Source of the DNA: Naegleria gruberi
Taxonomy: Eukaryota
Direction: 5' to 3' (one strand)
NCBI GenBank assembly: GCA_000004985.1
Contig: GG738847.1
Length of the DNA stretch: 64,000 bases
The notes beneath the pieces were generated by a model. That model searched no databases. It was not told the DNA's origin and saw nothing but the letters and a program-made list of their open reading frames with translations. The stretch's first letter is position 1. The number at the start of each line of letters is the position of its first letter. Made by a program: the position numbers and the translations under genes. Shown here piece after piece: positions 1-64,000 of this stretch.

Positions 1-67
1 GTAGCTCAGTCGGTAGAGCGTTGGTCTAATAAGCCATTGGTCGCCGGTTCGATCCCGTCCGTCAGCA
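1..67 (+). tRNA. tRNA-Ile (anticodon AAT), 5' end truncated by about 6 nt at the window edge
   Basis: D-arm TAGCTCAGTCGGTAGAGC at 2-19. Anticodon stem TTGGT/GCCAT with loop CTAATAA, giving anticodon AAT at 28-30. T-arm GCCGG-TTCGATC-CCGTC has one mismatch. The 3' acceptor half is CGTCAGC plus discriminator A at 67. A T-run TTTTGTTTTT at 74-83 serves as the pol III terminator. Confidence 0.7.
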
Positions 68-202
68 TGAAATTTTGTTTTTGAACTAGTTTTTCCTATT
101 TATCTATTTATAGCATCATTAGGAAGAGAACACTCAATCAAGAGGTTTCTTCTCATTGACAAACTATTTGATCAAGTTAAATTGGTTGAAGATTGTACTT
201 TC

Positions 203-952
203 ATGGAAGAGCTATTAGTGCAGAGGGATTATTACAATATTAAAGTAGGTGATTGGGATACAAATACTATGCTATTGAGTCATGATCATTTATTCACTTT
301 ATTTCTGGAAGATGGTTACAAAATTACATTTGTTTGTGAAACTGATGATTACAAAAATAACCCATACATTCCAAGGAAGGGTGAATATCCAATAATTTCA
401 ATTCAATTATCAAGCTGGAGATCTGGTTGTTTTATTCTCGATACTAATAGTGTTAATATTACAAAGCCATTAATGAGAGAAGGTATTTCACTTGTTGATT
501 CAAAAAAATATTCAATGTTTTCAGTGTTTGAAGTTAAAATATGTTATGAAGTGATTGATCACAATTTTGAGTCTGAAATCTTTTGCGATTCAATATATAT
601 TCTAGTAACAAAAAAGTATGAACAAAAGCTAGAAGCTAATCCTTATTCTATAATGTGGAAAGTTTGTAACAGAAAAGGTTTTGAATCAAATGTTAGAAAG
701 GTGAAGACCCCAAGCTCAACTTACTATCCTGAAATTAGAGGGTTAAAAAATAAGGCCTGCTTTATAGACCAGGGAAGAAAACTAAAACTGCTTACAAGTT
801 TCTATGGTTATAATTATCTAAAAGTAGAGCCTGAAGATTTATATGAATCAGATTTTTGGGACTATATCTATTTTACAAAAGTTTACCCTTCTTGGAATTT
901 TATTGATTCAGATTCCATAGCAAGACTGGAAAATTGTTTTTTGGCTACCTGA
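203..952 (+). CDS. hypothetical protein, no recognisable domain
   Basis: Long ORF 182..952 in the six-frame track. The first ATG is at 203. It ends with TGA. Composition looks coding but I find no conserved motif. Confidence 0.3.
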   Translation: MEELLVQRDYYNIKVGDWDTNTMLLSHDHLFTLFLEDGYKITFVCETDDYKNNPYIPRKGEYPIISIQLSSWRSGCFILDTNSVNITKPLMREGISLVDSKKYSMFSVFEVKICYEVIDHNFESEIFCDSIYILVTKKYEQKLEANPYSIMWKVCNRKGFESNVRKVKTPSSTYYPEIRGLKNKACFIDQGRKLKLLTSFYGYNYLKVEPEDLYESDFWDYIYFTKVYPSWNFIDSDSIARLENCFLAT

Positions 953-1025
953 AATCTGCGAAGTCAGTTTTTACCAGCTGATTATTTTTAGTCGCGAGTT
1001 TTTGATATGGTCTAGCTGGTTTTGA

Positions 1026-1045
1026 CCATCCCAGCGCTGGGATGG
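1026..1045. repeat. perfect 20-bp GC-rich palindrome CCATCCCAGCGCTGGGATGG
   Basis: Read directly from the sequence. It sits within a cluster of three CCAGCT(G/A) motifs at 974-980, 1013-1019 (inverted) and 1065-1071, plus GTCGCGAG at 991-998. The surrounding intergenic DNA is otherwise AT-rich. Confidence 0.6.
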
Positions 1046-1613
1046 TAAGCTTAAAAATTCTCCACCAGCTAGTCTTGCTATGTATTGGAGACTTTGAAGA
1101 GGACAATTTGAAACAAGTGATAACTAAAGAAATTAGGGGACGGAATTGGAAATTTGTAGGCCATGCTGAAGATAATTTCTACATTGTTTTAAACTTTACT
1201 AGAGATTTACAAAGATTAACCTTGTCAGTATGTGTTGTGAATTACGACAATATTAAAAAGATGATCAACAAGTAGAATGCCTTTTCTTCATAAACAAATT
1301 GTTGGATATGGCTATACATTGCTTTCTTTATTTCTGTTTCGTACAGCCATCATACGTTGCACAAAGATTTCATCCCATTATTAGCTGAAATGTAATTGAG
1401 TTTGGTATTTACAGCCAGAAAGACTGGAGAGACAATTATTATTATTGAAAATCACTGCACGTCTTTTAAAGTATTCTTTCTTTGGAAATGAAAAGGAAGT
1501 AAATAGTCAACTATTTAGTGTTTTTAAATATTGAAAATCCGTTAAATATTTGCTTCCCGCCAAAATTTTATCATTCAATCCGTTACACAAAACAAATCAC
1601 AACTAAAAAAAAA

Positions 1614-3713
1614 ATGTCCAGTGCAACTCCATCATACACTACTGGTCCGCAACAACAACAACAACAAGAAGACTATATTTTAGAATCCACTTCAGAGGAG
1701 ATTGAGTTGATAGAAGAAGAATGGGAATTTAATGCTCCAAAATACTTTGACTTTGATAAACTCTCTAGAAAAGCCTTTACTCATCAATCTAAGCCTCCGC
1801 ATCATCATCATCAACATGAACAAGATGAAGAATTAAATCATAGTAATGCTGATCAATGGTTCTTTACTCCTGATGCTCAACATTTAGAATTTCTCGATCC
1901 AAAATATATTGATATTAATAATCAGGCTGATACTAATAATCAACAACAAATGATGATGATGAATAATTATGATAATATTGTTGATATTAGTACCATTTCA
2001 AAATATAGTGTTCATCAAGAGTCATTGGGATCATCTACTAATCAACAACAACAATACAATGCAACTACTAATTCAACTCTAGGTACAATTAATGCATTCA
2101 ATTCTATTAGAATGACACCTGTTAAGAAAGTTAAAAGGAAAGTGTTGGCTAAATTGACCATTCCTCAAACTCCAAATTTTAAAACTGAAAAGAGAATTAG
2201 ACAACGAAATAATCAATCTAGTAATCAATCTAATAATCAATCACAACAACAATCATCTATTATGAAAGGTGGTAAAATTAATTTAACAATTGTAAAATCC
2301 TCAAGACCATCCACTGATTTGAAAACCTTAAAAGTACAAGATAGAGATGATAATATTACTAAATTTAAATCTGTTACTAAAATAGCAAATACTACAACAC
2401 CTAAACCATTCAAATTCAGAACTGATAGTAGAGTATTAGATACAGATAGAAGTACAGCAATGGTAGCAGGTGGACATTCACCATTCAATAAGAGTATACT
2501 TCAAAAGATTAATGATATGAGAAATCAAATACCATCAAGATGGAAACAAACTCCAGATATGGTTACTCCACATAAACCAATGAAGATTACAAAACCAAAT
2601 TCTTTCAAATTGAGAACTAAATTTAGAAGTCGTACTAATACTACAATGATGACACAAAATGCACAATTGACTACAGCAACATTCAAGGCTAGACCACTTA
2701 ATAGAAAGATATTTGAAAGTCATGGTGAATTAGGATTATCAAAGATTATGAAGAAGGATATTACACATCCACAAGAATTTAATTTAATGACTGAAGAGAG
2801 AAGTAAGAAGAGAAAATTTGATCAATCAAAATTAGAAGAATCGACAAATATCACTACTCAACAACCTCAACAACAATCAAGCGATTTTACAAGACCATTC
2901 AAGGCTAGAAAATTAGATAATATTCTATCTGGTAGTTATATGGTACAATCATCTAAAATTATTTCAAAATCAACAACCATTCCAGAATCCCCAAAATTAT
3001 TAACAAAATCCAGAGCAGGTAATAGGTCTATTTTATTACATAATCATCACCAACACTCTGAAACTAATACTTCCAATTCTTCACAACATTCAAATGTAAC
3101 ATTTAGAGCTAGACCATTACCTACAACTCAACCATTCATTCCCAAAATTACTCATACCATAACAGTTCCACAACCATTTTCACTTGAAACAGAAAATAGA
3201 GGAACCATTCATAAGAAACAATTAGATTCTAAATTGAATGAAAAAGATGAAAAGGAAAATACATTACGAGTATTTAAAGCTAGACCAATTCATCACTATA
3301 CAAATGTAGATACATCAAAGATTTTACACAAACCAGTTACTGTACCAGTTTCACCAAATATTACAAAAGTTAAATCATCATTTAAAGATTCAATTCTTTC
3401 CTCAGCATCTGTAGCATCGTCGTGTGTAGCATCAACCATTATTGGACCAAAATTACCACACTCTTTCAAGGCAAGACCAATGCCAGATTTTAATTCATCA
3501 ACACTCAAGAGTTCTATTACTACTACAAATAATCATAGAAATGTACCAATGGAACCATTTAATCTTGCAACTGAAAAGAGAGGACAAGTTTATCAATCAA
3601 AATTCAAAGCATCTGTTCAGTCAATAGAAAGAGTTTCAATTTCTAAAATAGATGATGGTACTTTTACAAGTGTTACTAAACGAGTTTACAATTCAATTCA
3701 AAACTTACGTTAA
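1614..3713 (+). CDS. TPX2: TPX2-like microtubule-associated protein
   Basis: The N-terminal EEEWEFNAPKYFDFDKL resembles the Aurora-A-binding motif of TPX2 (YSYDAPSDFINF). The protein carries repeated TPX2-type motifs: FKARPL, FKARKL, FRARPL, FKARPI, FKARPM, PFKFRTDSRVLDTDRS, EFNLMTEERSKKRK, PFSLETENRGT and EPFNLATEKRGQ. There are poly-Q/N tracts. The ATG at 1614 sits in an A-rich context and is in frame with ORF 1518..3713. Confidence 0.6.
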   Translation: MSSATPSYTTGPQQQQQQEDYILESTSEEIELIEEEWEFNAPKYFDFDKLSRKAFTHQSKPPHHHHQHEQDEELNHSNADQWFFTPDAQHLEFLDPKYIDINNQADTNNQQQMMMMNNYDNIVDISTISKYSVHQESLGSSTNQQQQYNATTNSTLGTINAFNSIRMTPVKKVKRKVLAKLTIPQTPNFKTEKRIRQRNNQSSNQSNNQSQQQSSIMKGGKINLTIVKSSRPSTDLKTLKVQDRDDNITKFKSVTKIANTTTPKPFKFRTDSRVLDTDRSTAMVAGGHSPFNKSILQKINDMRNQIPSRWKQTPDMVTPHKPMKITKPNSFKLRTKFRSRTNTTMMTQNAQLTTATFKARPLNRKIFESHGELGLSKIMKKDITHPQEFNLMTEERSKKRKFDQSKLEESTNITTQQPQQQSSDFTRPFKARKLDNILSGSYMVQSSKIISKSTTIPESPKLLTKSRAGNRSILLHNHHQHSETNTSNSSQHSNVTFRARPLPTTQPFIPKITHTITVPQPFSLETENRGTIHKKQLDSKLNEKDEKENTLRVFKARPIHHYTNVDTSKILHKPVTVPVSPNITKVKSSFKDSILSSASVASSCVASTIIGPKLPHSFKARPMPDFNSSTLKSSITTTNNHRNVPMEPFNLATEKRGQVYQSKFKASVQSIERVSISKIDDGTFTSVTKRVYNSIQNLR

Positions 3714-3845
3714 AATATTACAAAGATAATAACATGTATTTGGAACAGATTTTGTGTAAAATTCTGTTAACAATTATATGATAAAGATTATTAAAATATT
3801 ATTTAATTATTACTAATATTATTTATTATTGTTTAAAGTAACCAA

Positions 3846-4892
3846 TCAATCAAAACGATAACGATTTACTAGTTTCATTTGATTAATATTTAAAGCACCC
3901 TGAGTTCCAATATTATTCAAGCTAATATCAAGATTTGTTAATTGTTTCATTTCACTAACGAAAAAGGATCCCAAAGCTTGTAAATCATTTCTACTAATAT
4001 CAAGATTTGTTAACTGTTTCAATGCTAAAAGATACATAGCACCAAAAGTAATTCTATTTTTGGCAATATTAAGAATTTTTAACTGAGACAATTTACCAAT
4101 ACATTTAGCACCGTTATCTTTAATTCGATTATTTTCAATATTAAGATTTGTTAATTGTTTCAATTCACTAATATGTTCAGCTCCATCACTACCAATGTTA
4201 TTTTCACAAATATTTAATATTGTTAAATGTGGTAATTTACTAATATAGTAAGCACCTTCAGATCCAATAAAATTAGAACTAATATTAAGATTAGTTAATT
4301 GAATCATTTTACTTATACTTTCAGCACCACTAACACGAATATTGTTTTTGTAAACTCCTAAATATTGCAATTCTTTCAATTGATTAATATAATCCAATGC
4401 TTTCTCGTCAAATTTCAAATTAGAATATAAAGAAATATGTTTTAACTTTTGTAAACGAGTTAAATATTTGGCACTTTCTAAATTAATTCTATTATAATCT
4501 ATTTTAAGTAGTGTTAATTGTTTCATATTATCACAAATAAATTGTAAATTATTAATATCAATATCATTACAACGACTATTATTATTTACTATTAAAGTAG
4601 TAATATTCTGTGATAATTGCTGAGGTAGTGATTGCTGAGTTTTCTTTAAACTAAAACATGTAAATGAAAAATTTCTTATTCTTTCCATAATAATATTAAA
4701 CCATTGTTTTGAGACTAATAAACCTGTTTTCATTAAAAAGTGAAAATCACTATGAAAAGATAAAATTTCATAAACAATATCATTGTACAACTGAACTTCT
4801 TGCTTCTTATTTACTCTAGATGGAACCAACTTCTTGTTCTTTTCATTATTAAGAATAGTATACTTATTATTCATGTTTATTAAGCTGTTCAA
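3846..4892 (-). CDS. F-box-like / leucine-rich repeat protein of the ribonuclease-inhibitor LRR type
   Basis: Tandem 24-28 aa LRRs: LTNLNISSNFIGSEGA, LTILNICENNIGSDGA, LTNLNIENNRIKDNGA and LTNLDISLNNIGTQGA. The N-terminus has an F-box-like stretch IVYEILSF. Confidence 0.6.
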   Translation of the reverse strand: MNSLINMNNKYTILNNEKNKKLVPSRVNKKQEVQLYNDIVYEILSFHSDFHFLMKTGLLVSKQWFNIIMERIRNFSFTCFSLKKTQQSLPQQLSQNITTLIVNNNSRCNDIDINNLQFICDNMKQLTLLKIDYNRINLESAKYLTRLQKLKHISLYSNLKFDEKALDYINQLKELQYLGVYKNNIRVSGAESISKMIQLTNLNISSNFIGSEGAYYISKLPHLTILNICENNIGSDGAEHISELKQLTNLNIENNRIKDNGAKCIGKLSQLKILNIAKNRITFGAMYLLALKQLTNLDISRNDLQALGSFFVSEMKQLTNLDISLNNIGTQGALNINQMKLVNRYRFD

Positions 4893-5082
4893 TAACTTGT
4901 TCGGCTGTTAGAGTTTCACCTTTTTTTTAATAATAAATTTATTTTTAAAAAAGTTAGAAATATTTTAATGGATGCAATTTTGTTTGGAGGTTTGTTAAAA
5001 AGAGCAGCAGCAACATCCATGGATGGAAAATTGTATTAATTATTATATAAATTTATAATAGTATTTTTAAATATTTTACAAT

Positions 5083-6573
5083 TTAATCTAATAAATCTTG
5101 AACAGTTTCTAAAATGAAAGGTGAATCATGTTTTAAATCCATTCTCTTGGTTGGAATTTTAAATGGTAAATTTAATTTACAATATTTATCTAAATTTTCA
5201 TTATTTACTTCCTTTTCTTGTGAATTATTTTCTAAATTATTTTCTGAATTAAAATTATTTAATTTAAAAATAACTCCAAGTTCATAATTTGAAATATATA
5301 ATTGTGTTCCATTTTTTTGTAATTTACCCAAAGCAGGTTGACTCAAATTGTGACTTCCAACAAAAATATAACCATTTTTTAAATTTTCCAAATGTAGTAA
5401 TATTTTAGAGTGTGCTAAATGATTTGCCTGATTTGGTGAGTAGTGTGTCATTAAATGTTTTGGAAATGTTGAAGTTTCAAATGTTTTACTTTTTAAATGT
5501 ATCATTCCACCACATCTAAGTCCAAAATGACTTGAAGATACACTTTCCAAACTAGGAAATACTATATTAAAATTATTACAATCTTTTAAATAAAAACTTG
5601 AACTTAATTCTTTAATCCAATCTAAATTCATTGATCCAATACTTGACATTTGATAATATAATGGTGATTGTTTTAAATTTAATATTTCATTTTTAGTAAA
5701 ATTCATTCTTTCAATTGCTTTTTTAATTGCTAAATGTCCATATTTATCTTTTTCTATATTTGTATGATATCCAGGAATTGAAGGTATTAATTCACCTTTA
5801 GCATTTGAATAATCATATTTTCTCAAAAAATTACCTGGAATACCATCTGTTAATTTTGTCCAAAATTCAACAAGTGTATTTTCAAATTGATTTGTATTAT
5901 TATTAGATATATTTTCCTTTTTAGGAAAGTCTTGTATCCAAATACATTGTTTAAAAAAGCTCCAATCAAAGTCAGTTAAATTAGCAGATGAAACAACAAT
6001 TCTAATAAAATCATCAAATTCGATAATAAATAATTTAGCATGCATATTAGAATAAGCACCTAATAAAGAAGGATGACAAACACAAACAGGACATGATCCT
6101 ATTTTTAGAAATTCCTTTCCTTTTTTTTCTTCTTTTTGATTCCAATGTTTTGAAATAGTAATTGGTAATTCAAATTTAGTAAATGGAATGATTGTTTTTA
6201 AAAAATCAAAATCTAAACAATAACTTGATAAAAATAAACTTTTAGCCTTTTCAATATTTAATATTTCTTTTAGAGTAATTAAATTTCTAGAATTATTAGA
6301 ATCATTAACTAGTTTGTTAAAATAAATTTCATTTCCATTATATTTTAATGATTTACTTGATGATGAATTATTTGAAATATTGTTACTATTTGATGTGGTA
6401 TTGGTTGATTGTTTGGTTGATGATTTGGATGAAGATGTAATAGAAGAGGAATTTGATTGTTGTTGTTTTTTATCGGATGATGGTTTTGATTTTTTATAGG
6501 ATACTAATTGAATTGCTTCATCATCACTACTTTCTTCATCACTACTGATAATGTAGACTGCTGATCTTTTCAT
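5083..6573 (-). CDS. TDP1: tyrosyl-DNA phosphodiesterase 1
   Basis: Two HKN/HKD catalytic motifs: HAKLFIIEFDDFIRIVVSSANLTDFDW and GSHNLSQPALGKL. Both the spacing and the flanking sequence match the TDP1 family. Confidence 0.75.
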   Translation of the reverse strand: MKRSAVYIISSDEESSDDEAIQLVSYKKSKPSSDKKQQQSNSSSITSSSKSSTKQSTNTTSNSNNISNNSSSSKSLKYNGNEIYFNKLVNDSNNSRNLITLKEILNIEKAKSLFLSSYCLDFDFLKTIIPFTKFELPITISKHWNQKEEKKGKEFLKIGSCPVCVCHPSLLGAYSNMHAKLFIIEFDDFIRIVVSSANLTDFDWSFFKQCIWIQDFPKKENISNNNTNQFENTLVEFWTKLTDGIPGNFLRKYDYSNAKGELIPSIPGYHTNIEKDKYGHLAIKKAIERMNFTKNEILNLKQSPLYYQMSSIGSMNLDWIKELSSSFYLKDCNNFNIVFPSLESVSSSHFGLRCGGMIHLKSKTFETSTFPKHLMTHYSPNQANHLAHSKILLHLENLKNGYIFVGSHNLSQPALGKLQKNGTQLYISNYELGVIFKLNNFNSENNLENNSQEKEVNNENLDKYCKLNLPFKIPTKRMDLKHDSPFILETVQDLLD

Positions 6574-6586
6574 ATTTTTTAATTTA

Positions 6587-6597
6587 TTGGCGCCAAA
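6587..6597. promoter_or_regulatory. palindromic E2F-like site TTGGCGCCAAA, 14 bp upstream of the TDP1 ATG
   Basis: The motif is read from the sequence. It matches the TTTSSCGC E2F consensus on both strands. Confidence 0.3.
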
Positions 6598-6679
6598 CTT
6601 TTTTGAAGTTCGAGTAAAATTTCGAATTGACTTGCATAATAAAAATTTTTAAGTTTTTGAATAGTAATTTTACAAATAA

Positions 6680-9600
6680 TTATTCTTCTACTTCTGGTTC
6701 ATCTTGTTGTTCATCATATTGAGACAAATCTATTGTTAAAGTCTTTGAGGACTTGGTACTAATATCTCTCATAATACCAACCAAAGACTTGGCATCAGTG
6801 TAAAAGTTTTCTTTCAATGAAATGATAATAAATTGACACTTCAAATCAGTTAGACCATTCACAGAACGTTTGATATAATTGGCAACCTTATTAACGTTAA
6901 CATTGTCGAGAGCAGCATCAACTTCATCAAGAATGTAGAATGGAGATGGATTATATTTGTGAACAGAGAAAAGTAAAGCAAGAGCAGCAACAGTCTTTTC
7001 ACCACCACTCAATTGTGCCATATCTCTGTAACGTTTAAGAGGTGGCATGGCATTAAACTTAATTCCGTGCAAGTATGGCTCATCAGTATCTTCCAATAAC
7101 AAATAGGCTGTACCACCAGGTGTCTTGTCAGATTTTGTCAAGTCTTTGTAAATACTATCAATGGATTGAGAAATTCTATCATAAGCTTTCATGAAGGCTT
7201 CCTTTCTCTTCTTCTTGACTTCTTCAAAATCTTTCTTAATCTTAGTTGTATCTTGTCTAGTTTGCTTATATTCTTCGAGGGTATCTTTGTATTTCTTAGA
7301 AATGGCATCATATTTACCAACAATGGCTGTAGTTGGAGCTAATCTTTCAATTTCTTCTTGAAGTTCAAGCAATTTGTTTTCAAAGTCCTTTTCAATGGCT
7401 TCATATTCCTTGATATCTTTGAGATTTCTCTTTTCCTTTTCAATGCTAGAGAAATCGAGAGTGACAAATTCTTGAGAGAGGGATGATGTTTCTTCTTGTG
7501 TTTGAGAAATTGGGAAAGACTCACTGAATCTGAGTTCTCCTTGAACTTCTTCTCCTTCTGAGTATTTTCTCTTCTTTTTAGATTTACCTGCAGATTTACT
7601 TTGCTTTCTCTTCTTTCCGTCTTCTTCTTCGGATTCTTCTTCAGATTCCTCTTCAGACTCTTGAGTTGAACTTAGTTTACCCTTGATGGATGGCAATTCA
7701 ATTTCTTCTAATTTACATTTCATGAACATTTCTTGTCTCCTATTTCTGAGTTGTTCAATTTGATTTTCCTTAGCTGTGATTTGTTTAGCCAACTTGATGA
7801 GTTCATCATAAACAGATTGTAAAATCTTCTTCAATTCATTCATTTCAGTTGTCTTGTCATCTACTGAAGATTGTGACGATTTCATTTCTTCAAGTGCTTT
7901 CTTAAAGTCTTTCTCGATAGAAATTAATTCAGTTTCAAGTTTCTTGCACTTATCCTTCTTTTCACTCAAGGTCTTTTCTTCCTTTTCAACATCCTTTTCT
8001 AATCTATCGAGTGATGTTGTAATATCTCTCTTCTTGATCAATTCTAGTTGATTGGTAAGTCTTGAAATCATAGTTTCGAATCTAGATCTTTCCTTATCAG
8101 CATGTTCTTCAGCCTTCTTCTTCTTATTTTCATAATCTCTAATATTCTTAACACCAAGCTTCTTAGATAAATCAGCAAAGATACCTTCTTCAATTTCAGC
8201 AATTTCACCTTCAATCTTTTCAATTCTGCTATCAAGTGATGAAATCTTAGTGCTTAAAGTGTTAATTGTTGGTTCTTCGGCCTTGATTTCCTTTTCAATA
8301 TCTCTCAATTCAGAATCAACATCAGCAATCTTCTTCTTTGTAAAGTCGACATCAGTTCTGACAACAAGTTTACCTTCAAGTTGTTTGATTTCAATTTCAA
8401 GTCTTGACAAAGTAGCACTATCAGAGGCTTCTTCTCTTGTAAGATTTTGAACATCTGAAACAAGCTTATCTCTGTCATTCTTAAGCTTTTCAATATCACT
8501 TTCCTTAAATCTGGAAGTTCTTGTTCTGACATCAGCCAAACCACCTGTAACCATACCTGATTTGCTAATAACAGTACCATCAACGGTAACACCTTTAACT
8601 TTGAAACCTAAACCTGCATCATCATCAAAACAAATTGATGTTGCTTCATCATATGTATCACAAACGATAGTGTTGCCAAGAGCATACTTAAATATCTTAT
8701 CAACCTTATCTTCATATGTGATAACATCAGTAACAAGTTTAGCACTAGAGTTTGGAATCTTTCTCAACTTTTCATTGACCTTCTTAGCTTTGACAGAATC
8801 AATTGGAATGAAAGTACAACTTCCAAGTCTTTGTTCTTTCAAATACTTGATACATTCTAAAGCTGTCTTTTCAGTTTCACAAACAATCGAATTCAAATGT
8901 TTACCAAGTGCAACATTAACAGCAACATTGTACTTTTCACGGGTGATTGTGAATAAATCACCAACTTTACCTAGAACACCTGGGAATAAACGTTTCATAC
9001 CTTCGAGTGCTTCCTTGAATCTTAATTCTCTTTCACTGTCTCTCTTTTCAACTCTAGCTTCTTTCAACTTATCTCTAATTTGATGTAATTCGTCTTCGGA
9101 TTTTTGCTTTTTTCTAGCCTTTTCAGTAGTTGACTTGGTGAGTTCATCCTTCTTTCTATTCTTCTCATCTAATTCAGTTTCTAAAGCTTGCAAAGATTCT
9201 TCCAACTTTTCAAGTCTCTTTTGGTTGGTCTTCTTTTGATCATCAAGTTGCTTTTTTCTTTCTTCGAATTGTTCAACTTTTTGAAGTACAGTTTTTTGAG
9301 ATTCAAAGAGAGTATTCTTTTCACCAGTGAGTGTTGAAAGTTCTTGTCTCAAACTCACAGTTTCTTCACTAGCTTGAACTTTACGTTTGTTATATTCCTC
9401 AAGATCAGCACCAGAAATTTTAATTTCTTCGGAACTTTCTTCTTTTAACTTGGCTTCCATTTCATCTCTTTCTTGTTCTAGCTGCTTAATTTCATCTTCC
9501 AATTTTTCAACATCTTTAGTATGTTTGTCTAATTGATTCTTCTTTTTATCCATTGACTTGGAACGATTTTTAAGACTATTCTCCAAATGGTTAATTTCAA

Positions 9601-10576
9601 CTTTCAATGATGCCAAAGATTCTCTCTTCTTTGTGACATCATCCTTTTGTCCTTTAACTTTGCTTGTAGCCAACAGGTTTTGTTTTTTCAATTTAGCCAT
9701 TTCCTTTTTCTTTTCATTGATTTCTTCGTTGGTTGTGTCTTGCTTTGATGATAAGTGACTCTTTTCCTTGTTGAGACGGGTCAATTCAGATTTATATTTA
9801 CGAATATCCTTTTCAATATGATACAATTTCCACAAAACAAAGTTTGCTTGGAGTTCTGTATGTTCAGCTGTTGCATCATCAAATCTGTCAGCATCTTTCT
9901 TTTGATTTTTAAATTGAGTCTTTTCTGTACTAATACCCTTCTTCTTTTGGAAATTTGTAATCAACTTGTTATTTGATTGTTCATATTCTTCTTTTAGGCG
10001 ATCATATTCTTTCTTATATTCTTCAGATCCAGAAATTTGTTCAAATAATTTAGTTAATTCTTGTGGTGATTTAGAAGCAACATTTTCTACATCACCTTGA
10101 AAAACTAAAAAGTTTCTAGCCTTTGTTAAAATACCAAAGCTCTTCAATTTCTTTTCATAGTCTGCTGCTTGCACAACCTTCTTATTAATTTTATATTCTG
10201 TTTGACCTTGTGATGAAATAGTTCTTGTGAATTCTACTTCGGCTCCTTCCTCTTCTTCATCCTCTGGAGAAGTTTTAAAAACCAATTTAACATAGGCTGT
10301 TCTATTTTGTTGTGTAGCAAGACCGTCACCATTGAAAATCAATTGTTTTAAATGTGAAGAACGCAAATATGTTGCTCTGAGACCCATAACGAAACTGATG
10401 GCATCCATCAAGTTACTTTTACCACTACCATTTGGACCAATCACACAAGTAAAGTCATCAAAAGGACCAATGATTTGTCTTCCTTTGTATGATTTAAAGT
10501 TTTCTGCTTCAATTCTTACGATTTTGCCGTGATTAGTTGAATCGTTAGATTGTGATTGACTTGTTGTTTGGCTCAT
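6680..10576 (-). CDS. SMC1: structural maintenance of chromosomes protein 1 (cohesin SMC1)
   Basis: The N-terminal region IVRIEAENFKSYKGRQIIGPFDDFTCVIGPNGSGKSNLMDAISFVMG closely matches the SMC1 N-terminus and Walker A. It has long coiled coils and a hinge. The C-terminal signature is LSGGEKTVAALALLFSVHKYNPSPFYILDEVDAALD. It is a single 1298-aa ORF. Confidence 0.9.
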   Translation of the reverse strand: MSQTTSQSQSNDSTNHGKIVRIEAENFKSYKGRQIIGPFDDFTCVIGPNGSGKSNLMDAISFVMGLRATYLRSSHLKQLIFNGDGLATQQNRTAYVKLVFKTSPEDEEEEGAEVEFTRTISSQGQTEYKINKKVVQAADYEKKLKSFGILTKARNFLVFQGDVENVASKSPQELTKLFEQISGSEEYKKEYDRLKEEYEQSNNKLITNFQKKKGISTEKTQFKNQKKDADRFDDATAEHTELQANFVLWKLYHIEKDIRKYKSELTRLNKEKSHLSSKQDTTNEEINEKKKEMAKLKKQNLLATSKVKGQKDDVTKKRESLASLKVEINHLENSLKNRSKSMDKKKNQLDKHTKDVEKLEDEIKQLEQERDEMEAKLKEESSEEIKISGADLEEYNKRKVQASEETVSLRQELSTLTGEKNTLFESQKTVLQKVEQFEERKKQLDDQKKTNQKRLEKLEESLQALETELDEKNRKKDELTKSTTEKARKKQKSEDELHQIRDKLKEARVEKRDSERELRFKEALEGMKRLFPGVLGKVGDLFTITREKYNVAVNVALGKHLNSIVCETEKTALECIKYLKEQRLGSCTFIPIDSVKAKKVNEKLRKIPNSSAKLVTDVITYEDKVDKIFKYALGNTIVCDTYDEATSICFDDDAGLGFKVKGVTVDGTVISKSGMVTGGLADVRTRTSRFKESDIEKLKNDRDKLVSDVQNLTREEASDSATLSRLEIEIKQLEGKLVVRTDVDFTKKKIADVDSELRDIEKEIKAEEPTINTLSTKISSLDSRIEKIEGEIAEIEEGIFADLSKKLGVKNIRDYENKKKKAEEHADKERSRFETMISRLTNQLELIKKRDITTSLDRLEKDVEKEEKTLSEKKDKCKKLETELISIEKDFKKALEEMKSSQSSVDDKTTEMNELKKILQSVYDELIKLAKQITAKENQIEQLRNRRQEMFMKCKLEEIELPSIKGKLSSTQESEEESEEESEEEDGKKRKQSKSAGKSKKKRKYSEGEEVQGELRFSESFPISQTQEETSSLSQEFVTLDFSSIEKEKRNLKDIKEYEAIEKDFENKLLELQEEIERLAPTTAIVGKYDAISKKYKDTLEEYKQTRQDTTKIKKDFEEVKKKRKEAFMKAYDRISQSIDSIYKDLTKSDKTPGGTAYLLLEDTDEPYLHGIKFNAMPPLKRYRDMAQLSGGEKTVAALALLFSVHKYNPSPFYILDEVDAALDNVNVNKVANYIKRSVNGLTDLKCQFIIISLKENFYTDAKSLVGIMRDISTKSSKTLTIDLSQYDEQQDEPEVEE

Positions 10577-10742
10577 TGTTTAATAAATAAATTAATTGTT
10601 GTTTGTTCGTCGATCTAGTAATGTTAATTATTTAGGCTGGTGATGATGTTAAAGCCTTTTGATGAAATCGACTAATTCTTAGGGTGATACACTTTATCAG
10701 TGATCGTTTTTGAATATTTTTTTTTGTGATTATTTTTCTTCT

Positions 10743-10773
10743 TGGCGCGAAATGCTGTGAATTTGGCGGGAAA
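10743..10773. promoter_or_regulatory. pair of E2F-like sites (TTGGCGCGAAA at 10743-10753 and TTTGGCGGGAAA at 10762-10773) in the SMC1 / Sfi1-like divergent promoter
   Basis: The motifs are read from the sequence. They are GC islands in an AT-rich 370-bp bidirectional promoter. Confidence 0.4.
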
Positions 10774-10949
10774 CTTTTCTATTATTTAAAAGAATTTTTA
10801 AATCTTAGAAATCATTTTGTTACTGTGAAGATATCCTTAAGTATTAGATAGAACAAGTTTATCAGTATTAGAATATTAATTCTGTTGTTGTATTTTATCA
10901 CACTAAACTTGGCGCTCTTCAAAATACAATTTAAATTTAGCCTTAAAAA

Positions 10950-13900
10950 ATGCTCAAACAACCAACAACAAAACCATTGGCTATTGTTGGGGTCAATAAT
11001 AATCAACAACAGAGAAGAGTTACACAGAGTAATTTACCTCAACGACAAGCTGTCTCTTCATCATCACGACCATCGACATCATCCCGAACACCACAACCAC
11101 CAACAAATTCAACTAGGAAAACCACATCAAACAATAATCATCAGACAAACAATAATAGACTTCGACAACAATCAGCACACAACGTTCATACAACATCTAA
11201 AAATTCTAAAATACCTGATAATAGAAGTTCTTCTAATGAACCTCTTATTAGATATCACAATTTGGATGATGAGGAACCGGAAACTTTGGATGAAGAGGAA
11301 GAAGATATTCAAACAGTATCTGTGATCCCTTCTTTTGGAAGAAATATATTTCATCAACAACGAGTTAATATCAATGGCGATTCAGTAATGAAAATTAGAT
11401 CACCAATAATACAAACCCCTGTAAATATTCCATCAACAGAACAAAAAGTAGTAATCAAACCACCAACAAAGTTGACTGATTCAATAAGTGCCCTCACTAA
11501 ACAATATAGAAAACTGGGCGATTTCCCATTTCAACCAACAATACAACCTGAAAAACAAGAAAGCTTTTCGGATGAGTGGTCAAGGAAAAAACAAGCTGCA
11601 TTAGAAAGGAGAAAAAACAAATCGAGGAATGAATATCTTGCAAGAAAAGTAGTTGATCATTGGAAATGGTTTGCAAGAAAAGGATTGGATGAAATTAAGG
11701 CCAAAAATAAGAGGAATATCGTTTTAATATTCAAAACATTTCAACATTGGAAAAGAAGAAAAGAGGAAAGAGATAATTTATGGAAAAAAGAATTTATTGT
11801 ACAAACAAGACAAAAGTTCACTTTGATGCAAACCTATTTCAATCAATGGTTGACTCAATTGGAAATATCGAGAGAAAGAGAAGAACTCTACACAGATAGA
11901 GCTTACAGTTTTTTGAAACGAAAATTGGAACACAAAGTGTTGAAATCTCTTAAATTATTTGTTCTGCAAAGAAAAGAAAGAAGAGAAATTATTGATATAG
12001 CTGATACTTTTGCAAATAGAAGAATCATTAAGGGCTCACTAAGAAAAATTAAGGAAGGTTAGTATATTTCAATTACAATAATAAGGACTAACATATGATA
12101 GTTAAAATAATGCAGGATAAGGACACAGCAGCTGATCATTTCTGGCAACATCAACTATTCATTAAAACAATAAGAAGTATTAAAATGTATATAGGAGAAG
12201 AAAATTACAACAAGGAATGTTTGGCACTGGAGTTTTTCAATAATAATCTGAAATCAAAATCACTGAAATCACTTGCCCTGTACTATAGAGCCAAAGAGCT
12301 CAAAAGAAAAACAATTGAACAGAATAATATGAAAGCTGATAATTTCTTCAAAGATCGTCACATTCAAGAATACTTTAAAGCTTTGCAAGATTTTTGGCAA
12401 AGTAGAAAACAAAAACAAATCAGAGAGCAAACCTCATTTACTTATTACAGAAATACTAATGTCAAGAATTTCTTTGGATATTGGAAAATGTGCAGTTCAA
12501 ATTCAATCCATTTCAAGGAGTTGGAGGTATGTTGATTATTAAGGAAATTGATTCAAATAACTTATTGCTTAGTCAATCATCCAAAAGAAGGAAAGAAAGG
12601 CTCTTTTAAAAGAGTTTTTTTCTCAATGGAAAGAAAAATTAAATGGGAAAAATCTCATGCTCAATATGGAATATGAAGCTAAACGATTTTATGACCACAG
12701 TATCAAATGCAGAGCCTTTATAAGTTTGAAAACTGTAAGTTGAACACCATGATATTTCTAATATCGATTAGTATAATAATTTTAGGCAAGAAAAAGAAGA
12801 ATCAAAAAACAAATCAATTAGTTTTAATTCGTTTTCAGTTGTGTATAAGGCATTCAGACATTGGAAGGTAAGTTGTTTGAAGAAGTTATTACTGATGAAA
12901 TAATTAGACAAAATTTGAATTAGAGAGAGATAAAACATCAGAAAAGAATAGGATTGTTGATAATTTGATTAGAACCAAAAACAAGCAACTTATACTGAAA
13001 GTAATAGCCAATCTAAAGTCTCATAAAAATAAGAAAAAGGCCAAACAAAATGAAGAAGATAAGAGAGTTATGGAACTACGAAAGATATTACAAAGAAAAA
13101 AGATGGAAAGAATTCTTAAATCATGGAAAGATTATCAAAATTACAGAACACAAAGAAGAGTTGATTATGAAAGAGCAGTTATGCACTATCAAAGAATTCA
13201 AAGAGAGAAATCAATGAAACAACTCTACGCATACATGTTATACAAGAGAAGGAAATATTGCCTCTATGAAAAAGCTGAAAAATTCACAATGAATCACTCA
13301 ATCAAGAACATATTTCAGTATTGGTTTGGAATAGTGGATGACAGATTGAATACTAAATGTAAAATCAAGAAGGCTGAGTTTACTTTCTCTAAACATTTAG
13401 CCAAGAAAACCCTTCGTTCCTTTAAGAATTATGTTTATTACAAAAGAGCCAAATCCAAGTTAGAAATTGAAGCTATGGAAAATAGAAAAGCACTCCTAAT
13501 GAGAAGAGGCATGATACAGTTAATGGAAAGTTCCTTTGAGGAAAAAACAAAACGAATGAACATGATTGAAAGGTTAAATCTTAAAAGTACTGCTGAAGAT
13601 CTGAAGAAAATTGAAAAATTTGCTAGGCATTGGCTTTATATTACAATAAGAAATGCTCACAAGAGAGGATCTGGTCTTTTTAGTGGATACAGAAGTTTGA
13701 CCATTCAAAACACCAAAGAAGAGGAACCATCCTCAAACAAATTTGATAGAGAACCTACAAGTCAACTAAAATATCCAAAAAGAAGAGCTTCTCCAAGAAG
13801 ACCATCAGATGTTGATCGTCTAAAGTTTAATGATTCAAATTCTGTTACAATGGCCCCACCATCAAGAGTCAAGTTTGAAAGTTTTCCTTCTCCTAGTGAG

Positions 13901-14332
13901 ACTAGTAGTATTTCAAGTGAATTGCTAGAACAAGAGGAATTAGTCAGTAGAATTGAGAGAATTGAAAATCTCTCCTCTGTTGTAGAAGAAACAAATAACA
14001 ATATAACTGAAGAACCAGTTTATACGAATGATACAAGCACTACTGAAGAACAAGAGGCTATCCTTCTTCAGGTTGATAAAATCAAATCCATTCTTGAAGA
14101 ATTTGATAATAATTGGACACCAGTATACGAATTTGAGAAGGAAAGAAGAAAAGCCTTGAAGGAACTCTTAGATCTCGAAGAAGATGTTTCCATCATGCAA
14201 GAGTATGCAACTGAATTGTCGCACCTAGAGAAGAGAGCAAAAACCTATTTGAAATTTAAGCGGGAAGAACTTCCAAAGCTTTTGAGTCAATTACATGATT
14301 GTCTACATTCTGTGTTGCCGCTTTCTGAATAA
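10950..14332 (+). CDS. Sfi1-like centrin-binding repeat protein, 5 exons
   Basis: Exons are approximately 10950..12057, 12102..12526, 12573..12734, 12772..12867 and 12908..14332. Introns are 44, 46, 37 and 40 nt with GTTAGT, GTATGT or GTAAGT donors and CTAAC/CTAAT branches. The spliced frame is continuous. The protein has about 23-33-residue repeats ending in a conserved Trp followed by basic residues: HWKWFARKG, FQHWKRRKEERD, FNQWLTQLE, FWQSRKQKQ, FGYWKM, FSQWKEKL, AFRHWK, LKSWKDYQNYR and FQYWFGIVDD. This resembles Sfi1 repeats. The 37-nt third intron is tentative. Confidence 0.45.
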
Positions 14333-14353
14333 AAAAAAATAGCCTTAATCATC

Positions 14354-16952
14354 ATGCTCAATCAACCACTCAACCCACAAGATTCATTTTTGAGTCGATC
14401 AACCTCGGGTAAAATTATGAGAACGCCAAGTCGATCAAAGAGAACATCAACAACTCCTCTTTCTTCATCAACTAGTACTCCAAGGAGAGGAAATCAAGAG
14501 GCTAAAGGTGCTACATCATCCACAGCTGTTAATATTGTTGCTATTTTGGACAACCCGGCAAGAGATGTAGGCTTTGCTGTTTTCAATATGAGAACGAATT
14601 CAATCTTCCTCACTCAGTACAATGAAGGATCAAGCTACATCAACACTTGTAATATGTTGAAAGTGTATGAACCATCCGAAGTACTTTTTCCTAAATCTTT
14701 GTTTGATTCGAAACTAGCCTCTATCGTCAAGCAAGAATTAGAATCTAATGCTGATAATCAAAATAGTGCTGCAAAGGCTAAGGTAACCTTCATTGCTAGA
14801 AAACTCTTCAATGAGAATAAGGGAGTTGAAATAATAGACACCCTAATGATGGATGATAATGCTTCTATCAAATCCGATACAATTGCCAAATATTTGAGTG
14901 TTAGTTCCCTCTCTGCTGTTGTTCAATATGTTGAATTCATTCAAGAGTTAACATTTCAACCAAGAAGTCTCCGAATTAATTATGTTGCTTGTGATGGACA
15001 TTTAATGCTTGACTCTGCCAGTATTTCTTCCCTTGAAATTGTTAGAAGCCTCAAATATGGAAACTCTCATTGTACACTACTCTCACATATTGATAATACT
15101 AAGACACCAATGGGAAAGAGAATCATTAGATCAAATATTCTTCAACCATTGCTTGATGTTAATTCTCTCAATGCCAGATTAGACAGCACTGAGGAGATAT
15201 TGTCCAAGGAGAAAGAGTTTTTCGAAATTGGAGCTCTCCTTGCAGAGTTTAGTTCCATTGATCTGAGTCATCTATTAACTCAATTCACTCACACCAGAAA
15301 GAATGCGAGAGGTTCTTGCCACACTCTTGTACTCAATATTATTAGCTTGAGGAAGATGTTGAGTAAACTCCCCAAACTAGAAAGTTGCATGAGAGAGTAT
15401 AATACTCCAATCCTCCAAGCAATTTGTAGTGCTCTCAAATTCCCTGAAAATGAATCTCTTCAAGAAGAAATGGACGAGATAATCAATGAGAAAAGCATTC
15501 TTAGTTGTAAAAACAAACAGCAACAAATTATCTTTGCAGTAGCTCCTGAAATTGATGCTCTGTTGGATATTGGAAGAAAGAAATACATTGAGACTGTTGA
15601 AGAAATCCACGAACATCACAAGCATTGCCAATCAGAGGCAGGAATTTCCTCTCTCAAGTTAAAATACAATGTAAGAAGAGGATATCATTTTAGCATTGAA
15701 GGTAATTATACATTTCTAAATTGATTCTTAACATTTCAAAGATAAAAATGGAGAGTCACACAAAATGTTCATTCAAAAGTCAAAGAAAGGAAAACAAACT
15801 CACTGCTCCACCCAAGAATTGAACTCCCTTAATGTTAGATTGAAGGAAATTATTGATGAAATCTACCTAATGACAGATTTGGTTGTGAATAGACTTGTAG
15901 AATCCATTAGAAATCATTTGAGTCAACTTTACAAGCTGAGTGAGTCCATTGGATTATTAGATATGCTTTATAGCTTTGCCACCTTAGTTACTCTATCCAA
16001 CAATTACGTGAGACCAGAGTTTTGTAGCGAGGGACCAATAGCCATCAAACAAGGAAGACATCCTGTCATGGAGAAGCAACTTCAAGGCCAATATGTTCCT
16101 AATGATACCTTTATGGCCGAATCATGCAACTTTCAAATAATAACTGGAGCCAACATGAGCGGCAAGAGCACATATCTTAAACAAATAGCCACTATTCAGA
16201 TACTAGCTCAAATTGGAAGCTTTGTTCCATGTGCTTTTTGCAATTTAAGAATTTGTGATAGAGTATTCACCAGAATTGGTAATAATGATAGTATTGAGAG
16301 CAATAGCAGTACATTCATGGTAGAAATGGTATGTTACCAATTGTTTTAAACTTTTAAATCTTATCTATCATTTAGAAAGAGGTAACCAATATTGTTCAAA
16401 ATGCAACAAACAAAAGTCTAATAATTATTGACGAACTAGGAAGAAGTTCAAGTAATATTGAGGGAACTTCAATTGCTTGGAGTATTGCAGAACATTTGAG
16501 TGTAAGTTTTACAAATTCAGCTTCATTCTTAGTTATTAAATTAGTCAATCAGAGCCTATTCTCTCTTTGCAACACATTACACAGAATTGAGTGATTTGGA
16601 GAGCTTGTATCCAAATATTAAAAATTCACATCTCAGAGTAACAACCACACAAGACGGTGAATTAAACTACTTGTATCAAATCCAACCTGGTAACTGTAGT
16701 GAAGACAGATATGGTATTAAGCTTGCAAAAATGCTTGGTCTCTCTTCCAAGATTATCACTGAAAGTGAGCATATTCTCGATGAATTACTCCAGCAAAAGC
16801 AAAAACCTCAAAGAAATACTGAGGATATTAAGCAAAGAAAAATAGTATTTAGTATTGCATCTAAATTAATTGCCCATTCTGATGCAGGAATTGACAGTTT
16901 CAAAGAAATAGTACAGAAATTACAATCAACTATAAATGTTCAACAAAATTAG
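14354..16952 (+). CDS. MSH4: MutS homolog, MSH4-like meiotic crossover factor, 4 exons
   Basis: Exons are approximately 14354..15701, 15742..16328, 16376..16501 and 16545..16952. The Walker A is FQIITGANMSGKSTYLKQIA. It has DELGRGTS and FATHYTEL motifs. The N-terminus IVAILDNPARDVGFAVFNMRTNSIFLTQ resembles the MSH4 start ([23 protein letters not shown]) and lacks mismatch-binding domain I. It ends with TAG at 16950-16952. Confidence 0.6.
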
Positions 16953-18078
16953 GAATCAAATTTTTGGAACATTTGTGAACAAAACTCGAAACTGCCCAAA
17001 GTTAACACTGCAGCAGGTACAACTCTCACTAAATTAGCTCCCATTCCACGATAAAATCCTCTATATCCTTCTTCATGCCAAATTCTGTAAATAGCATCCC
17101 TCATTCCTTTATATGGTTCATAATTAGCTCCTGTTTGAATATTTTTACCATGTCCATGATCTTGTAATCTAGATCTCAACACTTCGTGAGGATATGCAAT
17201 CATACTGGCTATAATCTTACTAACAGAACTGGCTATTAAAATATCAACTGTTGAATTATGTCTCTTATCATGATCTTTCAATAATCTTTTCAAATATTCT
17301 ATTCAAATATAATCATTAGATAATTGTTGATTGAATGAAACAAAAACATACCATAAGTTGGGAATTGTACACCAACGTGAATTAAACCAAATAATGAAGG
17401 AGCTAATCCTCTATATAAACCTCTAATGCCTTCAGTTTTGAAAATTTCACTCAAGGCATGAAAAGTTCCAGTATATTTCTTTTCTACTTGTGTTTGCATT
17501 CTAGTTTTTACAACCCACATAGGTGATGTTATGAATGAAGTAATAAATCCACTGAGCATCGAACTAAAAACGTGATTTAAATGTACATGATTTGAAAGTA
17601 AAGCACTCTTTCCGAATGACTCTTTAAAATGTTCATATGATGTAAAGTAAATTGCCCAATTCGGAACATATCCCAATAAATTTGTTCCTAATCCTTTGTA
17701 TAAACTTGTAATTCCTTCGTGTTTGATCATGTGTTTCATTGTTCCTAAAATTCCTTTCGATTTTTGATATTTTGGTATATGCTGATTAGATAAGTGAGTA
17801 TAGTGAGTTGGTATTTTGACAGGAATTCTTTGAATGATTAAACGTGTTTTAACTACATCGAGAGGTGCCAATACTATGGTTGATATTACACCTGACATAC
17901 TTCCAGCCAATGCATTAACCATCTTTTGATGATGAGCAGAATTTGTATTCGGAAGGGTTGATAAAAGTAAATTTGTAATTGATGATGAAGAAGATGACAA
18001 TGGTAATGAATCATTCATATCACCAATAGCTGCTTGTTGCTGCTGTTCACTGCTACTACTTGTTGATGATGGATTCAT
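16949..18078 (-). CDS. mitochondrial carrier protein (SLC25; folate/FAD/NAD/pyrimidine-nucleotide-transporter-like), 2 exons
   Basis: Exons are approximately 18078..17352 and 17298..16949, with a 53-nt GTATGT intron. It has three carrier repeats with signatures PLDVVKTRL, PMWVVKTRMQ and YPHEVLRSRLQ. Its TAA stop, read on the minus strand, overlaps the MSH4 TAG. Confidence 0.7.
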
Positions 18079-18662
18079 TTTTCTTATTATTATTGATGAT
18101 ATTAAAATATTAATGATGATGAACTGTTAATGATGACAATGATGATAATGGTAATGGTGGAAGAATCTTAGGGTTAGACTGTGCTATTGTATTGAAGAGA
18201 GAGAAGGTTCGAGAGATTGTGGCTATCTATGAATAGCAGATTTATATCAAATATTGGCCGACAACCTAGAAGTTTAATTAATATCAAGGCTACCTCAAGA
18301 ATCCTTCAATTTTTTTCAGTGTTTTATATTAATCCAAACATTCAAAAAGAATCCTTTTAATATGTTGATGAGAGAATTGTTTTTTACAAGTTCAAAATTG
18401 ATTAGAGAAGTAAATTGATTAATCATGATTTCAATTAAATCCTCACTGAAATGACAACGATCCGAGATTATATTCATCACCATCACCATCTATTTATCAT
18501 CAGTATCAGTAAGGATTTAATTGTAATGTGGTGATTAATTTTCATTCATACCCAATCATATCCGAAAGAGGAGGATTTTCTTCATGTATCAATTAGGCCC
18601 ACTAATAAAAATCTTCTCTCCGAATTAATTCGATACAGTAACAGTTATTAATAATTAAAAAA

Positions 18663-21600
18663 ATGAACGGAGTTGTCGATTCCAAAAATCATCAACATAC
18701 TCTCACCCCTCCATCGACCAATAATAACAATAATACGATCAATAATAATAATAATAATAATGGAAAGAAAAGATCGGATAGTTTAAATAGTACCACTTCA
18801 TCAATTTTATTTGATCATGACAAGCCTAAATTTATTGAATTTACAACAAGTACTCCGAGTGGACCGATTAATATTTCTTCATTCATTTCAAAGATTTTTC
18901 ATAATACAACAACAACAAATCAACAAGCTAATAATACATCATCTAATTTATTAAATAATCATCATAGTAATTTATTAAATTCTGATTTAACTAATGATCA
19001 CTCTGATAATTATTACTTTTATGAAAATCCTACCAATCAAGCAGTTTCACTTTTTGTTAGTGGTAATAAATTGAAATTGAATGAAAATATTAAAATTAAA
19101 CAAAAGATTTTAAATAGAGAAGATATAACTGATACTGAAAATATTGAAGTTAATCAATTACATTTAACAAGAAGAGAGAAACCAACATTACATGCCACTA
19201 GTCATAATAATGCTAATCAACATTTAAATTCTTCTCAAGAATTTCAAAACAAGACACTTGATATTCAACATATTGATAATTTAATTAGTAAGAAGAAGAG
19301 ATCATTCTCAATTACAAAGAATAGCTCAAATGTTATTGAAACTGAAAATGATACTTCCTATTCTGGATTTTCACTTGTTAATAAGAAGGAACTTTTGAAA
19401 ATGGAAAACAGAGTTGATTTACAAGCAAGTAGACATAATAGTACTGATTCTTTACTTTCCAGATCAAAATCACATCCAGAATTGTATAAATTTATAAGTC
19501 AAAACAATAGCTCAGATGAAATTGTAAACTCTGATAATAATAATAATGGATCAGCTCCACAATCACCAAGTAATGCTCTTCAACAACAACAACCTTCATC
19601 TCCAGGTACACCAAATAATCTTCCAAATTCATCATCAACTGGTTCTGGTTTTCAATCAGGTACTGCTGATTCCTATCATTCACCAACAAATGATTCTCAA
19701 AGTATTGGTGTTATGAGTCCTTCCATCATGACATCACCTTCTCATCATTACCATTATCAACAACAATTACATCAAAATCAACAACAACAACAATTCAATT
19801 CCTATTCAACCCCACCTACCACACCCTCACGTGAAAATACCTTTAAACAATTTCTCAGTAATACACTCCAAAAGAAGAATCATTCAAAACAATTTTGGAT
19901 GCCAGATGATCGTGTCACTAATTGTTATGAATGTTTAACACCATTTAGTGTTTTTAAGAGAAAACACCATTGTAGAATTTGTGGACAAATATTTTGTTGG
20001 AAATGTTCTGATTATTTCATTGATGGTAAAAAGTTTGGTTTATCCTCTAAAGTTAGAGTTTGCATTTATTGTTACAATTTAATGAAGAAAGATAGTGGTG
20101 ATTCTAATTTAACTGATTATCCTAATCAATCAAATAAGATTGTTGACACGACTGTTGCTTCATCCGGTTCAAATTTACTAAATTCTCAAAGAACAACATT
20201 TTCATCCATGTTTACATCGAGTGTTGCTGAGGATTTTGATGCATCACAACAATTTAATGATCCAATTGATGAGGAGGGAGATCGAGTGGATGGTCTTTCC
20301 AATTTAATGGATGGAATGGATGGTGGAGCTGGTGCTGGTGGTGCCAATTCTGCTGAGGAAGATTCAGAAGATTCAGAGGATGAAATGATTTATCAACATC
20401 CTCAAGCAACTACCACTATTTTTGATGATAATATGGCTAATTCTGACATGTTTAATGGAAATGCTCAACAAACTGTTGATAATGAAACAGTTCCATTCAA
20501 AATTATTTCAGGAGAAGAATTTGAACAAGGTTTTGATGAACATTTGAATTCCATTGAAGAATCATCACAAGTACATTTGAAGAATATTGTTCTCCAATTA
20601 ATTCAGAAAGAAAATGAGCAACATAATCAAATTATTGATAAGAAATGGGAAGAAGTTATTGTTGGTCTTGCTTTAAGAACTGTTAACACTGTAAATCCAA
20701 ATATGATAAGGGGTGATAAGATGGATATTACCAATTATGTTAAAATCAAAAAAGTATTGGGAAGTAATTTATCGAAGAGTGAATACATTGATGGAGGTGT
20801 TGTTTTTACAAAGAATATTATTCACAAAAAGATGAGAAATAATTTAACCAATCCAAAACTCTTAATGTTAACCTGTCCAATTTCATATCAATATCACAAA
20901 GCTGATACATTGATTGCATCGATGGATATTTTAATAAGTCAAGAGGAAGAATTCTTAAAACTTTTAGTTGAAAGAATTGCTGAAAAGAAACCTGATTTGG
21001 TATTGTGTGAGAAATCTGTGAGTAGACATGCTAAGGAATTATTATTAGCGAAGGGAATTTCTGTTGCTGTTAATGTTAAAAGAAGAGTTTTAGAAAGAAT
21101 TTCAAGATGTAGTGGTTATCCAATTCTATCTTCAATTGATGAATACAACTCTGCAACTCATCAACAATTAGAACCATCTCTACAACATGTTAATCATGCC
21201 TATGTTAAAAGAATTGGTGATAAGAATTTGTTTATTATTTGTGGAAGTCAAACAGATGCTCAATGTACCATTGTTTTGAGAGGAGAAAATGAAAAGGAAT
21301 TGGACCTTGTTAAAAAGATTTTCAAGTTTGCTATTTATGTTGCTTACAATCTCAAATTGGAAACTGAATTCTTCTTTGATCAATGTGGTACTTTATTAGA
21401 TACAAACCAAGATGAAGACACAACTAACAAACCATTCATATTATCTGCCTCTCCTCATGTTAAATTCCCATTGAAAATTCAAGATTTGGATTTGGGTAAA
21501 TGGAACATTTCATCAAATTTGATTTTACAAAAGAATCAAGAAGAATGTACAGAATTGGAATCATCAATGTTTGAAAAACTCCTAACACCATATGCTCACC

Positions 21601-24147
21601 AAAACATCATTGTTCTATTCACAAAACATCCTAAAATTGATCCAAAAGTTATTTCCAACATTGAAAATCCATCAATTTCACCTCCAGAAACTATTGTCAT
21701 TGCATATTACACTGAAAATGATATGCCATTAGGAAAGTTTCTTGAACTCAGATGTTTTAATAAGGCCAATTTGGCAAATTATTTGAATACTATCCGAATC
21801 TATACTCATAATGAAGGTAAAATAACTTTAACCATTGAAAAGTCATCAGAAATAATTTCCTCCTCAGATGAAGGTATTGCCATGTGGAATTATTGTAAAA
21901 TTTGTGAAAGACACGTTACACCTGTTATTCCAATGTCCGAAAGTGCCTACAAGTATTCATTTGGTAAATTCCTTGAATCAACATTTTATAATCATTCATT
22001 GAAATGTAGAACAGGAGGTTGTAATCACTCAGTTCATCATGATCATATTAGATATTTTGCCTATAATGATATTATTGCCAAGTTTGAATACAAACCTGTG
22101 AGTGTATATAATTTAGTGTTCCCAGGAAATCAAATTACCTATGATAGTAATCAACAACGTAATCAATTCTTGATTCTTATTCAAAATGTCACTGATGCTT
22201 GTCAGATTTTATTTAATGATTTTAATCAACTCGTAAATGAAATCTCTTGTAATTATTCAGTATTGACACAGGAACAAATCACTCAAGTTACTGAACTTGG
22301 AGAACAAATCAAAACACAACAATCTTCACTGTGGACAACATTAGAAGCCATTTCACAAACCAAAGAAAATATTTACACTTTGAATGATTTTATTAGAAAT
22401 GTTTACATTTCCTCATTGGGATGGAATGATATGATTATTGAAATGTTTTCCAAGTTTGGAATGCTCAAAAACAATGGTAAATCTTCAACCTCAATCAATA
22501 ATAATACTTCATCCATTCCAAATGCATCTTCATTAACTAGTAGTTGTATAAAGAAGAAGGAAACAAAGATTTCTGTTCAATTAACAGTTGATGAAAATAG
22601 AATCAAAGTAATACTTGAAGAGATTGAATGTGGTGTCAATGTACCATTACTTAATTTAGATAATGTTGAAACAATGAGTACAAGTAGTAGTTCAAATGGT
22701 AGTAGTATGGTTAATAGTAATAGTCTTGGTAATTTTACCACTAGTACTGGTTTATCACTTGATACTAAAATTGTTTCTCCGAGAGGAGCTGATACAGATG
22801 GAGAGTTGGTTTCACCAATTTCAACCTCAAGAAAATCATTTAATATTTTCACATTCAAGAATCAAAACAAACAATCTTCAATCTTTGATCAATTACAACT
22901 TAAACCAGTGAAATTACCAAATATTATTGATAATGTTTCAGCTCACATGTTTTTACCATCAGGTTCTAATGATGCCAATGTAATTGTTTACAATGATGAA
23001 CCATCTACTATTATTTCCTATACATTGAGTTCAAATGATTATTACAAATTCCTTCCTTCAAAAGATGATATTGATATTGAATTAGTTTTAAAATCAAAAG
23101 ATAAGAATCACTACAAGTTTTGTAAGTATATTTAACATCAAGTAGTATTAATTATCTACTTAGCATTCTATGATACACCAAATTCAACTTCCAGTAACAA
23201 GGTAACACTTATTAATGGTGCTGAATTACCATCCAATACTGCAATAGCTTCAAATCCAATATCTGCAGGTAGATCTAAGAATAAGACCAAGTTCAGTTGC
23301 ACTTGCTTCTTTTCTAATCAATTTTCTGCTTTAAGAAAAGCCTATTGTAATGGTGATGATTCATTTATTCATTCACTTGCTAGATGTGTCAAGTGGACAC
23401 CAACAGGTGGTAAAAAGGGTTCATTTACCATGTCTTGGGATTCTAGATTTGTGTTAAAAGAAGTTTCCCGAGTTGAATTGTTATCATTCTTAGAAATTGG
23501 ACATTCCTACTTTGAATATGTTGCCAGTTCTTTATATCATGAATTACCAATTGTTTTAGTTAAAATATTGGGAGTTTTTAGATTGAGTTACCATGATAAT
23601 AAGGGTAAACCAATCAAGAAAGATGTGATTGTTATGGATAATTTATTCTACAATAGAAATATATCAAAGAGATTTGATTTGAAAGGTTCTACAAGAAATA
23701 GATATCAAAAAACAGAAGGAGCCACATTGATGGATGAGAATTTACTCGAATGTAAGTTTTAAATTTTCATTTAATTTCTAATAATATGTCAATACAGTTA
23801 TTTGTAATGGATCTCCTCTCATAACAAGAGAAGCATTCAAGTCAATTTTGACAATTAGTGTATTCAATGATACCCTATTCCTTAGCAAGCATAATGTCAT
23901 GGACTATAGTTTACTAGTTGGTATAGATGAAGAGAATGGGGATATTATCCTTGGTATTATTGACTATGTGAGACAATACACGTGGGATAAGCATTTTGAG
24001 ACTTGGGTCAAATCTGCTGGTATTATTAGTAATAAGGGTAAGGTTCCAACTGTTATTTCACCAAAACACTACAAGACAAGATTCAGGGAAGCAATGCAAA
24101 GGTATATTGTTGCTACATGCAGCAAATTAACAGGTTTATTGAGTTAA
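18663..24147 (+). CDS. PIKFYVE: 1-phosphatidylinositol-3-phosphate 5-kinase (FAB1/PIKfyve), 3 exons
   Basis: Exons are approximately 18663..23121, 23164..23751 and 23798..24147, with 42- and 46-nt GTAAGT introns. FYVE finger: RVTNCYECLTPFSVFKRKHHCRICGQIFCWKC. It has a chaperonin-like domain and a cysteine-rich CCR domain (CKICERHV...CNHSVHHDHIRYF). The PIPK catalytic domain has GGKKGSFTMSWDSRFVLKEV and MDYSLLVGIDEENGDIILGIIDYVRQYTWDK. Confidence 0.85.
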
Positions 24148-24232
24148 ACTCCAAAATTCCAAATTAGCACTCACTGAACCAGCAATAAAACAATTCTCTG
24201 CAAAATGTTATTTAAGATTACTATTAAAATTC

Positions 24233-25248
24233 TTAGTACTTACCCTTTGGATGATAATCTATTGAGACAACTGGTGTAGAATCTGAGTCAATCTTTGGTA
24301 TTTTGCAAGATTGCTCATTTTCTAAATTCCATTCAAAAATATTTCCATTCTCATCTCCACTCAACAAATATCTATCATCATTCGAAATAGTATGCTTAAT
24401 TTGATACTTTTCGTTAGTATGTCCTGTTAATGTCCTAAGGATATTCCCACTTTCAATCTCAATCATTAATATTGTAGAATTCAGCAAACTGCAACAATAG
24501 GTCTTGTAATTTTTACTTATTGAAACATGACCAACTGATGCTCCTCCTAAATCGTCCACTTTCAATTTACCCATACGAATGTCATAAATATGAACTGTTC
24601 CATCAACACATCCAGCAATAATACTCGAATCTGAGCTAGTAATACTCGAAACACTATCTTGAAAATCTCCCAAATTTTGCACAGATTTATATGAAGCAGA
24701 TCTGACATCCCATACTTTCAAAGTTCTGTCATATGATCCTGACATGATTATTTCATTATTAAAATTATATTTTACACAATTCACTTTCTATAAAGAATAA
24801 ATTTCCAAATAAAAATCCAAATATATTACATACTCCTTTATGTTCCTTAAATCTCCTCTTCACTTCACCTGTTGAAACATCCCATAAAAATACATTTTTA
24901 TCAGCGCTTGCACTCACAAAATAATTATTATCGTTCGATCTGAAATAAATCATATATTTTACATATTTGAAATCCTATATATTTTACATACATATCAATA
25001 TCAAATACTTCATATCCGTGAGATTTATATTCCTTCAACACAAAAAATGATTTATATGGATTTAATAATTTAATATTCTTATCTGCACCAGCACTCATAC
25101 AATATTGACCATTTCCTTTACTAAATTGACAATGAAGAACAGATCCATTATGTTTCTTTTTTGATATATCCACTCCTGATTGTAATAAATTATTTAAAGA
25201 GCATTCAATTTGATAATTCCGATTATTGGTTGAATTTTGTAGGCTCAT
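24233..25248 (-). CDS. WDR83: WD40 protein WDR83/MORG1-like (MAPK organizer 1), 3 exons
   Basis: Exons are approximately 25248..25002, 24939..24834 and 24787..24233. It is collinear with human WDR83: HCQFSKGNGQYCMSAGADKNIKLLNPYKS...GYEV, SASADKNVFLWDVSTGEVKRRFKEHKG, IMSGSYDRTLKVWDVR, DGTVHIYDIRMGK and LLSGDENGNIFEWNL. Exon coordinates are uncertain by 1-2 nt. My hand reading near 24781 and 24900 did not match the ORF track frame. Confidence 0.65.
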
Positions 25249-25409
25249 CGTGGATGTTGCTAGTAGAGACGTTGAGTTATTTTTTTTAATTATTTGATAA
25301 TTAAATAATTATAAATGGTTGAGTGAGTGAAAATTAATTTTTACTTCACATTCAATTTACAATTCCAATATTATGAGCTTAATATTTTAAATTATTAAGA
25401 ATATATTTA

Positions 25410-25937
25410 TTATTCAGTCTTTTTTTCAGCTTGTTTTTCCAATCTTAATGCTCTAATATTTCTCAAATGTACAGCATATAAAGCAAGAGCAATGAAATTA
25501 CCAACGAGAGCAAAATAATAAATCTTATTATGAAGAGATTGTTGAGAGTATGGTTTTAAAACGAGACCAAATAAAATCAACCAAACGGATAGAGCAACAT
25601 GAGTCCACAAGGTTAATGTTCTATTTCTTGTTGCGAAAAAGACAATCAGTAAAATTAGAGCACTTGAAAGTAAAAAGCAAAGAGCAGAGAATTGATATTG
25701 TGCTGTAAGTAATTGTTTAACAATTTGTGAAGCTTGTTTTGGATCGGAGAAGGAATCTGATTTTAATGATGATAAAAATTGATCCATAGATAAATTTGAA
25801 GAACCTAATAATGCATTATTACTATTATTATCAATTGTCCAAGGAGCATCATTAACATAATACATCCAACTCAATAAACATCCAATAGCTGCTAATAAAT
25901 AAATAATCAATGATGAAGTAAATGTTAAGAAACGCAT
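25410..25937 (-). CDS. small polytopic membrane protein with about 4 predicted TM helices, unknown function
   Basis: ORF of 175 aa with four hydrophobic stretches: IIYLLAAIGCLLSWMYYV, ALCFLLSSALILLIVFFA, VALSVWLILFGLVL and YYFALVGNFIALALYAV. Confidence 0.4.
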   Translation of the reverse strand: MRFLTFTSSLIIYLLAAIGCLLSWMYYVNDAPWTIDNNSNNALLGSSNLSMDQFLSSLKSDSFSDPKQASQIVKQLLTAQYQFSALCFLLSSALILLIVFFATRNRTLTLWTHVALSVWLILFGLVLKPYSQQSLHNKIYYFALVGNFIALALYAVHLRNIRALRLEKQAEKKTE

Positions 25938-26066
25938 TTTTTTAAAGTTTTTAAAAGAAATATCAGAGTTATTCTTAATCTACAGCTCAACTACTACACA
26001 GACATATTTAATAATAATTATCATTGAGATTTGAATAAATAATTTTTATATATTTTTATTTTTTTG

Positions 26067-27911
26067 TTATTTCTCTGCTACTTTAATAGAAGCACCATTT
26101 TGTACAGTTTGGGATGATACAGGCTTACTACAGGTTGGGTTAGCAATTTGAATATCTCTTCTAACCTTCTTTGCAGCTTCTTCTTGTTCTTCTAACCTTT
26201 CTCTCTTAATCTTGGCAACAATTTCAGCTGTTGTTTCTGTTGGAGATGGTGGTTTATATCTAACTGGATGGAGAACTTTGGTTTCCCTTTGGTAAACCAT
26301 CTTAGTTTGAGGAGATCCAACAGGAGTGATTGGTGTTTGTTCACCAGTACTTGTAGAGCTACTTACAGTTCTACAAGGAGTACCAGTAACAGGTTGAGAT
26401 TCTGCAGGAGAGGTTGAAACAATAACAGGTGTTGATTGAAGCTTTTGTTGTGGTGGCACTGGTTGTGGAGGATAACCCATTTGATGTGGAGGATAAGCCA
26501 TTGGATATCCGTGAGGTGGATATGGGTATGTAGCTTGATCTGGATGTGGTGGGTATGAATAACCAGGTTGAGGAGGATATGGATAAGGTGGAACAGTACC
26601 AGATTGTGGATATGAATATCTGTAATCATAATAGTAAGGAGGAACATAAGGTGGTTGTTGAGGTTGTCCATCTTTAGATTCTGTTGGTTGAGGTGGATAA
26701 GCACCTGGTGGTGGAACAGAAGTTTGAGGTGGATAATACATTGGATATGGAACAGGTTGTGAACCATCATGTGTTGGTGGAGGAACACCATATGGATAAT
26801 GATAACCTGGATGTGGTGGATACATATGAGGATAACCTGGGTGTGGAGGATATGGAGGATATGAATAAGCAGTACCTGTTGTTGGTTGTGGAACTGGTCT
26901 TGGAGGTTGATGAGCAACAACTCCATGAGTAGTTGGTTGTTGTTGGACAGTTGTACTTGTTGTTGTTGGAGCTGAGGTTGAACTAGTTGTGCTTGGAACA
27001 GGTGTAGTAGTTGTTGTAGTATTGGAAGCAGATCTGTTAACATTGTGCAATTTATCCAAAGCTTCAAGTGCCAAAGCTTCTTCACTCTTCATCTTTTGAG
27101 CAACTGGTGATTTACCCTTATTCAATTGGAAACAAGAGAATAATTGATCACCACTTGCTGATGATTCTTCAACTTGTTGTGCTTGTGTATTTTTACCAGA
27201 AGTAATATTACATCTCTTTCTATATGGCCATCTTCTAATACCTAATTCTCTACATCTCTTCTTCAGTGATGATTCATCAACTCTTAAAGCAACGCATGCT
27301 TCATGTAAAGGTAATTTGAAATATTGTGAAATGGAAAGATAACTTAAATTAGCAGCATTATTAACAAAGTAGTCTGATGGTGGTGGACTTCTAAAGCTCT
27401 TGGCAATATGAGGAGTGGAGGAAGATACTTGTGGAGAGAGATGGGCATTAGCAATGGAAGGTATCGATACGATTGGGGTAGGTGTAGTTGGTTGTGGTGG
27501 AATTTGTTGTGGTTGGGTGGTAGATGTGGTTATTGTTGTTGGAATGTGAGAAGTTGGGATGGTTTCAACACGTGTTGTTGAAATGGTAGTTGGTTGTGAA
27601 GGGATTTCTTGTCGAGGTTGAGGTGAATATGATTCAACAGAACTCGATGTAGAGGAGTGATCAACCAATGGTGTAGTATTTCTTGGGATTGGTTCATGTG
27701 TACTAGGATCATAGGTTTGAAGTTTGGCCCACAATGGATCAGCAGCATAATTAGTTGAAATGACGGTTCTCATATTATATTTTGTTATTACATCATTCAT
27801 TCCTAATTCTTCATGTTTCAGAACATCAGTAACGAGGTAGTAAATATTATTTCTACTGATTAAATCTTTACGAACAAAGTTGGTGTTGGTGGTGCCTGTT
27901 GAGTGCATCAT
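26067..27911 (-). CDS. RWP-RK domain transcription-factor-like protein with a long Pro/Tyr-rich low-complexity C-terminal half
   Basis: RWP-RK motif: LSISQYFKLPLHEACVALRVDESSLKKRCRELGIRRWPYRKR. It is followed by about 250 residues of degenerate PPHPGYP, YPPQP and YPYPP repeats. Embedded opposite-strand and alternate-frame ORFs, such as 26363..27085, are artefacts of the repeat. Confidence 0.65.
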   Translation of the reverse strand: MMHSTGTTNTNFVRKDLISRNNIYYLVTDVLKHEELGMNDVITKYNMRTVISTNYAADPLWAKLQTYDPSTHEPIPRNTTPLVDHSSTSSSVESYSPQPRQEIPSQPTTISTTRVETIPTSHIPTTITTSTTQPQQIPPQPTTPTPIVSIPSIANAHLSPQVSSSTPHIAKSFRSPPPSDYFVNNAANLSYLSISQYFKLPLHEACVALRVDESSLKKRCRELGIRRWPYRKRCNITSGKNTQAQQVEESSASGDQLFSCFQLNKGKSPVAQKMKSEEALALEALDKLHNVNRSASNTTTTTTPVPSTTSSTSAPTTTSTTVQQQPTTHGVVAHQPPRPVPQPTTGTAYSYPPYPPHPGYPHMYPPHPGYHYPYGVPPPTHDGSQPVPYPMYYPPQTSVPPPGAYPPQPTESKDGQPQQPPYVPPYYYDYRYSYPQSGTVPPYPYPPQPGYSYPPHPDQATYPYPPHGYPMAYPPHQMGYPPQPVPPQQKLQSTPVIVSTSPAESQPVTGTPCRTVSSSTSTGEQTPITPVGSPQTKMVYQRETKVLHPVRYKPPSPTETTAEIVAKIKRERLEEQEEAAKKVRRDIQIANPTCSKPVSSQTVQNGASIKVAEK

Positions 27912-28464
27912 CTTTGTTGGTTATTGTTTTGTTGTGTTTTTATTTGTTTGTGAGAATTTTGTGTGAGGCTTCTTTGGAAAACTCTAGGCCACAACAAAGC
28001 AGCTAGTTGCGTTGTTTGCGAGATGACTTGTTTGCTTTACTTATTTTGACGTAAGGAATGGAAAATAAAGGGTTAACAAACGAACTTTGAGCCGCTTAAA
28101 CGTCTTTATATTCAAGCGCCCTTTGGACGATGTTTCCAAATATGAATTTTGTAAATTTTTGGGACTGACGGCAAACAACAGACATTGACGAAAACCAACG
28201 AAGGAGGACTCTAATTAGAACGCATGAGAATTAATTTACCATCTATATTAAAACGTATTGTACCGTTTTGTATTTAAAATAATATTCTGGACTTTATTAA
28301 AAGATGCATGAAGAAAATTTGGTCTCTAACTTTTAATCCATCATTCCAGACTGTTGTTAATTCCTCAAATGGTTTTGTGATGAAAATTTTCATTGGATAT
28401 TTTCCAATATAACTGTATTTTACAATGTCTTGCCTTCTTTAACAGAAAGTTTTGAAAACTCAAA

Positions 28465-30711
28465 TTATCCAACCAATTCATCTACAAGATAATCAAAAAT
28501 TGTGTGGGCTGGATTTTTTTTCCCAGTTTGATAATTGCATATTAAAGCGTATAATTCAGAGATTGAAACTTCTAATTGAATCAGTAAACTTTGCATGGCT
28601 TTTAACTTTTTAGCAAGCTCATCATTGTAGTAGGTAAAGTAAATCATTTGGAAATTGTTCATTGATTCTTGTTGGTTGTTGGCAACACTTCCAATACCTA
28701 GAGATGCAACCTTGGAAATACATAAGAACTGACAAAGGAATTTTAAAAAATAATCTCCCTTAAATGCTCCACATCCTTTAAGGTACATGATTAAAGACCA
28801 AATATATAATTGTTTGGTTTTGTTAACAACTTAATTAGGAATACTTTTGTATAAATATCACTTACCTAAATTTCCAGTAGATATAATTTTACAATCACTA
28901 CCAATAAATCCACAATATATCTTGTTGATTTCTCTCTGAATATACTTTGCCTTAAATTGATCGAAAGGACTTCTAAATGGGGCCGAGTTAAAATTTAGGG
29001 CATCAATTGCTATGATTGGATAGTTAATAGTGGAGAAATTTTCACAGTTCTCATCGTAGGTTCCTGTGTATCTATAGGAATAGGAGTATCCTTCATAGGT
29101 TGAGAAGCGTTTTGTGTTCCTTATCAGTAAAGTTTCATTATCGTCTAATTCTTCTGTGAAAAGTCTTCCAATTATACATTCTGTATTGATAAGGAATCTA
29201 ATCTCTTCTTGTACTGCACCATTTCCTAATACGCCTCCACCAAGCATTTTGTTTGCAAAATCGACATGGCAACAATCAAGTGTATGTGGTGAATTATCTT
29301 CAATTGTTCCATTATCTCTGATTTCAATATTAGAAAGCAGCTTTTCGCTGCTATTCTGGAACATCTTGTCCATATCCTTCGAATCATCCAACAGCACTTT
29401 TCTCTCAAAAGATACTTTTTCATCAATTATGGAGTTATTATTTAAAATATATTCGGCCATTAAATTAAAGTAATTGATAACAGTTTTGAGTTTTTCAATG
29501 AGTAAACTTGTTTCTTCAAATTCTTCTTCCTCAAATTTAGATGGACTCAATAAATCTTCATCAAATAATAAATCATCCTCAATTGAAATTGTTTCAGAAA
29601 TAGACAATGTTTTGGTGATTATAACCTCATTAGATGTTGTGGTGGTTTGTGTTGTTGTTGTGGAACTGATAATTGTTGCATCAAGATTTGCATCCATGTG
29701 ATTACTAGATGCAATGGCAGTAGAATCATTTGTTGTTTGAGTTACAATAGAGGAATTCAAATCAGTAGAAGAAGGGATTGATGAACTTGTATCATTTTGT
29801 TGTGGAATTTCTGGAGTATTTTCTGGTGACAAGCTTGGTGATTTAAAAGTGTCTTTTGGATCAACTGGAATATTGAATGGATCCTTTTTGATAACTCTCT
29901 TTGTTAGAGGAGACTTTTTAAATAATGTTATAAAATTGATAGATGGATAGTAATAGTATTCATCTGATGGATTACTCGTTTGATTTCTTCTTGGGAATGT
30001 ACAAAAAAATGCATGTATCAATAGACAACAAATTTGTTTTCTAGTCAAAGTAACTGAACTATCCTCTTGTTTCTTCAAAAGTGGAATTTCGTCAATCAAG
30101 TTTGGTAAATCCAAAGCTAAAGATTGTAAACAAGGTAATGTAGTGTTAAAAAATTGATCCTTATCCTTAGCAGTATAAATATTATTAAATAATGTCTCTA
30201 AAGAATTGAAAGTATTAGAGGAAAAACTCCAACTAGAGTTGACTGTTTTGATAATTTGAATGATGTCATTCACATCAGAAATTCTCTGTTGTAAAACTGT
30301 TTTGATCAAATACCATTTTGACAATTGTCTATTATTTTGAAAGTAAACATTATTTTCATGACAAGGTAATTTGACACAATCTCTATTCCAGCCTGGTGTA
30401 GATTTTCTTCTATTGCTAGTTCTAGGAGGAGTTGAAGGAGGAGGTTGTGCATAATTTTGATTATCATAATTTGGTTGTTTAGAAGCCTTTGTTTTGAAGG
30501 GTGGATTTGAATTTGATGAATGATCATTAAATGATCTTGTTGATGAATTGTCATTTGGTTGAGTTGGTGGTGGATTGTTACGGATTTGTTTTCTTGTCTT
30601 TTCTATCCATGATTCCTCATCTGGTCTCTTTCTTTTGTCATTATTTAAAAAGTCACCCAAAGTTAATTGTTTTTTGTTACCTGTTGATGAAGATCTACCT
30701 TGAGAAGACAT
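28465..30711 (-). CDS. PARG: poly(ADP-ribose) glycohydrolase, 2 exons
   Basis: Exons are approximately 30711..28866 and 28775..28465, with a 90-nt GTAAGT intron. The PARG catalytic signature is VDFANKMLGGGVLGNGAVQEEIRF. The second signature TGNLG/CGAFKGD is split by the intron and is restored in frame after splicing. Confidence 0.8.
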
Positions 30712-30971
30712 TTTTTTAATTTAAATGTAACGGAAAACTATCTGGCCAGCAAACAGGAGAAGCCTATTATTTTCTACTCAAAACTAGATATCAACAAACT
30801 TTCCAACAAAAACATTAGACAAGTTTAAATAATAATAATTAATTGACAGTAACTAAATAATTCGTCGAAAACGAATAATAATAATTTTTTATTATTCAGA
30901 GCGACAACAATAAAGCAATAAAATTCCCTGAAGCTGAATTCAAACTCGTGATTTTTAATCTATTAAAATGA

Positions 30972-31466
30972 TTAATGGTGACCATGATGACCATGTGGAT
31001 TTTCCTTTCTTTCCTTAGCAATTTGATGAGCAACATATTCCATCAAATCAGTGTTAGAAAAAGTACCAGACTTGAATTTTTCAAAGTTTCCAACCATGAG
31101 AGCCTTGCAAACACCAGAATCCAATTGCTTGGAACAGATGGTTTCAATAGTTTCATCTTGGTTATCCAATGATTTTCCTTGCTTCTTGAGTTCTTCAACT
31201 TGACATTGAATATCCTTGCAAGCTAAAATAATATTGTTATAATCCGCCAATACATTTTTTTAAAATTACGTACAATTCTTCAAAGTTTTATACATTGGAG
31301 AATCAGAGACAACACCAGTCATATCAGTTTTTGGAGAACCGGCAGCAATGTGAGTAGTGAAGAGAACACCACCAACACCCAAGAAGAGTTTGGTCAAAAA
31401 ACGAGAGGACATTTTTTTTAAAGTATTTACAAAAAATTTAAAGTACCCAAGACAATCAAAAAGCAA
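30972..31466 (-). CDS. small secreted Cys-containing protein with a His-rich C-terminal tail, 2 exons
   Basis: Exon 1 is approximately 31466..31274 and encodes a signal peptide MSSRFLTKLFLGVGGVLFTTHIAAG. A 51-nt GTACGT intron follows. Exon 2 is 31222..30972 and encodes CKDIQCQVEELKK...ICSKQLDSGVCKAL...HGHHGHH. The alternative ORF start in the track lacks an ATG, which supports the spliced model. Confidence 0.45.
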
Positions 31467-31643
31467 TTGAATTAAACACTCTCATCATGATGATATTTAA
31501 ACCTTTTCATCATGTCATATAGTTGTATTATAAAGTTTATTGTTTTACGGTGATGCAATTAATTTCGCCTCTCTCATTTCTAAAGAAAGCTTAGGAATCA
31601 ACCTTTGCTGCATATATTTTAACGATAAAAAAAGCCTTCAAAA

Positions 31644-33119
31644 ATGAGTCAACAACTCAGAAATTTATTGGTGAAGAGAAGAGAGGCCTTTGGCAGTGTT
31701 GCTGGTAATTGTAGGAAGAACCTTGCAATGTTACAGGCAGGGATTCATGGCTCTTATCACAAAAGAATGTCCAATCAGAAACAATTTTTATTGGATTTTA
31801 ATAGAAAATATGAAAGGCAATTTTCCACTTCGGAAATATCATTTGTAGAGTCATGTAAAAAGGAACCAATAAGAATTATTGAGGATATTCCAATGGCTAA
31901 TGAGGAAAAAACAAAAGAATTACTTGATAGATTTGAGAAATATTGTCAAGAAATTGAAAGAAGAGAAAAAAAACCAAGAGGACAAATTAGAATTGTTGTT
32001 GGAATGAGTGGAGGTGTGGATAGTAGTTTAACAGCTTGTTTATTGAAGGAATTTGGATTTGATGTTGTTTCATTGCATATGAGAAATTGGGATAGTTCTG
32101 AAGAGGATCCTTCTAGAGAACATTGTACATTTACCAAGGATTGGAATGATGTAAAAGTTATTTGTGAAACATTTGGTATTAAGCACGTTGGATCATCATT
32201 TCATCCTGTTGAATTTATTGATCAATATTGGAATGACGTTTTTGAGAAATTATTGGATGGATATTCAATAGGCCAAACACCAAATCCTGATTTATTTTGC
32301 AACAAGTTTATCAAATTTGATGCCATGTTAAACTATGCAATTGAGAAAGGAGGAGCAGATTATATTGCAACTGGTCACTACGCTCAATTGGGATATTCTG
32401 ATAATGGAGAAACATCAAATACTCATTTATTACGTGCTATTGATCATTCTAAGGATCAAAGCTATTTTCTTTCTTTTGTTAACAAGAAAGCATTTGAGAA
32501 GAGTCTTTTCCCACTTGGGCAATTTTTAAAGAAAGAAGAGGTTAGAGTTTTAGCCAGAGACCACTTTAAATTCCCAAACGAGCTTTGGGGAAGAAAGGAT
32601 AGTGTTGGTATTTGTTTTATTGGAAAGAGAAAATTCAAAGATTTTCTTTCTAAATATATTGACTCTTCTAAGGGAAATATAGTTTCTATTGAGGATAAAA
32701 CAACAATTCTTGGAGAACACGATGGAGCATCATTTTATACGATAGGACAAGGAATGTGTCTTTCAGGAATGAAAGAAAAATGGTTTGTTTGTGAAAAAGA
32801 CTTTAAGAATAATATTTTATATGTTTGTCCTGGAAATAATCATCCAAGTCTACTTAAATCAAGTTTTACAATTTCAAATTGTCACTGGTTAGAAAATATT
32901 GATAATTCAAAGGAATACTTTGTTAAAGTTAGATATAATCAAAGAGAGCCATTTAGATGTAAAGTATCATATTCAAATGATTCATCTCTTTGTGATATTA
33001 CTTTAGCAGATAGTGAGGAACCTGCAAGAGGTATTGCTTCTGGTCAAATTGCAGTTTTATACGATTCTAATAGTCAATTCTCAGAACAGATTTGTGTTGG
33101 TGGAGGAATTTACATTTGA
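31644..33119 (+). CDS. TRMU: mitochondrial tRNA-specific 2-thiouridylase (MnmA/TRMU/MTU1)
   Basis: PP-loop IVVGMSGGVDSSLTACLL. Conserved CNKFIKFDAMLNYAIEKGGADYIATGHYAQ. The N-terminal extension is consistent with a mitochondrial presequence. It is a single exon. Confidence 0.85.
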   Translation: MSQQLRNLLVKRREAFGSVAGNCRKNLAMLQAGIHGSYHKRMSNQKQFLLDFNRKYERQFSTSEISFVESCKKEPIRIIEDIPMANEEKTKELLDRFEKYCQEIERREKKPRGQIRIVVGMSGGVDSSLTACLLKEFGFDVVSLHMRNWDSSEEDPSREHCTFTKDWNDVKVICETFGIKHVGSSFHPVEFIDQYWNDVFEKLLDGYSIGQTPNPDLFCNKFIKFDAMLNYAIEKGGADYIATGHYAQLGYSDNGETSNTHLLRAIDHSKDQSYFLSFVNKKAFEKSLFPLGQFLKKEEVRVLARDHFKFPNELWGRKDSVGICFIGKRKFKDFLSKYIDSSKGNIVSIEDKTTILGEHDGASFYTIGQGMCLSGMKEKWFVCEKDFKNNILYVCPGNNHPSLLKSSFTISNCHWLENIDNSKEYFVKVRYNQREPFRCKVSYSNDSSLCDITLADSEEPARGIASGQIAVLYDSNSQFSEQICVGGGIYI

Positions 33120-33124
33120 AGAAA

Positions 33125-33577
33125 TTAAAATCTTTCTTCCAAATATTCTCTTTCAGCTCTGGATGGAGAATAAGTGAAAATATCCTCATTTGGTATTGAT
33201 TTCTTGGTTGTTTTTGATAACTTTTCAATACGTTTTTTGATATCAGGTTTTTCTCTTCTTAAAATTACTAAACTTTGAATTGGATGAGAGAGTAAAATAT
33301 TTGTCATGAATGATAACAAATTTTGGTCCATTTGTCCAATAATATTTTCAGTAAAACTTCTTGGATTTAATTTAACAGAAATTGTATTCTTGTCATTATC
33401 ATTAATTGTTGTAGTAGTTAATTCTTCATAATTTTTAGGACCAATAATTGACCGTATTGTATCTGTATTAAATAATAAAATAATTTTTGTGGCATTACTG
33501 GCTTGATGTTTTCGGGATGAATAAATTACATTCCACACAAATTTAAAAATGTTGATAAATGATTGAATTAAAGTCAT
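33125..33577 (-). CDS. hypothetical 150-aa protein
   Basis: ORF in the track. It is wedged 5 bp from the TRMU stop and 5 bp from the formin stop. I recognise no motif. Confidence 0.3.
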   Translation of the reverse strand: MTLIQSFINIFKFVWNVIYSSRKHQASNATKIILLFNTDTIRSIIGPKNYEELTTTTINDNDKNTISVKLNPRSFTENIIGQMDQNLLSFMTNILLSHPIQSLVILRREKPDIKKRIEKLSKTTKKSIPNEDIFTYSPSRAEREYLEERF

Positions 33578-33582
33578 TTTTT

Positions 33583-36500
33583 TTATTGTTTCTTGAGATC
33601 ACTCTTAATCTTGTCAACAAGGGCTGCCATGGCATCTTCTCCTGAACCAACTGCTGAGATCTTAGCACCTAGACCTTTTGCTGGTTGTTTCTTCTTTTTT
33701 GCTTGTTCTCTCTTTATCTTGTCTAATGACCTCTTAATAATTTCATTAAATAAAAACATGGATCCAAAGAAGTCTTTTGTGTCAACTTTTGCAATATCCT
33801 TATCCTTGAATGAAAGATATTTAAGTAAACTAGTAAAGTTTGTCTTGAATTGTTCAAATCTCTTTTCAATAGTATCACATTCTTGTTTGGCTTTCTTGAA
33901 GAAGGAAGACATTTTCTTTAAAAAGATATCTTCAGCTTCCACTTTTCCTTGAACAGTTTTGATCTTCTTCTTAAAGTCATTCAGATTGTTGACAAGAGAT
34001 TCAACTTGATTTTTCATATCATCCAACGAAAATTCTTTAGACCTAGAAAAAACTTCGAATTCTGTTGTTATTTCTTCAAACTCTGCATCTTTTGGAAGAA
34101 CTTTTTGAACACAAAAATCTGCAAGGTTTCCTTTTGCGTTATCCTTTGTGTCTTCGAGCTTTGATAAGATATCTAATTGAAAACCTTCTGCTTGACCTTT
34201 CTTTGTGCCACCGTTTAAATAGTTACCAACAGCTAGAACAATACCTAAAATGTTCTTGAAATGAGTTGATTCTTTTAGAATTTTAACAGAATTTTCAAAT
34301 GTTTCTAATGGTTTTCCAACAATAAGCAACCCTGTTTCAAATTGTAAAGTATACGTCCAACATCTAATTCTTGTAGCAAATTCTGGTGTGTTAATAATAC
34401 AATACAAATACAACTCTGGATCGGAATATTCCTTCAAGTCTTTTGTTTTGTGAACTTCCTTGAATCCATTGATGGTATCAGCATCAGGCATATTTCCTAG
34501 TAATAATTCTACGTGTTCATAATTTAAAATTGTGCTGTCCAAGTTTAAAACACCTTGCTCAATATGAGAAACTTTTGGCAGTTTTTTCAACATGATAGAG
34601 ATGTTATTAAATGTCTTTTGATCCAACAATGGGACTGATTTTGGTTCTTCCTTTTTTTCTTTCTTTTCTGGAGCTTTTCTTTCCTTCTTTGAAAACATTT
34701 CTTCAAATTCATCAGCATCCAATTCCTGTTCTACCACATTTGTCCAAATTGTATTTTGACTTATGAGGTTAGTTTCCTTATTATTTCACTACTTACATTG
34801 TTGTTGCCTTATCCCATGAAAACATTTTCATCTTTTTCTTTGGCTTAATAACTGGTTTGACAGATGTTGCAGCAGCAGCTCCACATGAAGGGAATCCAGG
34901 TACTTGAGGTACACCAAATCCTGGTGGCATTGGCATTCCACCCATTCCTGGAGGAGGAACAGGCACACCAAATCCAGGAGGCATTGGAACACCCATACCA
35001 GGAGGAGGAGGGACGCCACCCATACCAGGAGGCATTGGAATTCCTGAACTAGGAGGAGGTGGTACACCAACCATACCAGGAGGCATTGGGATAGTAGATC
35101 CAGGAGGAGGAGGAACACTACCCATTATAGGAGGAGGAGGAACACCCATACCAGGAGGCATTGGAATTGAGCTACCAGGAGGAGGAGGAACACCAAAACC
35201 AGGAGGCACTGGAATTACCGATCCTGGTGGAGGAGACATTACTCATTCCTGGAGGCATAGGGATAGTAGATCCAGGAGGAGGAGGAACAGAGCTCATACC
35301 AGGAGGCATTGGTATCGAGCTACCAGGTGGAGGAACACCACCAAAACCGGGTGGGGGAGGTATTACTGAACCAGAAGGAGGAGGAACACCACCAAAACCA
35401 GGAGGCATTGGAATTCCCGATCCTGGTGGAGGAGGAACATTACTCATTCCTGGAGGCATAGGGATATCAGATACTGGTGGAGGAGGAACATTACCGACAG
35501 GTGGAGGAACAGATGTTGGCGGTACTGGAATAGTTGGATTTGACACAGGAGGGACTGATGTTGAAGGAGTTAGAGTTGTCGGTGGAGTATTGTTACTTGA
35601 CTGTGAGACTTGGTCGGCCAACTTTTCTGCATTTTGAATTTGCTGCTCGATTTCCTTCTGAAGATTCAAGTTATTGCTGGTGGCCTCTTTCAAGAGTCTA
35701 TTTGCGTTAGCCACTTCTTTTTTGAGGTTTTCGAGTTGCCTTGTTGCATAGTCAGCTTCTGCAAAACTTCTTGTTCTTTCATTATCTAATTCTAAAGAAA
35801 GTTCATCAATCTTTCTCTTTAAAACTTCAATTTCTTCATCTCTTGGGTCATCTTCTGGAGGCAGAGGCAATTCATCCTCTGAATCACTAGCAAAAAGCTC
35901 ATCAATTTCATCTTTCTTCACTTCTGGTTGTGGAATAATGTCCGCAAAGTTTGGATCCTTTAAAAATTGTTTGGCTAGCTCCTTTCTTGCTTGTTGAAGC
36001 AATTGAAATTGTTCAGTTAATTCAAGATTCTTTCTTTGGAACCTGCTAAGATCAATTACTTTATCTGGGGAGAATTCTAAAACAGCATCAGTATCAAGTC
36101 TTTGAGAAGTACACATTCTATCAGTAAATCCACATTTCATTGAAAAAATGTTTACAGTCTCGTAGCATTTTTGAAGCTCTTGTTTGAGAACTCTAATTGT
36201 GGATTGCTGTCTTTGGAATGCAAATAGTTTTTCTTGTGTTTGTTCATATTTACAAGAAACCTTGTCTAATTCAATCTTCATTTTCTCGCAAACATACCAT
36301 GATCTTGGTATTTCAATCTTCGAGATCTTTTGGAAGATTGATAATTGTTCTTTAACACCAGGAAATTCTGACCTATTGGCAAAATCCAATGTACTTTCCA
36401 GGTCAGCCTTTCTCCACATGAAGAGTAATTTTCTCTTCTTGTCCTCTGAAGACTTTGAAAGTATAACGTTAAGTAATGTCAAGCAATTTACTTGAACAAG

Positions 36501-36992
36501 CAAATCTCCACTCTTCAAAATATCCATTATGTTTTGGAAAGGTTGTTGTTTGCATTTAGTTGCAAGATCTTTTGCTGATCTTTTCACTAATTTAATACCA
36601 TTATCCAAATAACTACAGAAAACAATCATCAATTCTAAAGCATTTTTGTAAATCTGAACATTTTGATATCCACTTGAGGTATCAGTCAAGTTATAAATTT
36701 CTGAAACAGTAGAAGGAGATTGAGAAATTACATCCATGGCAGATACGTAAACTAGGGCACTTCTCAATGCGGCTAAACCATAACCTTGGAGGTTACCTTT
36801 CAGATGTGTAACTTCTTTTGCTAAAATGGCAATACCATTCATAGAAATAAATTCTTCAGAAAAAGTGGTATCTTGCAATGTTTCCTTCAATTGAAACAAT
36901 ATTTTACCCTTTTCAACTCTATCATCCGAGTCAAGAATATTGATATAGTCCCTAGATTTTAATTCAGGTCTTAGTTTTAAATAAGCAGACAT
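33583..36992 (-). CDS. formin (GBD/FH3 - coiled coil - FH1 - FH2 - DAD), with one 37-nt intron and an apparent frameshift in FH1
   Basis: N-terminal GBD/FH3 armadillo region. The FH1 region of about 250 aa has IPMPPGM(S/G)xVPPPPGS repeats. The FH2 core is KPKKKMKMFSWDKA...GNYLNGGTKKGQAEGFQLDILSKLEDTK. The C-terminal DAD is GEDAMAALVDKIKSDLKK. A 37-nt GTAAGT intron lies at about 34796..34760. The frame changes by one nucleotide near 35236-35245 between ORF 35172..36992 and ORF 34793..35239, with no intron signals. Confidence 0.8.
34860..35600. repeat. tandem coding repeat (FH1 poly-proline units of about 48 nt) inside the formin gene
   Basis: About 15 imperfect DNA repeats of the form ccaggaggcattgg...ggaggaggaacacc. 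The mirror-frame ORFs 34828..35118, 34864..35052 and 35161..35637 are repeat artefacts. Confidence 0.7.
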
Positions 36993-37023
36993 TTTCTACA
37001 ACAATAAATCACTAGGCTAACAA

Positions 37024-37278
37024 TTAAAAACAAACCTCTTTTCCCTTAAAAAAGTTCTTACTAAGAGTACTATCGCTAAAATAATATGTTCCGGTACTAG
37101 GATTATCAAATTGTAAAGAAAATTTATCCCTCTTAACGTTTTGTATTTCAAACAATCCACACACATTGTAAAATTGAGCTTGAAATTCAGCCTTATCATC
37201 AAATTGATAAGACTTTTCAATTTTCTTTAAACCATCCTCGAACACAACTGCCAGTTCAATCATGTTTAATATCCACAA
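37024..37278 (-). CDS. small hypothetical ORF (MIELAVVFEDGLKKIEK...), possibly a genuine small gene in the formin upstream region
   Basis: 84-aa ORF in the track with an internal ATG (MIELAV) and a plausible globular composition. No motif recognised. Confidence 0.2.
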   Translation of the reverse strand: MWILNMIELAVVFEDGLKKIEKSYQFDDKAEFQAQFYNVCGLFEIQNVKRDKFSLQFDNPSTGTYYFSDSTLSKNFFKGKEVCF

Positions 37279-37898
37279 AGCAGGTTTTTAATATTTTTTT
37301 TAAATGATAAAAATTAAGGTCGCACTCACTTTGTGCACCAGCTGTAATGGAGAGACATTGCCTCTTCTCACAAGAAAAAAGGCTTTTCGAAAATTGGTTT
37401 TTTACTTGGAGGAGGAGCTTGAGGTGCATTTGGACTGTTGATAGCTCCAAATGCGGTGATAAAAACACAGATAGCATCTTTCTCAGAAATAATAGCACAT
37501 AATGGGTTCGTCTTGATGCCCTTCCTTATTATCAGTAAAGACGATCTTCTAATATTGTCTTGCTTTCTAAAGAAGCATTGAGTATGCTGTGTGCCTGCTC
37601 CTTTCTTCTTGTTGACTTTCTTCTGTTTTACTCCATTAAATGAGTGAAAATACCAATTGAACTCAATAAATCATTCAATGAATGCTTCCTCATTCATTGA
37701 GTGTAAACGGATGAGATACGTTCTGTCAGTGTCTGAATGTGATAGAGGTGATTTTCTTTCAAAGAAATAATTGTGTTCACAAAAATAAATTTCAGATTAC
37801 AAAATAATAAAGTAAGATTAGTAAGATTAAAAAAGAGTCTTAATTGAACCAGAATTGAAAAACTAAAAAACTTTTTAAAATAAATTAATTTAAAAAAA

Positions 37899-39659
37899 AT
37901 GTCTTGGAGTGATATGGGTTTACCTCTCTCTTTCGGAGGAAAGAGAACACAATCCGGTACTGCAAAAAAATCAAACAATTCATCATCGGAAACAAAAAGT
38001 TTAATCACAATATCTAATACTAACGATTTAAATGGAAAAGCAATTTCAAAGAATTTAAAATCAAATCAAGAGGAAAAGAAGCCTATGGTTGTTAGTCAAG
38101 TTAGACATTTCGAAGATTTGGAAGAGGATACAAGTGATAATGATGATTTTTCTTCTGGTAATGATTTTGAAAAGATTCCACTGTCACAAACTGCAAAGAT
38201 GAAAGGACATAGAAAAGCAGTAACTGCTATAGCAATTGATACAAGTGGATCTAGATTAATTTCTGGTTCAAGTGATTATACACTCAAATTTTGGGACTTC
38301 CAAGGTATGGATGAATCACTTCAGTCGTACAAGGAAATTGATGAAATAACTGAGAGTGCTTCTTATGCGATTAAGCATTTATCATTTAGTAATAGTGGTG
38401 ACAAATTCATATTATCAGACAATTCGTTACAAGCAATTTTATATGATAGAGATGGTGGTCAACTAGGTAAATTCAAAAAGGGTGATACTTATATTGTGGA
38501 CATGACAAAAACCAATGGACATACAGCTTCTTGGACAGGTGTTCAGTGGAATCCTGATCAATCCAATAGACATGTCATTTCTAGTTCTATGGATACCACT
38601 GTCAGAGTGTGGGATATGGAAACTTTCACAACAAAGCAAATTACTGTATTCAAAGCAAGAAATAGTAAGGGACTCAAAACCCCTGTAACTTCATGTTGTT
38701 ACAGCAATGATGGAAAATTAATTACTGCTGGATGCTTGGATGGATCAATACAAATTTGGAAAAATAATGGCAACCCAAACAAGTGTGACATGAGTTTTAG
38801 AGAAAAGGATGAAAGAGGATCTAGAATAACTAGTATTGTTTTCCATAATGATGATCAAACACTTGTAACAAGAGATGAGGACAATTTGAAAATATTTGAT
38901 ATCAGAAACTTTAATTCTCCCATTTCAGTTCTTGATAATCTGCCAAATCTTTTGGAAAATTCAAATTGTGTCTTTTCTCCTCTCAACGATATTGTTGTCA
39001 CAGTTGTGAGTAGCATATCACCACAGGATAAGGGATCCATTGTATTTTATGATTGGAAGAATGATAAAGTTGTAGATACTGTACATATGAATGATGGAAT
39101 TAGTCCAGTGCAAGTGAGATGGCATCCAATTATTAATCAAATATTTGTTGCTGGCACAGATAGTTCTATCACTGGATTTTATGATAAAGAAGTGAGCTTG
39201 AGAGGATTGGTTACAAGTACATCAAAAACATTCAAGAAGAAGAATATTGATCAAGCCGAAATGGTACAGCCACAAATTATTGCACCTTATGCACTTTCAC
39301 AGAATAAGGAACCAAAAAAGAAGGGAAGAAAAGATCCTGTTAGCTCTCAAAAACCAAAAGATCCACCTCCAAAAGGTCCTGGATTTGGTGGTAGAATTAA
39401 TGACAGCTTTACTCATTTCTTAATGAAAGGAATGGGTGCCATTAATCAATTTAATGAACATGAAAATGCTCGTGATGCCATTCTGAAACATGCAGCAGAG
39501 GCAGAGAAAAATCCACTATTTATTTCACCAGCATACTCCAAAACTCAACCAAATGCAATCTTTGATTATGGTGAAGATGACGAAAGTGAAGAAGATCAAG
39601 AGCAACCACAAGATGAAAATGATCCAGAAAGTAGATTCAAAAAGAGAAAACTAGATTAA
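37899..39659 (+). CDS. WDR70: WD repeat-containing protein 70 ortholog
   Basis: Collinear with human WDR70: MKGHRKAVTAIAIDTSGSRLISGSSDYTLKFWDFQGMDESL, GDTYIVDMTKTNGHTA, CLDGSIQIW, NLKIFDIRNF, and C-terminal GPGFGG...HAAEAEKNPLFISPAYSKTQP...RFKKRKL. Confidence 0.85.
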   Translation: MSWSDMGLPLSFGGKRTQSGTAKKSNNSSSETKSLITISNTNDLNGKAISKNLKSNQEEKKPMVVSQVRHFEDLEEDTSDNDDFSSGNDFEKIPLSQTAKMKGHRKAVTAIAIDTSGSRLISGSSDYTLKFWDFQGMDESLQSYKEIDEITESASYAIKHLSFSNSGDKFILSDNSLQAILYDRDGGQLGKFKKGDTYIVDMTKTNGHTASWTGVQWNPDQSNRHVISSSMDTTVRVWDMETFTTKQITVFKARNSKGLKTPVTSCCYSNDGKLITAGCLDGSIQIWKNNGNPNKCDMSFREKDERGSRITSIVFHNDDQTLVTRDEDNLKIFDIRNFNSPISVLDNLPNLLENSNCVFSPLNDIVVTVVSSISPQDKGSIVFYDWKNDKVVDTVHMNDGISPVQVRWHPIINQIFVAGTDSSITGFYDKEVSLRGLVTSTSKTFKKKNIDQAEMVQPQIIAPYALSQNKEPKKKGRKDPVSSQKPKDPPPKGPGFGGRINDSFTHFLMKGMGAINQFNEHENARDAILKHAAEAEKNPLFISPAYSKTQPNAIFDYGEDDESEEDQEQPQDENDPESRFKKRKLD

Positions 39660-39784
39660 ATCTCCCTCTGTCCTTCATCATGGCGACCATTATTAAGATA
39701 TTAAGATCTAAGGAAGGATAAAATTAAAGTACTCTTTAGTCCAAAATAAAATCTATTAGATTTTTATGGCAAGATATCTTCAAA

Positions 39785-41065
39785 TTATTTCTTCAATTGT
39801 TCAAGTCTTTGAATTTCTTCCAAGTTTCTCTTTAGTTCATTCTTCAACTGTTCTCTGAGTGGTTCAATACATGATTCTACCAGACAAACCATACTGGCAT
39901 TGAAAAGGCCAGAATTATAGGCTGTTGTAAACATATCATTTGGATCACAATTTGATTTAGCCTTTTCAAATTCCTCAGTTTCCTCCTCTGTAATTAACTG
40001 TTGTATTTGAATTATTCTTTCCATAGAACGCTTAGGATAAGAACCATTCTCGATGACTTCTATTGGAACATCCATGGCAATTGTTCCTTCAGCCATATTT
40101 AAAACATCTAGATCAGAAATATCCATACTGTTATTTCCTCGTCTCAGATCCTCAATAAGCTTGATACTTTGTTCATCAATTCCAGCCTGTTGAGATTGAA
40201 ATGCATATAATTTAATACTTCCAGTACTCGATTTGTCATTATTAAATACAGAGAAAATTAATCCAACAAATCCACTATCCATTTGTTGATATTGAGATTG
40301 GCAACTCAAATCTATTGGACTATTAAAGATTAATCACTATTTTAACATTAATAATACAAACCTTGGTAAATGAATGAATTGTGGATGAGAGTGATACCAT
40401 CCAATAACTCTAGTGGGTATTCCATCTTCAGTGCTCAATTTTTCAGCCATTGAAGCTGCATTTACCAATTGTTCTGGAGAAATTTCAACTCTATCTCTTC
40501 TCTTATCCACTCTCCTCAGTGGACAACAATCCCATATTGTTGAAACTCCAGTACTTTCATTAATATATCCTATCAAAAGTCCCATAATTTCCTCTTCACT
40601 TGTTGTCAATGCATGAGTTAAACAGGAATGATAACAGTCCTTAGTAATCCGAACCATCCTCAACGAAGGTTGATTACTTTTGTGTTGATTAACATTAAAG
40701 TGACTATTAATCGTTAAATTAGGTGATGGAGTTGATAATGATCGTGGTGTCTTTACTCCAGTATTTACATTGGAAACAGATAGAGTTTCATGTGGTGTTG
40801 ATGATCCTCCACTTTGAATATTACCAGAAACTGATGATAATTGTTGTTGTATTGTATTGCTACTATTATTATTAATATTATCAGTATTCATCAATCCATT
40901 CGTCGTTGGTGTTGATCGTTCCGAACTTAATGGTTGTTGCTGTTGTTGTTGTATTTGTTGCTGGGAGGAAGATGATTGTTGAGTTAATCCTCCATTATTA
41001 GCATTAATAGCCTCCAAAACTTCATAGGGATTGTAATTTACATTGGGAGAAGTAGAATTGGACAT
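39785..41065 (-). CDS. BRCC3: BRCC36-type JAMM/MPN+ Lys63-specific deubiquitinase, 2 exons
   Basis: Exons are approximately 41065..40362 and 40319..39785, with a 42-nt GTTTGT intron. Matches to human BRCC36: CLTHALTTSEEEIMGLLIG, RRVDKRRDRVEISPEQL, the JAMM motif VIGWYHSHPQ, and after splicing SQYQQMDSGFVGLIFSVF. It has a poly-Q/N N-terminal extension. Confidence 0.85.
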
Positions 41066-41229
41066 TTTTATTTGATTATTTATTAAATTATTATTAAATT
41101 ATAATATTAAATTGTAAAATGATGACTGGTCAATTCATTGGTCAATTGAGAGAACTATATTAATTGGTGGTTCTTTCGAATTTAATTCTCTTTTACTCTA
41201 TGAATTAATATGATTAATATATTAAAAAA

Positions 41230-42855
41230 ATGTTTAAAAGTCTTCTTGTACATCAACCACATTCCAAAACTAATTTATTAAAATTATGTAAATATAATTT
41301 ATCATCACCATCTTTTAAAAGTGGAGGAGGAGGAATTTTATCAATCGGAACATCTACTGGTAGTAATAATGTTCTTTCGAATTCTTCTATGAATAATGAT
41401 ATGAGACATTATTCTTCTATTACTATTGATCCGATTCCTTTTACTTATCAACCACAACCATCATCACATGGACATTTAATGAAGGAAAATGAAATTGTGC
41501 CAGGATTTACATTGAAAGATTTTGAGGAAAGATTGAATAATTTATTGAGTATTATGGATGATAATTCTCTTTTCATTTTGGGATCTAAGAAGGAATCCTA
41601 TATGAGTCCAAATGTAAAATATCCATATAGACAGGATTCAAATTTCTATTATTTATGTGGAGTGAGTGAACCAGAGTGTTATCTTGTTATTAGAAAGAAT
41701 AATGAATCCTCACAGATAAAGCATGAAATTACTCTCTATGTAAGGGAGAAGAGTAAGAGAGAATTCTTTCATGGAGTTGTTAATGGAGTGGAATCTCTTC
41801 AGAAATTATTTGGTAATTTAATTGAAGTGAAACCTGTCAAGGGTTTTTTGAGAGATTTACAAGGTCATGTTAGAAATTACAATATTATTTATCATGACCC
41901 TGATTTTGATGAAGGATTGAGTGATTTTATTGTAAAATCTGGAGGTGGAATTGAAGAATTCAGAGGAGAAAAGCAAAGGAAGAAGGTTATTTATCCAGAT
42001 TCATTGGTATCCATGTTGAGATCTAGAAAGAGTGCCTCTGAAATTGCTCATATTAAGAAATGTGCCTCTATTAGTGCTCAAGCATTTACAGAATTGATGA
42101 AAAAGATTAGACCTGGAATGTCAGAAGCTCATGTTGAAGCAATTTTAGAATTTGAATGTAGAATTAGAGGAGCTCAAAGATTGGCCTATCCTCCAGTGAT
42201 TGGTTCTGGTGACAGAGCTAACATTATTCACTATTTAACCAATAATCATTTGACTCAAGATGGTGATTTGATTAGAATTGATGCAGCAGCTGAATATTAT
42301 GGATATATGAATGATATTACTAGAACATTCCCAGTGAATGGTAAATTCACTGCTCCTCAAAGAAAGGTATATGAAGCTGTTTTAGACATTCAAAAGAAGT
42401 GCATTGAATATCTCAAGAAGCATACTACAGAAACCATCACTGTTCATTCCTATCATGACTATTCATATAGATTAATTATTGAATCACTGAGTCAACATTT
42501 TAACATTTCCAAGAGTAAGAATGAATTGTGTCAATTGGCTGACTCTGTTGTCTATCCACACATGGTTGGTCATCCAACAGGAATGTGGATTCATGAAGAT
42601 ATTCCAACAAGGGATGATAAATTGGGTCCAGGAATGATCATTACTTGTGAACCTGGTATTTACTTTTCCAATCAAGTGAAGGAGTACATTCCAAACTCTC
42701 TATTGCATGGTATTGGTGTACAAATAGAAGATGATATTCTATTAACGGAAGATGGTATAGAAGTTTTAAGTCATGAAACTCCAAAGGAAGTGGAAGAAAT
42801 TGAAGAAATTATGGCAAGAGGAAGAGCACAACATCCAATGTATTTTAGTTTTTAA
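41230..42855 (+). CDS. XPNPEP3: Xaa-Pro aminopeptidase, M24B family (XPNPEP3/Icp55-like, probably mitochondrial)
   Basis: Metal-binding block HYLTNNHLTQDGDLIRIDAAAEYYGYMNDITRTFP. Also HPTGMWIHED and GMIITCEPGIYF...HGIGVQIEDDILLTEDG. The N-terminal presequence-like stretch is MFKSLLVHQPHSKTNLLKL. Confidence 0.8.
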   Translation: MFKSLLVHQPHSKTNLLKLCKYNLSSPSFKSGGGGILSIGTSTGSNNVLSNSSMNNDMRHYSSITIDPIPFTYQPQPSSHGHLMKENEIVPGFTLKDFEERLNNLLSIMDDNSLFILGSKKESYMSPNVKYPYRQDSNFYYLCGVSEPECYLVIRKNNESSQIKHEITLYVREKSKREFFHGVVNGVESLQKLFGNLIEVKPVKGFLRDLQGHVRNYNIIYHDPDFDEGLSDFIVKSGGGIEEFRGEKQRKKVIYPDSLVSMLRSRKSASEIAHIKKCASISAQAFTELMKKIRPGMSEAHVEAILEFECRIRGAQRLAYPPVIGSGDRANIIHYLTNNHLTQDGDLIRIDAAAEYYGYMNDITRTFPVNGKFTAPQRKVYEAVLDIQKKCIEYLKKHTTETITVHSYHDYSYRLIIESLSQHFNISKSKNELCQLADSVVYPHMVGHPTGMWIHEDIPTRDDKLGPGMIITCEPGIYFSNQVKEYIPNSLLHGIGVQIEDDILLTEDGIEVLSHETPKEVEEIEEIMARGRAQHPMYFSF

Positions 42856-43015
42856 TTGTTAAATTGTTATTACTCTGACATTAAAGATATGAAGCTAAGC
42901 ACCAAGCTGTTTGTTTTGTTTTGTCTCTCTAAAAACTGTTGTTGTAAAATACCAAAATGCCAGTCATCCATAAATTATTTTAAAAATTTGTTGAAAAAAA
43001 ATCCATAACATCATC

Positions 43016-43507
43016 ATGCCTCCAGCACAAAAGACCGTTGTTAAGAAGGAAATCGCCGAACCAAAGATCGTCGAAAAGAAGAGAGAACAAGCCAAGAAGA
43101 ACGTCGCCAAGATTACCAAGAGAGGTAAGGGCGTTAGAGCTCACAAGGTTTGGACTTCAGTCACCTTCAAGAGACCACACACTCTTAGATTGGCCAAGAA
43201 GCCAAAGTATGTTAGAAAGTCTATCCCAGCTACTAACGACATGGATACCTATCAAATTCTCCAATATCCACCAACTCTCCAAAATCCAAAGGTTACCAAG
43301 GCTATTGAAGATAACAACACTGTTGCTTTTGTTGTTGATTTGAAATCTAACAAGAAGTCCATCAAGAAGGCTTTCGAAGAATTGAGCAAGGTTAAGGTCC
43401 AAAGCATTAGAACCCAAATCACCGCCAAGGGTAAGAAGTTGGCTTGGATTAAGCTTCCATCGAACGTTGAAGCCATCGATGTCACATCTCAATTGGGTAT
43501 GCTCTAA
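43016..43507 (+). CDS. RPL23A: 60S ribosomal protein L23a (uL23)
   Basis: Lys-rich N-terminus, then HTLRLAKKPKYVRKS...NTVAFVVDLKSNKKSIKKAFEELSKVKVQSIRT...LPSNVEAIDVTSQLG. Overlapping ORFs on both strands are artefacts. Confidence 0.9.
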   Translation: MPPAQKTVVKKEIAEPKIVEKKREQAKKNVAKITKRGKGVRAHKVWTSVTFKRPHTLRLAKKPKYVRKSIPATNDMDTYQILQYPPTLQNPKVTKAIEDNNTVAFVVDLKSNKKSIKKAFEELSKVKVQSIRTQITAKGKKLAWIKLPSNVEAIDVTSQLGML

Positions 43508-43628
43508 ATCTTCCATAAAAACAAAAATTAATTTCAAAAAAAGTTTTTAATTTTATTTAATAGTATTCCTGAAATTGTTTGAAGCTAATATAAACTATCT
43601 AATGTAGATTTAGCAATATAATTTAAAA

Positions 43629-44120
43629 TTACAGGTTATATTTATTCCGATAGGCAAGAATCACTTTGCTGTACTTGGTAAATTTCAAATATTTAAAGTA
43701 GTAAATCTTACCACCAAAAAGTTGAATGGATTTGGTGTTGGATCTCAATTCTTTGTCGTCAGACGTGCTGTCGTACACTATATGAAGGGAATCAATACTT
43801 GTTCCACAAAATAATTTTCCATGACCTGTTATTCTTTCAATTGTGATATTATCCTTCTTTTGAATTTTCCAACTTGTGGAGTCTGAAATGGTTTTAGTTT
43901 TTAAATCACCAAATAATACAATTTGATCCACACTAATATCATTGATATCAGGGTTAGAGCTGCAATGTCTCAATTCTGATGGCGAATCAAGAAATTCGTC
44001 AATAATACTTGTACTCAAAGGAGAGTCGCTTTTAACACTTATTTCACTCAGGTCATCGTCATCATCAAAGAAATATGATTTATTGGATAAATAGGATTGT
44101 GAGGATGGTGAGTTTATCAT
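43629..44120 (-). CDS. hypothetical acidic protein of 163 aa
   Basis: ORF in the track with a D/S-rich N-terminus. No recognised motif. Confidence 0.3.
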   Translation of the reverse strand: MINSPSSQSYLSNKSYFFDDDDDLSEISVKSDSPLSTSIIDEFLDSPSELRHCSSNPDINDISVDQIVLFGDLKTKTISDSTSWKIQKKDNITIERITGHGKLFCGTSIDSLHIVYDSTSDDKELRSNTKSIQLFGGKIYYFKYLKFTKYSKVILAYRNKYNL

Positions 44121-44391
44121 TTGTTTTCTGGAATGTGTTGTGATTCTTACTTGCCAGCTATTGAGTTATTGCGCATCATTACAGTCATGCATCATGGACA
44201 GAAAAAACTATCAACTTTCCTTAATGAACCGTCTGGCCCTTCCTCCCAATAATGGATGCTTATTGCATAAATTGAAGCATTCCAAAGTCCATTTAAAGAG
44301 TAAAAGAGCACAATTCGCAGAAAAAATAGTTCACACCCCACGAACAAACTCAGTTCATTAGAACCATTGCTCATAAATTTCATAATCCAAA

Positions 44392-45432
44392 TCAATGCTT
44401 ACTCTTCTTTGTACCACTCTTAGCTTGTGATGACTCTTTGAGTTTACGCTTGTTTGCTGAATTTGAATCAGATTCTCTCATGTAGGAGTCGACATAAATG
44501 ACTGGATCATCAAAGTCCAGTTTCTTCATGGTTTCCTTAAATTTGTTGGTCATCTTTGATTTTCCATGCAAAAATGGCCAATACCAATGATAACACAAAG
44601 TATTGTAAACTCTCTCAGCATTCAATTCTGGTGGTATTTGATCTTGTTCGACACTAATAAAGTGATTCATAATTTCAAACGTTTCCACTCTCGTTCCCTC
44701 TGTATAACACTCCTCCGAATAGAAAATCAAATTGTCAAATACTGAAACACTCTCATCAAAGTGAGTAGTTCCTTCGAAATGTTGGTAAGTACCACAAAAT
44801 AAAAACTGTAAGGGATAACCAAATCCCATGTAGATAGTGGCCTCAATTTCATATCCTCCTATCTTTGCAGTTAATTCAGGTTTTAACTTCTCAATGGAAT
44901 GGACAAAGATTTGCTTACATTCACCTCCTTTCCAGAATTGTGAGACATCTTTAATTTCATAAGTAGTGCCACCATCATTAATAATCAAGTCACAATTATA
45001 ATATTGTGAACATAATTTTTCACGAATTTCAACAGCCATGGTTATTTTGGAGATGGTGTCTTCAATTTCCTTGGCATATGTAGTGTCATTTGCACAAAAC
45101 TTTGAAACTAAACTTGTCAAATTTCTCTTTGGAATTAAACTATTACTGACGAACTCTTTAAAAAGTGACTGCATTGATTCATAGTTTTTCAACAATCTAT
45201 TATCAGAAACCTTTCCATTAACCATATTTTCTAAAAGACCAACTTGTTCACTAGTTAGGTTTAAAACATTGGCCATATAAAGTCTTGCGAAATGTTCGGA
45301 AGAGAATACTGTAGAAAATGTTCTACTAATCAGTGGTGGTTCATTTCTCAACCAATCAACCACATTGGAAAAGGAGAGGATTTTCTCTACTATCAATTCT
45401 TGACCAAAAACTGGATGGGAACTTGGATGCAT
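44392..45432 (-). CDS. hypothetical protein with an F-box-like N-terminus
   Basis: First ATG is at about 45432 (MHPSSHPVFGQELIVEKILSFSNVVDWL). The longer N-terminus in the track uses a non-ATG start. The rest is unassigned. Confidence 0.4.
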   Translation of the reverse strand: MHPSSHPVFGQELIVEKILSFSNVVDWLRNEPPLISRTFSTVFSSEHFARLYMANVLNLTSEQVGLLENMVNGKVSDNRLLKNYESMQSLFKEFVSNSLIPKRNLTSLVSKFCANDTTYAKEIEDTISKITMAVEIREKLCSQYYNCDLIINDGGTTYEIKDVSQFWKGGECKQIFVHSIEKLKPELTAKIGGYEIEATIYMGFGYPLQFLFCGTYQHFEGTTHFDESVSVFDNLIFYSEECYTEGTRVETFEIMNHFISVEQDQIPPELNAERVYNTLCYHWYWPFLHGKSKMTNKFKETMKKLDFDDPVIYVDSYMRESDSNSANKRKLKESSQAKSGTKKSKH

Positions 45433-45534
45433 TTTTTTGTTTTGGAAATGAAAGTTCAACTTGGTAAAAACTTTTACCTTAGCACATCGGTTGACACACA
45501 TACTAAATATTTCATCTTACTTCAACCACGGTAA

Positions 45535-45607
45535 TCCCCCTTAGCTCAGTCGGTAGAGCGTCAGACTGTTAATCTGCAGGTCGGTGGTTCGAGCCCACCA
45601 GGGGGAG
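45535..45607 (+). tRNA. tRNA-Asn (anticodon GTT)
   Basis: Acceptor stem TCCCCCT/AGGGGGA. D-arm GCTCAGTCGGTAGAGC. Anticodon loop CTGTTAA. T-arm GGTGG-TTCGAGC-CCACC. Discriminator G. A downstream T-run GTTTTTG follows. Confidence 0.9.
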
Positions 45608-45667
45608 AAGTGTTTTTGTAGCAATATTGTTGAATACACAAGTTTTGTTATTTTTAAAATTAAAAAA

Positions 45668-46071
45668 ATGTCCACAACAAATACTGAAAATACCATTCCT
45701 ATCATTCAACCACTTGGTAGGTTAATTATTCAACAATAGATTTGGAATATAATCGGAATAGAATTAATTGATAAGTGTATCGGATCTTCAATTTTTGTAT
45801 TGATGAAGGATGATAAGGAGCTTGTCGGAACTTTGAGAGGATTTGATGATTATATTAGTATGTAATTATAAATAATTATTGAATAATTAATTCATGAAAA
45901 ATAGATATGATTTTGGATAATGTGACTGAATATTCATATAGTGAAGATGGATCGTCTAGGACTGAAAGTAAATTACCTTCCATTATTTTGAACGGAAATA
46001 ATGTTGCTATTCTTGCTCCAGGCTTGAGTGAACCTCCAAAACATGAAATTAATCAAGATTGTAGATTTTAA
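45668..46071 (+). CDS. LSM5: U6 snRNA-associated Sm-like protein LSm5, 3 micro-exons (absent from the ORF track)
   Basis: Exons are approximately 45668..45716, 45762..45857 and 45905..46071, with 45- and 47-nt GTAGGT/GTATGT introns. The spliced product is [88 protein letters not shown]... It is collinear with human LSM5 ([45 protein letters not shown]...ILLNGNNITMLVPG). Confidence 0.7.
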
Positions 46072-46181
46072 ATTATTATTATTGAACCTGTAGAAAACTA
46101 AAAGTAAAACTAGATTTAAATTGCTCATTCTTTTTGTGAATTTTACAATATTCTAATAGAGTTAATTGTAAGAAACTTTAT

Positions 46182-47639
46182 TTAATCATCAGACAATTCA
46201 TCACCATTATCATCTTGCATGGTATTTCCAGCTCCTTGATATTTGGATTTATGTTGGGGCAGGTCAGTTGGATTATTGAGAACTCTTCTAATTTCTGAGG
46301 CCATACTTGTGTTTTGTTTGTGAAGTTTACAAACTTGTTTGATTTGATGCTTTTGTTCCTTTGAAAGTTTTGATCCGTAGTAAGTGACAAAAGTGAGGAG
46401 AGCTTGATACCAAACAGTGTGAATGTTGGCCTTTTCTGGTGGAATATTTAAGAATTTAGCAAAATAGGAGACAACACCTTGAATAACTTGTGTCGGAAGG
46501 GCATATCTCTTTTCCAAGAATACCTTAATAAATATGCAATTTGTGTTGGTATAATCGAGAGAGGCAATTTTCAATAAAGCAGCAGCAGAATGCATAACTG
46601 GAATGGTCATCTTTTTCAAAATACCTCCAATAATGTGGGCTTCTTTAACAGTACATTGACCATCTTCACAAAGTGGAATAATGAAACCTTTAAATAAAGC
46701 AGCTGGTCTCCACGTTGCCTTAATAATTGATTGATACAAGTGGTGATTTAACTTTAAGTGTTTACGGGAAGTGAATTGAGAATTGATTGGGGACTTTTTC
46801 TTATTGGAAGTGAGAATATCATTTCTAACTCTTGGCAATAAAATCATGTTCAAAAATCTTTGAGAAATTGAATCATTACCTTGAGAGACAAATAATTTAG
46901 TTGCTTTGTATACAGCTTGTGTAGACCACTTATCTGGTTGAGTTAAATAAAGGATTTCTTCCCAATTTGAAAGAGTTGGAATAATGGCAAAAACTTTTGG
47001 AAGTTTACCAGATCTATACTTTTTCAAAATTGTTCCCAAAGCTCTATAGGAAGTAACAACCTTCTTGTGAAGCTTTTCTTCCAAGGCCTTTTCATCAAAT
47101 GAAAGAGTTGAAACCATTGTTGGATCAACATGGCCATGTTGTGAAACTTCCTTTTCTTTGATTTTTTGAATAATCATTTCAGAAATATTGATTGGTTGTC
47201 TATTTTCTTCTTCTTCTGTACCTAAAAAGAAGTTCAAAGCGTTTTCATCCTCTTCTTCCAATTCAATTTCAACATATTCCGAAGTTGATTTTTTCTTTTC
47301 ATTTCCTGATGTTGGAATATCTAAAACACTACTAATTGGTTCATCATCGTCATCCATTTCCAATTCTACTTGTTGTCTCTTAACTGCTGATTCAATTCTT
47401 TTTGTTGTCTTTGCATCAAGAAATTCTTCTTCTTCTTCCTCTCCATCATTATAATCATCACCACTAATATTAACTTTCATTTTCTTTTGAAGTTTTTTAA
47501 GAGCTCTTCTTCCTTGTGGAGCATTTTGTTGTTCTTCATCCAATTGTTCATGTTCCAAATATTCTCTGTGCAATGGTTTTGTTGCTCTTTGTTGAATCAA
47601 CTTTTTGACTGTCTTGGCTTGTTTGGTTTCCTTTGGCAT
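46182..47639 (-). CDS. BYSL: bystin (BYSL/Enp1) 40S ribosome biogenesis factor
   Basis: Collinear with human bystin: LPKVFAIIPTLSNWEEILYLTQPDKWS, RFLNMILLPRVRNDI, FKGFIIPLCEDGQCTVKEAHIIGGILKKMTIPVMHSAAALLKIA and YALPTQVIQGVVSYF. ATG at 47639 (MPKETKQ). Acidic N-terminal region. Confidence 0.85.
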   Translation of the reverse strand: MPKETKQAKTVKKLIQQRATKPLHREYLEHEQLDEEQQNAPQGRRALKKLQKKMKVNISGDDYNDGEEEEEEFLDAKTTKRIESAVKRQQVELEMDDDDEPISSVLDIPTSGNEKKKSTSEYVEIELEEEDENALNFFLGTEEEENRQPINISEMIIQKIKEKEVSQHGHVDPTMVSTLSFDEKALEEKLHKKVVTSYRALGTILKKYRSGKLPKVFAIIPTLSNWEEILYLTQPDKWSTQAVYKATKLFVSQGNDSISQRFLNMILLPRVRNDILTSNKKKSPINSQFTSRKHLKLNHHLYQSIIKATWRPAALFKGFIIPLCEDGQCTVKEAHIIGGILKKMTIPVMHSAAALLKIASLDYTNTNCIFIKVFLEKRYALPTQVIQGVVSYFAKFLNIPPEKANIHTVWYQALLTFVTYYGSKLSKEQKHQIKQVCKLHKQNTSMASEIRRVLNNPTDLPQHKSKYQGAGNTMQDDNGDELSDD

Positions 47640-48408
47640 TTTTTTTTCAAATTCAAAATTATTGCTGAAAATTTGATAATTGAACAATTTATGAATACAT
47701 AAGAAGAATATTTGATGAAGGATGATTAAAGATATTAAAGAAATTGTAAATGTTTCATGAACAATTAATAAATTTATTTATAAATAATAATAATATGTTA
47801 ATAATAATATTAAAATAATAAAAAGGAGGCTTGTGATGAATGGCATCAGAGTATTTTGAATTCATGATGGAAAATAGTGTACGGTTTTTGTGAAGGATTA
47901 CTGAACAAGGCTTGTTGCTATTTCATCCATACAAATCGTAAACCTCATTGCAATTATTTCCCATTGCCAATCCTGTTTTACTTTGGAAAGGCAACAAGAA
48001 ACAACACACAAAGTTTCTATATCACACCCCTTTGGTAGAGAATATTGATGTTGCTTGATACTCTCACCCTAAAAGTATGAAAAGAGAGGAGAAATCTATT
48101 CGAGATACAAATGTTTGTATATTCGTGCTCATCACAATAAGGGATCAATATGGAGAATAACAACAATCCCGATTCATCATCATCCACAATCCGTACAAGT
48201 TTAGATCATACCTTTTACTAACAGTCATCATTTAGCCTTTCCTCCCTTATTTTTTTTAATTATTAAATTAATTTAAATATATTTAATTAAATTATTAATA
48301 TTTTCATCAACACTATTCAAAATGTTCATCAAAATTGATTTTAATATTTATTAAATATTTAATAGTATTAAAATAATATAATATTTAATAGTAAAATATT
48401 AAAAAAAA

Positions 48409-51091
48409 ATGTCTGATGTAAAATCGCCCACCGTCTTGGGCATGGGTTTCAACTCATCACAAAATAATTTCAAATTGCCATCCTCTCACCTAGTGGGTAA
48501 TGTAAAAGTTGCTGATAAGAGTTGGAGAAATGCTCGATCTCTTTCCGGACTTCATGATGGTGGACAAAATGTAACAAAATCACTCCTACGTTCCGATATT
48601 ACTATTGAGGATAGTTCTTGTATTTGTGTAAATAATCAACAAAATTATATTGTACAGGCTGGTGTTGGAGGAAGATTTCAAACTATTAAAGTAATTCAAA
48701 AATCAAGGAGTGATGCTAAACAATTTACAAACACAACAACAGTTTTGGATAAAAAGGATTCACCAATACCAAATACTAATATATTTTCACCACAATTTAG
48801 TGGGAAATTTCCTGGACCTATTCACTGTATGGATATGTTAAATCAATATCTTCTTATTGGAAGTTCTAATGGAGAGTGTTATGTAAAAACTATGGATGTT
48901 GCTAGTGAAAAGAATAATTGTCTTCTTGATGATTCTCCAAATAGTATTGTTAAATGTCAGACATTTTCTCATTCAAAATTAAAGAAATCAGATCAATCAT
49001 CTATTCTCACAACTCCTTCTCCAGAACAATACACATTCAGCACTAAAATTAATAATGTACAAATAGAAAGATCAGAAAATCCAAAGAATTTTCACACATT
49101 GGAAAATAATAGACTTCACATTTGGTCTTTTGAAAAGGATGATGCTCCAATCCAAACTATTCAAGGCTCTAGAAGTCCTTTATGGTGCAGTTCATGGTCT
49201 AGTTTTAACTCTAATTTAATTCTCATTGGTGGTGTCAGTAAAGCTGTCAAGTTGATAGATACAAGAAGTATGGGAATTGCAAATGCCAACATCCAATTTT
49301 CTCATTGTGATGCAATTACTGATGTACAGTGGAGTCCTCTTCTTCCTTACTGGTTTGCCAGCTGCTCAACTGATGGACTCATTTATGTGTGGGATCAAAG
49401 ATATGCTGCAGAACCAATTAAAATTTTGGAAGGACATAACAATGTAGTCAAGAAGATATCTTGGTCTCGTTCACATGTTGAAGTTCTCGCCAGTGGTGGT
49501 GTAGATCATTCTGTAAAGTTGTGGAGTTTAAGAACAGAGCCTCATCATGTTCTGACAACATTAGATAAGGGCTTCTTTAGTGATTCAATTTTAGGTCTTA
49601 GCTTTTCAAATGTAACACCAAATCAATTGTTTGCCAACTCTGCTAGTGGTGAATTATTGGCCATATCAGTGGGCTCTCAAGTATTAGATCCACTTGTACA
49701 ACATAGATTCTTTGAAGAAGGATCAGAATCTAGTGGAAAGAAAGATAGCGAAAAAGACAATATTGAAAATGTTGAAACAAATATTTTCCATAGAAATTTG
49801 ACACAAGCTTTCAGTGATGTGGAGCAAATTGCTACCAAACTTAAAAATCAAAACAAACTCGAGAAGGCTCTCAAATTGCTCGAACTCTGTAAACCAAAAA
49901 TTAATACAGGAACTGAAAAGGCAAACACCAATCCAAAGGCAAGATTTAAGAAAGAACTTGAAGATTACTCTTACCATATTCCACCAAACTTTTCACTTGC
50001 TAAAAAGCCAGACGAGAAGAGAATTGATGACTTGATTTTGAATTGTAAAATATTGAGATTTGTACAAAGAAAAGAATTTAGTGAAATAGTTTCTTTAGAA
50101 AGCAAGTTGTTAGAATTGTTAAAGTCTGATACTCAAAGAATAGAACTTGGTACCATTAGAGATGTTATCAAACTTTACCTTGCACATGATTACAAGAAGG
50201 GAATGTCACTTGCTATTGAAATTGCTTATATTCTTAAAGATCAATTTGAAGAATATCAAAAGATTGTCAAGGAAATTATCAATCCATCCATATACGAAGT
50301 ATCTCACAATCAATCTCTGAGAGAAAGTGGCTACAGAAGTTTAGCTAAAGCTTTCCAAAATCAAGAGTACATAATCGAACAATTGAAATTGCAAAAAGAT
50401 GTTATTGGAGCTTTGTGGGGATATTCAGATAGCTCCAAGATGATTATCAACTATGTAGGAGATACCTATCTTGACATCATTTCTGCCTCGGTTTTGAGAA
50501 CCTATCTTAATGCTCTTCTGTGCCAGCAACAGTATGACAAGTTTTTCATTGTCTGTACAAAATTACTCCAAAAAATTCAAGGTTTTGATATTGCTGTAGT
50601 CATTCGTGATTTGATGAAAACCGTTGCCAATCCAGATTTTACCAAGCTTTTGAATACTGAAATTCTTAACTCTGAGGTTTGTTTATATTTTCATTCATGT
50701 TATTAACATTTAATAGCTTCTTAATGTTTTAGAAAATAAGAAGCCTTCTGCTTCTAGATTATTCCCTGCTGCTAAATGTTTGGATATTTTGAATCAGACT
50801 AAAGGTACAGTCTTTTCTGTCATTAGAATTGCTATCTTCTGCCCAGCAATACCGAGCTATATGACTGGCGTTTTGGAGCTTGCACTTCAAAAAATCTATG
50901 ACATTTATGAGTTTTCATTTGCTCAACTTGTGGATTCGGCACAAAAACCACTAGCTAAGAAATTTGCAGAAGAGTTACTTAAAAGGTTCGAGTTGAGAAA
51001 ATTGGCTGCCAAATCAGACGATTTAACAGAAATACAAGAAAAGGTGGCTGACCTTGTCCCAATATTGGAAAATGTTTACAATGAAGAATAA
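48409..51091 (+). CDS. WD40-repeat protein with a C-terminal alpha-helical domain, 2 exons, function unassigned
   Basis: Exons are approximately 48409..50676 and 50717..51091, with a 40-nt GTTTGT...TTAACATTTAATAG intron. WD repeats: DVQWSPLLPYWFASCSTDGLIYVWD and LASGGVDHSVKLWSL. The helical C-terminal half continues in frame across the intron (...ILNSE/LLNVLENKKPSAS...). Confidence 0.55.
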
Positions 51092-51254
51092 ACCCTATGG
51101 ATTATTTACTGTGTGCTCATAATTATTGAACTTCAATACGATTGTTACGAGATAGTAATGTACTAAATCTTATCATTTGGTTGCAGTTCTCTGACCCAGA
51201 AAATTCAATACTCGTTTCAACTTGATTGTCCTTTGATTACTTTGTAAAACAAGT

Positions 51255-52904
51255 TTAAGGCACCAAAAATCTTGACCCATTCTTGCTACTGTCAGCAGAA
51301 GTGTTTGAACCTCCAAATGACTTGTAGAGTGAAACCAAATGGCTTGGCAATTGACCTTTCTTCTTTTGTTTTGACATTACAGACAGTGATTTGTTAGCCT
51401 CAGCAAACTCTTCTTCGAAAGATTTCTTCTTTTTTGGTTTGAGGGATAGTAAGCTATGACTTTGGGAGTGTTCGTTAGGATAAACAATTTTACAAGTTCT
51501 GTCCCTTGCCGATTTTTCCTTTGAGGTTACTGCTCTCTTTTGTAGTGGTTCAAATATGACTGGCTCTGAAAATTCCTCTTCTCTAAAAGATTCGGGAAGT
51601 GATTGAGAATGAAGTTGAGGCTGGTCTTGTTGCATTTCTGAAGTATTTACATTGGAAAAGTTAGTATTCCACATTGAAAGAGCTTGCAAAACAGATATTG
51701 CTGGTTTTTCAACCTCTTCATCCACATTTTTCTTGATATTCTTAACAGTATTTCTGGCACTTTGAATCATCTCTTCTTTTGCATCGAGTAACTTACTGAG
51801 CTTTCTTGGAGTCAGGTCAATATCAACATGTTTTAATGCAAGAGCCCTTCCTCTCCACTTTTCCATTTCTGACATGGATGTCTTGTATCTTTCTGTCAAT
51901 CTTGTTAACTCATTGGCCATAACATCGAGCTCTGTATGTAACACATCATTGTCTGCAGAAGCATTTTTAGAATCATAGACATCCTCTTCTAGCAATCGTA
52001 TCTTTTCTTGATCTGAGAGTTGTTTTATCTGCATTTCTCTAATTAAATTTTCTCTCTTGATTAGATCTTCATCTCTTACTTGCTTATCCCTTTTCAATTT
52101 TTCATTTTGAGAAAGTATGCTTCTGATTTGTTCCAAAAACACATTGATATCAGAAGGAGGTCTATTTACCATGACCTCCTTAAAGAGGCCACTTCGAACT
52201 ATAGCATCCCACACGCCATCATTCTTTGTTACTGGTTCTTGTCTACTAACTGATTCTTCGAATTTCTTCTGATATTCCGATTCAATTTGTTTCCTAAATT
52301 TTTCCAATTCTACAGCAGATGTTTGAGATTCCAATGTTTTTACATGAGATAGTTTCTCTAATTGAGCGTGTAAACTCTTCACTATTGATCTGAGCTCAGC
52401 ATTTTCCTGCTCATAAAATTTATAGATATGCATTTCGCTCTCCATTCTCGATTTTTCAATTGATAATGTTTTAATTTTAAATTCATCCTCCATGCTTTTA
52501 GTTTTCATTTCTTCTGCAAACATATCAAATTCTTGCTTTGCTGTTACCCTAAGCTTTTTAATTTCCTTCCTCAATTCCTCAATTAACGATTCTCGTTGTT
52601 CTCCTGATTTACGAAGAAAATCGAGAGCACTTGTCTGTTCTTCAATCTTTTCTTTTAGTACTCCATTTTCCTGTCTTAATGCTTCAAATCTAATATGATC
52701 AATGTTATGAAATTAATAAATCTCTTCCGACACCTACTCTGATAAAACCTCCTTTACCGTTGCTTTTCTTCTCCCTTCTTTACTTGTTCTAACTTTTAGA
52801 CGTTTCTGATCATTCTCCTCTGAATAGGAAGTACTCTCTCCTCCAGCATCTAAGGAAGATGAGGCTGCTGCTGTGGGAGATACAATATGATACCTTACAG
52901 GCAT
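51255..52904 (-). CDS. coiled-coil protein, 2 exons, unknown function
   Basis: Exons are approximately 52904..52738 and 52689..51255, with a 48-nt GTAGGT intron. It has heptad-rich sequence throughout. The ATG at 52904 is in an A-rich context. Confidence 0.5.
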
Positions 52905-53023
52905 TTTTTATCTTTTGCCCTTTCGAAACGAACTTTAAAGTTGTTGTTTGTCTCTTCTAATGATGATGATTTTAAAAATTGGTTATTTACTCTGTAACGT
53001 TCTTTTTCAAACAAAGGCGATTA

Positions 53024-53035
53024 TTTGGCGGGAAA
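53024..53035. promoter_or_regulatory. E2F-like site TTTGGCGGGAAA in the divergent promoter between the coiled-coil gene and the ARM-like gene
   Basis: It is an identical 12-mer to the site at 10762-10773. Confidence 0.35.
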
Positions 53036-53133
53036 AATTTCAAAAAAACAAATCTACAGCCATCATTAAGCAGCTCTTGACCACTGGAAGAATTTAATTA
53101 TCACTTCTCTCTGTAACTTTAAAATATTTAAGA

Positions 53134-55877
53134 ATGAACAGGAGTATACAAAATAGACCCCTTGATGTTTTATTTTCAGGGGAATCGAAAGATAGAGTAA
53201 AAGGACAAACACAAATCATACACGGAATTGATGAGCCTATTGTTCCACCAAGGAAAATCAATTCCATCTCATCATCGAGAACTAAAAATCCAATACAAAA
53301 GAGCACAATAATGAATGCTTCTTTTACATCAACAAATAGTTTACGAGAGGATTTACAATCAACAACAAGAAGTTCTTTTTCTAAGGAAGTATTGAATACA
53401 ACAACATCGATCAAATCACCTTCCGATTATACATTTCAAAAAGTTATTAGTTTAATTAATGACAAGTATTCATTCGATTTATATGATAGACATTATGCCG
53501 AATTTCAAAAGGTTTTGGCAAACAGGGAATTAGGATTTTATGTGGACGAGAAAGATGATGTCACATTTCTTGTAAATTATTGTGTTGATATCATTCTTGA
53601 AGGAGAGAAGCCATTAGAGGCAAAAGAAAATTGTATCAAATTATTGGATGCTTTTGTTTCATTATGCTTCATTCCATTGAGAGAACGAAAAGCTAGTGAT
53701 TCTTTAATTAAAGCAGATTCCTATCTTTCAATTGTAAATTCTCTTGGAAAAATTATGAGATTGACTGTGGCTATTGCTAAACCAATTCAAGTTACAGTTG
53801 CTAAGGTAAGCAGCATAAATATTTTACTGAATGACTTAATATTTTCAGTGTTTGAGTGATTTAATTGAAAAATCATTTGATATTGAGTATTTACAGAAAG
53901 CAGTTAAAAATTCTGATATTCTGAGGGATGCTCTTAATGCAATTGTTAATTTGACAAATGAAAAGGAAAAAGTTGACACTGAAATATTTTTGGAGACGAT
54001 GACAGTCATTATGTGTCTTTCCAAGTATTCAGAATTTTCTGAAATTTTGACAAGAGAAGGAGGTTTAAATATTTTAGTCAATGTGCTGAATGCATCCGAA
54101 TTCAATGATATGATTGTATTCAAAGTTGTAGATACTTTGTGGAATGTTGTAGAAGTATTTCCAAAATCCACTCTTTACTTGGGAGATATTTCTTGTGTGA
54201 CATCTCTCTTCAATATCATTCAAGAAATTAATTGCAAGGGATTCAGAACAAAGGACAAAGAATTAAGAAATGATATTTTGATTCTATTTTCCTTCCTTGC
54301 CCGAGAACCTGAAAACCAAACAATCTTGAAGGATTGTGGACTTTTAGAATATCTTGCTGCTGTATCTATTGGATTAGACTTATATCCAGATGCAGTTACT
54401 GTACAATATTCTTTATCATCAACTTCCAATGAAGATTTTGAAATGAAAAAGCTATCATGGACAATTTTGTTCTACCTCACTTTCTCTGATAGCTGCCTTC
54501 CTTTGATTGTTGAGTTGGGATTTACTCTACTCTTATTGGAAACTATAAACGAGAATGGAACAATAATGAACAAATGGAATGAGAATCAAAAATGGGAGCT
54601 TAAAATCATCGCTCTCAAAGTATTGTTCATGTTGAGCGTACGAGTACCTGAGGAATTTTCTAAGGAGCAAGGTTCAAGAATCTGCTTGGAGGTTTTACAA
54701 ACTACAAAAGATGAAACAATTTTGGGAGGATGCTACAATACAATTATGAACATTTCGACAACAGTAATTGGGTCTGTCGACCTTTTTAATGCAGATGTCA
54801 TTCCAATAATGCTTGATGCATGTGTGGATACAGGAGTTTCGTTAAATTCAAGAACTGATGCCATCAGAATTGTTTCTAACGTATGCTCACATGTAATAGA
54901 ATCCAGAGAAGCTTTCAAATTTAATGGAGGTGTTACAAAATCTCTAGTACTTTTAGAGAGTTGTGTGAAAGATTATAACCAGGTGGAAAAGGGTAAGTAA
55001 CATTGAATGAACTTATTTTGTATAACGAATATGTTCAGATGAGTTCATTTTCAATAGTGTGGATTGTGTATGGTCTTGCGTTGTTGGAACAGAAGAGAGT
55101 GAAAAAATATTTATTGATGGTGATGGAATTCACTACTTATTGACCTTACTTACTCTTGTAAATGACTGGATTAAGCTCTCTATTTTGGGTTGTTTAGCAG
55201 ACTTTATGAATTGTTCAATGCAAGCAGTGGATGAAGTATTAACTTGGAAGGGAAGAAATAAGGAAAATGTAGTCACATATCTTATCAAATTGTGGAAAGA
55301 AAACGAAAGTGCTAAATCAGTTAAAGATAGATTTTTCTTAGAAAATATGGAAGTTGATCCAAAAGATTATGATCTGCAAAGAAAGATTTACCATGTCCTT
55401 AATATAATTGGAAATAGAATTGATTCATCTGCTCTTTCGGATGATGACAGTATGGAGCTTGTAAAAATTCAACATTACGACAAGTTACTGAACGATAAGG
55501 CATGGGAAGATATCTGTATGGAGCTTGAACAAGAAAATATTCGACCAACAACTCCAGATAGAGAATTAATTTCAGAAAAATTCAAAGAAAAAGAGGAAAG
55601 AGAAAACAATATTGCCTCTGGTAAGAAGGATATTGTAAATGAAATGCAAAATAGACTTATCAAAGAAGAGGAAACATTCTACAGAACAATTATTGATAGA
55701 CACAGCAATAATGCCTCAACAATGCAAAAACCATTCAACACCTCATTCGACGACAGATACACATGTAAATCAAGAGCAACAGCAAAAACCTCAACAGCTG
55801 TCAAGAATATCAGTGTTCAAGCATTTAAAATAATTGGAGGTTATGTAAATAGAAGAGCAGCAGAAGAAGAAATCTAA
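53134..55877 (+). CDS. armadillo/HEAT-like helical repeat protein of about 884 aa, 3 exons, unassigned
   Basis: Exons are approximately 53134..53805, 53849..54992 and 55039..55877, with 43- and 46-nt GTAAGC/GTAAGT introns. The three track ORFs join in frame across them. It has repetitive helical hairpins (LNILVNVLNASEFNDMIVFKVVDTLWNVV...) and no catalytic motif. Confidence 0.55.
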
Positions 55878-56162
55878 AACTTCGTAAATAAAACCAAATC
55901 TATTAAGAGAAATGAGTTTATCAATTTAGTCAACCACTTCTCTCCTCACGTCAAACAATCCATCATCACACAAATTCATCATCACATAACATTAAAAATA
56001 ATATTTTAAAAATTTTCAATTAAGAAGATCCTGTGTAACATCCGGACACAGTTCCAACGAAATTAGAGAACATTACACGAACAAAAATTAAACAAGACTT
56101 CATCTTCCAAGAGAGTTCCTTTCTGTTCCTCCTTTCATTGACTTGCAACACTCTACAAAACA

Positions 56163-58994
56163 ATGCAAAAAGAACAAACGCATACCTTCCCTTTTGTTGA
56201 TATTCTGCAGCAGGCAACATTGGGAAATTCATCTACGACTACTCCTAATAATTCAAACAGTGTTGTACAATCTCAACCTCAACAACAACAGCCTACAGTT
56301 CTAACATCAAATCCTATTACTACTAACACAAATCTAAATTCTGATTCGGTTGATCTTGACGAAATATTTAAGTTTATCCAACAACCATCTACATCTTTTG
56401 ATATGAATATTATTAACCACCAATTTAATTCCCTCTCTGATAATAATAGTAACAACATGTATAATAATAACAATACCCGAAGACAATTTTCTGCTGACCA
56501 CCAACAACAACAACAGATAACGAATCAACACCACCATCATCATCACTATCCAAATAACTTCCACCAACAACAACCTCATACTACCAATAATATTGCTGAC
56601 TATGATACATTCCTTCCTGAATTTGATGTCAATGATCAACAAGTATTTGCCACCACTCCAAATAACAATATCCAACAACAACCACACATGAATATTAACG
56701 TAATGCCAATTGTTGATGACAATAACCTCCTCGAATTTATTAATAATGGCGGATATTTACAGGCTCCACAAGGTTACAGCTATATGCAAGCAACCACAAA
56801 TCCACAAACAAACTCCTATCCAAAGGGTTATGGTATTTTCAATCAGGGTGTTCCGTTTGTTAGTGAACAGAATAGTGCTCAACCACTTAAACCAGCTTCT
56901 AATCAATTTTCTGATACAGTGACAGTGTTGAATAGTTTACCAAATTTAAAGGGATATCCTCGTCCACATTCACCACTTTCTGGTTCTACATTATCACCTG
57001 GTTCTACAATTACACCAAGTCCATCTGCTCTCAATGGATTTACTTTCCAAGGTATTCAAATTCCAGATCTGATTAAATTAGTTGAAGGTTTTAATAAGCC
57101 AGTAACTGAAAAGCAAATTGGTGGTCGAGACAATACAAGACATCCATTGCCAAGACAAGTTATTGAATTGGATGTAACAAAACTCCCACAAGATAGTAAC
57201 CCAGCTGTAATTTCTGTTAGACCTTCAGTTATGGGTATTGACAAGTCAACCAGAAAGAATACAGCCCTAGCAGTTTTGGGAGAGAAGCCATTCGTTAAAG
57301 CTTCATCTCATCCAGTTGAGCGATGGGTTGCAATCTTTGATGATATTGTCATTCAATTTGCCTCACATAACAATGGACAAAAACTCAGAATCAAGTTTGA
57401 ATTACTTGATGCTGAAAAGCGAGTTGTCTGTAGTATTGAATCTTATGGATTTGAAACAATTACAAAGAGAGGTATTGAAAAGAAGAAGGAAAGAAGAAAG
57501 ACTAAGGATAAGAGAAAGAGAAATTCTGATACTGAAGAAGACGAAACAGATGAAGCAACCATTGAACATGTTTCTCCTGCCTTTGGTTTTACTTCTGGTG
57601 GTGCTTTGGTTAAGGTTATGGGTTCTGGTTTTGTTTCTACACCACTCTCCAAATGTGTTGTCAGATTTGGAGACAAGGATGCCAGAGAAATCCACACCAT
57701 TAAGAGAAATTACATTGTTTGCGAGACTCCTGAAAGTGAAAAGGCAGGCATCGTTGATGTTTCTGTCATGTTTGGAGAAAGCCTCATTGGTGGTGAAGCC
57801 AAGTTCCAATACATTGACCCAACCAATACCTATGATTTGCAACTCATGATTCAACACATGATTGGTAATCAAAATGCTTTAAATAACTTTAATGCAGATG
57901 CTTCTTCGTTCTCCAACAAGTGTTACGATCAAACCATGTTCTATTCTGGTAAGGTTACAGATGAATGTGGTTTCACTGTTTTGCACCATGCTAGCGCTCG
58001 TGGCTTGTTCGAACTCTCTCAATATTTGGTTACAGAATCTGTTGTTGACATTGATGCCAAAGATAATTATGGCAGGACTGCTTTACATTGGGCCAGTTTT
58101 GCCTCATCAGATCTTGTCTGTCTCTACCTGATTAATAATGGTGCTGACATTTCTGAAACTGATGAAGTTGGCGATAACTTGCTTCATATTGCTTGTAGAT
58201 ATGCTACTGTTGAACATGTTCAAAATGTTCTTGGTGTCTTGTTAAAGCATGACGACAAGTACAGAACTAATACCAACAATATTTATGAACTTTTAACCTC
58301 TAAGAACAATGAAGGTGAAACACCTCTAGATCTTGCTAAGAGCATGGAAATGGATGATTCTGTTATGCAACTCATTTCAGTCTTTGAATCAGCTGCTGAA
58401 TATTGTCAAGCTCGTCTCTCAGAATATAGAATTCATCAACTCAAGAATATCACTTTACGTTCTGGTGAATTCAACGGAAAGACCATTAGCTCTCTTGAAG
58501 GTGAAAATAATAACTTGTCATTCGATATTCAACTCAAGAAGGATAAGTTGGTTTTGTCAATTGACAATGGAGACGGTAACCAAATCAGAGTTTCTATTGA
58601 TTACAAACATATTGCTTTCCTAATCTTGATCAAGCCACAACTCAAAGCAGAAATCACATTAAATACATCACCATTAATTGAGTTTGGTGATGCTAATGGT
58701 AACTGGGCAAGAATTAACAACCACAGATACCTTTCCTCTTGTCTGAGTTTCCATTTAGAAGTTAAAGATTCTACTGATCTCGACAAGATTAACAAGTTCA
58801 TCTGTGATAATGACTTGTTGTATCCATTCCAAACTATGTGCTTCTGTTATAGACCAACAATTGAAGAATCCACAAACAAGCTCAAAACACTCCCATCTTC
58901 AAATACTACCCCAACAACCAATACTGTAAATAAGGTGACCATGATTTCACCACAAGTAGATTCAATCAATCAAAGACAAACAAACATTTTTTAA
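56163..58994 (+). CDS. IPT/TIG-domain plus ankyrin-repeat protein (SPT23/MGA2/CAMTA-like architecture) with a Q/N-rich N-terminus
   Basis: TIG-like beta-sandwich: SPAFGFTSGGALVKVMGSGF...VVRFGDKDAREIHTIKRNYIVCETPESEKAGIVDVSVMFG. Ankyrin repeats: FTVLHHASARGLFELSQYLV, YGRTALHWASFASSDLVCLYLINNGADI and GDNLLHIACRY. Poly-Q/N/H tracts lie upstream. Confidence 0.6.
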   Translation: MQKEQTHTFPFVDILQQATLGNSSTTTPNNSNSVVQSQPQQQQPTVLTSNPITTNTNLNSDSVDLDEIFKFIQQPSTSFDMNIINHQFNSLSDNNSNNMYNNNNTRRQFSADHQQQQQITNQHHHHHHYPNNFHQQQPHTTNNIADYDTFLPEFDVNDQQVFATTPNNNIQQQPHMNINVMPIVDDNNLLEFINNGGYLQAPQGYSYMQATTNPQTNSYPKGYGIFNQGVPFVSEQNSAQPLKPASNQFSDTVTVLNSLPNLKGYPRPHSPLSGSTLSPGSTITPSPSALNGFTFQGIQIPDLIKLVEGFNKPVTEKQIGGRDNTRHPLPRQVIELDVTKLPQDSNPAVISVRPSVMGIDKSTRKNTALAVLGEKPFVKASSHPVERWVAIFDDIVIQFASHNNGQKLRIKFELLDAEKRVVCSIESYGFETITKRGIEKKKERRKTKDKRKRNSDTEEDETDEATIEHVSPAFGFTSGGALVKVMGSGFVSTPLSKCVVRFGDKDAREIHTIKRNYIVCETPESEKAGIVDVSVMFGESLIGGEAKFQYIDPTNTYDLQLMIQHMIGNQNALNNFNADASSFSNKCYDQTMFYSGKVTDECGFTVLHHASARGLFELSQYLVTESVVDIDAKDNYGRTALHWASFASSDLVCLYLINNGADISETDEVGDNLLHIACRYATVEHVQNVLGVLLKHDDKYRTNTNNIYELLTSKNNEGETPLDLAKSMEMDDSVMQLISVFESAAEYCQARLSEYRIHQLKNITLRSGEFNGKTISSLEGENNNLSFDIQLKKDKLVLSIDNGDGNQIRVSIDYKHIAFLILIKPQLKAEITLNTSPLIEFGDANGNWARINNHRYLSSCLSFHLEVKDSTDLDKINKFICDNDLLYPFQTMCFCYRPTIEESTNKLKTLPSSNTTPTTNTVNKVTMISPQVDSINQRQTNIF

Positions 58995-64000: not shown

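What the first reader, a model, noticed from the sequence alone, without database searches (positions are those of the whole stretch)
6587..53035. E2F-type GC motifs sit exactly in the promoters of chromosome-cycle genes
In otherwise AT-rich intergenic DNA I find four copies of the TTTSSCGC family. TTGGCGCCAAA is a perfect palindrome at 6587-6597, 14 bp upstream of TDP1. TTGGCGCGAAA at 10743-10753 and TTTGGCGGGAAA at 10762-10773 lie in the SMC1/Sfi1-like bidirectional promoter. The identical 12-mer TTTGGCGGGAAA recurs at 53024-53035 between the coiled-coil and ARM-like genes. SMC1, TDP1 and Sfi1 are classic S-phase or mitosis E2F targets in animals and plants. The recurrence of an identical 12-mer argues against chance. 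It also nominates the two unassigned genes at 51255-55877 as cell-cycle or DNA-metabolism genes.
Basis: partly seen in the sequence, partly recalled or inferred. Interest (0 to 1): 0.55.

Follow-up and report, generated by a model that had tools for sequence, protein, structure and literature searches.

The report
E2F-type promoter sites in Naegleria
Five short GC-rich sequences in this Naegleria gruberi window look like real binding sites for the conserved cell-cycle regulator E2F, an expected rather than surprising result, except that one sits in front of a flagellar gene.

Summary
The window is Naegleria gruberi NEG-M, scaffold_3:480,001-544,000. The reported motifs exist; one coordinate is off by one. 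I found a fifth site 50 nt upstream of a TPX2-like gene. TTSSCGSSAA occurs 5 times against 0.13 expected. All five lie in the 17% of the window that is intergenic.

N. gruberi encodes E2F, DP, a DEL/E2F7-8-like protein and Rb. The DNA-recognition helix of its E2F is identical to human E2F4. E2F-like sites recur in the SMC1 divergent promoter of N. lovaniensis and Willaertia magna, and weakly in Acrasis kona. The TPX2 gene (jgi_45723) is the one published as mitosis-specific.

The E2F reading is therefore well supported for SMC1/Sfi1-like and TPX2. It is weaker for TDP1, whose site is absent in N. lovaniensis.

The inference that the genes at 51-56 kb are cell-cycle or DNA-metabolism genes is not supported. 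One is a CFAP69 (cilia/flagella) homologue and the other is an orphan coiled-coil protein. N. fowleri keeps the GGCGGG core in that promoter but not the T/A flanks.

This is a new instance of a known regulatory element. A speculative extension is E2F-family control of flagellar or basal-body genes.

The parts
1553..1564 (-). E2F-like site TTTGGCGGGAAG (minus strand). It ends 50 nt before the ATG (1614) of the TPX2-like gene.
   Evidence: The gene is NAEGRDRAFT_45723. This is the TPX2 homologue listed by Kennard et al. and called mitosis-specific.
1614..3713 (+). TPX2-like gene (jgi_45723), the likely target of the site at 1553-1564.
   Evidence: Pfam TPX2_importin, E=1.1e-20. Exact match to XP_002682286.1.
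6587..6597 (.). E2F-like palindrome TTGGCGCCAA(A). It starts 14 nt upstream of the TDP1 ATG, in a 106-nt spacer after the SMC1 stop codon.
   Evidence: Not conserved in N. lovaniensis (L001 13907-14023).
5083..6573 (-). TDP1 gene (tyrosyl-DNA phosphodiesterase).
   Evidence: Pfam Tyr-DNA_phospho, E=1.8e-65.
6680..10576 (-). SMC1 (cohesin) gene.
   Evidence: Pfam SMC_N and SMC_hinge. Best hits are SMC1 proteins.
10742..10752 (.). E2F-like site TTGGCGCGAAA in the SMC1/Sfi1-like divergent promoter, 166 nt from the SMC1 ATG.
10762..10773 (.). E2F-like site TTTGGCGGGAAA, 10 nt from the previous site and 187 nt from the SMC1 ATG.
   Evidence: E2F-like sites occur in the orthologous promoters of N. 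lovaniensis, W. magna and A. kona.
10909..10915 (+). Weak half-site TTGGCGC, 35 nt upstream of the ATG of the Sfi1-like gene.
10950..14332 (+). Gene with Sfi1-type [FL]xxW[KR] repeats and several exons. Its first exon is annotated in GenBank as 'retrotransposon gag/pol polyprotein'.
   Evidence: The N. lovaniensis orthologue is 1056 aa with no Pfam match. No Pfam or PDB match.
53024..53035 (.). E2F-like site TTTGGCGGGAAA in the 229-nt divergent promoter, 120 nt from the coiled-coil gene ATG and 99 nt from the CFAP69 ATG.
   Evidence: N. fowleri keeps the GGCGGG core at the equivalent place.
53038..53057 (+). Block TTTCAAAAAAACAAATCTAC, 19 of 20 nt identical in N. fowleri, just downstream of the E2F-like core. 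Possibly a second cis element or the core promoter of CFAP69.
   Evidence: local alignment; exact shared 16-mer. Not repeated elsewhere in the window above chance.
51255..52904 (-). Orphan coiled-coil gene with one short intron near its 5' end.
53134..55877 (+). CFAP69 (cilia- and flagella-associated protein 69) homologue, read here as three ORF segments.
   Evidence: Pfam CFA69_ARM_rpt in all three segments, E=6e-12, 4.5e-24 and 4.4e-18. N. fowleri orthologue FDP41_007929.

Best explanation
The five TTSSCGSSAA-type elements are binding sites for E2F-family proteins of Naegleria gruberi. The candidates are the NgE2F-NgDP heterodimer (NAEGRDRAFT_54558 and 50903), presumably held in check by the Rb homologue, and/or the two-domain DEL/E2F7-8-like protein. 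The sites lie in very short, often divergent promoters. They couple transcription of a set of chromosome- and spindle-cycle genes (SMC1, TPX2, probably the Sfi1-like gene, perhaps TDP1) to cell-cycle progression.

Shown here: the motif, its non-random number and strictly intergenic placement, the presence of the factors, the conserved recognition helix, conservation in the SMC1 promoter, and mitosis-linked expression of TPX2.

Inferred: that these proteins bind these sites, and that binding drives periodic transcription.
For: - Motif and statistics.
- Factors: the NgruE2F, NgruDP, NgruDEL and NgruRB sequences are in the source data of Medina et al. 2016, PMC4862756. E2F and DP are exact N. gruberi proteins with Pfam E2F_TDP plus E2F_CC-MB or DP domains.
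- Recognition helix: the NgE2F DNA-binding domain aligns to the E2F4 chain of the E2F4-DP2-DNA crystal structure 1CF7 at E=7e-25. The stretch [24 protein letters not shown] is identical.
- N. lovaniensis: the only GGCGCC in 23.9 kb lies in the SMC1 divergent promoter, as TTTTTAGGCGCCAAAA, about 204 nt from the ATG. The N. gruberi sites are at 166 and 187 nt.
- W. magna: the only TTTSSCGC in 23.9 kb, plus a CCCGCCAA, lie in the 108-nt SMC1 promoter.
- A. kona: TTCCCGC and GCGGGAG lie within 75 nt of the SMC1 ATG.
- TPX2 (jgi_45723) is reported as mitosis-specific in synchronised cultures.
- Within the window, 4 of 7 chromosome/spindle-related genes have a site, against 2 of 22 others (Fisher p=0.018).
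Against: - No binding or expression test of the sites exists.
- Genome-wide enrichment could not be computed. Only 64 kb of N. gruberi was available and no more could be fetched.
- The TDP1 site is absent from N. lovaniensis.
- One site fronts a flagellar gene (CFAP69) rather than a cell-cycle gene. Its T/A flanks are not kept in N. fowleri.
- MutS, PARG and BRCC36 in the window lack sites.
- The Acrasis evidence is not significant on its own (about 0.13 by chance).
Confidence: 0.72

Rival explanations
1. The same E2F-family sites serve, at least at some promoters, the amoeba-to-flagellate differentiation programme rather than the division cycle. They would switch flagellar and basal-body genes such as CFAP69 and the Sfi1-like centrin-binding protein on or off. 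This would resemble E2F4/5-MCIDAS driving centriole amplification in animal multiciliated cells.
For: - The site at 53024-53035 lies 99 nt upstream of a CFAP69 homologue.
- The only GGCGGG in 21.4 kb of N. fowleri lies in the orthologous promoter.
- The SMC1 sites are shared with a gene carrying Sfi1-type repeats.
- In A. kona a perfect TTTTGGCGCCAAT lies 45 nt upstream of a gene with an ODAD1_CC domain.
- A 2025 review states that the factors controlling cilia genes in Naegleria are unknown, because RFX, FOXJ1 and XAP5 are absent.
Against: - There are only two or three anecdotal cases.
- Each promoter is divergent, so the real target may be the partner gene (the coiled-coil gene, or SMC1).
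- The N. fowleri site lacks the T/A flanks that E2F prefers.
- No expression data could be retrieved for CFAP69, the coiled-coil gene or the Sfi1-like gene.
Confidence: 0.13
2. The elements are bound by a different GC-box factor, for example a C2H2 zinc-finger of the KLF/SP type that recognises GGCGGG, and only resemble E2F sites.
For: - Three of the five sites share GGCGGG.
- The N. fowleri CFAP69 promoter keeps only TGGCGGG, without E2F-type flanks.
- A paper on KLF/SP evolution mentions N. gruberi (not read).
Against: - The variants GGCGCC and GGCGCG do not fit a GC box. They fit TTTSSCGC exactly.
- All five sites have a T-run 5' and an A-run 3' of the core, the E2F signature.
- The SMC1 sites in N. 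lovaniensis and W. magna are of the GGCGCC / GCGCCAAA type.
Confidence: 0.08
3. The matches are chance GC-rich words, or relics of a repeated element, and have no regulatory role.
For: - The motifs are short.
- The TDP1 site is not conserved.
- One GCGGGAA lies in coding sequence by chance, at 14260.
Against: - 5 observed against 0.13 expected, and all are intergenic.
- The flanks of the five sites are unrelated, so they are not copies of a repeat.
- The sites recur in orthologous SMC1 promoters of three other species.
Confidence: 0.05

Closest known systems
E2F/DP binding sites (TTTSSCGC) in G1/S and mitotic gene promoters of animals and plants
   Same: - Same consensus, including the two-sided TTTSSCGSSAAA form.
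- Promoter-proximal position, sometimes paired 10 nt apart.
- Cognate E2F, DP, DEL and Rb proteins are encoded in the genome.
- The recognition helix is identical to human E2F4.
- Targets include a cohesin subunit and TPX2.
   Different: - The organism is a heterolobosean (Discoba). I found no report of such sites there.
- Promoters are only 100-370 nt long and mostly divergent.
- One site fronts a flagellar gene.
- No binding or expression data exist for the sites.
E2F-like upstream motif of Cryptosporidium parvum (Oberstaller et al. 2013, PMC3734150, seen; paper not read, comparison from my own knowledge)
   Same: An E2F-type GC-rich motif stands out in the AT-rich, very short intergenic regions of a compact protist genome.
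   Different: That case rests on a genome-wide analysis linked to expression clusters. Here only 64 kb plus four orthologous loci were examined. The lineage is also different.
E2F7/E2F8 (DEL) sites, TTCCCGCCAAA (E2F8-DNA structure 4YO2; the site preference is from my own knowledge)
   Same: TTTGGCGGGAAA read on the other strand is TTTCCCGCCAAA. N. gruberi encodes a two-domain DEL protein. The NgE2F DNA-binding domain also matches the E2F8 chain 4yo2_A.
   Different: Nothing here tells whether DEL or E2F-DP occupies the sites.
E2F4/5-MCIDAS/GEMC1 control of centriole and cilia genes in vertebrate multiciliated cells
   Same: It links E2F sites with basal-body and cilia genes. That is the pattern hinted at by CFAP69 and the Sfi1-like gene.
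   Different: By my own knowledge, geminin-family co-activators are an animal feature; this was not checked here. The link in Naegleria is only a hint from two or three promoters.

Membership tests
E2F-family cis-regulatory site | Sequence matches the consensus TTTSSCGC (or its two-sided form) | tested here: met
   Four sites match TTTSSCGC exactly. All five match TTSSCGSSAA.
E2F-family cis-regulatory site | The genome encodes E2F and DP (and DEL) proteins | tested here: met
   The NgruE2F, DP and DEL sequences are in the PMC4862756 source data. E2F and DP are exact N. gruberi proteins XP_002668864.1 and XP_002674586.1. Pfam E2F_TDP at 1.3e-28 and 1.8e-18.
E2F-family cis-regulatory site | DNA-contacting residues of the winged helix (RRXYD helix) are conserved, so the specificity can be transferred | tested here: met
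   Alignment to 1cf7_A (E2F4) has [24 protein letters not shown] identical.
E2F-family cis-regulatory site | A pocket protein (Rb) is present as regulator | tested here: inconclusive
   A NgruRB sequence is listed in the PMC4862756 source data. I did not verify it by domain search or exact look-up.
E2F-family cis-regulatory site | Promoter-proximal location | tested here: met
   All five sites lie 14-200 nt upstream of an ATG and none is in coding DNA. Transcription start sites are unknown.
E2F-family cis-regulatory site | Conserved in orthologous promoters | tested here: inconclusive
   - SMC1: met in N. lovaniensis and W. magna, weak in A. kona.
- CC/CFAP69: only the core is kept in N. fowleri.
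- TDP1: not met in N. lovaniensis.
- TPX2: not tested, because no orthologous locus could be fetched (one search failed).
E2F-family cis-regulatory site | Enriched upstream of replication and mitosis genes genome-wide | not testable with these tools
   Only 64 kb of N. gruberi was available. Within the window Fisher p=0.018 by gene and 0.031 by promoter.
E2F-family cis-regulatory site | Target genes are transcribed periodically in the cell cycle | tested here: inconclusive
   TPX2 (jgi_45723) is reported as mitosis-specific. The rows for the other genes lie beyond the stored part of Data S2.
E2F-family cis-regulatory site | Physical binding by E2F/DP, and loss of regulation on site mutation | not testable with these tools
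   This needs EMSA, DAP-seq, CUT&RUN or reporter assays.
Sfi1 (centrin-binding repeat protein), for the gene at 10950-14332 | Tandem repeats of about 33 residues with a conserved [FL]xxW[KR], detectable by the Sfi1 profile | tested here: inconclusive
   Repeats are visible, e.g. VDHWK, FQHWK and FNQWL spaced 29 and 33 residues apart. There is no Pfam match at E<=1 and no PDB match.
CFAP69, for the gene at 53134-55877 | CFA69 ARM-repeat region | tested here: met
   Pfam PF21049 matches all three ORF segments and covers profile positions 3-631 of 719. The N. fowleri orthologue is named cilia- and flagella-associated protein by UniRef.

The most novel reading that the evidence does not exclude
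In Naegleria, which lacks RFX, FOXJ1 and XAP5, an E2F-family factor (E2F-DP or DEL) controls part of the flagellar and basal-body gene set that is switched on when amoebae leave the cell cycle and build centrioles de novo. If so, the E2F-centriole/cilia link known from vertebrate multiciliated cells would be ancient or convergent. The CFAP69 and Sfi1-like promoters here, and an ODAD1-like promoter in Acrasis, would be its first traces.
Probability: 0.12. Interest if true: 0.65.

Novelty: new member of a known kind. Interest (0 to 1): 0.33.

Why it matters
E2F, DP and Rb are inferred to date back to the last eukaryotic common ancestor. That inference rests mostly on the presence of the proteins. 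Cis-element evidence outside animals, plants and a few alveolates is sparse.

Canonical E2F sites, conserved in the SMC1 promoter across Heterolobosea, add evidence from Discoba that the target-site grammar is conserved as well as the proteins. They also give concrete sites and two named factors (NAEGRDRAFT_54558 and 50903) for experiments in an emerging model organism.

The CFAP69 case offers a cheap, testable lead on an open question: what controls cilia genes in Naegleria.

Tried and rejected
1. My first guess was Cryptosporidium, because the genome is AT-rich and compact and has an E2F motif. Exact protein look-ups showed Naegleria gruberi.

2. A concatenated 2030-aa query (TPX2 + coiled-coil + CFAP69), meant to fetch several orthologues in one search, returned nothing. 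This wasted one of three searches. As a result, TPX2 orthologous promoters and promoters of canonical N. gruberi E2F targets (cyclins, E2F, DEL) could not be fetched.

3. Attempts to extend the N. gruberi sequence beyond the window with the look-up of encoding contigs failed.

4. I looked for expression rows for SMC1, TDP1, the Sfi1-like gene, the coiled-coil gene and CFAP69 in Kennard et al. Data S2, using scaffold coordinates. The stored file is truncated before those rows.

5. Identity of the coiled-coil gene: Pfam, PDB by sequence and by profile, and an exhaustive HMMER search gave no informative homologue.

6. GCGGGAA at 14260, 90 nt upstream of the MutS ATG, was considered as a sixth site. 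I rejected it. It is coding sequence (KFKREE), and N. lovaniensis has AAACGAGAA there.

7. The block ACAAATCTAC was tested as a second recurrent motif. It is not above chance in the window.

8. A global MAFFT alignment of the promoters did not align the sites. I used local alignment and word counts instead.
Full report
**Source and gene map**

Exact protein look-ups place the window in Naegleria gruberi NEG-M. An actin gene at window 59158-60264 is listed at scaffold_3:539158-540264 in a published table. The window is therefore scaffold_3:480,001-544,000.

The DNA is 29-40% G+C, and genes are densely packed with few introns. Pfam scans give this order:
- TPX2-like (1614-3713 +)
- an LRR protein
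- TDP1 (5083-6573 -)
- SMC1 (6680-10576 -)
- a gene with Sfi1-type repeats (10950-14332 +)
- a MutS homologue, a mitochondrial carrier, PIKfyve, WD40 proteins, an RWP-RK factor, PARG, a tRNA thiolase, a formin, BRCC36, an M24 peptidase, RPL23A and bystin
- an orphan coiled-coil gene (51255-52904 -)
- a CFAP69 homologue (53134-55877 +)
- an ankyrin/TIG protein and two actins.

**The observation**

All four reported motifs are present. The second lies at 10742-10752, one base left of the stated position. Only the 10-mer TTGGCGCCAA is a true palindrome.

TTTSSCGC has exactly four matches in the window, against 0.65 expected.

A fifth site was missed. CTTCCCGCCAAA at 1553-1564 is the 12-mer with one mismatch on the other strand. 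It ends 50 nt before the ATG of the TPX2-like gene.

The two-sided form TTSSCGSSAA occurs five times against 0.13 expected. All five lie in the 16.9% of the window outside genes. Their flanks are unrelated, so they are not copies of a repeat.

In an unbiased k-mer scan of the intergenic DNA, GGCGGGAA and CCCGCCAA are the best words that are not low-complexity.

**Are the factors there?**

The source data of Medina et al. 2016 (PMC4862756) contain N. gruberi E2F, DP, DEL (an E2F7/8-like protein with two DNA-binding domains) and Rb sequences.
- The E2F and DP sequences are exact matches to XP_002668864.1 (NAEGRDRAFT_54558) and XP_002674586.1 (NAEGRDRAFT_50903).
- They carry the Pfam domains E2F_TDP plus E2F_CC-MB, and E2F_TDP plus DP, respectively.
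- The E2F DNA-binding domain aligns to the E2F4 chain of the E2F4-DP2-DNA crystal structure 1CF7 at E=7e-25. The recognition stretch [24 protein letters not shown] is identical.

Transfer of the TTTSSCGC specificity is reasonable, but it is an inference.

**Conservation**

*SMC1 promoter.* SMC1 orthologues gave loci from N. lovaniensis (L001, syntenic over PIKfyve-carrier-MutS-Sfi1-like-SMC1-TDP1), Willaertia magna (L002) and Acrasis kona (L005).
- In N. lovaniensis the only GGCGCC in 23.9 kb lies in the SMC1 divergent promoter, as TTTTTAGGCGCCAAAAGCGCCCGC. It is about 204 nt from the ATG. The N. gruberi sites are at 166 and 187 nt.
- In W. magna the only TTTSSCGC in 23.9 kb (GCGCCAAA) and a CCCGCCAA both lie in the 108-nt SMC1 promoter.
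- In A. kona, TTCCCGC and GCGGGAG lie 68-74 and 10-16 nt upstream of the ATG. This is not significant alone.

*TDP1.* The TDP1 upstream spacer of N. lovaniensis has no such site.

*Coiled-coil/CFAP69 pair.* The divergent arrangement is kept in N. fowleri (L003).
- The only GGCGGG in that 21.4-kb locus lies in the 206-nt promoter.
- It sits 13 nt from a block that is 19 of 20 nt identical to N. gruberi 53038-53057.
- The T-run and A-run flanks typical of E2F sites are not kept there (AAAATGGCGGGTTTGG).

*TPX2.* Orthologous promoters could not be fetched, because a concatenated query failed.

**Expression**

Kennard et al. (bioRxiv 10.1101/2024.01.08.573270) list jgi_45723 as the N. gruberi TPX2 homologue. 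They state that a Naegleria TPX2 homologue is among the mitosis-specific genes in heat-shock-synchronised cultures. The window gene is NAEGRDRAFT_45723. Rows for the other motif-bearing genes lie beyond the truncated part of their table.

**Interpretation**

The best reading is that these are E2F-family sites that tie a chromosome- and spindle-cycle gene set to cell-cycle progression.
- Support is strongest for SMC1 (and its divergent Sfi1-like partner) and for TPX2.
- Support is moderate for the coiled-coil/CFAP69 promoter.
- Support is weakest for TDP1.

Within the window, 4 of 7 chromosome/spindle-related genes carry a site, against 2 of 22 others (p=0.018). MutS, PARG and BRCC36 do not carry one. 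A GCGGGAA just upstream of MutS is coding sequence and differs synonymously in N. lovaniensis.

The motif does not mark the genes at 51-56 kb as cell-cycle or DNA-metabolism genes. One is a CFAP69 homologue. The other has no informative relative by Pfam, by PDB, or in an exhaustive HMMER search.

**Rivals**

- Chance or repeat relics are excluded for the SMC1 promoter by statistics and conservation.
- A GC-box factor is unlikely. The GGCGCC and GGCGCG variants and the T/A flanks fit E2F, not a GC box. However, the N. fowleri CFAP69 site, which keeps the core only, leaves some room.
- The most interesting rival is that some of these sites serve flagellate differentiation rather than division. 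The hints are CFAP69, the Sfi1-like gene, and a perfect TTTTGGCGCCAAT 45 nt upstream of an ODAD1_CC-domain gene in A. kona. A 2025 review notes that the factors controlling cilia genes in Naegleria are unknown. The evidence is anecdotal, and every case is a divergent or compact promoter with another candidate target.

**Novelty**

Two library searches found no paper describing E2F motifs in Naegleria promoters. E2F sites are well known in animals and plants, and an E2F-like motif has been described in Cryptosporidium. This is therefore a new instance of a known element in a lineage where it was expected from the protein repertoire. Interest is modest. The flagellar-gene angle is the only part that would surprise a specialist, and it is unproven.

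Noticed in passing
window 53038-53057; L003 9364-9383: The block TTTCAAAAAAACAAATCTAC is 19 of 20 nt identical between the N. gruberi and N. fowleri coiled-coil/CFAP69 promoters, including an exact shared 16-mer. The rest of these promoters has diverged. It lies 9-13 nt from the GGCGGG core. It may be a second cis element or the CFAP69 core promoter.
   Followed up: partly
L005 9269-9279 (Acrasis kona): A perfect palindromic E2F-type site, TTTTGGCGCCAATAA, lies in an 89-nt spacer 45 nt upstream of the ATG of a gene with an ODAD1_CC (outer dynein arm docking) domain. This is a second heterolobosean case of an E2F-like site in front of a cilia-type gene.
   Followed up: no
window 10950-12062: GenBank EFC49543.1 is named 'retrotransposon gag/pol polyprotein'. 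It appears instead to be the first exon of a longer gene with Sfi1-type [FL]xxW[KR] repeats that runs to 14332. The N. lovaniensis orthologue is one 1056-aa protein. This is probably a misannotation and a truncated model.
   Followed up: partly
window 53134-55877: The search with the 382-aa middle ORF segment of the CFAP69 homologue returned an N. fowleri protein and an ENA protein, but no N. gruberi protein. The gene may lack a model, or have a very different one, in the N. gruberi annotation.
   Followed up: no
L002 4228-9892 (Willaertia magna): The annotated 1685-aa gene divergent from SMC1 carries MutS domains II-V. It probably fuses the Sfi1-like gene and the MutS gene, which are separate neighbours in N. 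lovaniensis and N. gruberi.
   Followed up: no
window 26001-28000: This stretch has the highest GC skew in the window (0.335) and raised G+C (0.384). It coincides with the RWP-RK transcription-factor gene (26067-27911, minus strand). Probably biased, low-complexity coding sequence.
   Followed up: no
window 31244-31250: TCCGCCAAT lies in the 932-nt PARG/tRNA-thiolase divergent spacer. It is either a weak E2F half-site or a CCAAT box, and lacks the second flank.
   Followed up: no
window 59158-60264 and 62487-63599: Two actin genes lie 2.2 kb apart on opposite strands. In Kennard et al. Data S2 both rows show positive log2 changes in both time courses. I did not read the column headers.
   Followed up: no
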